Notes: generated from the sequence alone by a model not told the origin. Counted from the stretch's first letter, positions 1 to 64,000 are shown. The stretch: DNA of 64,000 nt from Dehalococcoidia bacterium (GCA_963663555.2 CAXXNJ010000005.1:176989-240988), one strand, 5' to 3'. Numbers and translations are program-made.

Positions 1-3000
1 GCGTCCGCGCCAAGAACGCCAACGGCGGCGCAAACTGGACCAACTCCCCAGCCGCCGGACCCTTCACCCCGCCACCCACGCTGACCCCCACCGAGGTGAC
101 CGACGATTCCGCCACCATCGAGCTCGACAACTGGAACGGCCAGTGGTACTACACCACCACCGGCGGCGGACAGGGCGCAGGCGGCGCGAGCATACAGTCC
201 GTCACCTGCAACGGGCCAGTCAACGGCTCGGAGGCGACTATCACCGGCCTGGACCCCGACACCAACTACACCATCACCGCCTACGGCAACGGCCAGTGCG
301 GCGGCGCCACCATCGCCTCCGCCACGGCCCAGACGCAGAGCAACCTGCCCGCCAACAGCGTCTCCGTCAGCAACATCGACGAGCCGTACTCCTCGACCTG
401 CTGGGTAGGCGACCGTGACGGGCGCTCCAAGTGCGCCGTCGCCTTCACCACCGGCGGCAGGCTTGGCGGCTACACCCTCGCCAGCGTCAGAGGTCACTTC
501 CACTGGAAACAAAGCAATCCTCCGGACATCGTGGTGGCCATCCACGCGCCGGACGCCACCAACCCGAACCACCCCGCGGCGACGGCCAAAGTCACGCTGA
601 GCGGTCCCGGCCAACCGGGCTTCGGCGCCAATAACACCTGGAACTGCTCCGGGACGGACTGTGCGCTCGACCCCAACACCACCTACTTCATCGTCATGAG
701 CACCGCAGCCGGGGGGAGCAGCATCCAGGGCCATCATCTGCGGACGACGAACTCGGGCAGCGAGGTCAACGCTCCCGCCGGCAGCGGCTGGTCCATCGCC
801 AACAGCGGTCTAACGAACAACAATGGACAACTCCGCTGGCAGTCGGACAGGGTCGGAATGGTGAGCATCGTCGCGGCCAACGCCAACGCATCGGTCCAGC
901 TGAGCGCCGGCGCCGAGACGACCGACGGGGCGACGCTCACGCTCACGTCCACAGGCGACTGGTGGTACAAGCAGACCTCGCCCAACGACAGCCTCTGCAC
1001 GGCGGCGGGCGGCTCATCCGTCAACATCACCGGCTTGCTGCCGGGCCGCGACTACACCTACGCCGCCTACGACAACCGGCAGTGCCTCGGTGCCGCCGTC
1101 GCCACGGCCACCTTCACCACGCAGTACGAACTGCGCGCCGACGGGGTGACGGAGAACTCGGCGACGCTGGTCATCGAAGGCTCCGGCCTGCTGACCAACT
1201 GGTGGTACAAGCGCACCGCCCCCAGCGGCGACGACACCTGCCATGCCGTGGGCTACGCGCAGAAGAGCGTCGCGCTCAGCCTGACCCCGAAGACGAGCTA
1301 CACCTACTCGGCGTACGTGGATTCCGGCTGCGCCGCCGCGGTCGGCTCCGTCTCTTTCAAGACCCCCGGCCTGGACGGCAGCGCAAACACGAACACGGAC
1401 ACCTTGACTATCAACATCGTCAACTGGACGAAGGCGGACGGGACGACTACGACGGCGTGGTGGTACCGGCAGACCGCTCCCACCGCCGGGACCTGCACCT
1501 CCGTCGCCGAGGGAACCTCGTCGGTGACGCTGACCGGCTTCACCTTCGACCACACCAACAGGAACCAGTACGTCTACGAGGCATACAGCAAGACGGGCTG
1601 CGACGCCGCCGACGCGATCGCCCGCAAGCACTTCTTCCCCGCATCCTCGCCCAGGGGAGGCGTCGAGAACGTAACCGCGACGACCGCGACCTTCCTTGCC
1701 TACAACGTGGGGAACAACAGCCAATGGGGATACAAATCGACGGAGACCGGCGCCCCCTGCACAGGCCCCTTCGACGGGCTAGGCGCCCTTGGTGTCACGA
1801 GCGCGCCCGTCACCGGCCTCACGCCCGGCACGACCTACACCTTCCAGGCATATGCGTCCGATCAGAACACCACCTGCTCCGCGAGATTCGACACCAACGT
1901 GACGTTCACCACCGCAAAGGCCAGCGTGAGCAACCTCGGCCAGCGGCAGGTGGGTTCCACCATGCCCGTGGGCTGGTCGCGCAACCACTGGATGTCGAGC
2001 GCCTTCACCACGGGTACGGGCGCGACCGGCTTCACCCTCGATCGCATCACGCTCCTGTTCGGCGACAGCGGCATCGGGATGCCGGCCCCCGAGTATGACC
2101 TGAACGTGCGTCTCTTCAGCGCAGGGAGCGACGGCAACCCGGACGCCGCGATTGCCAACGCCGCGCTCAGCGGCCCGGCGCGGCCGGCTGAGAACTCCCA
2201 AGGGATATACACCTGCTCCGGCGACGGCTGCGCCCTTGACCCCGGCGAGACTTACTACGTCGTGCTCAGCGTCCCCGTGCCGCAATGCCGCACCTTCGAG
2301 GGAGTGCAGGACTGCAGCGGCACCACGGGCCGGGCCTACTACTGGCAGCGGGCGGGCACGAATAATGAGACGGCGGCGCCCGCCGACAGCGGCTTCAGCA
2401 TCGCCAACGAAACCCGGCACACGACGGACGGCGGCTCGACGTGGACGCGCCTGGTGCGCGTGGTCATGTTCGGCGTGGAGTACGCCCATGACGCCCCGTC
2501 CCTCACCGCCAGCGACATCCGAGGGACGACGGCGACGCTGACCCTGGCCAACGAGGGCAGCGAGGGCGCCTGGTACGCGAAGCAGGTCTCCCCGTCCGAG
2601 GGGACGTGCTCGTCCGCCATCGCCAACGGCGCCACCCACGGCCTTACGAACCTCAATCAGAACACGTCCTACACCTACGCGGCCTACCGCGACTCCGCCT
2701 GCAAGCAGGTGGCCGCCAGCGGTACGTTCACGACGCTGCGGACGCTGACGGCGAGCAACGTAACCGACACCACGGCGACGCTTACCCTTGCCGGCAGCGG
2801 TACGGGCAGCTGGTACGCGAAGTACACCACGCCCAGCGGCGGGACCTGCTCGTCCGGCGCGGCCTACGGCGCCGCCCACGACCTGGATAGCCTCCAGCGG
2901 AGCACGGCGTACACCTACGAGGCGTACAGCGATTCGGCCTGCACGACGGTGATCGGCAGGACAACGTTCACCACCGAGGCGAACTGGATCGCCGTGAGCG

Positions 3001-3512
3001 GCATCGGCACGACCGGGGCGACGCTGACGTTGACGGGGCACGTGGGCACCACCTGGTCCCTGAAGGAGACGTCGCCCTCCACCGGAACCTGCGCGGTGGG
3101 CGAGACCGACCTCTCCCACGCGCTCAGCAGCCTCACCAAGGGCACGACCTACTCCTACACGGCCTACGGCGACGCCTCCTGCGGGACAACCCTCCGCAGC
3201 GTGACGTTCAAGACGCTCATCGACTCGCCAACGAGCGTGACGTACATCACCGGGACCAGCCAGAACAGGATTACGACGGTAGCGTGGAACCGCAACGGCG
3301 CCGCCAGCGGGGCCGTCGGCTACGAGGCGCGGGGGCGCGCCGGCACGGGCGCGTGGGCCCACTTCTGGACGGTCGCGCCGACGACGAGCACTGACCTCAC
3401 GTTCGCGTGGACGTACTTCGGCGCCCGGATCGACTCCGTCGAGGTTCGCGCGACGCAGGGCGGCTACTACAGCGCGTGGGTCGTTGCCTCGCGCCTCGGG
3501 GGCGGGAACTAG
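1..3512 (+). CDS. Giant secreted repeat protein A (5' end outside window): about 8 Fn3-like WW/Cys-pair modules, two ~180-aa VSNL..GWSIA domains, terminal Fn3
   Basis: ORF 96..3512 stays open in the same frame back to nt 3 (VRAKNANGGANWTNSPAAGPFTPPP, like the Fn3 ends in 12394..17295), so the true start is upstream of the window. ~80-aa periodicity with ATLTL..WWYK..C..YTY.AY...C..TFTT. Confidence 0.85.
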   Translation, partial: VRAKNANGGANWTNSPAAGPFTPPPTLTPTEVTDDSATIELDNWNGQWYYTTTGGGQGAGGASIQSVTCNGPVNGSEATITGLDPDTNYTITAYGNGQCGGATIASATAQTQSNLPANSVSVSNIDEPYSSTCWVGDRDGRSKCAVAFTTGGRLGGYTLASVRGHFHWKQSNPPDIVVAIHAPDATNPNHPAATAKVTLSGPGQPGFGANNTWNCSGTDCALDPNTTYFIVMSTAAGGSSIQGHHLRTTNSGSEVNAPAGSGWSIANSGLTNNNGQLRWQSDRVGMVSIVAANANASVQLSAGAETTDGATLTLTSTGDWWYKQTSPNDSLCTAAGGSSVNITGLLPGRDYTYAAYDNRQCLGAAVATATFTTQYELRADGVTENSATLVIEGSGLLTNWWYKRTAPSGDDTCHAVGYAQKSVALSLTPKTSYTYSAYVDSGCAAAVGSVSFKTPGLDGSANTNTDTLTINIVNWTKADGTTTTAWWYRQTAPTAGTCTSVAEGTSSVTLTGFTFDHTNRNQYVYEAYSKTGCDAADAIARKHFFPASSPRGGVENVTATTATFLAYNVGNNSQWGYKSTETGAPCTGPFDGLGALGVTSAPVTGLTPGTTYTFQAYASDQNTTCSARFDTNVTFTTAKASVSNLGQRQVGSTMPVGWSRNHWMSSAFTTGTGATGFTLDRITLLFGDSGIGMPAPEYDLNVRLFSAGSDGNPDAAIANAALSGPARPAENSQGIYTCSGDGCALDPGETYYVVLSVPVPQCRTFEGVQDCSGTTGRAYYWQRAGTNNETAAPADSGFSIANETRHTTDGGSTWTRLVRVVMFGVEYAHDAPSLTASDIRGTTATLTLANEGSEGAWYAKQVSPSEGTCSSAIANGATHGLTNLNQNTSYTYAAYRDSACKQVAASGTFTTLRTLTASNVTDTTATLTLAGSGTGSWYAKYTTPSGGTCSSGAAYGAAHDLDSLQRSTAYTYEAYSDSACTTVIGRTTFTTEANWIAVSGIGTTGATLTLTGHVGTTWSLKETSPSTGTCAVGETDLSHALSSLTKGTTYSYTAYGDASCGTTLRSVTFKTLIDSPTSVTYITGTSQNRITTVAWNRNGAASGAVGYEARGRAGTGAWAHFWTVAPTTSTDLTFAWTYFGARIDSVEVRATQGGYYSAWVVASRLGGGN

Positions 3513-3563
3513 CGGCGGGCCGCGCGGCGCGCCTACCCAGTTCCGGCTGAAAGAGAGGCTGAC

Positions 3564-6500
3564 ATGAAACTGCAAAGCGCATTTTCATCAACCCGTTGGG
3601 TCTGGCTGGCCGCCACCCTGCTGCTGGCCCTGCTGGCCGTCGCCGGCTTTTACCCATCCCCAACGTCAGCGCAGTCCGCCAGCCTGACCGCTACCGTCGA
3701 CACCGCCGACCAGACGGTTGACCTCGCCATCTCCAACCACACCGGCAACTGGTGGTTCAAGATCAACTGGTGGGGCGCCTGCACGGCGGTGACCGGCAAC
3801 AGCATCACCGGCATCGGCGGCTACCAGGTCGGAACGCAGCACTCCGTCTGGGCCTACTCCGACAGCAACTGCAGCAACCAGATCGCGGCGACCACGTTCA
3901 CCATCACGCCCCACAACGCCGGCCTCGCGGCGCACGTCCAGAGCGACCGCTCCGTCAACCTCACCATCTCCAACTGGTCCAACAGCTGGTGGTTCCGCAT
4001 CGGCTGGGGCACCTGCACCGCGGCGAGTGGAACCACCGTCACCGGCATCCGCGGCTACCAGACGGGAACCTACGCCGTCGGCGCATTCTCCAAGAGCGAC
4101 TGCAGCGGCTTCCTCTCAGATGCGAATTTCACCATTCCGCCGCCGACCGCCACCCTGGCGACGACGGTGAACCCCGGCCCCTTGGTCGACCTGACCCTGA
4201 CCGACGGCCCCGGCAACTGGTGGTTCCGCATCAACTGGTGGGGAACCTGCACGCCTGCGACCGGTACCACCTTCACCGGCATCGGCGGCTACCAGGCCGG
4301 AACCCACTCCGTCTGGGCATACTCCGACAGCGGCTGCAACACCCAGATCGCGTCCTCGTCATTCACCATTCCCGATGTGTCCCTCGCCATCGCGGTGGAC
4401 AGCAGCGACCGCTCGGTCGACCTCACGCTCAGCGGCGGACCCACCAACTGGTGGTTCAAGATCGGCTGGTGGGGAACCTGCACGGCCGCGACGGGAACGA
4501 CCGTCAGCAACATCCGGGGCTACCAGTCGGGATCGTACGTCGTCGCGGTCTACCCGGCCTCCGGCTGCGCCGCCGGCGACCACGTCACGGCTGAGTCGTT
4601 CACGATTCCCACCGCAACCCTGACGGCCACGGTGAACACCGACCGGTCGGTTGACCTCACGCTCACCAACGGGACGACCAACTGGTGGTTCCGCATCAAC
4701 TCCTGGGGCACCTGCACAGCGGCAGGCGGAACGACCGTCAGCAACATCCAGGGCTACCAGGACGGAACCCACCCCGTCTCCGCCTACTCGGACGGAGGAT
4801 GTAACTATCACGTCGCCTCATCCTCGTTCACCCTCACGACAGCCTCGCTCACCGCCAGCGGCGTCACCAGCACCGGCGCGACGCTGACCATTGCCGACCA
4901 CACCGGCCAGTGGTGGTACCAGGCCGACACCGGCCCCGACGCCACCTGCCAGGGGCCGATATCGAACACGACCGAGAGCCTCACGGGTCTGACGGCGAGC
5001 ACGACCTACATCTACAAGGCCTACAGCGCGACCAACTGCCCCAACGCCGACCTGCTCGCCACGGCGGACGCCTTCACCACCGTGACGCCCACGCTGACCG
5101 CGAGCAGCATCACCAGCAGCGGCGCGACGCTGACCATCGCCGACCACACCGGCCAGTGGTGGTACAAGGCCGACGTTGGGCCGGACAACACCTGCCAGGG
5201 ACCGGTCGCCGCGAGCACGTCCACCAAGGACCTCACCGGGCTGACGCCGGGCACGGCCTACACGTACTCCGCGTACAGCGACAACGGCTGCGCCAACCTG
5301 CTGGTCGCGGCGAGCGCCTTCACGACATCCGCCACGCTGACCGCGAGCAACATCGGGGCTACCACCGCCACCCTGACCATTGCCGGGCACACGACCCAGT
5401 GGTACTACCAGGCCGACGCCGCCCCGCACACCACCTGCCAGGGGCCGGTCGCCTCGGGCACGTCCACCAAGACGCTGACGGGCTTGACCCCCGGCACGAC
5501 CTACACGTACTCCGCGTACAGCGACTCCACCTGCACGAACGCAAACCTGCTGGCCACCGCCGCCAGCTTCACCGCCATCGGCCTCACCGCGAGCAACGTG
5601 ACGACCACCACGGCGACGCTGACGCTCGCCGGCCACACGGGGAACTGGTCGGTGCGGCAGACGTCGCCGTCCACCGGGTCGTGCACGAACAAGACGACCG
5701 CGACGGAGTCCCTGAGCAGCCTGACTGCCGGTTCCTGGTACACCTACAAGGCGTACTCCGGCTCCGGCTGCACGGCGGCGAACGAGATCGCAAGCGCGAC
5801 GTTCTCGACGGCGGTGACGGTGGGGAACCTGAGCCAGACAAGCTCCGGGAACACCTTCATCGGCCTGTACTTCAACACCGTCGCCACGGTCGCGCAGGCA
5901 TTCGTCGCGGGCACAACGGCTTCGGACGACTCCACGTTCACGAGCGCCGAGTTCACCTTGAGCGTCAAGAACGGCACGCCGGGCGACATCGTGGTGACGC
6001 TCCACGCAGCGGACACCTCCGACACCAACAACCCGTCCTCGACGGTGAAGGCGACGCTCACCGCACCCAACAACAACAATAACCCCAACGGCAACCAGAA
6101 CCTGACGTTCACGTGCGACGCCACCAACTCCGCGAACGACTGCGACCTCACGGCGGGGAAGACCTACTTCGTCCAACTGGCCGCTCCCAACGCCACCGGC
6201 AGCAACAACGACACCTACAACGTGTCGAACACGGCGTCGGACAGCGAGACGACGGCGCCGTCCGGCAGCGGCTGGTCGATCGCGGACACCGGCAGGGTCG
6301 GCCCCGGCCAATGGATCAACACGACGAACTCGGAGCCGATCAAGATCAAGGTGACCGCCCTGCCGAAGCCGTCCCTCTTCGCGAGCGCCATCGCGGACAC
6401 GACAGCCACGCTGACGCTGACCGGCGAGACGGGGAGTTGGTGGCTGAAGGAGACGTCGCCCAGCACGGGCACGTGCACGGCGGGCGAGGCGGACTACTCG

Positions 6501-9500
6501 CACGCGCTGAGCAGCCTGACCACCAGCACGTCGTACACGTACAAGGCGTACAGCGCGACGGGCTGCGCCAGCGCGGACGAGCTGCACAGCGTCACGTTCA
6601 CCACGCTCGCGCCCGCAACGCTCACGGCGAGCGCGGTCACGGACACCACGGCAACGCTGACCCTGGCCAACCGCACGGGCAGCTGGTGGCTGAAGGAGAC
6701 CGCGCCCACCACCGGAACCTGCACGCAGGGCGAGGCCGACTTCTCGCACGCGCTCACCGCCCTCACCGGCGGCGCGGTGCACACCTACAAGGCGTACAGC
6801 GCGAGCGGATGCAACAGCGCGGACGAGATGGCGTCCGAGACGTTCGTCACCCCCGTCAGCCACAGCAACCTCAACACGGGCGGCCTCGGCACTGCGGTGG
6901 TCGACAACTCCGGCGCGGAGGCCGGCGCGTTCATCACGGGCGGCAACCCGGGCGGCTACACGCTGGAGTCGGTGGACGTGCGCATCTCCTCCGTCACCAA
7001 CACGACCGGCAACGCGTCCGGCGACCTCACCGTCGCCCTCCACGCCAGCGACAGCAACGGCAAGCCGGGCACGTCGCAGGCGACGCTGAGCGGCGGCAAC
7101 CCCACCGGCGCGGGGACGTTCACCTTCACCTGCCCTGCCGCCTCCAACTGCTCCCTCTCCCCGGCGACGGAGTACCACGTGGTGCTCTCCGCGCCGAACA
7201 CGACCGGCAACGGCAGGTACGTGTGGACTACCGTGACCTCGACGACCGCAGCCCAGGAGCCGTCCAACAACGGCTGGCTCGTCGGCCCGTCCCACTATCA
7301 ATACTTGGGCGCCTGGCAGAACATAAGCGACTTCAAGAAGGTGAAGGCGACGGCGGCGGTCAACCCGAGCCTGACCGCCTCGTCCATCACGTCCACGGGC
7401 GCCACGCTCACGCTGTCGCACCACCCGGGCGCGTGGTGGTACAAGGGCAGCCAGGCCAACGCCTCCTGCACGCCCGTGGCGGCGGGCACAACGACCGCGA
7501 CTCTGAACAGCCTGACCACGGGCACGGCCCACACGTACAAGGCGTACTCCGCGACCGGCTGCGCCAGCGCGGACGAGATAGCGGCGGCTGCCGCCTTCAC
7601 GCCCGGCTCCGCGCCGACGTTCACGGCGGGAACGCCCACGGCGAGCAAGAACACGCTCACCATCGCCAACTGGAGCGGCGTGTGGTCGTACAAGCACGGC
7701 AACACCGGCGCCGTCTGCACACCCGTCGCCGCCGGGACGACGAGCGTCAACCTCGCCGAGCTGGCGGTGAACACCTCCTTCACCTACACGGCGTACAGCG
7801 ACCACGTCTGCTCGGCGGTCATCGCCGCCGCTTCGGCGTTCACCACCGGCAACCCGACCCTGACCGTCGCCTACTCCGGCCCGGTCGACAACCGCCGGGC
7901 GGTGCTCACCATCTCCGGCTGGGTCGCGGGCGACCACAGACAGCCGAACGAGGACGGCAGGTGGTACTACAAGTACACCGTCCCCACCGGCGGAACGTGC
8001 TCCTTCCCCAGGAACACGCAGACGGGGCTCGGCATAGACGTGACCGTCGGCACGTCCTACACCTTCAAGGCGTACGGCGCGAGCGGCTGCAGCAGCACGA
8101 ACGAGATAGCCAGCCTGACGCAGGTCGCGCAGGGCCCGGGCGTCGCCAACTCCGCGAAGGACATCACCCTGCACAGCGATAACGCCGACACGGACGGCGT
8201 CTGGACGGACGGTACGACGATCTGGGCGCTGGACTCCGTCGACGACAAGATCTACGCCTACACAGTCTCGACCAAGGCCAGGGACTCCTCGAAGGACTTC
8301 ACCTCCCTGAGCGGCCTGGGCACGAACATCCCCTACGGCATCTGGTCGGACGGGACGACGATGTGGGTGGCCGCCGGCACGAAGATCTACGCGTACAAGA
8401 TGTCCGACAAGAGCAGGGACACGTCCAAGGAGTTCGACACCCTGTTCGGCGCGCAGAACCACCAGCCCTTCGGTATCTGGTCGGACGGGACGACGATGTG
8501 GGTCGCGGACTACAGCGACAACAAGCTCTACGCGTACAAGATGTCCGACAAGTCGCGCGACTCCGGCAAGGACATCACCCTGAACAGCGCGAACGACAAC
8601 GCCAACGGCATCTGGTCGGACGGCGTGACCATGTGGGTCGTTGACCACACCGACAGCAAGGCCTACGCCTACACGCTCTCCAACGGCAACCGGGACTCCG
8701 ACAAGGACTTCAGCCTGACCGCGGGCGCGCGGGGCATGACGTCGGACGGCCACCACTTCTACGTCGCCAACCCGTCCACCGACAAACTCCACGCGCACTA
8801 CGCCTTCCCCGCGCTCACGGCGACGACCGTCTCGTTCGTCACGGCGACGCTGACGCTGACGGGCTACACGGACGGCAACTGGTGGATCAAGAAGACGTCC
8901 GGGACTCCGGGGTCGTGCACGGCGGGCGAGTCGGACTACTCGCACGCGCTCAGCAGCCTCACCCCGAGCACGTCCTACACCTACAAGGCGTACAGCGACG
9001 CGCAGTGCCAGAACGTGAACGAACTCGCCAGCGAGACGTTCACCACGGCCGTGCTCCCCGGGCCGGGCAGCGTGGGCGCGCAGGTGCAGGACATCAGCAT
9101 GACCACCACGGCCAACAACGAGCTCCAGGTCTGGTGGAACCGGCCCGCAAACGCGACGGGCTCCATCGGCTACACGGTGCAGTGCTACACGAACGTGTAC
9201 AAGGTCTGCCACACGGAGGCGGCGGGCACGGGCACGACGTTCAAGGTCACGCCCTCGATCACGGGCACGCCGACCAAGGTGCGCGTGCGCTCGACGCTGA
9301 GCGGCTCGAACAGCGCGTGGGTCGAGGTCAACGTGCCGTCGGGCACTGCCCCCGGCGCGCCGACGGCCGTGAACAGTGCTCTCGGACACGGCGGCTACAT
9401 AATGTCGTGGACCAAGCCGGCCAGCCCGACCGGGGCCGTCGGCTACCACACCCAGTGCAGGGACAGCAACACGAACTGGTCGAACTGCGGCAGCGCAGGC

Positions 9501-9623
9501 AGCAACGGGGTCATCCCCCCGACCACCAGCACGGGCGTCAGCACCAACGTCGGCTACATCTTCCAGTTCCGCGTCCGGTCGGTGGTCAACGGGCTGGTCA
9601 GCGCCTGGGTGGTGTCCAGCTAA
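3564..9623 (+). CDS. Giant secreted repeat protein B (2019 aa): signal peptide, 5 NWWF modules, about 10 WW/Cys-pair modules, 2 VSNL..GWSIA domains, 5-blade repeat, 2 Fn3
   Basis: ATG preceded by AGAGAGG. N-terminal MKLQSAFSSTRWVWLAATLLLALLAVAG...TSAQSA looks like a Sec signal. Uninterrupted 6-kb frame with strong domain periodicity. The antisense ORF 4818..9908 is Arg/Gly-rich junk. Confidence 0.9.
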   Translation: MKLQSAFSSTRWVWLAATLLLALLAVAGFYPSPTSAQSASLTATVDTADQTVDLAISNHTGNWWFKINWWGACTAVTGNSITGIGGYQVGTQHSVWAYSDSNCSNQIAATTFTITPHNAGLAAHVQSDRSVNLTISNWSNSWWFRIGWGTCTAASGTTVTGIRGYQTGTYAVGAFSKSDCSGFLSDANFTIPPPTATLATTVNPGPLVDLTLTDGPGNWWFRINWWGTCTPATGTTFTGIGGYQAGTHSVWAYSDSGCNTQIASSSFTIPDVSLAIAVDSSDRSVDLTLSGGPTNWWFKIGWWGTCTAATGTTVSNIRGYQSGSYVVAVYPASGCAAGDHVTAESFTIPTATLTATVNTDRSVDLTLTNGTTNWWFRINSWGTCTAAGGTTVSNIQGYQDGTHPVSAYSDGGCNYHVASSSFTLTTASLTASGVTSTGATLTIADHTGQWWYQADTGPDATCQGPISNTTESLTGLTASTTYIYKAYSATNCPNADLLATADAFTTVTPTLTASSITSSGATLTIADHTGQWWYKADVGPDNTCQGPVAASTSTKDLTGLTPGTAYTYSAYSDNGCANLLVAASAFTTSATLTASNIGATTATLTIAGHTTQWYYQADAAPHTTCQGPVASGTSTKTLTGLTPGTTYTYSAYSDSTCTNANLLATAASFTAIGLTASNVTTTTATLTLAGHTGNWSVRQTSPSTGSCTNKTTATESLSSLTAGSWYTYKAYSGSGCTAANEIASATFSTAVTVGNLSQTSSGNTFIGLYFNTVATVAQAFVAGTTASDDSTFTSAEFTLSVKNGTPGDIVVTLHAADTSDTNNPSSTVKATLTAPNNNNNPNGNQNLTFTCDATNSANDCDLTAGKTYFVQLAAPNATGSNNDTYNVSNTASDSETTAPSGSGWSIADTGRVGPGQWINTTNSEPIKIKVTALPKPSLFASAIADTTATLTLTGETGSWWLKETSPSTGTCTAGEADYSHALSSLTTSTSYTYKAYSATGCASADELHSVTFTTLAPATLTASAVTDTTATLTLANRTGSWWLKETAPTTGTCTQGEADFSHALTALTGGAVHTYKAYSASGCNSADEMASETFVTPVSHSNLNTGGLGTAVVDNSGAEAGAFITGGNPGGYTLESVDVRISSVTNTTGNASGDLTVALHASDSNGKPGTSQATLSGGNPTGAGTFTFTCPAASNCSLSPATEYHVVLSAPNTTGNGRYVWTTVTSTTAAQEPSNNGWLVGPSHYQYLGAWQNISDFKKVKATAAVNPSLTASSITSTGATLTLSHHPGAWWYKGSQANASCTPVAAGTTTATLNSLTTGTAHTYKAYSATGCASADEIAAAAAFTPGSAPTFTAGTPTASKNTLTIANWSGVWSYKHGNTGAVCTPVAAGTTSVNLAELAVNTSFTYTAYSDHVCSAVIAAASAFTTGNPTLTVAYSGPVDNRRAVLTISGWVAGDHRQPNEDGRWYYKYTVPTGGTCSFPRNTQTGLGIDVTVGTSYTFKAYGASGCSSTNEIASLTQVAQGPGVANSAKDITLHSDNADTDGVWTDGTTIWALDSVDDKIYAYTVSTKARDSSKDFTSLSGLGTNIPYGIWSDGTTMWVAAGTKIYAYKMSDKSRDTSKEFDTLFGAQNHQPFGIWSDGTTMWVADYSDNKLYAYKMSDKSRDSGKDITLNSANDNANGIWSDGVTMWVVDHTDSKAYAYTLSNGNRDSDKDFSLTAGARGMTSDGHHFYVANPSTDKLHAHYAFPALTATTVSFVTATLTLTGYTDGNWWIKKTSGTPGSCTAGESDYSHALSSLTPSTSYTYKAYSDAQCQNVNELASETFTTAVLPGPGSVGAQVQDISMTTTANNELQVWWNRPANATGSIGYTVQCYTNVYKVCHTEAAGTGTTFKVTPSITGTPTKVRVRSTLSGSNSAWVEVNVPSGTAPGAPTAVNSALGHGGYIMSWTKPASPTGAVGYHTQCRDSNTNWSNCGSAGSNGVIPPTTSTGVSTNVGYIFQFRVRSVVNGLVSAWVVSS
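3672..4833 (+). repeat. Five tandem ~78-aa NWWF[KR]I[NG].WG.C modules (coding repeat inside protein B)
   Basis: Repeated ..DRSVDLTL..GP.NWWF[KR]INWWGTCTA..GTT...I.GYQ.G.H.V.AYSD.GC...IA.SSFTIP five times directly after the signal peptide. Confidence 0.85.
8142..8806 (+). repeat. Five tandem ~43-aa blades 'GIWSDGTTMWVAD..D.K[IL]YAY..S...RDS.KDF' (beta-propeller-like) inside protein B
   Basis: Read directly from the translation: DGVWTDGTTIWALD, YGIWSDGTTMWVAA, FGIWSDGTTMWVAD, NGIWSDGVTMWVVD, and a degenerate RGMTSDGHHFYVAN. Each is followed by K.YAY and RDS.KDF. Confidence 0.75.
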
Positions 9624-9660
9624 GGACGGCGGCCCCACGGCATAAAACAGGAGGCATGAC

Positions 9661-11904
9661 ATGGTCATTCGTCGATCGACCTGGCGGCTCGCGGTCCTGG
9701 CGCTGGCGCTCGCCGCGCTGGCGCTCCTGCCGTCCGCCGCACTGGCGCAGTCGCCGCCCGGCACCCAGAACACGCCCAGCCTGACGGCGACGGTGCACGG
9801 CGACAAGTCGGTTGACCTCGCCATCTCCAACCACACCGGCAACTGGTGGTTCCGTATCAACTCCTGGGGAACCTGCACGGCGGTGACCGGCAACAGCATC
9901 ACCGGCATCCGGGGTTACAACCTGGGGACGCACTCGGTCTGGGCCTATTCCGATAGCAGCTGCGGCTCCCAGATAGCAGCGACGACGTTCACCATTTCCG
10001 CCGCAAGCCTGACGGCGACGGTGAACAGCGACCGCTCGGTTGATCTCACCCTGTCCAACGGGCCGTCCCCCTGGTATTTCCGCATCGGCATCGGCGCCTG
10101 CACGACGGTTAACGGAACCACCCTCAGCGGCATCCGGGGCTACGCGCCGGGATACCACGAGGTCACCGCTTTCGCCACTGCCGGCTGCGCGGGCGCGGAC
10201 TTCCTCACAGATGCGTATTTCATCATTCCCGACCCGCCGCCCCCGCCCAGCCTGACGGCGACGGTGCACGGCGACAAGTCGGTTGACCTCGCCATCTCCA
10301 ACCATCAGGGCAACTGGTGGTTCAAGATCAACTCCTGGGGCACCTGCACGGCGGTGACCGGCAACAGCATCACCGGCATCCAGGGCTACAAACCGGGGAC
10401 GCACTCGGTCTGGGCCTATTCCGATAGCAACTGCGGCGCCCAGATAGCAGCGACGACGTTCACCATTACCGCCGCAAGCCTGACGGCGACGGTGAACAGC
10501 GACCGCTCGGTTGACCTCACCCTGTCCAACGGCCCGTCCCCCTGGTATTTCCGCATCGGCATCGGCGCCTGCACGTCGGTTACCGGAGCCACCGTCAGCG
10601 GCATCAGGGGCTACGCGCCGGGATACCACGAGGTCAGCGCTTTCGCCACTGCCGGCTGCACGGGCTCGGACTTCCTCACAGATGCGTACTTCATCATTCC
10701 CGACCCGCCGCCCACGGCAACCCTGGCAACCACGGTCAACGACGACCGCTCGGTTAACCTCAACTTGTCCAACGGGCCGAGCAACAACAACTGGTGGTTC
10801 AAGATCAACTGGTGGGGCTCCTGCACGGCGGTTACCGGAACCACCTTCAACAACATCCGGGGCTACCAGCCGGGCGCCCACTCCGTCGATGCCTATTCCG
10901 ACAGCGGCTGCCATACCAAGATTGCGTCGTCGTCCTTCACCATTCCCACCGCAACCCTGACGGCTACGGTGAACGCCGACCGCTCGGTCGCCCTCACGCT
11001 CACCGGCGGGCCGAGCAACTGGTGGTTCCGCATCAACTGGTGGGGTACCTGCACTGCTGCGTCCGGAAACACCGTCAGCAACATCCAGGGCTACCAGCCG
11101 GGCGCCCACGCCGTCGCAGCCTACTCAGACGGCGGCTGCAACTACCACGTGGCGGCGACGACCTTCGACCTCTATTCGCTCTCCGCGTCCAGCATCACCT
11201 ACACGACGGCCACACTGACGTTGGCGGGGCACTTTGGGGACTGGTGGCTGAAGGAGACTGCGCCGTCCACCGGAACGTGCACGGCGGGCGAGTCCGACTA
11301 CTCGCACGCCCTCAGCAGCCTGACGGGCGGCACGACGTACACCTACAAGGCGTACAGCGACTCCGCCTGCGCGACGACGGCGCTCCACACCGTCAGCTTC
11401 ACGACGCCCGTGGGGGTCGGCAACCTGTCGGAAACCTCGACGCAGGGTTCGCCCAGCACTTCCGGCGGCGCGTGGATTGCCAACGAGTTCACCACCGGCA
11501 GCAACACCAACGGCTACACCGTGTCCCAAGTAACCGTCCCAATCAGCCCGGGCAGCGGGAGCGGCAACGTTACCCTGCGCATCTTCTCCAAGGTCAGCGG
11601 CACCGCCAAACCGGGCGCTAGCCTGGCTACGCTGACCAACACGGGGGACGCGAATGGCAACTACACCTTCAGTTGCTCGGGTACCGGCTGCGACCTCTCC
11701 GCCGGCACGAGCTACTTCCTGGTACTGAGCGCCGCCAGCGGCTACAACTATAGATGGGCGGCTACCGCCTCGAACAACGAAACCGGCTCCGCCGGGTGGG
11801 CAATCGGCAACACCTACACCGCCTCCTTCGATAGCGGCTCCTCCTGGACCCCCGATGCCAACACCCGCGTCGCGAAGTTCTCAATAACGGCCACGCCAAA
11901 GTAG
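9661..11904 (+). CDS. Giant secreted repeat protein C (747 aa): signal peptide, 6 NWWF-type modules, 1 WW/Cys-pair module, C-terminal VSNL..GWAIG domain
   Basis: AGGAGG 7-8 nt upstream of the ATG. MVIRRSTWRLAVLALALAALALLPSAALAQSPP looks like a signal peptide. Only 37 nt downstream of protein B. Confidence 0.9.
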   Translation: MVIRRSTWRLAVLALALAALALLPSAALAQSPPGTQNTPSLTATVHGDKSVDLAISNHTGNWWFRINSWGTCTAVTGNSITGIRGYNLGTHSVWAYSDSSCGSQIAATTFTISAASLTATVNSDRSVDLTLSNGPSPWYFRIGIGACTTVNGTTLSGIRGYAPGYHEVTAFATAGCAGADFLTDAYFIIPDPPPPPSLTATVHGDKSVDLAISNHQGNWWFKINSWGTCTAVTGNSITGIQGYKPGTHSVWAYSDSNCGAQIAATTFTITAASLTATVNSDRSVDLTLSNGPSPWYFRIGIGACTSVTGATVSGIRGYAPGYHEVSAFATAGCTGSDFLTDAYFIIPDPPPTATLATTVNDDRSVNLNLSNGPSNNNWWFKINWWGSCTAVTGTTFNNIRGYQPGAHSVDAYSDSGCHTKIASSSFTIPTATLTATVNADRSVALTLTGGPSNWWFRINWWGTCTAASGNTVSNIQGYQPGAHAVAAYSDGGCNYHVAATTFDLYSLSASSITYTTATLTLAGHFGDWWLKETAPSTGTCTAGESDYSHALSSLTGGTTYTYKAYSDSACATTALHTVSFTTPVGVGNLSETSTQGSPSTSGGAWIANEFTTGSNTNGYTVSQVTVPISPGSGSGNVTLRIFSKVSGTAKPGASLATLTNTGDANGNYTFSCSGTGCDLSAGTSYFLVLSAASGYNYRWAATASNNETGSAGWAIGNTYTASFDSGSSWTPDANTRVAKFSITATPK
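9778..10719 (+). repeat. Tandem duplication of a 471-bp (157-aa, two-module) unit inside protein C
   Basis: agcctgacggcgacggtgcacggcgacaagtcggttgacctcgccatctccaacca... starts at 9778 and again at 10249. By eye the copies are >90% identical over the full 471 bp. Confidence 0.9.
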
Positions 11905-12210
11905 GAGGAAATAAGTGAAGAGTGTGCGGGCGTTCTCACACCGAAGGCCGATGCTGGCGGGGCACGGCGGGGGGGGCACGCGCGACCACCACAACGCGCG
12001 ACGCCACAAACACGCGCGCCCCACCTCGTCTTTCCCGTGCAAACGGGAATCGTCGCCCACCACGACGCGCGCCATCAACCCACATCCCCTTTCCGTCATT
12101 CCCGTGCAAGCGGGAATCCCCTCCTACCTCTTCCCCCGTCTGCGGGGGAAGCCCCTCCTGCCTCTTCCCCCTTCTTAAGGGGGAAGATTGAGATGGGGGT
12201 CTTCACGCGT
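11905..12210. repeat. Cluster of short palindromic (REP-like) elements: G-run module, 2x REP2 hairpin, 2x REP3 hairpin
   Basis: ggcggggcacggcggggggggcacgcgcgaccacc (11957-11990). ttcccgtgcaaacgggaa (12031-12048) and attcccgtgcaagcgggaat (12097-12116). cccctcct.cctcttccccc[gtctgc/ttcttaa]gggggaag (12117-12150, 12151-12208). The same elements recur at 17.3-17.8, 24.3, 25.3, 46.7 and 49.9 kb. Confidence 0.85.
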
Positions 12211-12261
12211 CGCCCACCGCCACGCGCGACGCCGCGAACCGCAACTACCACAAGCCACTCG

Positions 12262-12335
12262 AGAGAAAAACGTTACTTTAAAGTAATCCAAAATCAAAAT
12301 AAAAATCATCGCTACGTTATTAAAATATAGTGTAC
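12262..12335 (+). promoter_or_regulatory. AT-rich putative promoter/operator region upstream of protein D, with a perfect 14-bp palindrome TTACTTTAAAGTAA (12273-12286)
   Basis: The only strongly AT-rich stretch in a GC-rich locus (gagagaaaaacgttactttaaagtaatccaaaatcaaaataaaaatcatcgctacgttattaaaatatagt). TATAGT at 12326-12331 and TAAAAT at 12321-12326 are -10-like. No convincing -35 found. Confidence 0.4.
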
Positions 12336-12393
12336 CATCGTACCCCCAGTATGCGTATGGGACGGACAACAGGCTCACTCGTCCGTCCACGCC

Positions 12394-15300
12394 GTGCAGG
12401 AGCGTTTGCCGGAAGGGGACGATGCGTTGGATATTCGAGAACTACCTTCACGCTATCGACTGAGCCTGCCTTCACGCTATCGACTGAGCCTGCCTTCACG
12501 GTACCGGCTGGCCTGGGCGCTTGCGGCCCTGTTGGCGCTCGTTGCCGCTCTTGCCCTCTCTCCTGCCGACTCGCTGGCGCAGCAGGCGCCCGGCACGCCG
12601 TCTTCGGTGTCGGTAACTCGCGCCGACGGCACGCTCACCGCCACTTGGCCCGCCGTCTCCGGCGCGACTAAGTACCACGTCACCTACAGTTCGGATAACG
12701 GCAAGAGCTGGCGGCTCGGCGCGCTGAACCACACGAGTACCAGCATCAGCATCGCCGTCTCCAACGACAAGACCTACATCGTCGGCGTTCGCGGCGGCAA
12801 CTCCTACGGCTGGGGCGGATGGCGCAACTCCCCGCCCTCAGGGCCCTTCGCCCCTCCGACGCCGCCGACACCCCCGCCGGCAACGCCGTCCTCGGTCAGC
12901 GTGACGCGGAGCGACGGCGAACTGACCGCCTCATGGCCCGCCGTTTCCGGCGCGCTCCACTACCACGTCACCTACTCCTCGGACGGCGGCGCAAGCTGGA
13001 GCCTCGCAGCGCTCAAGCACCTTGGTACCAGCATCGACGTACGCATCTCGAACGACGAGACATATATAGTGGGAGTCCGCGCTCTCGGCGTCGGCGGCTG
13101 GGGCGGATGGCGCAACTCAGCGCCCGCAGGGCCGTACACGCCCATGCCCAAGCTGCCAGGGCCAGGACCCAATCCACCGCCGGCCCCCACGGGACTGACT
13201 GCGACGGCGGGCGACCAGAGCGTCACCCTTACCTGGGACAGCGCCCCAGACGTCTCGATCACCCCCATCACCGGCTACCAGTACATCTCCCGCGCCGCAC
13301 CGCCGGCGCCCGGATGGGGCGCGTGGACCGCAGTGCCCGGCAGCGACCGGACAACGACGTCATACACCATCACCGGGCTCACCAACGGCACGGAGTACCG
13401 CTTCAAGCTGCGCGCCGTCAACGCAGGCGGCGGCGGAGCGCCCGCGCCCACAGCCTCTCCCTGGTACGTCGCGGCTACGCCTGCCGCGGGCACGGTCAAC
13501 ATCGACACGCCCGGACAGCCCACAGGACTAACCGCAACAGCCAACGACGACGGCAGCGCGACCATTACCTGGACCGACCCCAACGACGCCTCCATCACCG
13601 GCTACCAGTACCAGACCCGCGAGGACGACGGCGTCTGGGGCGGGAACACCGAGATCGAGGGCAGCGGCGCAAGCACCACCTCCCACACGATAACGGGACT
13701 TGTCGGCGGCGCGACGAACCACATCAACCTGCAAGCGCTCAACGCGAGCGGCGCGAGTTTAGGCCGCCAGGTGTCGGTGCTTGTCCCCGCCTCACTGCCC
13801 GGCCCGGCCTCCGTAACCATCACCGCCCGCGGCATGGGAACCCTCTCCGCCACATGGACGGCGGTCGATGGCGCGTTCACCTACTACATCCAGACCTCCA
13901 ACAGCAACGACGACTATGCGACGTTCACGATCGAGACGCTCACGACCGGCACGAGCGTCACCCTCAACAACCGCGACGACTCGCTGAACTACACCGTCCT
14001 GGTACATGCGTTCACCGAGAACGGCTACACGAAGCGGACCGAGTCCTACCCGGCGGGCATGTCGAACTCCCCGGCCATAGCGCCCGAGTCGGTCAGCCTG
14101 TCGCGCAGCGGGACGACGCTCACCGCGACCTGGCCCGCCGTCGGCGGCGCGGCCAGCTACAACGTCGAGCTCAGCAGCGACGGCGGCGACACGTGGTCCA
14201 AAGAGGCCACCAACCACACGACCACCACGTGGACGAAGAGCAGCATCGGCGCGAGCACGAGCTACAAGGTCCGCGTCCAGTCAAAGAACACCGCCGGCAC
14301 GAGCGCGTGGACGGAATCGGAAGTGAACACCCCCGCGCCACCGGCCCCGGCTTCCGTAACCGTAACCTCTCGCAGTCATACAGGAACGAACGCAACGCTG
14401 GAAATATCCTGGGACGCCGCAGCGCGCGCGACGGGCTACAACATCCGCAGCAGCGGAGACAACGGCGCAACATGGACGACCGACGTGTCCAGCCATCCGT
14501 TGACGACGCTGAGCCTGACGCTGACCGACAACACGAAGGACTACTTCATCGGCGTACAGGCGGTCAATAGCAACGGCGCCAGCGGCTGGACGAACTCATC
14601 CATCAGCCGCGCAACCCCGTTGCCGCCCGCGCCCGCGAACCTGACGCCCACCCGCGCCAAAGGCTCCATCACCCTCACCTGGGACGCCGCCAGCGGCGCC
14701 GCATCCTACGACGTCGCCTGCAGCGTGTCAGGCGGTCACTACTGGGACGACTGCAAGAAGGGCGTCACCGACGCCCAAAGGACGGCAGGCGTCACCCTCA
14801 CGCAGTTCTACAACCACGGCGCCGGCCAGACGCAGAACATCGACGACGGGCGGAACTACACCTTCGCCGTGCGCGGCAGGAACACCAGCGGCGCGGGCGA
14901 GTGGACACGAGCTACCGCGTGGACCGCCAGGCCCGACCGGATAGCCAGCGTAACCGCGACGCGCACCGTCAGCGGCATCACCCTCACCATGACCGCCCCC
15001 GCCAATAACGGCGGCTACACCACCACACAGATAAAGGTGGACTGCCGCACCAGCTCCGACGGCGGGACAACCTGGTCCGGCTGGTTCTCTTGCACCGACG
15101 CGCAGACGACCACCCCCACGCCCGGCGCAGCCTTCACCGCCACCATCGACAGCACGGACAACTACGACACGACTCTCACCTACCAGGCGCGCGCCCGCGC
15201 CCGGAACGCCCTCGGCGTCACGTGGGACTGGCGCGAGTCCGCGGTCATTCCGCCAATCACCCTGACCGCGGGCAGCGTCACCGCCACGGGCGCAACCCTC

Positions 15301-17295
15301 ACCATCGCAGGCCACACCGGCAGTTGGTACGTCAAGGAGATCAGCCCCGCCACCAACGGAAGCTGCTCCTCCGCCATAAGCGGCGCGACCAAGAGCCTCA
15401 GCAGCCTCACCGCCGGAACGTGGTACAGCTACAGGGCGTACAGCGACTCCACTTGCACCGACGCGAACGAGATCGGCGCGGTGGCGTTCTCCACCGCCGT
15501 CACCGTCAGCAACCTGGGCGGGTCGAATTCGTCTAACACGTTGGCTATTCAGTCCAACCAGGCCAAGGCGCAAGAGTTCACGACGGGCAGCGCGGCCGGC
15601 GGCTACACCGTCTCAAGCGTCAAGGTGCATACATTCCTTGTGTTCAATGCGTCCCTTTTCAAGGTGACCATCCGCGAGCGGAATTCCAACGGACATCCCG
15701 GCACATCACTCGCAACACTTCCCGGCACCCCGGCAAACTATCAGCAGACAACATACACCTGCTCCGGCTCAGGCTGCGCGCTGGATCCTAACACTCAGTA
15801 CTTCATATTCGTCGAGAGTACCGGCGGAAACGCCGGCATCCTGTACGCCACCTCCGACGACGCGGAGACGTTGCAGCCCACCGGCAACGGCTGGAGCATC
15901 GCGAACGACGTGCGCGCCCAGGATCGGGGGTGGGGGCACTGGTCGAATGGCGTCTCCCTCAAGATATCGGTGACCGCAGTGCCGCAGCCCGGCATCGCCG
16001 CAAGCAGCGTTACGGCAACCACGGCGACGCTGACCCTCAACGGACACGTCGGCGACTGGTGGTTCAAACGCACCACCCCCTCCGGCGGAACCTGCACGGC
16101 AGGCGAGGCGGACTACTCCCATGCCCTCAGCAGCCTGACGCCCGGCACGGACTACACCTACAAGGCGTACAGCGATTCCGGCTGCACAACGAGTAAGGAG
16201 ATAGGGTCAGGGACCTTCACCACGCCCGCATCCCTCACCGCCAGCGGCGTCACCGCCGCGGGCGCGACCCTCACCATCGCCGGGCACACCGGAGACTGGT
16301 ACCTGAAGCAGACCGCGCCCTCGACCGGTACGTGCTCGGCGAACGCGATAACCGGGGCCACCCACACCCTCAGCACTCTGACCCACAGCACCACCTACAC
16401 CTACAAGGCGTACAGCGACTCCGCCTGCACCACCGCCAACCTGCTGGCAACGGAGACCTTCACCACGCCCGCGTCCCTCACCGCCAGCAGCGTCACGATG
16501 AACAGCGCGACGCTCACGCTGGCCGGACGCACGGGCAACTGGTGGCTGAAGCAGACCGCGCCCACCACCGGAACCTGCGCGGCGGGCGAGGCGGACTTCT
16601 CCCACGCCCTCAGCAGCCTCAGCACAGGCACCACGTACACCTATAAGGCGTACAGCGACTCCACCTGCTCTACGGAGATAGCGTCGGGCACGTTCACCAC
16701 GGCCCTCAGCCCGCCCACGGGCCTATCCGGCACGCGCACCTACAGCGGAACGGCCAACAGCGACAGCGTGTCCCTCTCCTGGACGGCCCCGGCGTCGAGC
16801 ACGGGTCGCACGGGCTACGAGGCGGGGTGCAGCGCCGACGCCGGCTCCACCTGGACAAGCTGCGGCGGGACAATAGCGTCCTCCGCCACCAGCCACACCG
16901 TCAGCAGCCTGGACAAAGACAACGCCTACGTCATCCGCCTGCGCGCCACGGGCAGCGGCGGGGCGACAAGCGCGTGGGCGCAGTCGTCCTCGATGGCCGC
17001 CCTCTCAGCCCCCGGCAAGCCCACCAACCTCTCCGTCGACACGAGCGTCTGGCAAGTAAGCTGGACCGCGCCCAGCGACACGGGCAACGGCGGCGGCGGG
17101 ATAACCAAGTACGAGCATCACTGCAAGCGGGGTGCCACCGGCACCCCCACCCCCGCGGACGAGACCACCAACACCTACGCGAACGTCGGCACCAACACCA
17201 CCTGCACGCAATCCTTCGGCCAGGGCACCTACTTCAGGGTCAGGGCCTTCAACCTCATCTGGGGCGCCTGGAGCGACTGGTACCAAATCCAATAA
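12394..17295 (+). CDS. Giant secreted repeat protein D (1633 aa): signal peptide, about a dozen canonical Fn3 domains, 4 WW/Cys-pair modules, 1 VSNL..GWSIA domain
   Basis: GTG-initiated open frame (TTG at 12427 is an alternative start). Hydrophobic LAWALAALLALVAALALSPADSLAQQAP. Fn3 signatures (P.SVSVTR.DG.LTA.WPAVSGA..Y.V.YSSD.G.SW). No in-frame ATG before the signal peptide. Confidence 0.88.
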   Translation: MQERLPEGDDALDIRELPSRYRLSLPSRYRLSLPSRYRLAWALAALLALVAALALSPADSLAQQAPGTPSSVSVTRADGTLTATWPAVSGATKYHVTYSSDNGKSWRLGALNHTSTSISIAVSNDKTYIVGVRGGNSYGWGGWRNSPPSGPFAPPTPPTPPPATPSSVSVTRSDGELTASWPAVSGALHYHVTYSSDGGASWSLAALKHLGTSIDVRISNDETYIVGVRALGVGGWGGWRNSAPAGPYTPMPKLPGPGPNPPPAPTGLTATAGDQSVTLTWDSAPDVSITPITGYQYISRAAPPAPGWGAWTAVPGSDRTTTSYTITGLTNGTEYRFKLRAVNAGGGGAPAPTASPWYVAATPAAGTVNIDTPGQPTGLTATANDDGSATITWTDPNDASITGYQYQTREDDGVWGGNTEIEGSGASTTSHTITGLVGGATNHINLQALNASGASLGRQVSVLVPASLPGPASVTITARGMGTLSATWTAVDGAFTYYIQTSNSNDDYATFTIETLTTGTSVTLNNRDDSLNYTVLVHAFTENGYTKRTESYPAGMSNSPAIAPESVSLSRSGTTLTATWPAVGGAASYNVELSSDGGDTWSKEATNHTTTTWTKSSIGASTSYKVRVQSKNTAGTSAWTESEVNTPAPPAPASVTVTSRSHTGTNATLEISWDAAARATGYNIRSSGDNGATWTTDVSSHPLTTLSLTLTDNTKDYFIGVQAVNSNGASGWTNSSISRATPLPPAPANLTPTRAKGSITLTWDAASGAASYDVACSVSGGHYWDDCKKGVTDAQRTAGVTLTQFYNHGAGQTQNIDDGRNYTFAVRGRNTSGAGEWTRATAWTARPDRIASVTATRTVSGITLTMTAPANNGGYTTTQIKVDCRTSSDGGTTWSGWFSCTDAQTTTPTPGAAFTATIDSTDNYDTTLTYQARARARNALGVTWDWRESAVIPPITLTAGSVTATGATLTIAGHTGSWYVKEISPATNGSCSSAISGATKSLSSLTAGTWYSYRAYSDSTCTDANEIGAVAFSTAVTVSNLGGSNSSNTLAIQSNQAKAQEFTTGSAAGGYTVSSVKVHTFLVFNASLFKVTIRERNSNGHPGTSLATLPGTPANYQQTTYTCSGSGCALDPNTQYFIFVESTGGNAGILYATSDDAETLQPTGNGWSIANDVRAQDRGWGHWSNGVSLKISVTAVPQPGIAASSVTATTATLTLNGHVGDWWFKRTTPSGGTCTAGEADYSHALSSLTPGTDYTYKAYSDSGCTTSKEIGSGTFTTPASLTASGVTAAGATLTIAGHTGDWYLKQTAPSTGTCSANAITGATHTLSTLTHSTTYTYKAYSDSACTTANLLATETFTTPASLTASSVTMNSATLTLAGRTGNWWLKQTAPTTGTCAAGEADFSHALSSLSTGTTYTYKAYSDSTCSTEIASGTFTTALSPPTGLSGTRTYSGTANSDSVSLSWTAPASSTGRTGYEAGCSADAGSTWTSCGGTIASSATSHTVSSLDKDNAYVIRLRATGSGGATSAWAQSSSMAALSAPGKPTNLSVDTSVWQVSWTAPSDTGNGGGGITKYEHHCKRGATGTPTPADETTNTYANVGTNTTCTQSFGQGTYFRVRAFNLIWGAWSDWYQIQ
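12442..12513 (+). repeat. 24-bp x3 in-frame tandem repeat encoding LPSRYRLS/LPSRYRLS/LPSRYRLA just before the signal-peptide core of protein D
   Basis: cta/ctg cct tca cgc tat cga ctg agc appears twice. The third copy is ctg cct tca cgg tac cgg ctg gcc, which encodes the same SRYRL peptide through three synonymous changes. Confidence 0.9.
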
Positions 17296-17329
17296 CAGCC
17301 AAGCCACCCCCTGCGCGCAGCCCGCAGGC

Positions 17330-17800
17330 GCGCCCACCCGTACCGGCGTCCTCCGACAGGACCCGTATGGGCGTCCCTTGTGGGCGCCTGAGGCGGGGCA
17401 CGCGTGACCATCCACCAACCCGGAATCCACCTACCCGTCCGGCCGTCCCTCGCGCCATCCCCCCCGTATGGGCGTCCTCCGGCAGGACCCGTAGGGGCGT
17501 CCCTTGTGGGCGCCTGGGGCGGGGCACGGCGGGGCACGCGTGACCATCCACCAACCCGGAATCCACCTACCCGTCTGGCCGTCCCTCGCGCCATCCGCCC
17601 CGTATGGGCGTCCTCCGGCAGGACCCGTAGGGGCGTCCCTTGTGGGCGCCTGGGGGGGGGGCACGGCGGGGCACGCGCAACCACCCACCAACCCGGAATC
17701 CACCTACCCGTCCGGCCGTCCCTCGCGCCATCCGCCCCGCAGGGGCGTCCTCCGGCAGGACCCGTAGGGGCGTCCCTTGTGGGCGCCTGGGGGGGGCTCC
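17330..17800. repeat. Tandem array, ~126-137-bp period, ~3.5 copies; each unit contains REP1 hairpin CCCGTAGGGGCGTCCCTTGTGGGCGCCTG plus G-runs (G10 at 17652-17661)
   Basis: gggcgtcccttgtgggcgcc begins at 17369, 17495, 17631 and 17768. The interstitial sequence (..ggggcacgcgtgaccatccaccaacccggaatccacctacccgtccggccgtccctcgcgccatcc..) is also repeated, so this is not a CRISPR array. Confidence 0.9.
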
Positions 17801-17967
17801 CCCTACGCCCGTCCTAAATCCACACCGCCATTCACGTCGATGGTTGAGCGCCCTGGGACGGGACCGCCCCCGTACAGTCGCGCATCTCCATCTTGCCGTA
17901 GAATCACAACCCGGCAACATCTCCGCGGATAACGACGAAAACTCACAAACAGCCGGAGAAGAACGGC

Positions 17968-18915
17968 ATGTTCTTGGACGAACTCAACGAACTGGTCGGC
18001 ACACTCAAGCAACGCATCGAGCAATACCGCGAGGTGCTGGGCAAAAACGAAGCTGCAACCCGCTACGCACTGATCGACCCGCTGCTGACAGCCCTCGGCT
18101 GGGATCTGTCAAACCCGGCGCAGGTTCAGACCGAATACAGCACGAGCGACGGTCGCGCCGACTACGCGTTGCTTGCCGGAGAAAATGTGCCTCGCCTTGT
18201 CATTGAGGCCAAGAGACTGAACCAACCGATAACTATCAAGGTAATCAAGCAAGCATTCGATTACTGCTCTGAATTGGGCATCCCGCGCTTTGTCGTGACA
18301 AACGGCGAGCATTGGGTGGCCTGTGAGACGCACAAGCCTGTGCCCCTTGCGGATAAACAAGTAGTCGAATTCAGGATTGGCGATGCTACCCAGAGCACAG
18401 TGGTGCAGATGCTGTGGCTCTGGCGCGGCAACTTTGAGGCCGACCGGCCTTTGGAGGCGGTGGTACCGGAGCAGCCGGAGCCTGAAGTTACAACTCCACC
18501 TAACCCTAATCTGGCGCCGGATCCGACGCAACCGCAACCGGTCGCACAGGGCATCCCACTCAGCGAATTCAATCCAAAAACGGGTGACCCGCTTCCTGTC
18601 GCTCTAATATTTTTCGACGGGATGAATAAGTCGATCACCAGATGGAATCAGATCCAGATGGCAACAGTGGAGTGGCTGACTGATACAGGTCGTTTGTCGG
18701 TATCCGATTGCCCTGTTGCGACTCCTCAAGGTAAACACTTGGTGCACACGGCGCCTGTTCGGAGTGGAGGCGGCAGATTCCGCACACCAAAGCAGATCGG
18801 TAGTCTGCATATCGAGGCTCACGGTAGCTCTATAACTCAAGTCACAGTTACAAAACAAATCCTCACCGCCCGGGGCATCGACCTCTCCACAGTCCGCGTA
18901 GCGCTACCGGACTAG
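17968..18915 (+). CDS. HsdR-N/Mrr-like PD-(D/E)xK nuclease domain protein with Pro-rich linker and unknown C-terminal domain
   Basis: EAATRYALIDPLLTALGW..., GRADYALL and VIEAKRL match the type I restriction enzyme R N-terminal-domain pattern. ATG start. GC visibly lower than the flanks. Confidence 0.6.
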   Translation: MFLDELNELVGTLKQRIEQYREVLGKNEAATRYALIDPLLTALGWDLSNPAQVQTEYSTSDGRADYALLAGENVPRLVIEAKRLNQPITIKVIKQAFDYCSELGIPRFVVTNGEHWVACETHKPVPLADKQVVEFRIGDATQSTVVQMLWLWRGNFEADRPLEAVVPEQPEPEVTTPPNPNLAPDPTQPQPVAQGIPLSEFNPKTGDPLPVALIFFDGMNKSITRWNQIQMATVEWLTDTGRLSVSDCPVATPQGKHLVHTAPVRSGGGRFRTPKQIGSLHIEAHGSSITQVTVTKQILTARGIDLSTVRVALPD

Positions 18916-20133
18916 CCCGCCAATCTCATCCTCACTCAGCCCCGTCAGCTCCCGCAAAACCTCCTCCGTATGCTCGGCGAATCTCGGCGCGGGACGGCGG
19001 ACCGAGGCCGGAGTCTCCGAGAATCTCCACGGGAAGCCCAGCGAGGGATGTACCCCGACGCCGGCGGAATAGTCGATATCTAGAAAGAAGCCGCGCTCCG
19101 CGTAGTGGGCATCCTCCAGTAGGTCGCCCATGTTGTTGACGGCCCCTGCGGGGACGCCGGCTCCTTGAAGCTCACGCATCGCCTCGCCGGGAGAGCGCAG
19201 CGACGTCCACGCCTCCACGACTTCATCGAGCTCCTTGCGATGCGCGATGCGCGACTGCGCGCCGTCGTAGCGCGCGTCGCCGATCAGATCGTCTCGCCCC
19301 ATCAGCCCGGCCATGGCGCGCCACTGCGCATCGCTCGTGACGGCCACGGCCACCCACTTGTCGTCGCCTGCGCACCTGTAGCACCCGTGCGGCGCCCATT
19401 CGGGATGAGCGTTTGCCGGCGGGCCGGGCGGACTGCCGGTCAGGCCCAACTGCATCAGCGAATCGGGCATCGTGAATATGACCGCTTCCCGCTGCGCCAC
19501 CTCTATGTGCTGTCCCACGCCGCTCTCCTCCCGCTGCCAAAGCGCGCTCAGGATTGCGGAGACGGCAAAGAGCGCCACCGTGGGATCGGGATAGAACAGC
19601 CCCGTCAGCAGCGGCTCGTCTTCCTCATAGCCCGTCATGCCGACCAGCCCCGTCAGGCACTCCTGCTGCGGCCCGAACGCCACGAATGAACTCTCCGGCC
19701 CCGTCGAACCGAACGCCGGCATAGACACCATGATGATGTCCGCCTTTACCTCTTTGAGATCGTCATAGCCGATGCCGAGCCGCTGTACCACGCCGACGCT
19801 GAAGTTCTCGATGACGACGTCGGCCCCTGCGACAAGCTCCTTCAGCGCTTCAACCCCCTCGGCGGTCTTGAGGTCCAGCGCAACGGCGCGCTTGTTGCGG
19901 TTGTACTCGACGAAGCGTCCCGCCCGGTTGTACGGCTCATCGCCCGGCTCGTCGTCCGGATACGGCCCGCCGCTGCCGGGATTGGCCTTCATCGGCCCGC
20001 GCTCCGGGTCGGGCCGCGACGGGCCTTCCAACTTGATCACGTCTGCGCCGAGGTCGCCCAACATCCGCGTCGAAAACGGCCCAGACCACACCTGCGACAG
20101 ATCGACCACCCGTATGCCGTCCAGCGGGCCCAA
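18904..20133 (-). CDS. Family III (CaiB/BaiF) acyl-CoA transferase
   Basis: MGPLDGIRVVDLSQVWSGPFSTRMLGDLGADVIKLE is the typical N-terminus of the family; ~400 aa. Confidence 0.85.
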   Translation of the reverse strand: MGPLDGIRVVDLSQVWSGPFSTRMLGDLGADVIKLEGPSRPDPERGPMKANPGSGGPYPDDEPGDEPYNRAGRFVEYNRNKRAVALDLKTAEGVEALKELVAGADVVIENFSVGVVQRLGIGYDDLKEVKADIIMVSMPAFGSTGPESSFVAFGPQQECLTGLVGMTGYEEDEPLLTGLFYPDPTVALFAVSAILSALWQREESGVGQHIEVAQREAVIFTMPDSLMQLGLTGSPPGPPANAHPEWAPHGCYRCAGDDKWVAVAVTSDAQWRAMAGLMGRDDLIGDARYDGAQSRIAHRKELDEVVEAWTSLRSPGEAMRELQGAGVPAGAVNNMGDLLEDAHYAERGFFLDIDYSAGVGVHPSLGFPWRFSETPASVRRPAPRFAEHTEEVLRELTGLSEDEIGGLVR

Positions 20134-20136
20134 CTT

Positions 20137-21357
20137 CTACGTCACCCCCTGCCGCGCTAGCCGATCCATCTCATCGGGCGGCACACCGAGCTCATCCACC
20201 AACACCTCCTCGTTGTGCTCTCCCAGCCGCGGCGACTTGCCATTGCTCCATTCCAGCCGGCCTGCCATCCACGGCCTCGACGCGATCGGGAACGAGCCGC
20301 CGCCCGGCATCTCCGTTTCCGTCAGGAAATTGCGCGCCCTCAACTGCGGTGACTGCTGCACGTCGTTGGGCGCGACGACGTAGGCGGCGGCAAGCCCGGC
20401 CGATTGCGCCTCCTCGTACACCTGCCTGCCGGGCCGCTCCATCAGCCACTCGCTGAACGTCCTCTCCAGCATGGCCGCCCGTTCCTGCCTGCCCTCCGCC
20501 GTCCTCAGCGCAGCGTCTTCCAGTTCCGGCCTGCCCAACAGCCGCACGAACGCCGGCCACCAGTCGCGACGGCCCCCTCTGCCGCCGACGAGTATCCAGC
20601 CGTCCTTGCATCGCCTCAGCGGGCCGGGGAACTCCCCCCTGGCGCGGCTGACCGCGCTTCGCCGCGGCGGCTCCTTGCTGAAGCTCTGCTTCTTGAGTGG
20701 CGATCCGGCCGTGCTGGACCAGCCCTCCGATATCGAGACGTCGACGTGTTGCCCGCGTGCGGTGCGCCGTCTTGCGTGCAGGGCCGCCAGCGCCGCGATG
20801 AACGCGTGCATCCCGCCGTGGAACTGCGCGAAGCGCCCGCCCTTCAGCAGCGGCGCCTTATCCGGGTGTCCCGCCATCGACATCTCGCCGCTCAATGCGT
20901 GGAGCGTCAACTCCGTCGCCAGGAAGTCCCTGTACGGGCCTGACCGTCCGAATGGCGTCACCGAGACGTGCACTAACTTCGAGAACCTGTCCGCCCGTTC
21001 GTTGCCGCCGCCGAACACCTGGTCAAGATGGCCGTACGGCGTCCCGTCGATCAGCACGTCCGCCTTTTCGAGCAGGCGCGACAGCAGCGCAGCGCCCTCA
21101 TCCTGCTCAATTTCGATCGTCACGGAGCGCTTCGACATGTTCAGGTAGTGGAAGAAGCCGCTCGTCCCTGCGGCGCTGGCCGGCAGCGAGGAAGGCCCGT
21201 AGCGGCGCAACCGGTCTCCGAGGCGCGGCGGCTCGACCTTGACCACGTCTGCGCCCTGCGCCGCGAACATCCTGCCTGCCAGCGGCCCGGCGAATCCATC
21301 CGCCACCTCGATGACGCGCAGACCCTCGAACTGCGGCCCCGGCCTATCCTGCCTCAA
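20137..21357 (-). CDS. Family III (CaiB/BaiF) acyl-CoA transferase (second paralogue)
   Basis: LRVIEVADGFAGPLAGRMFAAQGADVVKVEPP; ~400 aa; 3 nt from the downstream paralogue. Confidence 0.8.
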   Translation of the reverse strand: MRQDRPGPQFEGLRVIEVADGFAGPLAGRMFAAQGADVVKVEPPRLGDRLRRYGPSSLPASAAGTSGFFHYLNMSKRSVTIEIEQDEGAALLSRLLEKADVLIDGTPYGHLDQVFGGGNERADRFSKLVHVSVTPFGRSGPYRDFLATELTLHALSGEMSMAGHPDKAPLLKGGRFAQFHGGMHAFIAALAALHARRRTARGQHVDVSISEGWSSTAGSPLKKQSFSKEPPRRSAVSRARGEFPGPLRRCKDGWILVGGRGGRRDWWPAFVRLLGRPELEDAALRTAEGRQERAAMLERTFSEWLMERPGRQVYEEAQSAGLAAAYVVAPNDVQQSPQLRARNFLTETEMPGGGSFPIASRPWMAGRLEWSNGKSPRLGEHNEEVLVDELGVPPDEMDRLARQGVT

Positions 21358-22241
21358 TCTGCGCCCGTCTCTGCCGCTTGTGCCAGCAGGTTGCGGGCGC
21401 GCTCCACCACCGGCGCATCCACCATTTCGCCGTCAAGATCCAGCGTCCCTCTGCCGGCTGCGGCTGCCCGCTCCCAGGCCTGGATGACGCGCCGCGCGTG
21501 TTCCACCTCTTCCGGCTGCGGCCCGAACACCGTCCGTATCGCCTCCAGCTGTGCCGGGTGTATGGCGAACTTGCCCTTGTAGCCCATCCGCAGCGCCTGC
21601 GCGGCGTCCCTCTTCAGCCCGTCGCCGTCACGGAACCTCACGAACGGCGTGTCGAGCGGCGTGACGCCCGCGGCGTGCGCGGCCAGCGCGACCATGCCCC
21701 TGGCGAACTCGATCTCTTCCCCGGACTCCGTGCGTCTCACGCCTACGTCCCGCGTATAGTCCTCCGCCCCGAATACGATTGCGATAACGCGTTCTGAGGC
21801 CAGTGCGACGGCCCGCGCGTCATACACTGCCGCAGCCGTCTCGATCCACGGCAACAGCTTTGTACTGCCGACCTCCATTCCGGCATTCGCCTCTGCGGCC
21901 GACAGGATGCGGTCGTACTCCGAGACGTCGGCCGGGCGCGTCACCTTGCCCACGCTGATGCCGTACACGTCCGGCCCCGCGACGGCTGCTACGTCATCCT
22001 CCGCCATGCCGGTGTCCAGCGAATTTATACGCACGATGACCCTGTGCCCTGCGCCCGCCAGTTCGCCGGTCACGCCTGCCACCGTGTCTCGCGCCGCGTC
22101 CTTCTCGCCGGGCGGAACGGCGTCCTCCAGGTCGGGCACGACTGCGTCCGTCTTGAACCCCGCCGCCTTCTCCAGCATGTCCCGACGGTTGCCCGGCACG
22201 AATATCGGGTTGCGCAGCACGATGCGGTCGGCAGGTCTCAT
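21354..22241 (-). CDS. CitE-like (HpcH/HpaI fold) acyl-CoA lyase, malyl/citramalyl-CoA lyase family
   Basis: FVPGNRRDMLEKA...VVPDLEDAV...FGAEDY pattern; 4-nt overlap with the downstream CoA-transferase. Confidence 0.75.
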   Translation of the reverse strand: MRPADRIVLRNPIFVPGNRRDMLEKAAGFKTDAVVPDLEDAVPPGEKDAARDTVAGVTGELAGAGHRVIVRINSLDTGMAEDDVAAVAGPDVYGISVGKVTRPADVSEYDRILSAAEANAGMEVGSTKLLPWIETAAAVYDARAVALASERVIAIVFGAEDYTRDVGVRRTESGEEIEFARGMVALAAHAAGVTPLDTPFVRFRDGDGLKRDAAQALRMGYKGKFAIHPAQLEAIRTVFGPQPEEVEHARRVIQAWERAAAAGRGTLDLDGEMVDAPVVERARNLLAQAAETGAD

Positions 22242-22257
22242 CCGGTCGTTCCAGTGA

Positions 22258-23169
22258 TCATGCGGCGTGCAGGGCGTCCAGCCATTCGGCGACGACCGAT
22301 ATGAACCCCACCGGGTTGTCTCCGGGCACGAGATGCCCCGAGCGTTCCACCTCGACGAGGCGGCAGTCCCGCATCCGTTCAGCCATCGCGTCGGCCGTCT
22401 CGCGGGCCATGATATCGCTCTCCTGCCCGCGCACCACCAGCGTCGGACACGTGACCGCCTCCAGATATCCCCACTGCTCCTCTGCGGAAACGGCTTCTCG
22501 CGGCCGGTTCGGGTCTCGCAGCGCCGAGTCGTACTTCCACGTCCACTTGCCGTTGGCGGCCTGCCGCACCTTGTGGACGAGGGTATCCCTCACCTCCTGC
22601 ACGCTGCGCCGCGGGTTGTACCGGTGGATGCGCTCGACGAACTCCTCCCACGTGTCCAGCTGGTCCGGCAGGTTCACGAAGTCCATGATCCGCCGCGCCC
22701 CTGCAGGCATCTTGGCAGGCCGCTCTCGCGGCGGAGGGCCGGTGTCGACGATGACGAGGCCGCGCAGGTTGTCCGGCCGGCGGCCCGCGTACGTATACGA
22801 AGTCCGCCCTCCCATCGACAACCCGACCAGCGTCACCGGCAGCGCGTCCAGGTGGTCGATGAATGCGTCCAGGTCGCGCTGGTGAGCGGCGTTCGAGTAG
22901 TCGGCGCCGGGCGCCCATTCGCTGTCGCCGTGCCCGCGCGCATCCAGAGCGATGACGCGGTACTCCTGCCCCAACGCCAGGGAGGTGTAGTCCCACGAGT
23001 GAGCGTTCTGCGCGAATCCGTGCAGCAGCACGACGGCGGGAGCGTCGCGAGGCCCCCACTCAAGGTAGCTGAGCTCCACCTCGCCGCCCCTGAACCGCCG
23101 CGCCACGGGCGCGATCTCACGCTCGAAAGGCACGCCCGCCCTGCGGGCCGCTTCATACAAAGTCGCCAT
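22258..23169 (-). CDS. Alpha/beta-fold hydrolase
   Basis: VVLLHGFAQNAHSWD, nucleophile elbow GLSMGG, C-terminal SGHLV. Confidence 0.75.
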   Translation of the reverse strand: MATLYEAARRAGVPFEREIAPVARRFRGGEVELSYLEWGPRDAPAVVLLHGFAQNAHSWDYTSLALGQEYRVIALDARGHGDSEWAPGADYSNAAHQRDLDAFIDHLDALPVTLVGLSMGGRTSYTYAGRRPDNLRGLVIVDTGPPPRERPAKMPAGARRIMDFVNLPDQLDTWEEFVERIHRYNPRRSVQEVRDTLVHKVRQAANGKWTWKYDSALRDPNRPREAVSAEEQWGYLEAVTCPTLVVRGQESDIMARETADAMAERMRDCRLVEVERSGHLVPGDNPVGFISVVAEWLDALHAA

Positions 23170-23261
23170 GCTGTGACTCTATACCCCGCCCGCCCCTGAG
23201 TCGAATAGACGGTAACATTCGGCTGTGGGTCAATACGCAACGTGAGAGGGGTCAAGCGAGC

Positions 23262-23783
23262 ATGGGAGTTGAGACTTCGCAGGAGAAGCGGTGGGAGTAC
23301 GACGTCGTGGAGGTCGGCCAGACCGGCGCGCCCTTCACGGTCGAGGTGACGAACGACCTCATATCGAAGTACGCCGAGCGGGTGCGCAACCCCAATCCGG
23401 TCTATCGTTCCGGCCCGGACGACGACCTGACCGCCATGCCGACGATGCTCATTGCGGTTGCGCCGCTGCGCCGCTTCAGCATTGCCGAGGCCAACGGATT
23501 CGTGGCCCTGGAACTGGCCAGTGAGTCACCCCGGCAGACGCCGTTCGCCAAGTGCGAAGTGCGGTGGAAGCGGCCGTTCGGCGCAGGCGACACCATCACC
23601 AGCGTATGCAGCGTGATCGACAAGTACGAACGCAGGGGCAGCAAGTTCGTAACCTTCCGCGTCGAGGCCCGCAACCAGCATGACGAGATGGTCGCGGAGT
23701 ACGATTACACCAACATCTTCGAGTACGCCCGCGGCCAGAAGCCCGTCGCCGGCGCAGCGTCCGGGGAGGAGCAGGCGAAATGA
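23262..23783 (+). CDS. MaoC-like/FAS1-type dehydratase N-terminal (hotdog) subunit
   Basis: Size and sequence resemble the non-catalytic hotdog partner. ATGA overlap couples it to the next hotdog gene. Confidence 0.6.
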   Translation: MGVETSQEKRWEYDVVEVGQTGAPFTVEVTNDLISKYAERVRNPNPVYRSGPDDDLTAMPTMLIAVAPLRRFSIAEANGFVALELASESPRQTPFAKCEVRWKRPFGAGDTITSVCSVIDKYERRGSKFVTFRVEARNQHDEMVAEYDYTNIFEYARGQKPVAGAASGEEQAK

Positions 23784-24223
23784 CCTTGTCCACCGCAATC
23801 ACGTTCGACTCGATAACCGTCGGCGACGAACTCCCTCCGTTCGAGATCGGCGAGACACAGGAGACCATCGACAACGCAAGGATGCCGGAGATAACCGCCA
23901 GGCCCCCGCGCCCAAACATCCACACCGACCCGGAGTTCGCCAAGCGCGGCATCTTCTCAGGAACGGTGAACGGCGGCGTAATCACCATGGCATACGTCAC
24001 CCAAATGCTTGAGCAGTGGTTCCCCGCCGGCAGCTTCTACGACGGCGGACGCCTCGAGTTCAAGGCGATCCAGCCCTTCCGCCCGGGAGACACCGTCGTA
24101 TTCAGAGCCAAAGTGACCGGCAAGAGGACCCAAGCCGGAAAGAAACTGGTCGACTGCGAAGTCAAAGGCACGAACCAGCTCGGCCAACTAATGGGCTTTG
24201 CCACCGCCACGCTGTCTCTCTAA
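23780..24223 (+). CDS. MaoC-family enoyl-CoA hydratase (hotdog fold)
   Basis: IHTDPEFAKRGIF..TV.GG resembles the MaoC hydratase motif; 147 aa. Confidence 0.7.
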   Translation: MTLSTAITFDSITVGDELPPFEIGETQETIDNARMPEITARPPRPNIHTDPEFAKRGIFSGTVNGGVITMAYVTQMLEQWFPAGSFYDGGRLEFKAIQPFRPGDTVVFRAKVTGKRTQAGKKLVDCEVKGTNQLGQLMGFATATLSL

Positions 24224-24264
24224 AACACCCGCACCCTTTCTTCCCGTCATTGTTATGAAAATAG

Positions 24265-24465
24265 ATCCTCGTGAAAACGGGAACCCATCGGGCGCCCCCG
24301 TAGGGGCGATCCCTTGTGGGCGCCTGCCCCGCAGGGGCGTCCCCTCCTGCCTCTTCCCCCGTCTGCGGGGGAAAGATTGAGATGTTGGTCTTCGCGCGAG
24401 CCACCGCTTCATTACCTTGTGCGGCCTAGCGAGGCCATGGTGATTCCCGTGCAAACGGGAATGAC
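24265..24465. repeat. REP-like mosaic: degenerate REP2, REP1 (24297-24326), REP3 (24341-24398), REP2 (24442-24462)
   Basis: cccgtaggggcgatcccttgtgggcgcctg. cccctcctgcctcttcccccgtctgcgggggaaagattgagatgttggtcttcgcgcg is ~90% identical to 12151-12208. gattcccgtgcaaacgggaat. Confidence 0.85.
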
Positions 24466-24581
24466 GGCGAAGGGGGTGCGAGAAAGACGAGGGGGAGGCG
24501 CTAAGTAGTATTTCTATGTGACTATGGTCGTGACCATGCTAGGATGATGGTCATATCGTAGTGCGCAACGAGGAGTATGAC

Positions 24582-24863
24582 ATGGTGACCGGGGAGAGCG
24601 GAGCCATCGCCGAGCGGACCATGAAGGCGTCGGAGTTCAAGGCGAAGTGCCTGAAACTGATGGACGAGGTTGCCGAGACGGGTGAGGCGATCGTCATCAC
24701 AAAGAACGGCAAGCCCGTCTCGAGGCTGACGCCTTACCGGGAGCGGCCCAAGACGCTCTTCGGCGCAGGTCGCGGCCGGATGAAGATCACCGGAGACATC
24801 ATCAGTCCCATCGACGTGGAATGGGAAGCGGAGACCAACCCTGACAGAGTACTCAATCCATGA
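24582..24863 (+). CDS. Phd/YefM-family type II antitoxin
   Basis: MKASEFKAKCLKLMDEVAETGEAIVITKNGKPVSRLTPY. AGGAG at 24571-24575 favours the ATG at 24582 over the GTG at 24561. 4-nt overlap with the PIN gene. Confidence 0.8.
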   Translation: MVTGESGAIAERTMKASEFKAKCLKLMDEVAETGEAIVITKNGKPVSRLTPYRERPKTLFGAGRGRMKITGDIISPIDVEWEAETNPDRVLNP

Positions 24864-25258
24864 TCCTCGTCGACACCCATGCGCTTATTTGGCTGTGGAC
24901 CGGTGAGGTTCGCCTAGGGCAGGCCGCAAGACGGATAATCGACGGCGCCCTTAGCGGCCAAGAGCTCGCCGTGTCTGCCATGACGTTCTGGGAGGTCGCA
25001 ATGCTCTTGACCAAGGGCCGCCTGGATTTTCCAGAGGACGTTGGACTGTGGCGCCGGGAACTGCTGGGCCAAGGCATCGTGGAAATACCGGTCGACGGTG
25101 AGATTGGCATACGCGCCAACGCTTTGGCAGGCTTCCACGCCGACCCCGCCGACCGCATCATCGTCGCCACCGCGCTGGGCGGCCATACGCTGGTGACGGG
25201 AGACGAGGCAATACTGGGCTGGCAAGGAAGCCTCAACCGGCTCGACGCGCGGGAGTAA
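24860..25258 (+). CDS. vapC: PIN-domain (VapC-type) toxin
   Basis: MILVDTHALIWLW...; acidic residues at PIN positions (D5, E.., DPADRIIVATAL); 132 aa. Confidence 0.8.
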   Translation: MILVDTHALIWLWTGEVRLGQAARRIIDGALSGQELAVSAMTFWEVAMLLTKGRLDFPEDVGLWRRELLGQGIVEIPVDGEIGIRANALAGFHADPADRIIVATALGGHTLVTGDEAILGWQGSLNRLDARE

Positions 25259-25273
25259 CCGGCGGCAGCGACA

Positions 25274-25316
25274 GGCGCCCACAGGGGACGCCCATACGGA
25301 TGTAATTTCCGTATTC
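25274..25316. repeat. REP1 copy in inverted orientation plus a second 7-bp hairpin
   Basis: ggcgcccacaggggacgcccatacgg is the reverse complement of ccgtatgggcgtcccctgtgggcgcc. atacgga/tccgtat stem at 25295-25315. Confidence 0.75.
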
Positions 25317-25325
25317 CGAACTGAG

Positions 25326-25982
25326 ATGTACGACAGCAGATCCGCCCTGTTTAGCGCGGTCAAAGAGATGCACCGGCTGGGCCTCGTTTCCGGCTCCAGC
25401 GGCAATGCCAGCGTGCGGCTGGGCGGCGTGGACGGAGCGGAGCGGTACATGATCACTCCCGCCTCTCTGCCCTACTCCCGCATGTCGGCAGACGACTTGG
25501 TGGAGATCGACGGTGAGATCGAGCCGCTGGACGGGGAGTCCATTCCTTCCACCGAGTCGGCCCTGCACCTGGCGCTGTACCGCAGCCGGCCAGACGTGGG
25601 CGCCGTGGTGCACACCCATTCACTGCACGCCAGCGCGGTGGCGGTTGCCGGCAGGCCCATACCGGCTATAGTTGACGAGATGGTGGTCTACCTCGGCGGC
25701 AGCGTAGAGGTGGCGGAGTACGGCTTTCCGGGCACGGAGGAACTGGCATCGGCGGCGGCGGCGGCGATGGGCGACAGGCGCGCCGTACTCCTCCGCAACC
25801 ATGGCATGTGCGCGGTTGGCGGCTCGATAGAAGAGGCGCTCGCCGCCGCAACGCTGGTGGAGAGGATCGCGCAGATCTACCTGCTGGCCGAAATCGCCGG
25901 CGGGGCAACTACGCTACCGCAGGATGCCGTAGAAATGGAACGGGCGGTGTACCTGATGCGATACTTTCCAGACCGGAGATAG
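25326..25982 (+). CDS. Class II aldolase/adducin-family protein (FucA/MtnB-like)
   Basis: SGSSGNASVR near the N-terminus, metal-site VVHTHS, 218 aa. Confidence 0.8.
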   Translation: MYDSRSALFSAVKEMHRLGLVSGSSGNASVRLGGVDGAERYMITPASLPYSRMSADDLVEIDGEIEPLDGESIPSTESALHLALYRSRPDVGAVVHTHSLHASAVAVAGRPIPAIVDEMVVYLGGSVEVAEYGFPGTEELASAAAAAMGDRRAVLLRNHGMCAVGGSIEEALAAATLVERIAQIYLLAEIAGGATTLPQDAVEMERAVYLMRYFPDRR

Positions 25983-26005
25983 TCTCACGAAGAACGGAGC
26001 GAAAG

Positions 26006-26377
26006 ATGGCCGCAGTCCCAGCATTCATACTACGCAGGCTCTACGTGAAGGGCAGCCTGAGAAACACGCAGGACGGGTGGTGTTTCAGCCTTTGCAACAC
26101 GCTTGGATCCGGATACGCAAAACGGATGTATCCTCTGAAGATCGACGGGGCGGACGTAGCCACGGAGTCGACCAGTTTTGAGATCGACGGAAAGAAGAAC
26201 ACCTTCAGCGGAGTGAACGAGCAGAACACCTTTGCGCTGCCGCTGAACAGGTCGATCGACATCAATATCAACGGAGAGCCGCTCGCGCCCGGCAGCCACA
26301 AGATCATCATGTCGTTCGAGGCGCCGGGATTTGGCAGAGTCACTTTCGACTTTGCCGACAAGCTGGCCGTTGACTGA
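26006..26377 (+). CDS. Hypothetical protein (123 aa)
   Basis: ATG at 26006 with GGAG at 25996-25999. The upstream part of ORF 25808.. overlaps the aldolase and is Arg-rich junk. No family recognised. Confidence 0.5.
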   Translation: MAAVPAFILRRLYVKGSLRNTQDGWCFSLCNTLGSGYAKRMYPLKIDGADVATESTSFEIDGKKNTFSGVNEQNTFALPLNRSIDININGEPLAPGSHKIIMSFEAPGFGRVTFDFADKLAVD

Positions 26378-27332
26378 GCTGCCGGCGCGCATCGCCGTGA
26401 CGGGCTCAGCCGGTTTTCTCGGTCGCGCCACGGTGGCCGCCTTGTGCGATAAGCCGGGCGTGGAACTGGTGGCCGCGATAGACCTGCTGCCGGCACAACT
26501 TGAGCCTCCGGAGACGCGACGCGTCGTGTCGGTGATCCGGGACGTGCGCGAGCCTCTAGGAGACGTCCTCGAAGCGATGGAGATCGAGGCGGTGGTCCAC
26601 CTGGCGTTCCTGCTTAACCCCGGCCGCGACGAGGCGGCGGCCGCCAGCGTGAACGTAGAGGCGACCGGCCGCCTGCTGGACGCCTGCGCCGCTGCGGGCG
26701 TGGGCCAGTTCGTCTACCTGAGCAGCACGACCGTATACGGCGCAAATGCCGGTCGCGACCGCCCGGCGACGGAAGATGACCCCGTCAATCCCGTGCGCGG
26801 CTTCCTGTACTCGGAGCACAAGGCGGCCGCAGAGCGGCTCATTCTCGAGTGTGCAAGGCGGAACCCGGATATGCGCACCTGCATACTGAGAGGGTGCGTC
26901 ATCATGGCCGCCGGGGCCGACAATTTCATCGCGAGGGCTTTGGGAAGGCGCATGTTGCCGTCGGCCATGGGGGCCGATCCGCAGATGCAGTTCCTGCACC
27001 TCGACGACTACGTGGCGTCGGTCGAACTGGCGCTCTCCAAGCGCGCCAACGGGATATTCAACATTGCCGGCGAGGGCGCGCTGCCTTGGAGCAGGCTTAC
27101 CATGCTGGCCGGAGCGCGGGTCGTGCCCGTCCCCGCGTGGCTCCTAAAGGCCGTCGTCGGGCTGACCTGGAAACTGCGGCTACAGGACCGGTCCGGACCG
27201 GCCGGCCTCAACTTCATCAGGTATCCGTGGCTCGCCTCGCCTGCGAAGATCCGCGACGAACTGGGCTGGAAGCCGGTCTACACGTCTGAAGAGGCGTTCA
27301 GCGAGTGGGCGGGCGCCCGCAGGGGCAATTAG
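26370..27332 (+). CDS. NAD-dependent epimerase/dehydratase (extended SDR)
   Basis: IAVTGSAGFLGRA Rossmann motif, YSEHK catalytic motif. Start uncertain: TTG 26370 preferred, the track ATG 26331 overlaps the previous gene by 47 nt. Confidence 0.8.
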   Translation: MTELPARIAVTGSAGFLGRATVAALCDKPGVELVAAIDLLPAQLEPPETRRVVSVIRDVREPLGDVLEAMEIEAVVHLAFLLNPGRDEAAAASVNVEATGRLLDACAAAGVGQFVYLSSTTVYGANAGRDRPATEDDPVNPVRGFLYSEHKAAAERLILECARRNPDMRTCILRGCVIMAAGADNFIARALGRRMLPSAMGADPQMQFLHLDDYVASVELALSKRANGIFNIAGEGALPWSRLTMLAGARVVPVPAWLLKAVVGLTWKLRLQDRSGPAGLNFIRYPWLASPAKIRDELGWKPVYTSEEAFSEWAGARRGN

Positions 27333-27342
27333 GCTGCACTAC

Positions 27343-28227
27343 GTGGCGAACCCAGTGAACGCGATCATAGACACCGATCCCGGTGTGGACGACCTGCTCG
27401 CCATCCTGCTTGCCCTGCGCTCGCCGGAACTGCGCATCGAGGCGCTCACCACCGGCGGGGGCAACTGCTCGCTGAGCGACGCCACCAGGAACGCGCTGCG
27501 AATAATAGAGTTGGCAGGAAGGATGGACATACCGGTATACCGCGGCTCGGCGCGGCCTCTACGCGGCAGCTACCGCTTCGCCACGCACTTCCACGGCCCG
27601 CGCGGGATGGCGGGCAGGCTGCCTGAGCCGAAAATTCGCGCCAGCAGCGCCAATGCCATCAAGGCGCTGGCCGCCAGGATGGGTATGGAAAGTCCGCCGG
27701 TGACGCTGATCGCGCTTGGGCCGCTGACCAACCTGGCGCGGCTGCTCGCCCGACATCCTGAGTGCGCCAAACGCATCTCGAACCTGATCGTGATGGGTGG
27801 AGCCGTAGACGCGCCGGGCAACGTCACGCCGTTCGCAGAATTCAACACATGGTGCGACCCCGAAGCCGCCGAGCTCGTCTTTCGCAGCGGCTTGGACATG
27901 ACGCTCATCGGACTCGACGTCTGCAACGCCGTCAAGTTGCCAAAGAGCTACGCAGACCGCACGTCCGGCCCGGTCGGGCGCGTCCTGCGCTCGTGGTTCA
28001 AGCTGCACGGCCAGCCGCACTCCCTGACGATGGCGGACGTCTTGGCAGTAGCCGCAGCCTGCGACCCCAGCCTCTTCACCTACGAGCGGATTCCCTTGCG
28101 AGTCATAACAGAGGGGGAGGAGCGGGGACGGACGGTCAGGGCCGCCGGCGGCGTGGAAATCAAGACTGCGATGAAGGTGGACGCCGCGCGAACGCTGGAT
28201 ATGTTCCGCAGCCGCCTCCTGGACTGA
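27343..28227 (+). CDS. Nucleoside hydrolase (IU-NH family)
   Basis: N-terminal IIDTDPGVDD aspartate cluster; ~294 aa. Confidence 0.85.
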   Translation: MANPVNAIIDTDPGVDDLLAILLALRSPELRIEALTTGGGNCSLSDATRNALRIIELAGRMDIPVYRGSARPLRGSYRFATHFHGPRGMAGRLPEPKIRASSANAIKALAARMGMESPPVTLIALGPLTNLARLLARHPECAKRISNLIVMGGAVDAPGNVTPFAEFNTWCDPEAAELVFRSGLDMTLIGLDVCNAVKLPKSYADRTSGPVGRVLRSWFKLHGQPHSLTMADVLAVAAACDPSLFTYERIPLRVITEGEERGRTVRAAGGVEIKTAMKVDAARTLDMFRSRLLD

Positions 28228-28248
28228 CCTAAGCGGAAAGGCCCTACT

Positions 28249-28932
28249 TTGCCCCGTTACTATCCCATATACCTCGACGTTCAAGACCGATTGGCGGTCG
28301 TAATCGGCGGAGACCACGAGGCGGAACGAAAGACGAAGTTCCTGCTGGAATGCGGCGCACGCGTCGCGCTGGTAAGCCCCGAAGATGACGCATCTCCGGC
28401 CCTGCGCGACATGGCCGGGGCCGGAAAGATCGAGTGGCGCCGCCGCGGCTACAAGCCGGGAGACCTCGAAGGCGCATGGGTCGCCATAGTCGCGGCAACC
28501 TCCGACGACGCAATAAATCGCGCCGTCTACGACGAGGCCGAAGAGCGCAACGTCGTGCTGAACGTGATGGACGTAACGCACCTGTGCACCTTCATCGCCC
28601 CGTCCATCGCTCTCCGCAACGACGTTACGGTGGCCATTTCCACTGCCGGAACCAGCCCCGCGCTTGCGCGGCGTCTGAGAGAGAGAATGTCCGACCAAGC
28701 GGGCTGCAAGTGCCTGCTGTGGGCGGACTTCGGGCCGGTACTTGCCGACGTTCGCAGAGAAGTCAGGGCGCGCGGCCTGCCGGTCACGCCGGAGGAGTGG
28801 CAGGAGTGCATGACGGACGAACTGCTGGCGCGCTTCACGTCGGGCGACTCCGGGGGCGCGCGGGCGGAGTTGCTCGCCGCGCTTGAAGCCAAGGCAGCCG
28901 AGACTGTACGCCGCAGGGGAGAAGCGCGCTAA
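28249..28932 (+). CDS. sirC: Precorrin-2 dehydrogenase/sirohydrochlorin ferrochelatase (SirC/CysG-N type)
   Basis: YPIYLDVQDRLAVVIGGDHEAERKTKFLLECGARVALVSP; located at the head of the hem genes. Confidence 0.75.
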   Translation: MPRYYPIYLDVQDRLAVVIGGDHEAERKTKFLLECGARVALVSPEDDASPALRDMAGAGKIEWRRRGYKPGDLEGAWVAIVAATSDDAINRAVYDEAEERNVVLNVMDVTHLCTFIAPSIALRNDVTVAISTAGTSPALARRLRERMSDQAGCKCLLWADFGPVLADVRREVRARGLPVTPEEWQECMTDELLARFTSGDSGGARAELLAALEAKAAETVRRRGEAR

Positions 28933-29045
28933 GTCAATGCGGCCGCTTGATACGCGCCTATGCTCTCTAACGCGATACTGTGCTTTGGAGGGCGCCTCGA
29001 ACATCGTCACAACTTAGTGCGCCGTCGAACATGTCGTCCCGGTCA

Positions 29046-29987
29046 ATGCGGATAGTGCGGGTGGGCACCCGCGGCAGCAGGCTCGCGCTGGCGCAGGCTG
29101 CGCAGGTAATCGACGCGCTCAGCCGCTGCAATCGAGGTGTGGAGTTCAAGGCCGTCGTGATAAGGACACTCGGAGACCGCAATAGGTCGGCGAGCGTGTC
29201 GTCCCTGGGGGTCGGCGTGTACGTCAAGGAAATAGAGGACGCGCTGGAACGCGGTGAGATAGACGTGGCGACGCACTCGTTGAAAGATCTGACCTCCGAA
29301 ATGACGCCCGGCTTTCTGCTGGCCGCCGTGCTGGAACGTGGCGACCCGCGCGACGCGCTGGTGAGCCGCAGCGGGGCCGGGCTGGCCGGACTTCCCCGCG
29401 GCGCAGTCATCGGCACCGGCAGCGTGAGGCGGCGCGCGCTGCTGAAACACGCGCGGCCTGACGTTGTAGTTAGACCTGTTCGCGGCAACGTGGATACCCG
29501 GCTCGCCATGATCAATCGCGACGACGGCCCCGACGCAGTGTCTCTGGCCGCCGCAGGACTCAGCAGGATCGGACTCGACGACGCTATCAGCGAGTACGCC
29601 GATCCAGGCAGCTTCATCCCGGCAGTGGGACAGGGCGCAATAGCCATAGAGACCATCGATGGACGGGAGGACGCGCTGGCCATGGCACAAAAGGCCGACC
29701 ACGCCGAAACCCGCGCCGCCGTGACTGCTGAGCGCGCATTCCTAGCCGCCATGCGGGGAGGTTGCTCGGCGCCCACCTCCGCATATGCCAAGGTGGAGCA
29801 CAGCGAATTAAAGATCAACGCGTTCGCATCCGACCCTGACGGCAAGAGGATGCTGCGTGCGACTGAAGAAGGCGTCGTGGAAGATGCCACCAAGGTGGGT
29901 ATAGCCGCCGCGCGTGCGCTTCTTCGCGCAGGCGCCGCCGAAATACTTGGCCGCTCGCCGGCCTCACCGGGTCATGACGATGAGTAA
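29046..29987 (+). CDS. hemC: Hydroxymethylbilane synthase (porphobilinogen deaminase)
   Basis: MRIVRVGTRGSRLALAQA...; start taken at ATG 29046 (29031 also possible), since the track start 28980 adds an atypical leader. Confidence 0.9.
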   Translation: MRIVRVGTRGSRLALAQAAQVIDALSRCNRGVEFKAVVIRTLGDRNRSASVSSLGVGVYVKEIEDALERGEIDVATHSLKDLTSEMTPGFLLAAVLERGDPRDALVSRSGAGLAGLPRGAVIGTGSVRRRALLKHARPDVVVRPVRGNVDTRLAMINRDDGPDAVSLAAAGLSRIGLDDAISEYADPGSFIPAVGQGAIAIETIDGREDALAMAQKADHAETRAAVTAERAFLAAMRGGCSAPTSAYAKVEHSELKINAFASDPDGKRMLRATEEGVVEDATKVGIAAARALLRAGAAEILGRSPASPGHDDE

Positions 29988-31515
29988 GTCCGGCGTGGCG
30001 TACCTGGTCGGAGCCGGGCCGGGCGACCCGGGCCTCATCACCGTCAAGGGCTTGTCCGTCCTGCGTTCCGCCGACGTAGTGGTGTACGATCGGCTCATTC
30101 CTGCGTCCCTGCTGGCGGAGGCCCGTCCCGACGCGCTGTTGGTGGACGCCGGCAAGAGCCGCGGCGCGGCGCGCATGTCCCAGCGGGAGATCAACGAACT
30201 CTTGGTCGAATACTGTCGCGAGGGTAAGACTGTCTGCCGTCTGAAGGGCGGTGACCCGTTCGTCTTCGGCAGAGGCGGCGAGGAGGCCCTGGCGCTCACT
30301 GAAGCCGGCGTGAAGTGGGAGGTTGTGCCGGGCGTCAGCTCCGCCGTGGCGGCCGCGGCGTATGCCGGCATCCCCGTTACGCATCGCGGGCTGGCCTCGG
30401 GCGTGGCGGTGGTGACCGGCAGCGAGAGCCCCGAGGTCCCGGCCTCTCAGGTCGATTGGGACGCCGTAGCGGCGTTCAACGGCACGGTAGTAGTTCTCAT
30501 GGGCTGGCAGACGTTGCCTGAAATTGCCGAAGCGCTGGTCTCCCGCGGCGTTCCGGGCAACCGCGCTGCAGCCGCCGTCGAGTGGGGGACGACCAGCCGC
30601 CAGCGCGTTGTGACCGCTTCACTGTCCGAAATCACCGCCAAGTCCAGGTCGGCCGGCCTCTCCCCGCCCGTCGCGCTCGTCATTGGCGACGCGGTCTCGC
30701 TGAGGGAACGGCTGACGTGGTTCGACGGACGGCCGCTGCACGGAAAGAGAGTGCTGGTCACGCGGGCGCGCAGCCAGGCGAGCAGGCTGGCCGCACTTCT
30801 CGAATCGGAAGGAGCCGAGACGATACAGGCGCCGGCCATCCGGGTGGCGCCGCCAACCGACACCGAGGCCCTGGACGCCGCCATTTCCAACATAGACGAG
30901 TACGACTGGCTGACGTTGAGCAGCCCGAACGGGGTCAGGGGCCTGTGGAATAGGCTTGAGGCGCTGGGCCTCGATTCCCGCGCTCTGTTCGGCGTGCGCG
31001 TCGCGGCCGTGGGGGCAGCCACCGCCGCAGCCCTGTCCGAAATGGGCATTCGCGCCGACCTGTCGCCAGACGTATACGTGGCGGAGGCGCTGGTGGAAGA
31101 GTTCGCCAAGACCGGCGTAGACGGCGGCAGGGCGCTATGCCTCCGGTCGGACATCGGCAGAGAGACGTTGCCGCAGGGCCTGCGCGAGTTGGGGCTGCAT
31201 GTGGAAGAGGCGGTCGCCTACAAGATCGAGATGCCCGCCGAGTCGTGGAAGGCGGCGCGCGATGCGTATGATCCCAACGGGCCGGGCGTCGACGCCACCA
31301 CCTTCACCAGTTCGTCCACCGTCAAGAACCTCGTGCGGCTGCTGGACGGCGACGTGGATCCCGTAAACCGTTCCATCGTGGCCTGCATCGGGCCAATCAC
31401 CGCCAGGACCGCTGAAGACCTCGGCATAAGAGTCGACGTCGTGGCAAGGGAGCAGACGATGAAGGGGCTTGTATCAGCCCTGGTCGGGCGCCTTGCCGGA
31501 GATACCCCCGGATGA
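29974..31515 (+). CDS. Fused uroporphyrinogen-III C-methyltransferase / uroporphyrinogen-III synthase
   Basis: N-terminal half has VAYLVGAGPGDPGLITVKG...VVYDRL (CobA/SUMT). C-terminal ~250 aa GKRVLVTRA...LSSPNGV is HemD-like. Start ATG 29974 overlaps the hemC end. Confidence 0.85.
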   Translation: MTMSKSGVAYLVGAGPGDPGLITVKGLSVLRSADVVVYDRLIPASLLAEARPDALLVDAGKSRGAARMSQREINELLVEYCREGKTVCRLKGGDPFVFGRGGEEALALTEAGVKWEVVPGVSSAVAAAAYAGIPVTHRGLASGVAVVTGSESPEVPASQVDWDAVAAFNGTVVVLMGWQTLPEIAEALVSRGVPGNRAAAAVEWGTTSRQRVVTASLSEITAKSRSAGLSPPVALVIGDAVSLRERLTWFDGRPLHGKRVLVTRARSQASRLAALLESEGAETIQAPAIRVAPPTDTEALDAAISNIDEYDWLTLSSPNGVRGLWNRLEALGLDSRALFGVRVAAVGAATAAALSEMGIRADLSPDVYVAEALVEEFAKTGVDGGRALCLRSDIGRETLPQGLRELGLHVEEAVAYKIEMPAESWKAARDAYDPNGPGVDATTFTSSSTVKNLVRLLDGDVDPVNRSIVACIGPITARTAEDLGIRVDVVAREQTMKGLVSALVGRLAGDTPG

Positions 31516-32507
31516 CCAACAACGCACTCCCGCCCTTTAGAAGGCTCCGGCGGAGGCGAAGCTCCAACGCCCTCCGCGCTCTGAACGCAGAGACGAGACT
31601 CTCACCGTCCGACTTCATCTACCCGCTCTTCGTGACAGACGGCTCCGGTGTGAGGCGGGCGATAGAGCCCATGCCGGGCCAGTACCAGTTGTCGGTCGAC
31701 GAGGCGGTGAAGGAGGCGGCCGGCGCCTTCGGCCTGGGCGTTCCCGCCGTGCTGCTATTCGGATTGCCGGCAGACAAGGACGACCTCGGCAGCGCCGCGT
31801 GGGACCCGGACGAGGCGGTGCAAAGGGCCGTTTCCGAAATCAAGTCGGCGGTCCCCGAAATGGCCGTGATAACCGACGTGTGCATGTGCGAATACACCTC
31901 TCATGGCCATTGCGGCGCACTGACTCCCGGCGGCCAGGTGGACAACGACGCCACCCTGCCCCTGCTGGCGCGCGTAGCCGTGTCGCACGCACGGGCCGGA
32001 GCGGACGCCGTGGCGCCGTCGGCAATGATGGACGGGCAGGTGGCGGCCATCAGGGCTGCGCTGGACGGCGATGGATTTTCCTCGACCGCCATAATCGGCT
32101 ACTCGGCAAAGTACGCATCGGCCTTCTACGGCCCTTTCAGGACGGCAGCCGACTCGGCGCCCAGATTCGGCGACCGCAGCGCCTACCAGATGCAGCCCTC
32201 CAATCGCGAAGAGGCGATGGCGGAGATCCAGGCCGACCTCGACGAAGGGGCGGACGTGGTGATGGTCAAGCCGGCCCTCGCCTACCTCGACGTCATCGCC
32301 GAGGCCAAGCGCCGGTTCGACGCACCCCTGGCCGCCTATAACGTCAGCGGCGAGTACTCCATGCTGAAGGCCGCCGCGGCTAACGAGTGGATAGACGGTA
32401 CACGCGCCACCATCGAGGTTCTGACCTCCATCAAGAGAGCGGGAGCCGACGCCATCATCACATACTCCGCTTGCGACGCCGCGCGCTGGCTGAACGGCGG
32501 CCGCTAG
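31512..32507 (+). CDS. hemB: Porphobilinogen synthase (ALA dehydratase), Zn-type
   Basis: YPLFV, Cys-rich DVCMCEYTSHGHCG metal site, VMVKPA active-site Lys region. Confidence 0.9.
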   Translation: MTNNALPPFRRLRRRRSSNALRALNAETRLSPSDFIYPLFVTDGSGVRRAIEPMPGQYQLSVDEAVKEAAGAFGLGVPAVLLFGLPADKDDLGSAAWDPDEAVQRAVSEIKSAVPEMAVITDVCMCEYTSHGHCGALTPGGQVDNDATLPLLARVAVSHARAGADAVAPSAMMDGQVAAIRAALDGDGFSSTAIIGYSAKYASAFYGPFRTAADSAPRFGDRSAYQMQPSNREEAMAEIQADLDEGADVVMVKPALAYLDVIAEAKRRFDAPLAAYNVSGEYSMLKAAAANEWIDGTRATIEVLTSIKRAGADAIITYSACDAARWLNGGR

Positions 32508-32547
32508 CAGCGCGCCGTCTTCCCAAGCGCGCCCGTGTTGTCCGGCT

Positions 32548-33051
32548 TCACCCGGCGCGGAAGTGGCCCACCACGGCGCCGTCGATGTCCCCCAGCCTGA
32601 CTGGGCCGTACTTCCGGCTATCGGTAGAGGCGGCCCGGTTGTCGCCGAGCGCTACGTACTCGCCCTCCCGCGGCGCCCACGCGTGGTTGCCGTACACCCG
32701 CCCGGCGGCGTGTGGCTCGTCAACCGGCGCGCCGTCCACCGTCAGCCGACCATCCCGCAGTTCCACGAACTCCAGCGGAAGCCCGACGATGCGCTTTATC
32801 GACCATTTTCCGGGCCGCGCCGGATCCCTGAACCGCACCACGTCGAACCGCGCCGGACGGCGGCGGCGATAGGCCCGGCGGGAGACGCGCACCCAGCCGC
32901 CATGACTGAATGCCGGGTACATGCTCGGCCCGCGCACGCGGACCAGCTTCCTCGTCACCAGCTCCAGAATTCGCTCAAACACGCATGTAAACCTTGTCGA
33001 ATTTCCCAGTTCTGATAAATTTACCCAGACTGGCCGGTAGACGCCTTCCAT
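32548..33051 (-). CDS. sodX: S26-family signal peptidase-like protease, likely Ni-SOD maturation protease
   Basis: GPSMYPAF (Ser nucleophile) and GDNRAASTDSRKYGPV motifs. Divergently adjacent to sodN. Confidence 0.75.
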   Translation of the reverse strand: MEGVYRPVWVNLSELGNSTRFTCVFERILELVTRKLVRVRGPSMYPAFSHGGWVRVSRRAYRRRRPARFDVVRFRDPARPGKWSIKRIVGLPLEFVELRDGRLTVDGAPVDEPHAAGRVYGNHAWAPREGEYVALGDNRAASTDSRKYGPVRLGDIDGAVVGHFRAG

Positions 33052-33141
33052 TTCGAGTCGACGATTGACCGTTGAAGCGAAGCGGGAGGTTCTTGATTCC
33101 GGCCAGCGAACAGTTCAAGCAACCGGGAGTCAGGTAAGACC

Positions 33142-33591
33142 ATGTTGCATCGAATAGCGCGAATCTTCGATTCCATATCCCCCATCGGCTCGGCGGACGC
33201 CCACTGCGACATTCCGTGCGGCATCTACGACCCGCGGGACGCCATCCAGGCGGCCCAGACGGTGATAAGGATGACCGAGTTGATCGGCGAATTGTCCGGA
33301 GACATGACCGCCGCGAACGGGAACTCCTTTAGCCGCTACATTGCCGCAAAGGAGGAGCACGCCCGCAAGGCCAAGGATGACATTCTCATCATCTGGACCG
33401 ACTACTTCAAGCCGGAACACCTGGAGGCGAACCCCAATCTTCACGAGCTGGTCTGGAACGCCTGCAAGCTGGGATCGCACGTGAAGCAGAACGTCGACAT
33501 GGAGAAGGCCCAGGAATTCAAGGCGGCTCTCGTCGAGATCGGCAAGATCTTCTGGGCCAGCAAGGGCGAGGAAGTACCGCCGCTGCCCTAG
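33142..33591 (+). CDS. sodN: Nickel superoxide dismutase precursor
   Basis: Ni-hook HCDIPCGIYDP at aa 21-31 (nt 33202-33234) after a 20-aa leader ending ..GSADA; ~149 aa. Confidence 0.9.
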   Translation: MLHRIARIFDSISPIGSADAHCDIPCGIYDPRDAIQAAQTVIRMTELIGELSGDMTAANGNSFSRYIAAKEEHARKAKDDILIIWTDYFKPEHLEANPNLHELVWNACKLGSHVKQNVDMEKAQEFKAALVEIGKIFWASKGEEVPPLP

Positions 33592-33787
33592 CGCCATCGA
33601 AGGCGGACGCTGGGCGCGCGGCCGGGACGGCCAACGGACGTTGCGCGCCGGTCCTGTGCCCAGACCGTCTCACGTCGTTTGACCAGGAAAGGTGCGGCCA
33701 AGCGAAAGCCGGGCTGACGGCTAGCCGGCTCTGAGGCCGGCAATTCGGAAGAGCCGGCCCGCTATCGGCCCAATAGGAAGGCGAAGG

Positions 33788-34297
33788 TTGGAGATGTACT
33801 CACAGAGGTCTAGGCAAAACAACCCGGCCGCTGCGGGCGTTGCCGGAGAGCGAGGCACGTCACGGCGTACCGGGGCGGCTACACAGATGCGGCAAGCGAG
33901 GATAGATCTGATAGCCCCGCTGGGAATCGGTTTCCTTTCGTTTGTCGGGATGGCGTGGTGGTTCTTTTCGTTCGCCGCCGGCGAGTCCCTCGTACCGATG
34001 GTGACCGCGGCCATCGCGGGTCTGGTGGCGTTGCTGGCGCTGTCCGCACGGGCATCGGGCGCCAAGGAGGTACGCGGGCAACTCCTGGAGATGTCGGCGC
34101 TATTGAGCGTTATCGCACTGATCGGGTTCCTGGCCTTGAGCCTCGTCCTGCCCCCCTCACAGGGGCTGAACTTGGACTCGGATGAGAGTCCGACCGCCCT
34201 GCTACGGCTTGCGACTGCGCTCAGCTTCCTGGTGGGCGCTATCTCGTTTAACGCGGCGATAGCCCTGTTGTTGGCCGGCATCTGGCCGCGACGATAG
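33788..34297 (+). CDS. Hypothetical integral membrane protein (about 4 TM segments)
   Basis: Hydrophobic segments LIAPLGIGFLSFVGMAWWFFSF, MVTAAIAGLVALLALS, LSVIALIGFLALSLVL and LSFLVGAISFNAAIALLLAGI. The competing antisense ORF 33721..34401 is Arg/Ala-rich. Confidence 0.5.
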   Translation: MEMYSQRSRQNNPAAAGVAGERGTSRRTGAATQMRQARIDLIAPLGIGFLSFVGMAWWFFSFAAGESLVPMVTAAIAGLVALLALSARASGAKEVRGQLLEMSALLSVIALIGFLALSLVLPPSQGLNLDSDESPTALLRLATALSFLVGAISFNAAIALLLAGIWPRR

Positions 34298-34352
34298 CGG
34301 GGCCCTGCCGGAACGGAGCGCGTTCGACGTAAGGCGGCGAGCCGGTCGCGCC

Positions 34353-34694
34353 CTACCCCGCGCTCAGCCGCTCGACGTACTCCTCGCGGGGCGGCGACCA
34401 TATGTCCATCGCCAGCGAGGGGCTGTCCGTGCCCTTCGCCGAGTGCTCCACGTGCGGCGGAATCACGTAGTGGTCGCCTTCACGTATCAGCCTCGTCTCG
34501 CCGTCGATGGTGAGATAGAAGGCGCCTGAGAGCACCCTGCCGCACTGCTCGTGCGGGTGAGTGTGGTTCGGGATTTCTGCGCCGGGGGAGATGTCTATCA
34601 GCCCCATCATGATCCGCTCGCCCCAGATCGGGCGGCAAGTCACCCCGGGAACAAGTTCAAATCCTTCCGTATCGTTCTGATTGAAGAATGGCAC
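34353..34694 (-). CDS. Cupin-domain protein
   Basis: G.EIPNHTHPHEQCGRVLSG and GDHYVIPPHVEHS cupin motifs. GTG 34694 with AGGAGA 6 nt upstream. The longer track ORF overlaps the TPP gene. Confidence 0.75.
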   Translation of the reverse strand: MPFFNQNDTEGFELVPGVTCRPIWGERIMMGLIDISPGAEIPNHTHPHEQCGRVLSGAFYLTIDGETRLIREGDHYVIPPHVEHSAKGTDSPSLAMDIWSPPREEYVERLSAG

Positions 34695-34732
34695 GTTCAA
34701 TCTCCTCTTGAGCCTACTGTGCCTGCTCCGGG

Positions 34733-36409
34733 CTAGCCGTGGGAGCCGAGCTTGCGGCTGATCGCCGCCTCGGCGACGGGGGAGATCACCTCGTCGATCT
34801 CCACGTTGACGAGAGCCGGCCGCCCCGAGTCGAACGCGCGCTTTAGGGCCGGTTCGAGGTCGGATGCCCGCGTGACGTACTCCGAGTGCGCGCCGAGGCC
34901 CTTGGCCACCAGGTCGTAGCGTGATGGGACCAGGTCGGTCCACACCGTCCTGCCGAACAACCCTTTCTGTATCTGCCAGTCGATGCCCCAAATGCTGTTG
35001 TTGCCGACCACCGCGACCACCGGAAGATCGTGTCTCACGGCCGTATCGAACTCCATGGCGTTGAAGCCTATCGAGCCGTCACCGACGACCAGCACGCTGC
35101 GCTTGCCGGGATACGCCGCCTGCGCTCCCAGCGCGTAAGGTAGTCCGACGCCGATCATCCCGAAGCTGCTCACGTACGACCACCGGAAGGGCTTGTTCGC
35201 CGGAAAGGACGCACGGAAGAAGTGGCAGTAGTCGCCGCCGTCAAAGGTCATCGGCGTGTCGTCGTCAATGAATTTACGGAGGGTCTGGCTGACGAACATC
35301 GGGTGCATCGGATCGGCTTCAACCGCCAGCTCGGCCAGTTCCTCCTTGTAGGCGGCGCGGGTATCTCTTAGCGACTTTACCCACGCCGTTTCCGCCCAGC
35401 GGCGTTTTGAGGCGAGGTCGGTAAGCTGGGATACCACCGGCCCAACGTCCGCCTGTATGCCCACGTCGACCGATCTGGCTCGTCCGATCTCATCCGGTGA
35501 AGGGTCTACGACGATCTTGCTGGCGTCCGGATGGAAGGGCGGGCTGCCCCCGAATCCGACCATGTAGTCGAGCCGTCTGCCCAGCAAAAGTACGGCGTCC
35601 GCCTCGCCGATGCGCTGCGCCGCCTTGTTGAGGGGCAGGTAGCCGAAGCCCATGCTGTACGGGTGGCTGTCCGGTATGAGGGCGCGGGCTGAGTCTTCGG
35701 TGAACAGCGGAATCCGGCAGGTCTCCACCAGCTTCGCCAGCTCCTGCGGCTCCACGGTGGCGCCCGCCCCCGGCCCGGCGAATATCATCGGCCGCTCGGC
35801 AGCGTGAAGCAGCTCGATGGCCCGCTCGGCCTGCCCGGCGTCGCCCGCTACCGGCCTGGGATTGGAGTACTCCGACGGCATGTAGCGCAGGGCCGCTGCG
35901 GAATCGACCTCGGCTGACTGGAAGTCGTGCGGAATGGTTAGATGCACGGGCCCGCGCCGCCCCGCCATTGCGGTCCTCATCGCCAGCGAGACGTATTCCG
36001 GTATCCGCTCCGGCGACGGGATCTGCCAGGCCCCCTTGGTAACCGGGGCCGCGACGCCGACCTGGTCGAACTCTTGCATGGCGCCGCGGCCGAGGTTGGG
36101 GGAGTCGGCCGCGCCGGCGATGTTGATGACGGCCGCCTCGGAGTGCATGGCGTTCGCCAATCCCGGAATGGTGTTGGCGTGGCCGGGCGTGGTGGACAGG
36201 ACGACGCCGGGGCGGCGCAGAAGCCTGGAGTAGGCGTCCGCCATGTGTACGGCCGCCTGCTCGTGGCGGGTGTCGATCATCCTGATCGGCTCGTCCGCCA
36301 TCACGTCGAGCAGGTGCAGGATGTGGTCGCCCGCTATGCCGAAGACGGTATCCACGCCCCCGGCCCTAAGAGCCTCGATCAGCAGGTGGCTGCCAGTTGT
36401 TACAGACAT
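34733..36409 (-). CDS. Thiamine-diphosphate-dependent enzyme (acetolactate synthase / oxalyl-CoA decarboxylase superfamily)
   Basis: N-terminal LLIEALRAGGVDTVFGIAGDHILHLLD, ..HEQAAVHMADAY.., C-terminal GDGSIGFN...NN TPP-binding motif; 558 aa. Confidence 0.85.
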   Translation of the reverse strand: MSVTTGSHLLIEALRAGGVDTVFGIAGDHILHLLDVMADEPIRMIDTRHEQAAVHMADAYSRLLRRPGVVLSTTPGHANTIPGLANAMHSEAAVINIAGAADSPNLGRGAMQEFDQVGVAAPVTKGAWQIPSPERIPEYVSLAMRTAMAGRRGPVHLTIPHDFQSAEVDSAAALRYMPSEYSNPRPVAGDAGQAERAIELLHAAERPMIFAGPGAGATVEPQELAKLVETCRIPLFTEDSARALIPDSHPYSMGFGYLPLNKAAQRIGEADAVLLLGRRLDYMVGFGGSPPFHPDASKIVVDPSPDEIGRARSVDVGIQADVGPVVSQLTDLASKRRWAETAWVKSLRDTRAAYKEELAELAVEADPMHPMFVSQTLRKFIDDDTPMTFDGGDYCHFFRASFPANKPFRWSYVSSFGMIGVGLPYALGAQAAYPGKRSVLVVGDGSIGFNAMEFDTAVRHDLPVVAVVGNNSIWGIDWQIQKGLFGRTVWTDLVPSRYDLVAKGLGAHSEYVTRASDLEPALKRAFDSGRPALVNVEIDEVISPVAEAAISRKLGSHG

Positions 36410-36485
36410 GGGCTAACTCGTCATTCCCGGCTCGGGCGAGCCGCCAAAGAACAGTATACGCGCGCCGCGTCCCCGTCCCAGGCCG

Positions 36486-36788
36486 TCAAAGCAGTTCGAC
36501 GATCACGTTGCGGTAGCGGGTGTTCCCGGTGTTCGTGACGCGGTGGGTGGACGGCCGGTTGTAGACGACGTCCCCCGGTTCCGAGTCGGAGACGCTGGAC
36601 GTGCCGTCGGCATACTCGGCGAGCAGCCGGCCGCCCTCGATTACGATGAACACGTAGTTGCGCTCGTGAGCGTGCCACTCGCTGGCCTCTCCGGGATCCA
36701 GCTTCAATTCCCAGATCTTCACCCGATCGTGTTCTTGCATAACGCTCGTCCCGATGTTCGGGCCCGGCTGCTCTCTCGAAGTCATCAT
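36486..36788 (-). CDS. Small cupin-domain protein
   Basis: GEASEWHAHERNYVFIVIEG ... NTGNTRYRNVIVEL; 100 aa. Confidence 0.65.
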   Translation of the reverse strand: MMTSREQPGPNIGTSVMQEHDRVKIWELKLDPGEASEWHAHERNYVFIVIEGGRLLAEYADGTSSVSDSEPGDVVYNRPSTHRVTNTGNTRYRNVIVELL

Positions 36789-37304
36789 GGCTCCTCAATC
36801 TGAATGCAAGGATCCGCGTAAGCCAAGCGAATAATATCCGCCCTGAGCGGTTGGTGGAGGATCCACCCTTGCATGGCTGAGACTACTCTAAGGCAAACCG
36901 CCTGCAAGATGCCTATCCAGTGGGGAGTCTGACGCTCTTAGTAGGGGAGGTCCGACGAGTGACCGTAGGCGCCAAGCGGCTCTACTGCCTGAATCTTCTA
37001 AGGAAGCCCGTCCATTCCTTGACCGGAATACCGGACAGCGGCAGAGCCATGATCTCTGAAATATAGTCGTCCATCAGACCGGTTCGCGCAAGGCGTCCAA
37101 AGTTGCCGCCCCTGTCACTTTCGGGGCGGTCAGTGGTCTGGTCGCTCTTGGACGGATAGGGAGTGACTCGTTCCGGGGTCTTGATGCCTCTGTCGCCCTT
37201 TGCCTCCCGCACTTCCGTCCACCAGTAGTTGCGGTACTCGGCTGCATACTTGGCAGAAACGACAAACGGCTTGAACGTTATGGGAGTACCTGACAAGACG
37301 TTGC

Positions 37305-37751
37305 TCAGGCCCAAGGCACGACCACCAGCAAATCTGCCGGCGCGCACGCGTCCGGCGTAACTTGGAACCGGAAATTGGGCATCTGTTCCTTTGCCAGCAG
37401 ATACCAGCCCTTCAGTTCGATTCCCATGAGAATTTCGGAGCCGTTGCGGTCAGCCTTTAGAAGGACATCGGGAAATACCTGAGCTTGGCGATAGAACGAG
37501 TAGCGGATGTACTGTTCCTCCGGGTCCCACGCAGTTCTCATGCGATTCAACGTTGACACGACCTGCGCCTCGATCGTCGCACCAAGCATCTGGTTCAGCG
37601 TTTGCAAGTCCGTGGCGACCAGCCCTTCAATGACAGTGGGGCTTTCGAAGTGCGCAGGCACCGAGTAGAGCGCGCGAACCACCCTGTCGTGGAGTTCGGC
37701 GTGCGGCCAGTCGGGACTGGGCTTGGAGGCTGAGCGGGAGGGGGCTGGCAT
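37305..37751 (-). CDS. Putative PD-(D/E)xK type II restriction endonuclease (possibly frameshifted into ORF 36982..37347)
   Basis: FPD(95)VLLKADRNGSEILMGIE(112)LK(114)GWY gives a PD...ExK signature. ATG 37751. Low-GC islet next to a DNA methyltransferase. The frame ends ..LLVVVPWA* while an overlapping frame continues ..LSNVLSGTPITFKPFVV... Confidence 0.4.
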   Translation of the reverse strand: MPAPSRSASKPSPDWPHAELHDRVVRALYSVPAHFESPTVIEGLVATDLQTLNQMLGATIEAQVVSTLNRMRTAWDPEEQYIRYSFYRQAQVFPDVLLKADRNGSEILMGIELKGWYLLAKEQMPNFRFQVTPDACAPADLLVVVPWA

Positions 37752-38794
37752 GACGTGAGAGCCTGTCGCGCGATACCGAGAAGTATTCCTCCCAAGACTT
37801 CGGCGCTGAAGCGCTTGCGCCCGGTATTTACAGGTGCAATGGCCACCGAACAAAGGCCGCCAAAGGGTTCCCAGACAAAATCGCCCGGATCAGTAGATGC
37901 GGTAATGGCTAGCTCAAGTAGACGCAACGGCTTCTGGTTCATGTGCGCGATCTTGTATTCATGCTTCAGTCGTTCCGTACCGCGTACTGCCGGTTCCCTC
38001 CAGACGTTGGTAATGCCGACGTTGCAGTAGAACTTTGCCCGCATCCGGCCCCATTCAATTCCGCTTAGAGGCCTCTTGCTATCGATACTGAAATACGGCT
38101 TACCCTGAAGCTTTCCGTATCTGTTGGCGTACGATGCCATCCGCTCGAACGCTTCGGGTGGCGGGAAGTACCAGAGATGGCATTCCGTCAGGTATTTTCG
38201 AGTAGCGGCGTTCCTTACGCCGCACGCCTCGTTGGCCTTGGCAAAAGGTATACCGGTGCGCTTCCACTCGCTGCGCAGCCACTGTTGTAGATTGATCCCC
38301 TTGCCGTTGGATTCTAGGGTGACGCGACGAACGTATTGGGCGCAGACCTCAGTGACGACGGGAAATTTCCGAAAGGTCTTGCTGTTCGCATTGCCGGCGA
38401 TGTGACCGGCGCCCTTATCCCAAATGTGGCACCCCCGATAGTCCCAGCCATGGGCTGCCAGGAGCGGGTGCACGGTGGCCCAGCCGATCTCGGTGTTTCA
38501 GAACCACAGCGTCGTATCGGGCATAGCCCTTTCGGACCACACCTCTACGTGGGGCCGGTACCACTCTGCCAATTCGTGATGGGAAAGCGGGTCTCCGGGA
38601 AATGCGCCCAGTCCGTACGGCCCGTCGGCAATGATGGCAGTTGGGGACGGCCAATCGGGGGAAACCTCCAAGAAGTCCCCCAGTTGCAGCGTTGCCCCCA
38701 GCCGGGAGTAGAAGGAAGGCTCTTCACGGTCAGCGTCGAAGCCTGCCGACCTGAGGAGAATTCCGTCTCTGTCCAGTGCAGTAGCCAAAGTCAT
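37595..38794 (-). pseudogene. Beta-class (motif IV before motif I) N4/N6 DNA methyltransferase, disrupted by an in-frame TGA and probably a C-terminal frameshift
   Basis: IIADGPYG (DPPY-like motif IV) in ORF 38498..38899. VWEPFGGLCS (motif I FxGxG) in ORF 37595..38473. The two ORFs share a frame, separated only by TGA at 38500-38498 (..TTLWF*NTEIGWATVHPLL..). ATG 38794 with GGAAGG upstream. The tail of the 3' ORF is junk, while another frame reads WEEYFSVSRDRL. Confidence 0.7.
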
Positions 38795-38914
38795 CTCGCC
38801 CCTTCCCAACCGATTGTGCCATGCTTTGGAATTTGCCGTCCGCCATATGTCACACGCCAAGCTTCCGCCCTGCACAGCTACCGACGCGGCGATGCCCAAA
38901 TTGTGCGGCCGGGC

Positions 38915-40322
38915 TCAGGGAACGAACAGGTCTATGAACTTGTCAACCGGCATGGCGTCTAGCCTGTTGGAGTCGCGGCACGTCTGCATGATGGCGTCGG
39001 CGCGGGCGGGGGAGAACCTGGTTCGCAGGTTGGACTCGAACTTGCGCCATAGGAGGGGCGTCGCCTCTTTCCGCCGCCGCCGGTGGCCCACGGGGTATTC
39101 CACGGCCACCTTGGGGGTCGAATCGCCGTTCTTGAAGAAGACCTGCACGGCGTTGGCGATGGAGCGCTTGTCGGGGTCGAGGTAGTCGACGCTGTAACGG
39201 CGGTCCTCGACCACATTCATGCGGGCGCGCAGGGCGTCTATCCGCGGGTCGGCAGCCGCCTCATCCTCGTAGTCGTCGGCGTCCAGCGTTCCCTTGATGA
39301 GCGGCACGGCAACCATGTATTGCAGGCAGTGGTCGCGGTCGGCCGGGTTCATGAGCGGGCCGGTCTTGTCGATGATTCGCACCGCCGGCTCCTGCGTCGT
39401 TATCCTCACCGACTCGATCTCGTCCACTCGATGTCCGACCTGCGGATGCAGCTCCACCGCGCACTCGACGGCGGTCTGAGCGTGGAACTCGGCCGGGTAG
39501 GAGATCTTGAAGAGCACGTTCTCCATCACGTACGAACCGAGGGGCCGGGCCAGCGTGATCTCTTCGCCCCGGAACCACCTTTCCTGGAAGCCCCATCCCG
39601 GAGCCGTTAGCGGGGAGTCGTAGCCCATCTCGCCGCGCATGGCCATGAGGGCCATCCGGACTCCCCTGCTGGATGCGTCCCCGGCGGCCCACGACTTGCG
39701 CGAGCCGGTGTTTGGGGCCTGCCGGTAGACGCGCAGCGTGGCATCGAGCCAGGCGTTGGACACCGCGTTGTAGACCTGCTCCCTGTCGCCTCCGAGCATC
39801 GCGGCGGCCACGGCAGCCGACGCCACCTTGACGAGCAGCACGTGATCGATGCCCACCCTGTTGAAGGCGTTGTCCAGCGCAAGTACGCCCTGTATCTCGT
39901 AGGCCTTGACCGCAGCCGCCAGCACGTCGCCCACGGCGAGCGGCTTGTCGCTTTGCGAGCGGCTCAAGTAGTCGGCAAGGGCCAGGATTGCGCCGAAGTT
40001 GTCCGACGGATGCCCCCCACTCGGCGGCCAGCCAGGTGTCGTTGAAGTCCAGCCAGCGCACGGCGGCCCCTATGTCGAAGGCCGCCTTGACCGGATCCAG
40101 TGAGTATGACGTGCCCGGCACGCGCGCCCCGCCGGGCACGACCGTTCCATCCACGTGCGGGCCAAGCAGCCGCGTGCAGGCCGGATAGTTAAGCGCCAGC
40201 AGGGCGCAGCCCAGCGAGTCGATTAGGCAGAGACGCGCCGTGTCCGTCGCCAGTTCCCCCGTCTCGTCCGGGCCCGTTGCGTATTCCGCTATGGCATCGA
40301 TTATGGCTTCGCGCTCAGGCAT
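38915..40322 (-). pseudogene. prpD: 2-methylcitrate dehydratase, interrupted by a +1 frameshift in a C6 run (40013-40018)
   Basis: N-terminal part (frame of 40322) reads ..[15 protein letters not shown]. The continuation [60 protein letters not shown] is in the frame of ORF 38915..39967. Both halves match PrpD closely. Confidence 0.85.
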
Positions 40323-40414
40323 CTCATCGTGTCCCTATTTTCATCCTTCCGCCGCGCCACGGATTCCGACGTGCGACGAAAGTCCCTGCGGCGTTGCGCA
40401 TAGACGGTTGCCGC

Positions 40415-41535
40415 CTATGGCCGCAAGTCGATTGGCGTCCACTCCAGCATTTCCGGGCCGGTGTACTCGGCCAGCGGGCGGATCAGCTTGTTGTCGTTGC
40501 GCTGCTCTATCACGTGCGCGGCCCATCCCGCAGTGCGGGCAATGACGAACAGCGGCGTGAACATGGAGGTCGGCACGCCGCAGTAGTGGTAGACCGACGC
40601 CGAGTAGAAGTCGAGGTTCGGAAACAGCCTCTTCTCCTGCCGCATCACCTGCTCTATGCGCTCCGATATCTCGTACAGCGTCGCGTCGCCGGACTGCTCG
40701 CCCAACCGCTTGGAAGCCTCCTTGACGAAGTCCGACCGGGGATCGCCGGTCTTGTAGACGCGATGCCCGAATCCCATGATTAGCCGCCTAGCGCCAGCAT
40801 CTGGCGCAGCGCCTTTTCTGCCTCTCCGGGTGAATCGAAACTGCCGATCAACTCCATGGCGGCCTCGTTTGCACCGCCGTGCAGCGGACCGCGCAGCGCT
40901 CCTATGGCGCCGGCGATTGCGGAATAGAAGTCGGCCAGCGTGCTGGCGACTACCCTGGCGACGAAGGTGGAGGCGTTGAACTCGTGCTCCGCGTACAGCA
41001 CCAGCGACATGTCGAGCGCCCGCCGCCTGTCCGCATCGGGATCGGCGCCCGTCAGCAGCCGCAGGAAGTGCCCGGCCACCGAGTCGTCGTCCGTGCAGGT
41101 GTCGATCCTCTCCCCGCGCTGGTGGAACCTGTACCAGTAGACCAGCATTCCGCCTAGGGACGCAGTGAGGCGGTCCGCTATGCCCGCCCCGGTCCTGCCG
41201 TCCTCGCCCTCCGGCTCCAGCACGCCCAGCACGGATACGCCGGTGCGTAAGACGTCCATCGGGTGAGCCGTGCCCGGCGTCAGTTCAAGCACGGTCTTTA
41301 GCTCGTCCGGCAGCCCGCGCATCCCCTTCAGCTTCGCGTTGTAGGCATCGAGCTGCGCCCTGTTCGGAAGGCGGTTATAGATCAGCAGGTACGCCACCTC
41401 CTCAAAGGTTGCGTGCTTGGCGAGGTCGGCTATGCCGTAGCCCCGGTAGGTGAGGCCGGAACTCTCGTGGCCGACCGTGGCGATTGCGGAGCGTCCGGCG
41501 ATTACGCCGGCCAGGCCCTCGGACGCAGTGGTCAT
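40415..41535 (-). pseudogene. prpC: 2-methylcitrate/citrate synthase, interrupted by a 1-nt frameshift near 40780-40790
   Basis: ORF 40780..41535 ends ..[12 protein letters not shown]. The catalytic [15 protein letters not shown]... continues in another frame (40415..40777). Restoring one base gives ..[16 protein letters not shown]. Confidence 0.85.
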
Positions 41536-41538
41536 CGC

Positions 41539-42426
41539 TTATGTCTCCCCGTCGGACGAGAACAGCTCGTCCAACTTGCGCTCGTAGTCGTGGTATCCAA
41601 TTTGACTGTACAGCTCTTCCCTGCTCTGCATCTTGTCCAGCAAGCCTCGCTGGGTGCCGATGGAGCGGAGTTCATGGTAGACCTCCAACGCCGCCGCGCT
41701 CATCGCCCTGAATGCCGACAGGGGATACAGGACGAGCGCCACGCCGCTGCCGCCCAACTCGCTGACGGTGAACAGCGGCGTTACCCCGAACTCGGTGATG
41801 TTGGCAAGGACCGGCGCGTCGACTGCCCCGGTGAAGCTGGCATAGCCGTCCAACGTCTCTATCGCCTCTGCGAAGATCATGTCCGCCCCGGCCTCCACGT
41901 ATGCCTGCGAGCGAGCGATTCCGGCGGACAGTCCCTCGCCGGCGACGGCATCGGTGCGGGCCATGATGACGAATTCGCCGTAGGGCCGGGCGTCGACGGC
42001 GGCCTTGATGCGGTCGCACATCTCGCCGGCGGATACGAGCCGCTTGCCCGGCCGGTGCCCGCACCGCTTGGCCTGCACTTGGTCCTCAAGGTGCATCCCG
42101 GCGGCGCCCGCCCGCGCCAGCTCGCGGGTCGAGCGGGCGATCATCATGGCCGCGCCCCAACCAGTGTCCGCGTCGACGAGCAGCGGCAGGTCTACCGCGC
42201 CGGCAATGCGCCGTACGTCCTCCGCAACGTTGTCCAGCGTTGTCATTCCCAGGTCCGGCAGCCCGTAAGAGGCCGTCGCAACGCCGCTGCCGGAAAGATA
42301 GACCGCCCGGAAGCCGGCGGACGCAGCAAGCATGGCGCTGTAGGCGTTGACTGCGCCCGCGACCTGGAGAGGCCGCTCAGCCTCGAGCGCGGCCCATATC
42401 TTTGCGCCGGGCGATGCCATATTCAA
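41539..42426 (-). CDS. prpB: Methylisocitrate lyase (PEP mutase/ICL superfamily)
   Basis: [16 protein letters not shown] motif; 295 aa; directly upstream of prpC. Confidence 0.88.
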
Positions 42427-42524
42427 ACTAGCGCGTCCTGCCGACTTGTCCTTGCAGCCGCATAGGCGGCCGACACTTCCGGTTGCAGGGAATTATATGG
42501 GCCTGAGCATGACTGCCGGGGCGC

Positions 42525-43340
42525 TTAGCCGTTCAACATCTCCGATATGCCGTTGATCAGCGTGACGGGAACAAGGCAAAGCAGCACGATGCCGATCACC
42601 AGGCGCAAACGGTCGGCCTTGATGGCGCCGGTCAGGCGCGCGCCCAAGAAGAACCCGACGACGGCCGCCCCTCCCATCACTCCCAGCAGCGGCCACGATA
42701 CGTTGCCGCCGATAAGGTGGCCTCCCAGCCCAAACAGCCCTATCAGCACGCCTATCGCCGTGTTCGTGCCAACCGCCTGACCGGGAGCGAGCTTCATCAG
42801 GTTGATCAGCGCCGGCATTCGCAGCATGGCGAGCAGCAGCCCCACGGCTCCGCCCAAAATGCCGATGGTGGCGCTCACCGCGCTGTCTTTCGCAAATTGG
42901 ACTACGCGCTGCCTGCCCGGGTGGACAGGGTAGCCGGAGCGAGAGTGCAACTCCGTCTTGTCCGGGCTTATGGCTCGTACTATCAGCGTGGTCGCGGACC
43001 ACAGGATCAGTACCGACACCGCTATAAGCAACGCCCACGCCGGAACCAAGTCGGCGAAGGCGGCCCCGATGAACGTGCCCAGAACGGCGGGCAAGCCCAT
43101 CACAAACACCACTCGAAGCACCACCCTGCCAGACCGCAAGTGCTCCCAGCTGCCTGCCACGGAGCCGAACATCCCGACGCCCATGTTGGTGCCCGCCGCC
43201 GTAAGCGGGTCTATTCCAAGGAAGAGCATTACCGGCAGCCGCATCGTTCCAAGCGCCAGCCCAGACATGCCGCCGATCACCCCTGAGACGGCGGATACGG
43301 CCGCGAGAACGGCGTACTCAGTGGCCGCTAGATCGATCAT
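42525..43340 (-). CDS. TSUP (TauE/SafE) family anion exporter
   Basis: ~270-aa polytopic membrane protein with internal duplication and Gly-rich helices (GGMSGLALG, GILGGAVGLLLA). Confidence 0.65.
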   Translation of the reverse strand: MIDLAATEYAVLAAVSAVSGVIGGMSGLALGTMRLPVMLFLGIDPLTAAGTNMGVGMFGSVAGSWEHLRSGRVVLRVVFVMGLPAVLGTFIGAAFADLVPAWALLIAVSVLILWSATTLIVRAISPDKTELHSRSGYPVHPGRQRVVQFAKDSAVSATIGILGGAVGLLLAMLRMPALINLMKLAPGQAVGTNTAIGVLIGLFGLGGHLIGGNVSWPLLGVMGGAAVVGFFLGARLTGAIKADRLRLVIGIVLLCLVPVTLINGISEMLNG

Positions 43341-43488
43341 GGCCGCCGGGGACCTGCGCGGCCCGTCCTATTGCAGGCTATTCGTAATCTAGTGCGGGCG
43401 GACGACCCACTCGGCGGCGCGGCCGGCGGGCGAAAAGTCCGCCCGCGCGTACAGGCGCAGGAACAGTTGCCGGAAGACGTTTCGCCGC

Positions 43489-44421
43489 TCAAACCAGCCC
43501 GTGCTCCTCTAGCAGCCGGTCCAGTTCACGGATTTGCGTTTCGTCAGGGTCGAGCCCGGGGTGGCGCCCGTAGGACGACTCTAGGCCGGTAATCCCGCGG
43601 CGGGCCATCACGTACTTGTAGATCCTGTTGGACAGGCCCTGACCCTGCGCCAGCGTCCGAATCAGCGGCGCGTAGCGGAAGAACTCGCGCTCCGCCGCGT
43701 CCTCGTCGCCCTTCTCCCAGAGATTCCAGATGCGCACCCACACGTCCGGCATGGTCGAACCGGGCATCGTTCCCACGGAGCCCCGGCGCAGCTCCTCCAG
43801 GAAGAAAGCGCCGCCGGCCCCGCCGAAAAGTATCAGGCCGCTGTCGCCCCGCAGCCGCGCAGCCTCGGCGGTGCGCGGCACGGTCGGCGGGCACTCGACC
43901 TTGATGTAGCACAGGTTCTCGTTGCGCGCCGCGCACGCCACCGCCATGCCGGGCGGAACCTGGGCGTTGCTCTGGTCCTGCATGAAGATGGGTATCGAGA
44001 CAGCCTCGCCTATCCGCACGAAGAACTCGATGACCTCCGAAGCCACCGTGGGCACGTACGTTGGCGGACGTATCATCAAAGCGTCGGCGCCAAGGTCCTC
44101 GGCGCGCTTCGACTGGTCGATTGTGACGTCGGTGCCCTCCGCTCCCGTGTTCATCACCACCTTGGCCCGCCCGTTTGTCGTCTCGACAACGCGGGTCAGT
44201 ACCTCATCGCGTTCAGGCCCCGTCAGCTTGTACACCTCGCTGGCCATGGCTATGCCCATCCCGTCCACGCCGGACTCGACGAACCACTCCACCTCTTTTT
44301 CAAGGTCCTCGTAGTGGATGCTTCCGTCCTTCCTGAACGGCGTGGAGAGTATCGGGTAGACGCCCCTCATGCTGCGGTCTGGCACTTTCAAGTCCTCGCT
44401 TTGGTATGACTGTCTATGCAC
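43489..44421 (-). CDS. Dihydrodipicolinate synthase/N-acetylneuraminate lyase family (class I aldolase)
   Basis: MRGVYPILSTPFRKDGSIHYEDL..., GVDGMGIAMASEV. The start may be the internal ATG at 44370. Confidence 0.75.
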   Translation of the reverse strand: MHRQSYQSEDLKVPDRSMRGVYPILSTPFRKDGSIHYEDLEKEVEWFVESGVDGMGIAMASEVYKLTGPERDEVLTRVVETTNGRAKVVMNTGAEGTDVTIDQSKRAEDLGADALMIRPPTYVPTVASEVIEFFVRIGEAVSIPIFMQDQSNAQVPPGMAVACAARNENLCYIKVECPPTVPRTAEAARLRGDSGLILFGGAGGAFFLEELRRGSVGTMPGSTMPDVWVRIWNLWEKGDEDAAEREFFRYAPLIRTLAQGQGLSNRIYKYVMARRGITGLESSYGRHPGLDPDETQIRELDRLLEEHGLV

Positions 44422-44518
44422 GGACGGCCGCCTCTAGCCGCGCCGCAACCGGCACAAGTCAAGGGCAAGCGCCGGGCAGCCGGATTCTACAGGACTAAGG
44501 CACACGGCCCTTGGGCGG

Positions 44519-45727
44519 CTAGCCGACCAGTTGAGGCACCACCGCCAGAAGCACTCCCGCAACCGTCGCAGTGCCGATCACGCCCGCCACGTTGGGCCCC
44601 ATGGCGTGCATCAAAAGGAAGTTCGACTCGTCCTCCTGGCGCGCCATGTCCTGCACCACGCGGGCCGCCATTGGAACGGCCGAAACTCCCGCAGCGCCGA
44701 TCATCGGGTTCACCGGGTCTTTCGACACCATGTTCATCACCTTCGCCAGAACGATGCCCGTGGCGGTGGCCGTGATGAAGGCGAACAGGCCGAGCAGGAA
44801 GATCGCTATCGTTTCAGGCTTCAGGAACACGGCCGCAGGCATGGTCGAGCCGACGGCGAGGCCGAGCATGATGATCACTATGTTCATCAGCTCGTTCTGC
44901 GCCGTGCCCGACAGCCGCTCCACGACGCCAGACTCCTTCAGCAGGTTGCCGAACATCATGATCCCTATCAGCGGGGACGCCTTGGGCACCAGCACGCTCA
45001 CCAGGATGGCCGTCACTATGGGGAACATGATCTTCATCCGCTTCGACACCGGCTTGTAGGAGTACGGCATCTTTATCTGCCGCTCCCGCTTCGTCGTGAG
45101 AAAGCGGATGATGGGCGGCTGGATGATCGGCACCAACGCCATGTAGGAGTACGCGGCAACGGCCGTTGCGCCGACCACGTCCTGCACTCCCCCGGCGACC
45201 ATCGCATCGCCTATCTCCCTCATGCGCGTCGAGATGAATATCGTCGTCGGCCCGTCGGCGCCGCCGATTATTCCTATCGACGAAGCCTCGAATATGCCGA
45301 AGCTGAAGAAATCGGTCATGCCGAGCAGCAACGCGCCTATCAACGCAAAGAACACTCCCGCCTGCGCGCCGGCGCCCAGCAGCAGCGTCTTCGGGTTCGA
45401 CAGCATCGGCTCGAAGTCGGTAAGCGCGCCAAGGCCGAGAAATACCAGCAACGGCAGCAGGTCGGTAGTCAGGCCGAAGTCCTGGAACACCCTGAATATG
45501 CCCGGCGGCTCGCCGTGCCCCGCCACCCTGATCAGTTCGCCCAGGGGCAGGTTGGCCAGCAGGATGCCGCTGGCGATGGGCACCAGCAGCAGCGGCTCCT
45601 TGCGCTTCGCGATGCCGACGTACAGCAGACCGGCCGCTATCGCCCACATCGCCACCATGCGCGGCTCATTGCCAAGCGCAGTCAGCCCCTGCCAAACCTC
45701 GCTCATTACGCTGCCAAAGTCAGGCAT
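44519..45727 (-). CDS. Na+-translocating decarboxylase beta subunit (OadB/MmdB/GcdB family)
   Basis: ~400-aa polytopic protein with N-terminal ..AIAAGLLYVGIAKRKEPLLLVPIASGILLANLP and the ..GAAGVSAVPMAARV.. region typical of the family. Confidence 0.85.
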   Translation of the reverse strand: MPDFGSVMSEVWQGLTALGNEPRMVAMWAIAAGLLYVGIAKRKEPLLLVPIASGILLANLPLGELIRVAGHGEPPGIFRVFQDFGLTTDLLPLLVFLGLGALTDFEPMLSNPKTLLLGAGAQAGVFFALIGALLLGMTDFFSFGIFEASSIGIIGGADGPTTIFISTRMREIGDAMVAGGVQDVVGATAVAAYSYMALVPIIQPPIIRFLTTKRERQIKMPYSYKPVSKRMKIMFPIVTAILVSVLVPKASPLIGIMMFGNLLKESGVVERLSGTAQNELMNIVIIMLGLAVGSTMPAAVFLKPETIAIFLLGLFAFITATATGIVLAKVMNMVSKDPVNPMIGAAGVSAVPMAARVVQDMARQEDESNFLLMHAMGPNVAGVIGTATVAGVLLAVVPQLVG

Positions 45728-45735
45728 CCGGTTTA

Positions 45736-46182
45736 CTACTCCAACTCCACGAGCGTCTGGCCGTGCTGAACGCTGTCGCCCGCCTGGACGTGCACAGACC
45801 GCACGGTCCCTTCCTGCGGGGAGGCGATGGTCTGTTCCATCTTCATCGACTCGATGATGAGCAACGGATGGTTCCTATCGACCCGCTCGCCCTCTGATAC
45901 GTTAACCGAAACTATGCGGCCGGGCATCATCGCCCTCACAACGCCCTCGCCGGCCTGGTTGGACACCGACGGCCTGGGCGCAGATGGACGCGGCGCGGCG
46001 GGAGCTGCAACCGCACGGGGAGCGGCGCGGCGAGCGGCGGGCGCGCTCGGCGCGGCGCCCGGCAGGTCCACCTCGTACTCCACGCCGTCCACGGTGACGG
46101 TGACGGGCGATGCGTCCAGGCCGCCAACCTCAACGTCAAAAACGGTCCCCCTGACGGTGATGCGATAGCGCCTGGGACTCAC
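45736..46182 (-). CDS. Biotin carboxyl-carrier subunit of the decarboxylase (gamma-type, Ala/Pro linker)
   Basis: C-terminal biotinyl domain with IESMKMEQTI (MKM biotinylation motif). GTG 46182 overlaps the upstream stop as GTGA. Confidence 0.8.
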   Translation of the reverse strand: MSPRRYRITVRGTVFDVEVGGLDASPVTVTVDGVEYEVDLPGAAPSAPAARRAAPRAVAAPAAPRPSAPRPSVSNQAGEGVVRAMMPGRIVSVNVSEGERVDRNHPLLIIESMKMEQTIASPQEGTVRSVHVQAGDSVQHGQTLVELE

Positions 46183-46589
46183 TGCCGCGGCCTCCGGGGT
46201 ACGGCCCGTTCCGCCATCTGCCTGGCGCGACCCGACTGGAGCCACGCCCCCGCCAGGCTCTGCTGCCGCTGGCCGGGCATCGCCCGCGCCGCGGTGGACT
46301 CCGCCTCCGCCAGCGCAAGAGCCGCGCCTATTGCGGCCGCCACCTCGGGGGATATGGGAGGCCGTTCAGGAAGAGGCACATCCTGCGGGGCCTCGTCGAC
46401 CTCCTCCGCAGGCTCCTCATCGGCTCGCTCCTCCCTGGCCGACAGCACGCCGTCGATCCAGCCAAGCGCCCAGATGGCGATGCCAAGCAGGACGAGGACG
46501 GCGAAGACGACGCCCAGACCGATGCCGCTTACGACAAGGCCGTCATTTAGAGATTCCCAGTCAAACGTGACGAACGCTCCGGATTCACA
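46179..46589 (-). CDS. OadG/MmdD-like small membrane anchor subunit (no canonical in-frame start upstream of its TM helix)
   Basis: Frame reads ..FDWESLNDGLVVSGIGLGVVFAVLVLLGIAIWALGWI.. then an Ala/Pro/Glu-rich tail. It is open from the TAG at 46592-46590, but the first ATG/GTG/TTG (46448) lies after the TM helix. Confidence 0.45.
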   Translation of the reverse strand, partial: CESGAFVTFDWESLNDGLVVSGIGLGVVFAVLVLLGIAIWALGWIDGVLSAREERADEEPAEEVDEAPQDVPLPERPPISPEVAAAIGAALALAEAESTAARAMPGQRQQSLAGAWLQSGRARQMAERAVPRRPRQ

Positions 46590-46707
46590 CTACTCAACAG
46601 GACAAACTCAGGCGCAGCCCTCCGCGCCCAATGCCGACCACAAATCATATCACCGCCCGCACCCCATTCTCACCTAGCGCATCCACCTCGCAGCGGCGTC
46701 CCCCTAC

Positions 46708-46729
46708 GGATTCCCGTGAAAACGGGAAT
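46708..46729. repeat. REP2 hairpin copy (ggattcccgtgaaaacgggaat)
   Basis: Same palindrome family as 12031, 12097, 24442 and 49871. Confidence 0.8.
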
Positions 46730-46810
46730 GACGGAAAGGAGGCGCCGGGAGTAACGGCATGGTGGGTAACATCGCGCGCGCCTGACGTCGCGCGCCCCGT
46801 TGGGAAGACG

Positions 46811-49717
46811 CTAGATGACCAGCGCCGCACCCTTCAGCCGCGCCTTGCCGCCGTGCACGGACGGCTCGGCGCACCACTTGGCGGCCAGGCGGCGGACTCC
46901 CGCGTAGATATCCGCATCGAATCCAAGCAGGTCGCAGATGACACGGCGGTCGAGCAGGGCGCGGTTGGGGTCGGCGTCCGCGAGGTAGGCAGGCTTGAAC
47001 TCCTTGTCCCGGAACTCGTCGAAGATGGTCTCTGCCGTGGCTAGCTGGTCGTCGGTGAGGGCGCGGAGGTCTAGGACGGGGAGGGAGTCGAGCGCGCTGA
47101 CGGAAATAGTTCCACGGCCGGCCACTTGGCGATTGGCGTTCCACCAGAAAGTCAAAAGACCAAGAGTACTGTTGGCCCAAATTACGAATACGCACTCCAA
47201 TCTCTTGTCTTTGAATGACACATTGGGCCAAGCTCGTCCGCCGACACTTGGTTGATCGGTGAATGCCGCTGCAAGTGGCTGGGAGTTAAAGCGAAAGTCA
47301 ACGCTTATGTGTGACCGGCTGGCAGTTGCCCAAGCCAAGGCAGCCCTTTCTTCCATTCCCTCCCTGACGATCAACTGGGAGTCAGGCAGGCAGATCATTC
47401 GAGTTTCCCTTTTGGCGTTGTGACTCCACAAGGCAGGGTATGTAGAGGTTGGACTCGGCGCGGCTTTCTCGAACGGTCCGGTGGAACTGGCGATGTTCAT
47501 GCTATGCCAGCCACGTTTACCCAAATGGCTTAGGTTCACTACTGTCAAATCTACGGATGAAGCAAGACCTGGCAGCCACAATTTGGACTCGGATAGTGAA
47601 TAGGCTGTTTGAGCCACGGAATGGTCTGATAGACGCACTGAGTTCCAGACTTTCCCGTCTGTACCGCGAGGAGCCGTTATCATTTCACCGGCCAACTCCT
47701 CTCCAACCATCAGGCTCGTGCCGCCGTATGGTCCGTCCTCAATCCTTCTCGGTCGCGCGTTGCCAGTCGCTACTTTCGCCAAATAATTGGCGTGGACAAA
47801 TCCCTGCGGTCTGTGACGCAGAGACATGAAACGCGTACGGTCACCGGGTTCTTCATTCGGTTTCAGCTTGCGGGCAATCACTAGGCACTCCGCCATACCA
47901 GTGTCCGCTGAAAAGGACAGGGCATCATTGTCCGCAGCTGCTACTGTGAACACGGTTAAATCTGTATATTCGTGATCAATCATCGCCCGAAAACCACTCC
48001 AGGAAACGCCGTTTACGGCGGTAAGGGGAAGTACCAACGCCAGAACGCCGCCGGGCTTGATCTTCTTGTGGGCCAACGCCGCAAACGCCGATGCAATGCC
48101 GGCGTAGCCGTGGTAACAGGTACCCTTTGTAGAGCGACTTAGACTCTTGGCCATGTCTTTCTGCTCAGCCATTCCGGTGCTCAGCCCTCTAAAGTGCTTT
48201 ATGTAGTCCTCGGTTCTTCCGCTTCCTTCCCAGTCGGAGGCCGGCCTGGTAAACGGCGGATTCATTATCACCATGTCATATCCGTCGTCGGGTATATCGG
48301 CTTGTACCTGTGCGGCCGTCTCCTCACCTGCGCTGCCGGTTCGCATGGCGGGGTCGCTGGTGTTGAAGAGTGTCAGCACGCTGGAGGACTTGAGCAGTTC
48401 GAGCGAGCCTATGCTCACGCTGCCGTCTTCCATGCGGCCGTAGGGCATGGTGTAGAGGCGGGAGTTTTCGAAGACGACGTCGGGCTCGACTCCCGACAGG
48501 GTGGAGCCTGTGATGTGGACCGCCGACGGCATGACGTCGCATCCGTAGAGCACGTCTTCCATCATCGTCTTGTGCAGGGCCGCCGCATCGCCTCCGGCCC
48601 GCTCGTGACGGGCTGCGACCTGCTCGTAGACGGCGGAGAGCAGCGCGCCGGCGCCGCAGGCGAAGTCCCCGATTCGGAGCTTGCCGACGGCCCCTGCGTC
48701 CGACCAGTCGACGCCGTCCATCTTTGCGACTGCGAGACGGGCCAGCAGCGCCGCCGACGCAGGCAGGGTGTAGAAGGTCGCAAGGTACTTCCGGTCTGCA
48801 ATCAGGCGCTGGAAGATGCGCCCCGTCAGGTCGTGTGCGTTGTCCACTCCTTTGGCGTTGACCTGCTGTGCGGTCTCACCCAGCCGCCTGAGTATCCTTG
48901 CGGCTCCGTGTGCGTCGAGCTGCTGGAGTATGTCCTTTGCGATTGCGAATATGGCCCAGTAGTTGATCTTGAGAATGGCGCTCCACGCGGCGAGGGCCTG
49001 CCCCTGCGGGTTGGGCGAGTCTTCGGCGCATACCAAGGAGAGGGGAGGAACCTCTTGGTGCGTTCCTGCGATGCGACCGTGGAAGACCAGCGCGTTTGCG
49101 ATGATGGCGCATGCCATGCGGCGGGTCTGGGGCACGTCGGTCATACCCAGCAGCCGGGCTATCGACGCGGTGACGCCGGGGCGCATCTCGTTCAGTTCGT
49201 CGAGGATATTTGCGGCCCGGTCGATGCCCTCTTGCAGCGTGGAGGTGGCCTCGTCCACGGCGCGCTGTGGTACGGATACGAGTCGCACCATGTCGGCCAG
49301 GTCGTCTACCGAGCCGTCCAGCCAGCCGGACTGCGGGAAGCGTTCGAGCCGCTCCGTCGGGCCGGTGAATACGCAGTAGGAGAGGCGGGCTGCTGAAAGA
49401 GCGGTGCGTAGGTCGTGCGCCTCGCCTATCTCGTCGGGATAGCGGAGTGCGACGGCGGCCTCGATGACGCGTCCGTTGGCCGCCACAGTCAGGCCGAGGC
49501 GCGACTTCGCCTCCGATTCGACGTTCGCCGCAGGCTCGTACTCCGCCTCCACCACGACCGGCGACCGGCCGGCCGCCGTTATCAGTATGTCCGGTCGCAG
49601 ACCCGGCTGGCCCTGTATGGCCCTGGTGTTCTCCGAGCGCACGTAGCTGCGCGGCAGCATCGCCTGTAGGAGACCTCCGGCGGCGTTGTTGGCGCTCGGC
49701 TCGGCCTGGCGCGGCAT
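46811..49717 (-). CDS. Large (968 aa) gamma-class N6-adenine DNA methyltransferase, type IIG-like fusion with possible N-terminal nuclease and C-terminal specificity region
   Basis: Motif I LRIGDFACGAGALLS, motif IV MVIMNPPFTRP. N-terminal RPDILI..VVVEAEYEP..ESEAK looks PD-(D/E)xK-like. ~400 aa follow the MTase core. The central part has visibly lower GC. Confidence 0.7.
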   Translation of the reverse strand: MPRQAEPSANNAAGGLLQAMLPRSYVRSENTRAIQGQPGLRPDILITAAGRSPVVVEAEYEPAANVESEAKSRLGLTVAANGRVIEAAVALRYPDEIGEAHDLRTALSAARLSYCVFTGPTERLERFPQSGWLDGSVDDLADMVRLVSVPQRAVDEATSTLQEGIDRAANILDELNEMRPGVTASIARLLGMTDVPQTRRMACAIIANALVFHGRIAGTHQEVPPLSLVCAEDSPNPQGQALAAWSAILKINYWAIFAIAKDILQQLDAHGAARILRRLGETAQQVNAKGVDNAHDLTGRIFQRLIADRKYLATFYTLPASAALLARLAVAKMDGVDWSDAGAVGKLRIGDFACGAGALLSAVYEQVAARHERAGGDAAALHKTMMEDVLYGCDVMPSAVHITGSTLSGVEPDVVFENSRLYTMPYGRMEDGSVSIGSLELLKSSSVLTLFNTSDPAMRTGSAGEETAAQVQADIPDDGYDMVIMNPPFTRPASDWEGSGRTEDYIKHFRGLSTGMAEQKDMAKSLSRSTKGTCYHGYAGIASAFAALAHKKIKPGGVLALVLPLTAVNGVSWSGFRAMIDHEYTDLTVFTVAAADNDALSFSADTGMAECLVIARKLKPNEEPGDRTRFMSLRHRPQGFVHANYLAKVATGNARPRRIEDGPYGGTSLMVGEELAGEMITAPRGTDGKVWNSVRLSDHSVAQTAYSLSESKLWLPGLASSVDLTVVNLSHLGKRGWHSMNIASSTGPFEKAAPSPTSTYPALWSHNAKRETRMICLPDSQLIVREGMEERAALAWATASRSHISVDFRFNSQPLAAAFTDQPSVGGRAWPNVSFKDKRLECVFVIWANSTLGLLTFWWNANRQVAGRGTISVSALDSLPVLDLRALTDDQLATAETIFDEFRDKEFKPAYLADADPNRALLDRRVICDLLGFDADIYAGVRRLAAKWCAEPSVHGGKARLKGAALVI

Positions 49718-49870
49718 GTCACCCTGCGGACCTGTCGAATGTGATTGCGGACTCGTGAAGAATATCCCATAGCGCCGGAAAGCACGTGCGCTTTTGTCTG
49801 ATGAGCAGGATGGGGCCGCATCCGTCTTTCCGGCTCAGGGGCCGGAAAGGGCGTATTGGGGGTGAAAGTA

Positions 49871-49906
49871 GATTCCCGTGAAAATGGGAACCCGTAGGGG
49901 CGTCCG
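49871..49906. repeat. REP2 hairpin (gattcccgtgaaaatgggaa) followed by a truncated REP1 (cccgtaggggcgtcc)
   Basis: Same orientation as the REP2 copy at 46708-46729, on the other side of the methyltransferase gene. Confidence 0.8.
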
Positions 49907-51121
49907 TCAGCAGCGGGAAGGGGTGTGGGATGCGCTGGTGACGTTGGAGAACATGGCTAGCAACCTGTCAACCGCGGCGTCCCACGTCAGTGTCTCGGCG
50001 TGTGCGCGGGCGGCGGTTCCCATCATCCGGCGGCGGCCGTCATTGGCAAGCAGCAGATCGATCCTGTCCGCGAAGAGGCCGGGGCTGCGGGAGGGGATGA
50101 GGTAACCCGTCTCGCCGTCCTTCACCACGGAGGGCAGGCCGCCGACCTTGGAGGCGACGACCGGCGTGCTGCAGGCTGCGGCCTCCAGCGCGGCCAAGCC
50201 AAAGCTCTCGTAGTAGGAAGGCAGCACGCACAGGTCTGCGGCGTTGTAGTAGATGGGCATCCGGTCTCTCGGCTCGGAGCCCAAGAAAGACGTAAACGAG
50301 GCCACGCCCAAAGCGTTTGCCAGTCCTTGCAGCCTAGCCAGCTCCGGGCTGTCTGCGTCTCCGCCCACTATGAGCAGCCGGACGTCGTGTTCACGGTCGA
50401 GGGCCGCCATGGCCTCCAGCAGGATGTCCACGCCCTTCAGGCGCTCCAGCCTGCCGACGTAGAGGACGATCTTCTCATCGCCAAGTCCGAGCATCGACCT
50501 CGCCGATGACTGCCGGTATCGACGAAAGAGGCCGGTGTCCACGCCCGGCGGGATGATCTCGATGCGGCTCGCATCGGCCCCGTAGTATTGCGTCACCGCG
50601 TCGCGCTCGTGCTCGGTCCATACGACGATGCGGTCCGCGTCCGCCGCAATGCGGGCCTCCGAACCGGCGCGCGCTGGCAGGTCGCTCTCGCCTGGGCGCG
50701 CCCTGCGCTTGACCTCGGCGAGAGTGTGGAAGCTGGTGACGTGCGGCACGTTCCAGGCGGACCGCAGATCGAGGCCCACCAGGCCGCTGAGCCAGTAGTG
50801 GGAACTTATCAGGTCATACCGGCGGTTCTCGCTCCGGCAGAACTCCAGGAGCCGCTCGGTGAACAGCGGCAGCAACGGATGGTTCTCGGTCTTGGTTGCA
50901 TCGACCGGCCCGGCTTCCACGTGGACGAGTCGCGCGCCGTGGCCCAGCTCTAGTACGCCTGGGTCATTTGGGTCGTGGCGGCGCGTGAAGACGTCCACCT
51001 CGACGCCGCGGGCGGCGAGGCGCCTCGCAGTCTCCAAGACGTAGACGTTCATGCCGCCCGCGTCCTGCCCGCCGGCCTGGGCTACGGGGCAGCCGTGAAC
51101 GCTTATCGCAGCGATTCTCAC
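49907..51121 (-). CDS. Family 4 glycosyltransferase (MshA/BshA-like)
   Basis: MRIAAISVHGCPVAQAGGQDAGGMNVYVLETARRLAARG..., C-terminal E.FGL..LEA motif. Confidence 0.85.
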   Translation of the reverse strand: MRIAAISVHGCPVAQAGGQDAGGMNVYVLETARRLAARGVEVDVFTRRHDPNDPGVLELGHGARLVHVEAGPVDATKTENHPLLPLFTERLLEFCRSENRRYDLISSHYWLSGLVGLDLRSAWNVPHVTSFHTLAEVKRRARPGESDLPARAGSEARIAADADRIVVWTEHERDAVTQYYGADASRIEIIPPGVDTGLFRRYRQSSARSMLGLGDEKIVLYVGRLERLKGVDILLEAMAALDREHDVRLLIVGGDADSPELARLQGLANALGVASFTSFLGSEPRDRMPIYYNAADLCVLPSYYESFGLAALEAAACSTPVVASKVGGLPSVVKDGETGYLIPSRSPGLFADRIDLLLANDGRRRMMGTAARAHAETLTWDAAVDRLLAMFSNVTSASHTPSRC

Positions 51122-51217
51122 CGTGCTACGGCGCCCAAGAGTCGTACGCCCTACGAACGGGTGGCCATTGTGCCCGCCCGTTCCCCCTTTGGGATGCGTC
51201 CATTCCGGTGAGGAGGT

Positions 51218-52207
51218 TCAACGGCTGGCGGTAAGGGTGTGGAGGATGCTGTCTTGGCCTCCGAGGCGGTACTTGTAGGGCTCGTCTCCGCGCATGAAGT
51301 CGAATACCGACAGGCCCTCCTCAATGGAACGGCGGATGGCGTATGCGTGGTTTAGCAGGCCGGCCGCCAGGCGCCTCAGGGAGGGGTCGTAGCCTGAGTT
51401 GTACAGGTAGCGCACTCCTCCGCAGACGAATGAAAGAGAGACGGCGGTCCGCTCCCCGTCTACCTCGACGAAACTGAGCCTGGCGATTCCCTGTTCCGCC
51501 AGCCCGACGGCCACCCGCCGGAAGAACCTCTCCCGCCGCGGGGTCATGAACTGCCGCTTGTCGGGGCCGCTCATTCGATGCAGCGAGAAGAAGTCGTCCA
51601 TGCCGGCCTCCACGTCGCCGCCGGCGGACAGCTCGTAGTTCCGCGTGCCGGGCGTGCGTTCGAGCCGCCTGAGCTTGCGCCTCAACTCGTGCCTGTCCCT
51701 CCTCCTGAGTCCGGCGAGGTATTCGTCCCACGTGTCGGGCAACTGCAAGCGCGGCGCCACGTCCTCCCTTTCCAGTGAGACCTCCCAGCCCCGTTCGCGG
51801 CACAGGCCGGGAAGCTGTCTGAATGCGAAAGAGTCCTCCCGCAGGGAGAAGAACTCCAGTCGGCGGATGTCCTCATCCGCGGAGAGTCGCCGTACCAGCG
51901 CGTGTGCGGCGGCGCCGGAGGACTCACCCTCGCCGCCGGGCAGGATCAGGTCGTGATAGTCGAAGAGATCTGTCCCGCCCAGGAATGCTACCGTGCCGTC
52001 ATGCACGTAGAGTGGCGCAACCAGGGACACGTCGCCGCGTTCGTCCCTGACGGACAGGAGCCTAAGCGCACCTTCATCGCGTGCCTCTTCCCACCATGCC
52101 CTTAGCCACTCGTGCCGTTCGAAGAACGTGCCGTGCGTGCAGGGGTCGGGCGCGATCGCGGCCAGCGACTCGAAGGTCTCCTCCGTGACCGCGTTGGGGC
52201 CGGTCAA
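51218..52207 (-). CDS. GNAT-fold acetyltransferase (CelD/BioF2-like Acetyltransf_6 type)
   Basis: ~330 aa; ..FFERHEWLRAWWE.., C-terminal ..YLYNSGYDP....AGLLNHAYAIRRSIEEG...FDFMRGDEPYKYR. Confidence 0.6.
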   Translation of the reverse strand: MTGPNAVTEETFESLAAIAPDPCTHGTFFERHEWLRAWWEEARDEGALRLLSVRDERGDVSLVAPLYVHDGTVAFLGGTDLFDYHDLILPGGEGESSGAAAHALVRRLSADEDIRRLEFFSLREDSFAFRQLPGLCRERGWEVSLEREDVAPRLQLPDTWDEYLAGLRRRDRHELRRKLRRLERTPGTRNYELSAGGDVEAGMDDFFSLHRMSGPDKRQFMTPRRERFFRRVAVGLAEQGIARLSFVEVDGERTAVSLSFVCGGVRYLYNSGYDPSLRRLAAGLLNHAYAIRRSIEEGLSVFDFMRGDEPYKYRLGGQDSILHTLTASR

Positions 52208-52307
52208 ACCGAGTTCCTTGTGGAACGCCGGGGCGCCGCCTCTCCAATGGCGGGTGAGGACTGCACGCGGCGGGGATGGCCGGTTGTTGTCGTGACATTG
52301 GGCCGTC

Positions 52308-53384
52308 TCATGTGGAGGCTTTGCCCGGCCCTTCCGTTGACAGCATCTGGGCGATGTCCTTCAGCTCGGGCGAGACGTACTCGATCTCGACAAGAGCGCG
52401 GCTCTCGGCCGTGCCGGGGTCTTTGAGGCCGTTGCCGGTGAGGATGCAGACGACGGTCTTTCCCTTGAGGTCCACGCCCAGTTCCGGCAGGCGCAAGAGG
52501 CCGGCGACCGAGGCGGCCGAGGCCGGTTCGCAGAACACCCCTTCCTCCCTGGTAAGCCGCAGGTAGGCCGAGATTATCTGCTCGTCGTTAACGGTCTCTA
52601 TCATTCCGCCCGACTCGTCCCGCGCCAGTTCGGCCCTCTCCCAGCTGGCCGGATTGCCGATGCGGATGGCGGTCGCCACCGTCTCGGGGCTGTCGATCTT
52701 GCGTCCGTGTACGATTGGCGCTGCGCCTGCGGCCTGGAATCCCATCATCCTCGGCAGCTTGCCGGTCTTCCCGGCGTCGGCGTACTCGCGGAAGCCCATC
52801 CAGTATGAGGTGATGTTGCCTGCGTTGCCGACCGGCATGCATACGATGTCCGGCGCGTCTCCGAGGTCGTCCACCAGTTCGAAGGCCGCCGTCTTCTGTC
52901 CCTGCAGCCGGTATGGATTGAGGGAGTTGACGAGTTCGATGTCCATGATGTCGACGAGGCCGCGCACGGCCTGCAGGGCGTCGTCGAAACTGCCGTCCAC
53001 GGCGAGGATGCGCGCTCCGTAGGCCATGGCCTGCGCCAGCTTGCCGAGGGCTATCTCGCCCGCCGGCACCAGCGTGAGGGTTTCCAGCCCGTACCTTGCG
53101 CCGTAAGCGGCGGCGGACGCGCTGGTGTTGCCGGTCGAGGCGCAGATGATCCTCGTGCAGCCGCCCTCCAGCGCCTTGGCTATCGCCATCGCCATACCGC
53201 GGTCCTTGAAGGATCCGGTGGGATTGCAGCCCTCCAGCTTCAGATAGAGGTTATCGCAGCCGACCGACGGGCCGATGTTGCGGGAGAGGGCCATCGGGGT
53301 GGACCCCTCACCCAGCGAAACGCTGGGGGTGGACCCGCTCACGGGCAACAGGTCGCGGTAGCGTTCTATTACGCCTGAATTCAT
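52308..53384 (-). CDS. thrC: Threonine synthase
   Basis: ..LGEGSTPM.., PLP-lysine region NPTGSFKDRG. Start taken at ATG 53384 (MNSGVIERYRDLLPV); the longer track ORF overlaps hom. Confidence 0.9.
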   Translation of the reverse strand: MNSGVIERYRDLLPVSGSTPSVSLGEGSTPMALSRNIGPSVGCDNLYLKLEGCNPTGSFKDRGMAMAIAKALEGGCTRIICASTGNTSASAAAYGARYGLETLTLVPAGEIALGKLAQAMAYGARILAVDGSFDDALQAVRGLVDIMDIELVNSLNPYRLQGQKTAAFELVDDLGDAPDIVCMPVGNAGNITSYWMGFREYADAGKTGKLPRMMGFQAAGAAPIVHGRKIDSPETVATAIRIGNPASWERAELARDESGGMIETVNDEQIISAYLRLTREEGVFCEPASAASVAGLLRLPELGVDLKGKTVVCILTGNGLKDPGTAESRALVEIEYVSPELKDIAQMLSTEGPGKAST

Positions 53385-53439
53385 ACCCAAACTTGCAGGG
53401 GGATCCGTAACACCCGGCGGGAGCGCCCCAGCGTCCAGG

Positions 53440-54774
53440 TCAGGACGCGCTGGCGTAACTCTCCACCCTAATGAGATTATCGAGGCTGCCGACGGCTTCA
53501 AGCTGCCGCAACCGGCCGGCAGCATTCTGCATGTTAGCCTCTCTTGAAGGGTGCGTCATTATCACGAGGGTCGCAGTGCCCAGAGTCACGTCATTGTCCA
53601 TCTGGAGTACGGAGTGGATGCTGATGTTGTGCTCGCCCAGCACGCCTGAGATCCTTGCCAGCACGCCCGCCCTGTCGAGCGCCGTCATACGCAAGTAGTA
53701 CTGCGAGGTGAGCGCACTCATTGGCAGCAGGTCGAGGCTCTGGTCGTCGCCGGCGCCGGTGGAACCGGGCGGGGCGCTCGTCTCCATGCCCTCCACCACG
53801 CGCCGGATGTCTCCCATGACTGCGCTGGAGGTGGGATCGGCTCCCGCCCCTCTGCCCTGAAGCCACAGCGGGCCGACCAGATCGCCCTCGATCTCGACGG
53901 CGTTGAGGACGCCGTTGACGTTCGCCATAGGCACGTCTTTCGGCACCATGGCGGGGTGCACCCTCACGAGCAGTCCGCCGTCGTCGCGCTGCGCGATGGC
54001 CAGCAGCTTGATGGTGTAGCCTAGCTGCTCGGCGTAGCTGAAGTCGAGCGCGCCGATGCCGCTGATGCCCTCGCGGTGAATGCCGTCGAGTGGAGGGCGC
54101 GTGCCGAAGGCCAGCCAGGCGAGTATGGCGATCTTATATGCGGCGTCGAAGCCCTCGACGTCGCTGGTGGGGTCGGCCTCGGCGTAACCCAGGGACTGGG
54201 CCTCTTGCAGGGCGTCGGCGAACTGCGCGCCCTCGGTCGCCATACGCGTCAGGATGTAGTTCGTGGTGCCGTTGATGATGGCCCTCACGCTTCTAACCCG
54301 GTTGGCGGCCAGGTCTCTAGTAAGCGGCCCCAGGATGGGTATGCCGCCGCCCACGCTGGCCTCGAAGTAGAGGCGTGCGCCCCGCTCTGCGGCCAGCCGG
54401 GACAGGCCGTCGCCATGCCTGGCAATCACCTCTTTGTTGGCCGTGACGACGTGCTTACCTGCCGACAGCGCACGCTCCATAAGGCCTCGTGCAGGTTCCT
54501 CGCCGCCCATCAGCTCGACGACGATGTCCACTTCAGGGTCATCGACCAAGCTGGCGGGGTTTGTTGTGATGACGCCCTCCGGCAGCGTGACGTTGCGGGT
54601 GCGGTTGGCGTCCCGCACGAGGGCCCGGCGCAGGTTTAGTGAGACGTCGCGTGACCCGGGGCGGGCCGCGTCTTGCAGAATGGCCTTGGCCACGGCGCCT
54701 CCGACGGTCCCCAGGCCCAGGAGACCTATGCCGACCAGTCGCGCGGCGCCTGCTGAGGCGGATGGGCCGCTCAC
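53440..54774 (-). CDS. hom: Homoserine dehydrogenase with C-terminal ACT domain
   Basis: GLLGLGTVGGAVA Rossmann motif, ..VVTANKEV.., ..NGTTNYIL.., ACT-like tail. Confidence 0.9.
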   Translation of the reverse strand: MSGPSASAGAARLVGIGLLGLGTVGGAVAKAILQDAARPGSRDVSLNLRRALVRDANRTRNVTLPEGVITTNPASLVDDPEVDIVVELMGGEEPARGLMERALSAGKHVVTANKEVIARHGDGLSRLAAERGARLYFEASVGGGIPILGPLTRDLAANRVRSVRAIINGTTNYILTRMATEGAQFADALQEAQSLGYAEADPTSDVEGFDAAYKIAILAWLAFGTRPPLDGIHREGISGIGALDFSYAEQLGYTIKLLAIAQRDDGGLLVRVHPAMVPKDVPMANVNGVLNAVEIEGDLVGPLWLQGRGAGADPTSSAVMGDIRRVVEGMETSAPPGSTGAGDDQSLDLLPMSALTSQYYLRMTALDRAGVLARISGVLGEHNISIHSVLQMDNDVTLGTATLVIMTHPSREANMQNAAGRLRQLEAVGSLDNLIRVESYASAS

Positions 54775-55970
54775 GGCGCCGCGGCCTGGAATCCGGCGCC
54801 TAGACCGCCCAGACCGGGGAATCCCTGTTCAGGCGTTGGCGTTGGACGGATCGACGCAATGGCCACCTGCCGGTTCACCCATGCATAGATGCGGTCGTTG
54901 AGCTCCATGTACAGGTCGAACTCGCGCCGGTGTTCATTCAAGTATGAAGTGAGGGCGTTGTCGGTCAGCTTATCGAACTGGCTGTCGGTAACTTCACGCG
55001 CTTCGGTGTACTCCTTGACGACGTATACGACGAGCTGCCGCATTTCGGAGTCGAACTGCGGCGGGCTGGGCTCTCCAAACGGCAGCAGTCGATTGCCCTC
55101 ACTGTCCACGCCGAACAACATGCGGTTGAGCGTTTCGTGTACGTCCTCCGGGAACCATCCCACCTCGCCGCCTGTGCGCTGTACCGCGGGGTCGATGGAG
55201 AACTCTCTCGCCACTTCCTCCACGGGAGTCCCGCCCGAGATGGCCCTGACGACGCGCTGCAGGTCCTGCTCGTCCGTCTCCGAAAGCCTGATCTCGTACA
55301 GCTGAACCTGCGGGTGAATGCGCGGCACGTCGGTGGCGATGGCGGCCCTGACCTTGTTCCTAAAGACCTCCTTGCGCACGAATTCCCTGAACACGTCTTC
55401 GGTGAGACCGACGTTGTTCAGGAACTGGCGCTTGCGTTCCGCCAGGTTGGCCTGGTATTCGGCAGTCTCCCTTTCGGCAGGGTCGTCCGGCAGGGTCTGG
55501 AGACGGTATTCGATTTCGAAGTCCACCTCTTCCGGTGACACCGATATTCCGAACTGGGGCGCCAGCCTGTATGCAATCTCGTTGTCCTGTATGTCCTGCA
55601 TCGCCTCGAAGAGCGAAGTCCCCAACTCGAACTGCTGGCCGAGGTCCTCGGTCAGGCGTTGCCTGTACCTGATGAAGTCCACGACGTCACCGCGGGTGTA
55701 GGTGGCGTCCTCTATCCGCACTGCGACCTCCCGCGGGGGGAGTACGAAGGTGGTTACGAAGGCGTAGATGGGGAAGGCGAGCAGGCCCAGGAGCAGTACC
55801 GCGCCTCCGATGATCCATGGCTTGGACCTCAGGCGGTCTCTGCGGAGAGTGGCAAGCATCTCCCTCCGGCCTGGGCCGCGCCGGGTGATGCTTCTTTCAC
55901 CCGGCTCGTAGCTGTCGGGAGCGGGGGACGTCTCTTCTTGGTCGTCCGGGCGGCGGTCTTCCTCAGTCAA
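54771..55970 (-). CDS. Membrane-anchored SurA-N/PpiC-type peptidyl-prolyl isomerase-like chaperone
   Basis: One N-terminal TM segment (WIIGGAVLLLGLLAFPIYAF), then SurA-N-like helical region and a parvulin-like segment (..GGEVGWFPE..). Confidence 0.5.
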   Translation of the reverse strand: MTEEDRRPDDQEETSPAPDSYEPGERSITRRGPGRREMLATLRRDRLRSKPWIIGGAVLLLGLLAFPIYAFVTTFVLPPREVAVRIEDATYTRGDVVDFIRYRQRLTEDLGQQFELGTSLFEAMQDIQDNEIAYRLAPQFGISVSPEEVDFEIEYRLQTLPDDPAERETAEYQANLAERKRQFLNNVGLTEDVFREFVRKEVFRNKVRAAIATDVPRIHPQVQLYEIRLSETDEQDLQRVVRAISGGTPVEEVAREFSIDPAVQRTGGEVGWFPEDVHETLNRMLFGVDSEGNRLLPFGEPSPPQFDSEMRQLVVYVVKEYTEAREVTDSQFDKLTDNALTSYLNEHRREFDLYMELNDRIYAWVNRQVAIASIRPTPTPEQGFPGLGGLGAGFQAAAP

Positions 55971-56062
55971 TGATCAGCCTCCGGGGGCGGGCGGTAGGAT
56001 GTGTTATTTGCGCCGCGCTTCCGGCAGTCCGCAGACCGGCTTAGGACGGACTGCGCCGTAAA

Positions 56063-56608
56063 CTATTCCCTCTCCGGCTGGCCGGATTCGGCGCCGGCTT
56101 CCTTACTGTTAACGTCGGATTCCGCTTGGACGGATTCAACCGGCCGCTCTGCAACTACCGGCTCTGTCACAGCTTCCTGCGCTTCGTCCTTAGTTTCGTC
56201 TGCCTTGTCGGCCTCCGGCTGCGGCGTTGCTTGGGCCTCGTCCGCACGCTGCGGCCGGTCCTTGGGGCCCTGAGACTGGCGCGGCGCCAGGTTGTTCGTC
56301 ACCCTGACGTGGTCCGGCGCGTATGGGAGCAGGGCCATGAACCTGGCCCTCAGTATGGCCCGGCGCACAACCCGCTGGTGCTTTGCGCAGTTGCCGCACT
56401 TCTTGGCGGAGTCGATTCGGGCGCGGTCGGAAATGTAGCGGCGCAGGCGGTTTACCGACTTGTAGTCGATGGTGTCGACGTGGTCGACGCAGAAGAAGCA
56501 GACGCGCCGCCCGCGCCGGAAGCCCCGCCTGCCGCCGCGGAACGGGCCGCCGCGCTGCCGCGGGCCGGAAGAGGATCTTGAAGGTGGGGAGGATCTGGAG
56601 GTTGTCAT
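56063..56608 (-). CDS. rpsR: 30S ribosomal protein S18 with RG-rich N-terminus and ~75-aa acidic C-terminal extension
   Basis: Core CFFCVDHVDTIDYKSVNRLRRYISDRARIDSAKKCGNCAKHQRVVRRAILRARFMALLPY. rpsF-ssb-rpsR synteny. Confidence 0.9.
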   Translation of the reverse strand: MTTSRSSPPSRSSSGPRQRGGPFRGGRRGFRRGRRVCFFCVDHVDTIDYKSVNRLRRYISDRARIDSAKKCGNCAKHQRVVRRAILRARFMALLPYAPDHVRVTNNLAPRQSQGPKDRPQRADEAQATPQPEADKADETKDEAQEAVTEPVVAERPVESVQAESDVNSKEAGAESGQPERE

Positions 56609-56681
56609 CTCAGGTGATAGCCGTTTCGATCATCTGGTCGTTCACGTGGATTAGTCGGAAAGACGGCCGCAGGCGGCATTT

Positions 56682-57119
56682 CTACCAAGGCAGGTCCTCG
56701 ATGTTCTCGCCGCCGTTGTCAGCCGGCGGCCATTGGCCGGAGGATCTGTCACCGTAGTCGTCCCGGCCGCCGCCTTCGCCGGATCTCCCCGGCCGGTCGA
56801 GGAACAGCACTCGAAACGCGTTTACCTCAAGTGAAAAGCGGGTCTGGCCGTCGTTTCCTACGTAGCTACGGCCGCGCACTCTGCCCTCGACGAACACCTT
56901 GCTGCCCTTGACCACGTACTGGTTCACTGTTTCAGCCAGGCGGTCCCAAGCGGCAACCCTGAACCACTCCGTCTCGTCTTCCCCACCTTCGCCGTCCCGC
57001 CTGCCGCGGCGATAGTTCACTGCAAGGCTGAAGTTGGTCACGGCGGCGCCGCTGGGCGTGTACCGCATCTCCGGGTCGCCCCCGACGTTGCCAATCAAAA
57101 ATATCTGGTTGAGGCTCAT
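56682..57119 (-). CDS. ssb: Single-stranded DNA-binding protein
   Basis: MSLNQIFLIGNVGGDPEMRYTPSGAAVTNFSLAVN OB-fold N-terminus, acidic tip ..NIEDLPW. Confidence 0.92.
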   Translation of the reverse strand: MSLNQIFLIGNVGGDPEMRYTPSGAAVTNFSLAVNYRRGRRDGEGGEDETEWFRVAAWDRLAETVNQYVVKGSKVFVEGRVRGRSYVGNDGQTRFSLEVNAFRVLFLDRPGRSGEGGGRDDYGDRSSGQWPPADNGGENIEDLPW

Positions 57120-57463
57120 GATTTCGACGCCTTGCCGTTGTTCCGGGAGCCGCCCGAGTCTTTCTTGTTCTTCTTGGCCTCTTCGGACCGTACTATCAGG
57201 TGGCGCAGCACGCCCTGGTCGGCCGTCATCAGGCTGTCAATCGTAATCACGGCGCTGGCTTCCACCGAGAAGGTGGCGACGTAGTAGGCTCCTTCGGTGC
57301 GCTTTTGGATCGGATAGGAGAGGTTGCGCCTGCCCCACAGGGCGGCCGAGTGCACCTCTCCCCCGTTATCAGTAACCATAGCCGACATGCGGCTGACGGA
57401 GGCCTCGCACTCCTCTTCGGAGGCTTCGCCTGGGAGAATCCACAAGATTTCGTATCGACGCAA
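57116..57463 (-). CDS. rpsF: 30S ribosomal protein S6
   Basis: MRRYEILWIL...; 4-nt overlap with ssb. Confidence 0.9.
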   Translation of the reverse strand: MRRYEILWILPGEASEEECEASVSRMSAMVTDNGGEVHSAALWGRRNLSYPIQKRTEGAYYVATFSVEASAVITIDSLMTADQGVLRHLIVRSEEAKKNKKDSGGSRNNGKASKS

Positions 57464-57502
57464 TTGACACCCTTGCCGCTTCAGTTACTGGCAAACCTGA
57501 TG

Positions 57503-57511
57503 ATTTTACCA
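57503..57511 (-). promoter_or_regulatory. Candidate extended -10 element (TGGTAAAAT) for the rpsF-ssb-rpsR operon
   Basis: The reverse strand reads tggtaaaat ~40 nt upstream of the rpsF start. The TTGCCA at 57527-57522 is only 13 nt away, so there is no properly spaced -35. Motif match only. Confidence 0.3.
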
Positions 57512-57548
57512 CAAGGCCGCCTGGCAACCGGCCTTGATGACGACGGCT

Positions 57549-58805
57549 TTACCCGGCGCCCTGGCCGGTGATGCCTGGCGCAGGGAATTGTGAGGCGAAC
57601 GCGGCCACCTCCTGCCTGATGCTCCGCAGCCGTCCCGGACTGCCGGCGGCGTTGAGCGCGTCCAAGACGTAGCCGCCAATCCGTTCCATGTCGGCCGCGC
57701 CCATCCCGCGCGTCGTGACCGCGGGTACGCCGACGCGGATCCCGCTCGTCACCATCGGAGGCTCCGGATCGTACGGAATGGCGTTCTTGTTAACAACCAG
57801 GCCGGCCTCCTGTAGGACGCTCTGGGCCTGTGCGCCCGTCACGGACAGTGGGCGCAGGTCTACGAGCATCATGTGGTTGTCCGTCCCGCCCGACACGATG
57901 CGCAGGCCGCCGGACGTGAGCGAGGCCGCAAGGGCGCGGGCGTTGTCGACGACAGCTGCGGCGTAGGCGCGGAACTCCGGTCTGAGAGCCTCCCCAAACG
58001 CAACGGCCTTTGCGGCGATTGAATGCATCATCGGGCCGCCCTGCACGTTTGGGAACACCGCTGCGTCCAGCCTGCGGGCGAGCTCCTCCGTGCACATCGC
58101 CAGCGCGCCTCTAGGGCCGCGCAGCGTCTTGTGAGTCGTGCTGGTGACGACGTCGGCGTGGGGCACGGGATTGGGGTGGACGCCGCCAGCGATGAGGCCG
58201 GCGACGTGCGCCACGTCCACCAACAGCCGGGAACCCGCGGCGTCGGCGATTTCCCGGAACTTTCCGAAGTCGATCAGCCGTGAGTATGCCGTTGCTCCGG
58301 CGATGATCAGCTTGGGCCGGAACCGTTCCGCCTCACGAGCCAGGGCCTCGTAGTCGATCTGCTCGGTCTCTCTGTCTACGCCGTAGTGGGCGAATTCGTA
58401 GAGCTTGCCGGAGAAGTTGACGCCGGAGCCGTGGGTTAGATGGCCGCCCTGGTCGAGCCTCATGCCCATCACCCTGTCGCCGGGCTTGAGCAGTGCAAAG
58501 AAAGCCGCCATGTTCGCCTGCGCGCCGCTGACGGGCTGGACGTTGGCGTGCTGCGCGCCGAACAGCCGCTTGAGACGGTCGATGGCGATGCGCTCCACTG
58601 CGTCCATGTTCTCGCAGCCGGCGTAGTAGCGGCGGCCGGGGTAGCCCTCGGCGTACTTGTTGGTCATCACCGAGCCGGTCGCCTCCAGCACGGCCGCGCT
58701 GGCGTAGTTCTCCGAGGCGATCAGGGCCAGCTCGCCGGTCTGCCGCTCGCGCTCGGCTGCAATTGCCGAGGCTACTTCCCTGTCCTGTATTTCTAGGCTC
58801 GACAA
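57549..58805 (-). CDS. glyA: Serine hydroxymethyltransferase
   Basis: ..[34 protein letters not shown].., ..[11 protein letters not shown].. PLP-lysine motif. Confidence 0.95.
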
Positions 58806-58896
58806 GTGAAATCTCCGCGCTCTCTTACGATTGCGCCAAGTCTATGGCGTCCGGGCCTTGCTTGCGACCTCAAGACTCGTCCACCCGGATGGCCTA

Positions 58897-59325
58897 CTAG
58901 CCGAATGGGGACTTCCACGTGGTCACCCTGGGCGATTCCATGCAGACCGCCACGAACGGTAGAGGCTTGCCGTAGCTGGCCGCGTACTCTGCGCCCGCTT
59001 CCGCGCCCATGTACCGCTCCGAGATGCGGGCCATCAGGTCGTCGATGCCGTTGGTCGTCACGTGAGTCTCGCCGCGGTACATGACCCACCTGTCATCGCC
59101 GTCGGAGTCCACTATCAGCACGGTAGCCCTAGGATCGCGGCGCAATATGCGGGCCTTCACCGAGCGGGGATCGATCAAAATCGTCACGCCGCCCTTCGGC
59201 TCCGGCAGGTACCACACCGGCGTCGAATGCGCGTAGCCGTCGGCGCCCACTACGGTGATGACCGCCAGGTGCGTTCCCTCGACGAGATCCCGAGTCTCGG
59301 CGGGCGTCAGGCTTTCATCCGGCAT
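58897..59325 (-). CDS. Pyridoxamine 5'-phosphate oxidase-family (split beta-barrel, FMN/F420-binding) protein
   Basis: 142 aa; ..HLAVITVVGADGYAHSTPVWY.. pattern typical of the PPOX class. Confidence 0.6.
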   Translation of the reverse strand: MPDESLTPAETRDLVEGTHLAVITVVGADGYAHSTPVWYLPEPKGGVTILIDPRSVKARILRRDPRATVLIVDSDGDDRWVMYRGETHVTTNGIDDLMARISERYMGAEAGAEYAASYGKPLPFVAVCMESPRVTTWKSPFG

Positions 59326-60082
59326 GTTGCATTCCTTCCAAGATCGAGTCCACCCGCGACCGGATCTCTGCGGCCACCGCCTCGGGGGACTGCGTTGCGT
59401 CCACTACCAGCCAGCGATGAGGCTCCATACCTGCCAGCGTGCCGTAGCCCGAGGCCACCCGGTTGTGGAAGGCGGTAGATTCCATTTCAAACCGCCTCTC
59501 GGACTCCGGATCAACCCTGAAGCCGCTGGCTTCTGCGCCCCCCGCGTCCAGTTTTGGGTTCACGACGCGGGCCTTTGCCGTTACGGGGTGGATCTCCAGC
59601 AAGACAGTCAGGTCCGGTTTGCGCCCTGCCGTGGCGATCTCGTTGAGCTGGCGGATAATCTCTTTATTGAATTCACGGCCGTAACCTTGGTAAGCCAAAG
59701 TTGAATCCGTGAACCTGTCGCATATCACGACGCTGCCCCTCTTCAGCGCCGGTGATATCGCGCTCGCCATCAGCTGAGCGCGCGCCGCCTCGAACAGCAG
59801 CGCTTCGGCCAGCGGAGTTGTGTCCCTCCAACGCTTGATCCATGCCCTTACGTAGTTGCCCAAGTGCGTGCTGCCGGGATCCCTCACCGATAAGACGTTG
59901 ACGCCTTTCGAAATGAGGTAGTCCTCCAGGAGACTCGCTTGCGTGGTCTTGCCCGAACCTTCGCCGCCTTCGAAGGTGATCAGCAGACCAGCGGCATCCC
60001 CGGAGCGCCCTCCGCTGATCTCGAAATCGAGCTGGCGGTGGCCGTCCTCCGGTTCTGGCGGGGGCGCCGGGGGGCGGTTCAC
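59315..60082 (-). CDS. tmk: Thymidylate kinase (with ~35-aa N-terminal extension)
   Basis: LITFEGGEGSGKTTQ P-loop, DRF..S..AYQG motif. Confidence 0.88.
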   Translation of the reverse strand: MNRPPAPPPEPEDGHRQLDFEISGGRSGDAAGLLITFEGGEGSGKTTQASLLEDYLISKGVNVLSVRDPGSTHLGNYVRAWIKRWRDTTPLAEALLFEAARAQLMASAISPALKRGSVVICDRFTDSTLAYQGYGREFNKEIIRQLNEIATAGRKPDLTVLLEIHPVTAKARVVNPKLDAGGAEASGFRVDPESERRFEMESTAFHNRVASGYGTLAGMEPHRWLVVDATQSPEAVAAEIRSRVDSILEGMQHAG

Positions 60083-61752
60083 TTGCGGCGGGCCTGTCGG
60101 CGGCGGCCGCGTATTACCACTCTGCGCCCGCTGTCCCGCCCGGCGCTCGACGAACCGAGATTGCTGCGCGCAGCGAGCCCGTGCTGAAGCCGCCGGATGT
60201 AGGCCGCTTGGGGGGACAGTTCGACGCGCCCGCCCACGCTGAGCACCTGCGTTATCGCCGACTCGGCCTCCTCCAGAGCCATCTGCACCTGCCGGTTCTC
60301 CGGGGAATTCTGGAACTCCCCGTTGGACGCTTCATGCACAAACCGGCTCACGAACTGCTTGATCTGCTCGCTGGTGCCCCGCCGGAGGACGTAGACCGGC
60401 ACCCCGTGCCGTTCGGCGTCGCGCAACTCCGGCGGCCGGCGGTTGTAGTGTGACTTGGTAGTAACCAGCACGTCGGCCTCGCTGGCGTCGGCGGTCAACT
60501 CCACCGGGGCAGCCGTTTCGTCTATCGTCTGGATGAGCAGAGGCTTGGGAACGCCAAAGGGATGCACCCTCACGGGAGCCTGGGCGGCTGTCACTGCGTC
60601 CTCGATTGCGTCTGCGGTTTCCTCCCCTGCATAGGAGCGGGACGGTCTGCTTTGCGACGGGAAGTTGAACGGCGCGGTGCGGAACTCCTGTTCCTGTCTC
60701 GATATGTCCTCGATGGTGGTGCGCACGTTGTCATCCTCGTCGAGCCATCGCAGCTCGCGGGGAATCGGCAGGCCGCGCAGCATCCTGTCGACCACGGCCC
60801 CGGCGTCTAGGTGTACGCCCAGCCTGTTGCGCTCGCGGATCTCCACCAGCACGTCGAACGTCGGCTCGTGCTGGCGTTCCAGCACGGTCTTTTGCGTCCG
60901 GCGGCGGCGCGCCTCGATGTCCCCCAGCGTCACCGACTGAACGCCCCCGACGAGGTCGGAGATGCTTGGGTTCGACACGACGTTCGCCAGCGTGTTGCCG
61001 TGCGCGGTCGCCACCAGCTGCACGCCGCGTTCTGCGATGGTGCGGGCGGCCAGCGCTTCCAACTCCGTGCTCATCTCGTCGATGATTATCACCTCAGGCA
61101 TGTGGTTTTCGACGGCCTCGATCATTACGCGATGTTGCAGCTCCGTCCGGGCCACCTGCAACCGCCGGGCGCTCCCTATGGCGGGATGGGGCACGTCACT
61201 ATCCCCGGCAATCTCGTTGGACGTGTCCACCACGACTACTCGCCTGCCCACGTCGTCCGCCAGGACGCGCGCCACCTCCCGCAGCATGGTGGTCTTGCCC
61301 ACGCCCGGCCGTCCCAGCAGCAGGATGGAATCGCCGGTGCGCACCAGGTCATCGATCAGCTTCACGCTGCCGAAGACGGCGCGGCCCACCCTGCAGGTCA
61401 GCCCGATCGGCTTACCTCTGCGGTTGCGGATGACCGATATCCGGTGGAGCGTGCTCTCTATGCCCGCCCGGTTGTCATCGCCGAACGGCCCCACTCGCTG
61501 CACGACGCCGAGGATGTCCTCCTCGCCGACCAGCGGGCCTTCGACGAGCTCGTGGTCCACCGCGTACCTGACCTGGGGCTTGCGTCCCAGGTCGAGGATG
61601 ACCTCGGTGATGTCGCCGCGAGCCGGCGCCGAAGCCTTGAGGAAGGTCCGGACGCGCTCCGGCAGGGCCCCAGTGAAGGCTTCCAGGTCTTCCACGACCT
61701 GATACGACGACGCCGGTTCGGCGGGTTGCTCTGCCGCTTTAGTCTCGATCAT
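60079..61752 (-). CDS. AAA ATPase with C-terminal R3H domain (ycf45/SpoIIIAA-like)
   Basis: Walker A LLLGRPGVGKTT, Walker B VIIIDE, C-terminal ..AAYIRRLQHGLA....L.S.S.G....RRVVI R3H-like. Confidence 0.75.
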   Translation of the reverse strand: MIETKAAEQPAEPASSYQVVEDLEAFTGALPERVRTFLKASAPARGDITEVILDLGRKPQVRYAVDHELVEGPLVGEEDILGVVQRVGPFGDDNRAGIESTLHRISVIRNRRGKPIGLTCRVGRAVFGSVKLIDDLVRTGDSILLLGRPGVGKTTMLREVARVLADDVGRRVVVVDTSNEIAGDSDVPHPAIGSARRLQVARTELQHRVMIEAVENHMPEVIIIDEMSTELEALAARTIAERGVQLVATAHGNTLANVVSNPSISDLVGGVQSVTLGDIEARRRRTQKTVLERQHEPTFDVLVEIRERNRLGVHLDAGAVVDRMLRGLPIPRELRWLDEDDNVRTTIEDISRQEQEFRTAPFNFPSQSRPSRSYAGEETADAIEDAVTAAQAPVRVHPFGVPKPLLIQTIDETAAPVELTADASEADVLVTTKSHYNRRPPELRDAERHGVPVYVLRRGTSEQIKQFVSRFVHEASNGEFQNSPENRQVQMALEEAESAITQVLSVGGRVELSPQAAYIRRLQHGLAARSNLGSSSAGRDSGRRVVIRGRRRQARRK

Positions 61753-61764
61753 CTCTCTTTGACG

Positions 61765-62700
61765 TCACCCAACCGCCGAGGCGACGCTGCGGGTCTGCGC
61801 CGCTCGCGCAGCCAGCGCCTTGACCAGGACGGCGTATTCGTGCAGCTCTTCGAATCCTATGTCCCGCAACATTCCTGCGAGCGAAGCGCTGCGCTCCGGC
61901 ACCAGCGTCGATACCGGCCCGGTGTCCATTTCGAGGACCGCGGCCAGCAGGCAGTGCATGGCGTCCGGTATTTCGTTCAGCGCGGCGGCCTCGAAGTAGC
62001 GGCCCCGGCCGGCGTTCGCCGTGCGCAGCCACCCCGTGGCGCTTCCGCCGGCGTCTTCCAGGATCCGCTCGTGGACATTACGGCCCGGCTTCTCCAGTCC
62101 GTCCCGCCACTCGGCAGTTGTATTGAAGGAGCGCATTCTCAAGTTCAGCGGGGTAGAGGCGCAATGCAGCCGGAACAGCGCATCGTCGTCAGCCTTGGCG
62201 CGCGGCCTCAGCTGCATGGGAGCGGAGCACAGGCCCAACCGCCGGTAGGCGGAAGTGGACGACTCGACGCGATACAGCGTCTCCGTCTCCAGCGGGACGT
62301 AACCGGCCCTGCGCGCCTCTGCCAGCAGCGCGTCATCCGAGCGGATGCGTATGAAGATGCGCCGTGCGCCGGCGCTTGCGGCCGGGGCGGACAGATCCTC
62401 CAGCGCCTCGCAAGCCGCCTCCTTGAAGTCGCGGTGCACGTACAGGTCACGCACCTCCCAGGCCAGCCGCCCCGACCTCTGACCGGCCCTGAGCGCCACC
62501 TGGATCCGGCTCCCCTCCGACTTGATCCAGCAGCTGCGCCAAGCTCGCGGAGACAGGGCAGCGCCGGCGTACCTGACGGCGGGAAATGCGCCCCCGTTTC
62601 CGCTGATGGCCATCGGCAAGGGATACGCGCGTGCCCTGCCCGCCGCCTCTTTGAACGGCAGAAACGCTGGCGGGTCGGTCGGGTGCAAATGCCGGATCAT
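61765..62700 (-). CDS. Hypothetical protein (possibly GNAT-like)
   Basis: Open frame in an operon-like position. Weak acetyltransferase-like segment (..RRIFIRIRSDDALLAEARRAGY..). No firm family call. Confidence 0.4.
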   Translation of the reverse strand: MIRHLHPTDPPAFLPFKEAAGRARAYPLPMAISGNGGAFPAVRYAGAALSPRAWRSCWIKSEGSRIQVALRAGQRSGRLAWEVRDLYVHRDFKEAACEALEDLSAPAASAGARRIFIRIRSDDALLAEARRAGYVPLETETLYRVESSTSAYRRLGLCSAPMQLRPRAKADDDALFRLHCASTPLNLRMRSFNTTAEWRDGLEKPGRNVHERILEDAGGSATGWLRTANAGRGRYFEAAALNEIPDAMHCLLAAVLEMDTGPVSTLVPERSASLAGMLRDIGFEELHEYAVLVKALAARAAQTRSVASAVG

Positions 62701-62706
62701 GCAGAC

Positions 62707-63399
62707 TTAACTGTGGGCCGTTCCAATCTCCCGTTGCATCTTGGGCTCCGCGCTCCCGCTTGCCGCCGGCCGGGCTGCGCCGGCCGACATGTCGAGGAAC
62801 ATGCGGTGAATCCTGTCGTCATCCGTCAACTCAGGGTGAAAGGATGTGGCAAGTATGCGCCCCTGGCGGACCGCCACGGGGTGGCCGTTGGGCAGCGCGG
62901 CGAGCGTTTCGACCGACGGCCCAGTCTCCGCAATCACCGGCGCCCTGATGAAGACGGCCCGGAAAGGCCCGCCGTCCAGGCCAACCACGACGAAGTCGGC
63001 CTCAAAGCTGTCCACCTGGCGGCCGAACCAGTTGCGGGAGGCCGTCACGTCCAACAGGCCGAGTGGCTCGGGGTATGGATCGGTTAGACGCCGCGCCAGC
63101 ACGATCATGCCGGCGCAGGTGCCCCATACCGCCATGCCCCCGTCTACGGCGCTCGGCAGCGCCTCGCGAAAACCCCAGCGGTCCATCAATTTGGTGATGG
63201 TCGTACTCTCGCCGCCCGGGATGATCAGGCCGTCCAGACCGGCTAGCTGCTCCGGCAACCGCACCTCCGGCGCGTCGCAGCCCATGCCTGCAAGCATGGA
63301 TATGTGCTCGCGGAAGTCACCTTGCAGGGCCAGCACTCCGATCCTGCATTGCACGGGCGCCGCTTCTTTGGCTTGGGTCTTGGTCGCGGCGGCTACCAT
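62707..63399 (-). CDS. pdxT: Pyridoxal 5'-phosphate synthase, glutaminase subunit
   Basis: [14 protein letters not shown].., ..GTCAGMI.. catalytic Cys, ..FHPE... Confidence 0.9.
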
Positions 63400-64000
63400 C
63401 CCCTTGTTTCGAGGCGGGCCTCCTCGGCCAGTTTCGTCGTCTCGATGCCGCTCATAGGCTCCCCAAGACCGGCCGATACCCTGGCGAGAACGTCGGGGTC
63501 CTGGTAGTGGGTCGTCGCCTGCACGATGGCGTCGGCGCGCTTTGCCGGCTCATCCGACTTGAAGATGCCGGAGCCGACGAAGATGCCGTCCACGCCGATC
63601 TGCATCAGCAGGGCTGCGTCGGCTGGCGTGGCCACGCCGCCGGCTGCAAAATTCACCACGGGCAGCTTGCCCGTCCGAGCCACCTCGGTCACCAGCTCGT
63701 AGGGCGCGCCCAGCTTCTTCGCCTCTGCCATCAACTCCGTCTCGTCCATCGTGGTCAGCTTGCGGATCTGCCCCAGCACCGTGCGGGCGTGCTTGACGGC
63801 CTGCACCACGTCGCCCGTGCCGGCCTCGCCCTTCGTGCGAATCATTGCCGAGCCTTCGCCGATCCGCCTCAGCGCCTCGCCGAGGTCACGGCAGCCGCAC
63901 ACGAACGGCATGGCGAAGTCCCACTTGTTGATGTGGTTCTCCAGGTCGGCGGGGGTGAGCACTTCCGACTCGTCGGCGTAGTCGACCCCGAGAGCCTCCA
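63393..64000 (-). CDS. pdxS: Pyridoxal 5'-phosphate synthase, lyase subunit (5' end outside window)
   Basis: ..[53 protein letters not shown]..; the frame stays open to nt 64000. Confidence 0.9.

What the first reader, a model, noticed from the sequence alone, without database searches (positions are those of the whole stretch)
1..17295. 17-kb array of four co-oriented giant secreted repeat proteins assembled from a small set of unassigned modules
Seen: ORFs <1..3512, 3564..9623, 9661..11904 and 12394..17295 all lie on the + strand. The first three are separated by only 51 and 37 nt and have purine-rich RBS. Proteins B, C and D begin with Ala/Leu-rich signal peptides ending ..TSAQSA, ..AALAQSP and ..DSLAQQA. 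None ends in a TM helix, LPXTG-like or other sorting tail that I can see. The bodies are mosaics of five unit types:
- ~80-aa WW[YL]K/Cys-pair Fn3-like units, about two dozen in total
- ~78-aa NWWF[KR]IN.WG.C units
- six ~180-aa VSNL..GWSIA domains
- one 5-blade IWSDGTTMWV repeat
- canonical Fn3

Inference: this is an extracellular adhesin, matrix or surface-layer-type system whose members diversify by module shuffling. I cannot place the first three unit types in a named family from memory.
Basis: partly seen in the sequence, partly recalled or inferred. Interest (0 to 1): 0.8.

Follow-up and report, generated by a model that had tools for sequence, protein, structure and literature searches.

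The report
Secreted Fn3-repeat binding proteins, Dehalococcoidia
Four neighbouring genes of an uncultured Chloroflexota (Dehalococcoidia-like) bacterium encode very large, exported, enzyme-free proteins made of repeated beta-sandwich and propeller modules, most likely adhesin-type binding proteins; this is a real but fairly ordinary example of bacterial repeat surface proteins, built partly from domain sub-families that have no Pfam model.

Summary
Four co-oriented ORFs fill 1-17295: A is cut by the window edge, B is 2019 aa, C 747 aa and D 1633 aa. GC3 is 0.86-0.95. B, C and D have Sec-type signal peptides. None has a C-terminal anchor.

The five "unit types" reduce to four.
- The WW[YL]K and NWWF units are one family: 34 copies of a divergent Fn3 with invariant W, C and C.
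- The VSNL..GWSIA domain is the named NCBIfam "choice-of-anchor R" domain (six copies). AlphaFold models it as a jelly-roll that resembles phage tail-fibre and baseplate domains.
- The IWSDGTTMWV repeat is a five-bladed NHL-like or glutaminyl-cyclase-like propeller with no Pfam, NCBIfam or PDB sequence match.
- D carries 11 canonical Fn3 units.

The Cys-pair Fn3 profile matches only 1,920 of 1.84 billion representative proteins. Some of these are giants of up to 5,891 aa. Close relatives lie in Dehalococcoidia/Chloroflexota MAGs.

Module shuffling is supported. 18 of 34 units have their nearest neighbour in another protein, and an orthologue of B differs in module number.

The most likely role is exported multivalent adhesin or "eukaryote-like" binding proteins. 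The ligand, the habitat (sponge is suspected) and how the proteins are retained on the cell are not established. Interest is modest.

The parts
3..3512 (+). Gene A (partial, 5' end outside the window), 1169 aa seen. Architecture: [Fn3 end]-c-R-c-c-c-c-R-c-c-c-Fn3-like tail (c = Cys-pair Fn3 unit, R = choice-of-anchor R).
   Evidence: The frame is open from base 3. Module map. GC3 0.91.
3564..9623 (+). Gene B, 2019 aa. Architecture: signal peptide, 9c-R-2c-R-3c-propeller-c-2 Fn3-like tail units.
   Evidence: RBS AGAGAGG. GC3 0.95.
9661..11904 (+). Gene C, 747 aa. Architecture: signal peptide, 7c-R. The protein ends with the R domain.
   Evidence: RBS AGGAGG. An identical protein, P0002, is in public data, and orthologues are 80-86% identical.
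12394..17295 (+). Gene D, 1633 aa from GTG 12394 (alternative start TTG 12427). Architecture: signal peptide, 9 canonical Fn3-c-R-3c-2 canonical Fn3.
   Evidence: (Pfam fn3 173 bits).
3564..3671 (+). Signal peptide of B: n-region with K2/R11, h-region WVWLAATLLLALLAVAGF, cleavage motif TSA|QSA.
   Evidence: Read directly from the sequence. Hydrophobicity maximum 2.57. The same N-terminus is conserved in homologues. SignalP was not available.
9661..9747 (+). Signal peptide of C: MVIRRSTWR, h-region LAVLALALAALALL, cleavage motif ALA|QSP.
12394..12579 (+). Long N-region plus signal peptide of D. It includes a 24-nt tandem repeat x3 (12445-12515) that encodes LPSRYRLS x3. h-region AWALAALLALVAALAL, cleavage motif SLA|QQA.
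3681..5816 (+). Nine tandem Cys-pair Fn3 units of B: five 'NWWF' sub-type followed by four 'WWYK' sub-type.
9778..11412 (+). Seven tandem Cys-pair Fn3 units of C: six NWWF sub-type and one WWLK sub-type. Units 1-2 and 3-4 are a recent two-unit duplication (89-91% aa identity, 92% nt identity).
78..350 (+). First Cys-pair Fn3 unit of A. The other units of A are at 897-1919 (four) and 2499-3221 (three).
6372..6857 (+). Two Cys-pair Fn3 units of B that lie between its R domains. Further units of B are at 7368-8138 (three) and 8811-9053 (one).
15259..15501 (+). Cys-pair Fn3 unit of D that precedes its R domain. Three more units are at 15988-16707.
354..896 (+). Choice-of-anchor R domain, copy A1.
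   Evidence: NCBIfam NF041539. Alignment.
1914..2498 (+). Choice-of-anchor R domain, copy A2, with an extra Cys-pair insertion.
5808..6371 (+). Choice-of-anchor R domain, copy B1.
6843..7367 (+). Choice-of-anchor R domain, copy B2.
11404..11901 (+). Choice-of-anchor R domain, copy C1. This is the copy that was modelled: pLDDT 93, a jelly-roll beta-sandwich.
   Evidence: (99.9 bits, cut-off 30).
15493..15993 (+). Choice-of-anchor R domain, copy D1.
8124..8819 (+). Five-bladed beta-propeller of B. Blades are about 45 aa with the motif GIWSDGTTMWV..D.K.YAY...RD..KDF; the fifth blade is degenerate.
   Evidence: AlphaFold pLDDT 95, pTM 0.91, 15 strands in 5 x 3 visible groups. Foldseek results. 236 homologues.
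12595..15228 (+). Nine canonical Fn3 units of D. Two more are at 16729-17268.
   Evidence: Pfam PF00041 at 173 bits. HMM map.
9069..9620 (+). Two divergent Fn3-like tail units at the C-terminus of B. One similar unit closes A at about 3225-3497.
   Evidence: tail HMM. Pfam fn3 at 20.9 bits, E = 4e-4, below cut-off.
11905..12393 (.). The 489-nt spacer between C and D. It holds two copies of the palindrome TTCCCGTGCAARCGGGAA, a 34-nt repeat, a further hairpin at 12152-12198, and then a 70-nt AT-rich stretch (about 12262-12335). This is probably a transcript end plus the promoter of D, so A-B-C and D would be separate transcription units.
   Evidence: The consensus promoter/terminator scan found nothing, so this reading is inference.

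Best explanation
The locus encodes four paralogous, Sec-exported, non-enzymatic, multivalent binding proteins (adhesin-like or 'eukaryote-like repeat' proteins). They belong to an uncultured Chloroflexota bacterium whose closest relatives are Dehalococcoidia MAGs.

Proposed mechanism:
1. Each protein is exported through Sec and cleaved by signal peptidase I at an AxA-type site. The motifs are shown; the cleavage is inferred.
2. Long strings of about 80-aa Fn3-type beta-sandwiches form an extended stalk. There are 34 units of a divergent sub-family with an invariant Trp and two invariant Cys that presumably form a stabilising disulfide outside the cell. D also has 11 canonical Fn3 units.
3. Recognition modules are spaced along the stalk and at its end. 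There are six choice-of-anchor R jelly-roll domains, whose fold is that of the distal domains of phage tail fibres and baseplates and of CBM6 and collagen-binding modules. B also carries one highly symmetric five-bladed propeller. Together these would give multivalent binding to a polymeric ligand such as a glycan or a matrix protein. The folds are shown; the binding and the ligand are inferred.
4. The family diversifies by duplication, loss and exchange of whole modules or blocks of modules between paralogues. This is shown.

A-B-C are probably co-transcribed, and D probably has its own promoter (inferred). The proteins have no covalent or membrane anchor. They are therefore either released or held on the cell non-covalently.
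For: Real genes:
- GC3 is 0.86-0.95.
- An identical protein and orthologues are in public data.
- AlphaFold models of two modules reach pLDDT 93-95.

Export:
- B, C and D have an n-region, an h-region and an AxA site.
- The same N-termini recur in homologues, and 114 of 249 family members have an SP-like N-terminus.

No enzyme: Pfam and NCBIfam return only fn3 and choice_anch_R above cut-off.

Cys-pair units are Fn3:
- The profile's best 60 PDB matches are all Fn3 domains, the best being fibronectin 6xay at E = 2.7e-5.
- Pfam fn3 scores 17-25 bits.
- W23, C35 and C67 are invariant in 34 of 34 units.

R domain:
- Six hits to NF041539 at 68-100 bits against a cut-off of 30.
- Jelly-roll model.
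- Structural neighbours in PDB: phage phi812 baseplate protein (E = 1.5e-6), PBCV-1 capsid protein, ColH collagen-binding domain and CBM6.
- Neighbours in BFVD: A0A510E7Y7 (TM 0.83, 32% identity), plus phage tail-fibre, minor-tail and DUF4815 proteins.

Propeller:
- Best fold matches are five-bladed glutaminyl cyclases (TM 0.71-0.74) and NHL/Pizza propellers.
- Homologues are fused to cadherin, Fn3, CARDB and PPC modules.

No anchor. Only 2 of 249 relatives have a C-terminal TM-like tail.

Shuffling:
- The homologues show eight different combinations of the four module types.
- 18 of 34 units have their nearest neighbour in another protein.
- The B orthologue in L002 keeps the same tail but has 7c-R-c-R-c-R-c in place of 9c-R-2c-R-3c.

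Literature: Fn3-domain genes are enriched in sponge-associated MAGs, are especially abundant in Chloroflexota and Actinobacteriota, and are laterally transferred (PMC8163846).
Against: - There is no direct evidence of expression, localisation or any ligand.
- SignalP could not be run.
- The disulfide in the Cys-pair unit was not checked structurally. By Fn3 topology, the two Cys (start of C' and the F-G loop) are not obviously adjacent.
- The R domain is called 'choice-of-anchor' because it usually comes with a C-terminal sorting signal, which is absent here. How the proteins would stay on the cell is therefore unexplained.
- Neighbouring genes are ordinary metabolism. No secretion, sortase or glycosylation partner supports a surface system.
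- The habitat of the source is not documented in anything I could retrieve.
Confidence: 0.6

Rival explanations
1. Cell-envelope coat or S-layer components. The proteins would assemble into the outer proteinaceous wall of a Dehalococcoidia cell, a lineage in which some members lack peptidoglycan and carry an S-layer-like wall. They would be structural rather than adhesive.
For: - The proteins are exported, anchor-less, acidic (pI 5.3-6.1), Thr/Ser/Ala/Gly-rich and low in charged residues. That composition is typical of S-layer proteins (my own knowledge).
- The taxonomic placement is near Dehalococcoidia.
Against: - No SLH or other S-layer anchoring or lattice domain was found.
- There are four different paralogues, and their module number varies between close relatives. 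One conserved, highly expressed lattice protein would be expected instead.
- The flanks are not syntenic between genomes.
- The lack of peptidoglycan is known for Dehalococcoides and is not shown for this lineage.
Confidence: 0.12
2. Substrate-capture scaffolds for nutrient acquisition. The R jelly-rolls and the propeller would act as carbohydrate-binding modules that tether polysaccharide or particulate organic matter to the cell for degradation by separately encoded enzymes.
For: - The structural neighbours of the R domain include CBM6 modules and a collagen-binding domain.
- In bacteria, Fn3 strings commonly act as linkers in glycoside hydrolases (established knowledge; also PMC8163846).
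- NCBIfam gave a weak sub-threshold similarity of D's Fn3 region to exoglucanase CbhB.
Against: - No glycoside hydrolase, lyase, dockerin or cohesin is present in the four proteins or in the 64-kb window.
- The CBM6 matches are weak (TM 0.32-0.39, E about 1e-2), much weaker than the viral tail-fibre-like matches.
Confidence: 0.15
3. Phage-related function. The R domains would have been acquired from, or exchanged with, viral receptor-binding proteins. The proteins would then act as decoys or as part of a prophage or tailocin.
For: The best structural matches of the R domain are viral: phi812 baseplate, PBCV-1, BFVD A0A510E7Y7 at 32% identity, and many tail-fibre or minor-tail proteins.
Against: - The proteins have N-terminal Sec signal peptides, which virion proteins lack.
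- No phage structural, integrase or terminase genes are present in the window.
- Base composition is uniform with the rest of the window.
- More than 70 cellular homologues carry R domains in the same Fn3 context.
Confidence: 0.03
4. Artefact: the long frames are chimeras of collapsed repeats, or chance ORFs in GC-rich DNA.
For: GC-rich DNA does produce long spurious ORFs. One example is the 1696-aa antisense ORF at 4818-9908.
Against: - The sense frames have GC3 of 0.86-0.95, against 0.50 for the antisense ORF.
- The repeats are only 60-80% identical at the DNA level.
- The same architectures recur on independent Mb-scale contigs.
- Two modules fold with pLDDT 93-95.
Confidence: 0.01

Closest known systems
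Choice-of-anchor R domain-containing proteins (NCBIfam NF041539)
   Same: All six VSNL..GWSIA domains match the model well above its cut-off, at 68-100 bits against 30. In C the match is full length, 1-155 of 155 profile positions.
   Different: The 'choice-of-anchor' families are named for occurring with alternative C-terminal sorting signals (my own knowledge of the NCBIfam naming). Here, and in most of the relatives I retrieved, the protein simply ends after an R or Fn3 domain with no anchor. No function is attached to the family. The fold assignment made here (a jelly-roll close to viral tail-fibre and baseplate domains) is new information as far as my searches show.
Fn3-domain 'attachment' or eukaryote-like proteins enriched in sponge-associated Chloroflexota and Actinobacteriota (Robbins et al. 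2021, PMC8163846)
   Same: These are Fn3-rich exported proteins in Chloroflexota with mosaic, apparently exchangeable modules. The propeller module is shared with Gemmatimonadota, Acidobacteria, Ekhidna and Salinispira MAGs. Ekhidna and a Salinispira-related spirochete are reported as sponge associates (PMC7313196 and PMC12478362).
   Different: I could not verify that this window or its relatives come from a sponge. Most units here fall below Pfam's fn3 threshold, so surveys based on Pfam counts would largely miss them.
Giant repetitive bacterial adhesins, such as the RTX adhesins LapA and MpIBP, SiiE, and Bap/MSCRAMM-type proteins
   Same: The general logic is the same: a long string of small beta-sandwich 'extender' domains presenting a few ligand-binding modules, with module number varying between strains.
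   Different: This locus uses Sec signal peptides, not T1SS/RTX C-terminal signals. It has no LPXTG, no membrane or outer-membrane retention module, and no Ca-binding RTX or BIg repeats. The extender is a Cys-pair Fn3.
NHL-repeat propellers and five-bladed bacterial and plant glutaminyl cyclases (for example PDB 3nol and 2iwa)
   Same: The fold is shared. TM is 0.71-0.74 to five-bladed glutaminyl cyclases and 0.6-0.66 to six-bladed NHL/Pizza propellers.
   Different: Identity is only 10-15%, and there is no Pfam NHL or glutaminyl-cyclase sequence hit. The blades are nearly identical to one another. That suggests repeated per-blade sites, as in propeller lectins, rather than a single catalytic site (inference).
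Distal jelly-roll domains of phage tail fibres and baseplate proteins (phi812 baseplate 9euj_G; BFVD A0A510E7Y7)
   Same: This is the best structural match of the R domain: TM up to 0.83, rmsd 2.3 A and 32% identity.
   Different: The proteins here are cellular, carry signal peptides and embed the domain in Fn3 arrays. There is no phage context.

Membership tests
Choice-of-anchor R domain proteins (NCBIfam NF041539) | The sequence matches the family HMM above the curated cut-off of 30 bits. | tested here: met
   A scores 91.4 bits (2 stretches), B 71.3 (2), C 99.9 (1, full length) and D 68.7 (1).
Choice-of-anchor R domain proteins (NCBIfam NF041539) | The domain is accompanied by one of several alternative C-terminal sorting or anchor signals (PEP-CTERM, LPXTG, T9SS CTD and so on). 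This is the reason for the family name, from my own knowledge. | tested here: not met
   None of A-D has a C-terminal hydrophobic segment, and I saw no LPXTG or PEP motif in their tails read directly. NCBIfam gave no sorting-domain hits. This feature belongs to the naming rationale, not to the HMM definition.
Fibronectin type III (Pfam PF00041): canonical units of D | Pfam gathering threshold of 25 bits. | tested here: met
   173.1 bits over 7 stretches. My own HMM finds 11 units.
Fibronectin type III (Pfam PF00041): the 34 Cys-pair units | Pfam gathering threshold of 25 bits. | tested here: inconclusive
   Whole-protein scores are A 25.3, B 16.0 and C no hit. A single WWYK unit scores 17.0 bits and a single NWWF unit has no hit. 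A profile of the 34 units finds only Fn3 domains in PDB, best E = 2.7e-5. hhalign against the window's own canonical Fn3 profile is weak (E = 0.034).
NHL repeat and SGL beta-propellers (Pfam Beta_propeller clan) | A sequence match to an NHL or SGL model. | tested here: not met
   There is no NHL or SGL hit even at E <= 10. A few homologues carry precomputed PF08450 labels.
NHL repeat and SGL beta-propellers (Pfam Beta_propeller clan) | A beta-propeller fold made of four-stranded blades. | tested here: met
   The AlphaFold model has pLDDT 95. Foldseek gives probability 1.0 to NHL, Pizza6 and glutaminyl cyclase, with TM 0.6-0.74.
Bacterial and plant glutaminyl cyclase (five-bladed propeller enzyme) | Conserved catalytic and metal-binding residues, and sequence homology. 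| not tested
   Only fold similarity at 10-12% identity was seen. The residues conserved in the family alignment are the per-blade repeat motif. The active-site residues were not mapped.
S-layer proteins | An SLH or other cell-wall-anchoring domain, or a known S-layer lattice domain. | tested here: not met
   No such Pfam or NCBIfam hit was found.
LPXTG/sortase-anchored adhesins (MSCRAMM type) | A C-terminal LPXTG motif, a hydrophobic segment and a basic tail, with a sortase nearby. | tested here: not met
   No C-terminal hydrophobic segment and no LPXTG motif in the tails read directly. No sortase is among the window ORFs scanned.
RTX/T1SS giant adhesins | C-terminal RTX nonapeptide repeats and a T1SS signal, with no N-terminal Sec signal. 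| tested here: not met
   N-terminal Sec-type signal peptides are present, and there is no RTX hit.

The most novel reading that the evidence does not exclude
These anchor-less giants, and the roughly 1,900-member family they belong to, could be a lineage-specific host-interaction coat of symbiotic (probably sponge-associated) Dehalococcoidia. Under this reading the R domains are homologues of viral receptor-binding domains that have been exchanged with phages. The five-bladed propeller is a multivalent lectin that has spread by lateral transfer among unrelated sponge-symbiont phyla. Together they would mediate recognition of host matrix or glycans, or evasion of phagocytosis. That would make this a new, structurally defined class of symbiosis factor that Pfam-based 'eukaryote-like protein' censuses miss.
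Probability: 0.12. Interest if true: 0.6.

Novelty: new variant of a known kind. Interest (0 to 1): 0.3.

Why it matters
If the reading is right, the locus is a clean example of how uncultured Chloroflexota build large extracellular binding proteins from a small tool-kit. It also defines three domain families that lack a Pfam model and are therefore missed by Pfam-based censuses:
- A Cys-pair Fn3 sub-family, found in about 1,900 of 1.84 billion representative proteins.
- The choice-of-anchor R jelly-roll, which NCBIfam does name but which has no assigned function. Its relatives are viral tail-fibre-like domains.
- A symmetric five-bladed propeller shared across several phyla.

Pfam-based counts of 'Fn3/eukaryote-like' proteins in host-associated microbiomes would undercount these proteins. 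The practical value is better annotation, and candidate adhesins or lectins for binding studies. It does not open a long-standing question.

Tried and rejected
- Exact look-ups of protein C and of the identical P0002 found no contig on record. The source sample of the window could therefore not be identified.
- Cluster look-ups gave no names or accessions.
- A literature search for the accessions OY760183, ERZ21862620, CAXXWY01 and OY762251 found nothing. The habitat stays unverified.
- A search for 'choice-of-anchor' papers found nothing on the R family.
- The last homology search, with the R domain alone, returned only 4 short proteins and added little.
- My first propeller HMM drifted into the N-terminal strand of the Fn3 units and was discarded.
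- hhalign of the Cys-pair profile against the window's own canonical Fn3 profile was nearly negative. The Fn3 assignment therefore rests on the PDB profile hits and the weak Pfam hits.
- A PDB sequence search with the propeller gave only noise in the form of antibody chains. The same search with the R profile also gave nothing.
- The consensus promoter/terminator scan of the C-D spacer found nothing.
- I considered a prophage or mobile island and rejected it: composition is uniform and there are no phage or mobility genes.
- I considered assembly collapse and rejected it.
- The Pfam NCH3 and T7 helicase-primase hits on the propeller are below cut-off and are treated as spurious.
Full report
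**1. Observation**

The four ORFs are present as described.
- A is open from base 3 to the stop at 3512. It begins with the last strand of an Fn3 unit (VRAKNANGGANWTNSPAAGPF, compare VRGGNSYGWGGWRNSPPSGPF in D), so the gene continues upstream of the window.
- B is 3564-9623 (2019 aa), C is 9661-11904 (747 aa) and D is 12394-17295 (1633 aa).
- The gaps of 51 and 37 nt and the ribosome-binding sites are real: AGAGAGG for B and AGGAGG for C.
- C and D are separated by 489 nt. This spacer holds two copies of a palindrome, a further hairpin and a 70-nt AT-rich stretch. D therefore probably has its own promoter. That is inference, because the consensus scan found nothing.

The sense frames have GC3 of 0.86-0.95, equal to or above housekeeping genes of the window (0.82-0.85). 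The 1696-aa antisense ORF has GC3 of 0.50 and is a shadow ORF. DNA identity among repeat copies is 60-80%, with one 300-nt pair at 92%. A protein identical to C and 80-86%-identical orthologues lie on independent contigs of up to 3.5 Mb. Assembly collapse and chance ORFs are excluded.

**2. Modules**

*Cys-pair Fn3 units.* An HMM seeded from one WWYK unit and an HMM seeded from one NWWF unit converge on the same 34 units: A 8, B 15, C 7, D 4, with E-values of 1e-15 to 1e-31. The units align cleanly, and W23, C35 and C67 are invariant. They are therefore one family with sub-types, 11 NWWF and 23 WW[YL]K.
- Pfam fn3 scores them at 17-25 bits, around or below the cut-off of 25.
- A profile of the 34 units hits only Fn3 domains in PDB. 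The best is fibronectin 6xay at E = 2.7e-5, and all 60 matches listed are Fn3, monobody or tencon.
- A profile-profile comparison with D's canonical Fn3 units is weak (E = 0.034).
- I conclude that the unit is a divergent Fn3. Its fold was not modelled here.

*R domain.* The roughly 180-aa VSNL..GWSIA domain is NCBIfam NF041539, 'choice-of-anchor R'. There are six copies scoring 68-100 bits against a cut-off of 30.
- With an alignment of 28 copies (invariant F29, C91, C96, L98 and Y104), AlphaFold gives an all-beta model with pLDDT 93 and pTM 0.90.
- Foldseek against PDB finds only loose neighbours: a phi812 baseplate protein (E = 1.5e-6, TM 0.60), a PBCV-1 capsid protein, the ColH collagen-binding domain and CBM6 modules.
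- Against predicted viral structures there is a close match, A0A510E7Y7 (TM 0.83, rmsd 2.3 A, 32% identity). Many tail-fibre, minor-tail and DUF4815 proteins also match.
- The profile finds nothing by sequence in PDB.

*Propeller.* The IWSDGTTMWV repeat (B residues 1521-1752) has no significant Pfam, NCBIfam or PDB sequence match.
- It has 236 homologues. Most are 280-400-aa proteins, some fused to cadherin, Fn3, CARDB or PPC modules. The named ones come from Gemmatimonadota, Acidobacteria, Ekhidna and Salinispira MAGs.
- AlphaFold gives a five-bladed propeller with pLDDT 95 and pTM 0.91.
- The best fold matches are five-bladed glutaminyl cyclases (3nol, TM 0.74, 10% identity) and six-bladed NHL/Pizza propellers.

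*Canonical Fn3.* D has 11 canonical Fn3 units. A and B end in divergent Fn3-like tail units.

*Architectures* (c = Cys-pair Fn3, R = choice-of-anchor R, P = propeller, f = canonical Fn3):
- A: c-R-4c-R-3c-tail
- B: 9c-R-2c-R-3c-P-c-2 tails
- C: 7c-R
- D: 9f-c-R-3c-2f

None of these modules occurs elsewhere in the window.

**3. Export and anchoring**

B, C and D have basic n-regions, 14-18-residue Ala/Leu h-regions and AxA-type sites (TSA|Q, ALA|Q, SLA|Q). D's n-region contains a 24-nt tandem repeat x3 that encodes LPSRYRLS x3. TTG 12427, which lies behind GGAAGGGGA, may be its real start.

There is no C-terminal hydrophobic segment, and I saw no LPXTG or PEP motif in the tails read directly. 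Among 249 relatives only 2 have a TM-like tail. Cys numbers are even (24, 38, 16, 18) and lie within modules. The composition is Thr 14-17%, Ala 12%, Ser 9.5-12% and Gly 9-11%. Only 9-12% of residues are charged, and pI is 5.3-6.1. All of this fits extracellular proteins. SignalP was not available.

**4. Distribution and evolution**

An exhaustive profile search with the 34 units finds only 1,920 of 1.84 billion representative proteins at E <= 1e-3. Of these, 1,179 reach 1e-10 and 622 reach 1e-30. They include proteins of up to 5,891 aa with 34-37 units. The profile therefore does not pick up generic Fn3. The family is rare and is made largely of giants.

The close relatives of C are in MAGs titled Dehalococcoidia bacterium and Chloroflexota bacterium.

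The homologues combine c, R, f and P in many orders: 38 proteins have R, c and f; 31 have R and c; 28 have c only; 16 have c and f; 8 of the proteins that contain a propeller also carry other modules.

Within the window, 18 of 34 units have their nearest neighbour in a different protein. B units 1, 3 and 5 pair with C units 3, 5 and 6 at 71-83% identity. C has a recent two-unit duplication.

In the related MAG CAXXWY01, the B orthologue keeps the same signal peptide, propeller and tail. It has 7c-R-c-R-c-R-c where B has 9c-R-2c-R-3c, and the C orthologue has 9c-R instead of 7c-R. The flanking genes differ between genomes. Diversification at the level of whole modules is therefore shown.

**5. 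Context**

The other 47 kb of the window encode ordinary metabolism: CoA-transferases, an HpcH aldolase, haem biosynthesis, threonine and serine metabolism, and a GT4. There are also a small HSDR_N-like protein and a DNA methylase. No secretion system, sortase or phage genes are present.

**6. Interpretation**

The best-supported reading is a set of exported, enzyme-free, multivalent binding proteins. Fn3 strings serve as stalks, and the R jelly-rolls and a symmetric propeller serve as recognition heads.

This matches the known category of Fn3-rich 'attachment' or eukaryote-like proteins. That category is reported as enriched, laterally transferred and especially abundant in Chloroflexota among sponge-associated MAGs (PMC8163846; see also PMC10947273).

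A sponge origin is plausible. The propeller is shared with lineages that include known sponge associates, namely Ekhidna with many novel cadherin proteins (PMC7313196) and Salinispira-like spirochetes (PMC12478362). My recollection of the naming style of these MAG records points the same way. It is not verified.

The ligand, the means of retention on the cell and expression all remain unknown.

The rivals are less well supported. They are an S-layer coat, a substrate-capture scaffold, a phage-related function and an artefact. They are weighed in the rival-explanations section.

**7. Novelty**

The kind of system is known. What is new is at the domain level:
- A distinct Cys-pair Fn3 sub-family and a five-bladed propeller family, neither with a Pfam or NCBIfam model.
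- A fold assignment for the choice-of-anchor R domain, with a close viral relative.

I rate this a new variant of a known kind, of modest interest.

Noticed in passing
window 12032-12049, 12099-12116, 24444-24461, 46711-46728, 49873-49890: An 18-nt palindrome, TTCCCGTGCAARCGGGAA, occurs five times (with up to 2 mismatches) where none is expected by chance. The positions appear to be intergenic. It looks like a REP-like dispersed hairpin element of this genome.
   Followed up: partly
window 12445-12515: A 24-nt tandem repeat x3 (91% matches) lies inside the 5' end of gene D. It encodes LPSRYRLS three times in the n-region of the signal peptide, which makes the pre-sequence unusually long, basic and possibly length-variable. 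The true start may be TTG 12427.
   Followed up: partly
window 12262-12335: A stretch of about 70 nt is strongly AT-rich (aaaaacgttactttaaagtaatccaaaatcaaaataaaaatcatcgctacgttattaaaatatagtg) in a 66% GC genome, just upstream of D. It is probably a promoter or regulatory region, but the sigma-70 consensus scan found nothing.
   Followed up: partly
window 4818-9908 (- strand): A 1696-aa ORF lies antisense to gene B. GC1 is 0.94 and GC3 is 0.50, so it is a shadow ORF of the GC3-rich sense frame and not a gene.
   Followed up: yes
window 46811-49717 (- strand): A 968-aa ORF has no Pfam or NCBIfam hit. It sits next to a GT4 glycosyltransferase and is flanked by two copies of the palindromic element.
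   Followed up: partly
window 17968-18915 (+) and 37595-38473 (-): A stand-alone 315-aa protein carries only an HSDR_N-like domain (the N-terminal domain of the type I restriction R subunit), directly downstream of D. A separate N6/N4 DNA methylase lies 20 kb away. These may be remnants of restriction-modification systems.
   Followed up: no
L001 13661-22217 (OY760183, Chloroflexota MAG): In this relative the C-like gene lies next to an ORF of more than 3506 aa that contains none of the four modules (Cys-pair Fn3, R, propeller, canonical Fn3). It is a different giant protein at the equivalent position.
   Followed up: no
window 11404-11901 (R-domain model m11d76e49d13d): In BFVD the R domain matches two unnamed viral proteins closely: A0A510E7Y7 (TM 0.83, 32% identity) and A0A510E8N7 (TM 0.77, 21% identity). 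This suggests true homology between choice-of-anchor R domains and a viral structural protein. The virus could not be identified with the tools at hand.
   Followed up: partly
window 8124-8819 and homologues P0121-P0240: Many homologues of the propeller carry a precomputed Pfam label PF22729 (NACHT C-terminal helical domain 3). On the window copy the hit is 22 bits, below the cut-off of 27. It falls on an all-beta blade, so the label looks spurious.
   Followed up: partly
window 3564-3680 versus homologues P0001, P0007, P0008, P0010: Several orthologues of C in other genomes carry the signal peptide of the window's protein B (MKLQSAFS..TRWVWLAA..). Others carry C's own (MVIRR..). The N-terminal leader therefore also seems to be swapped between paralogues.
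   Followed up: no
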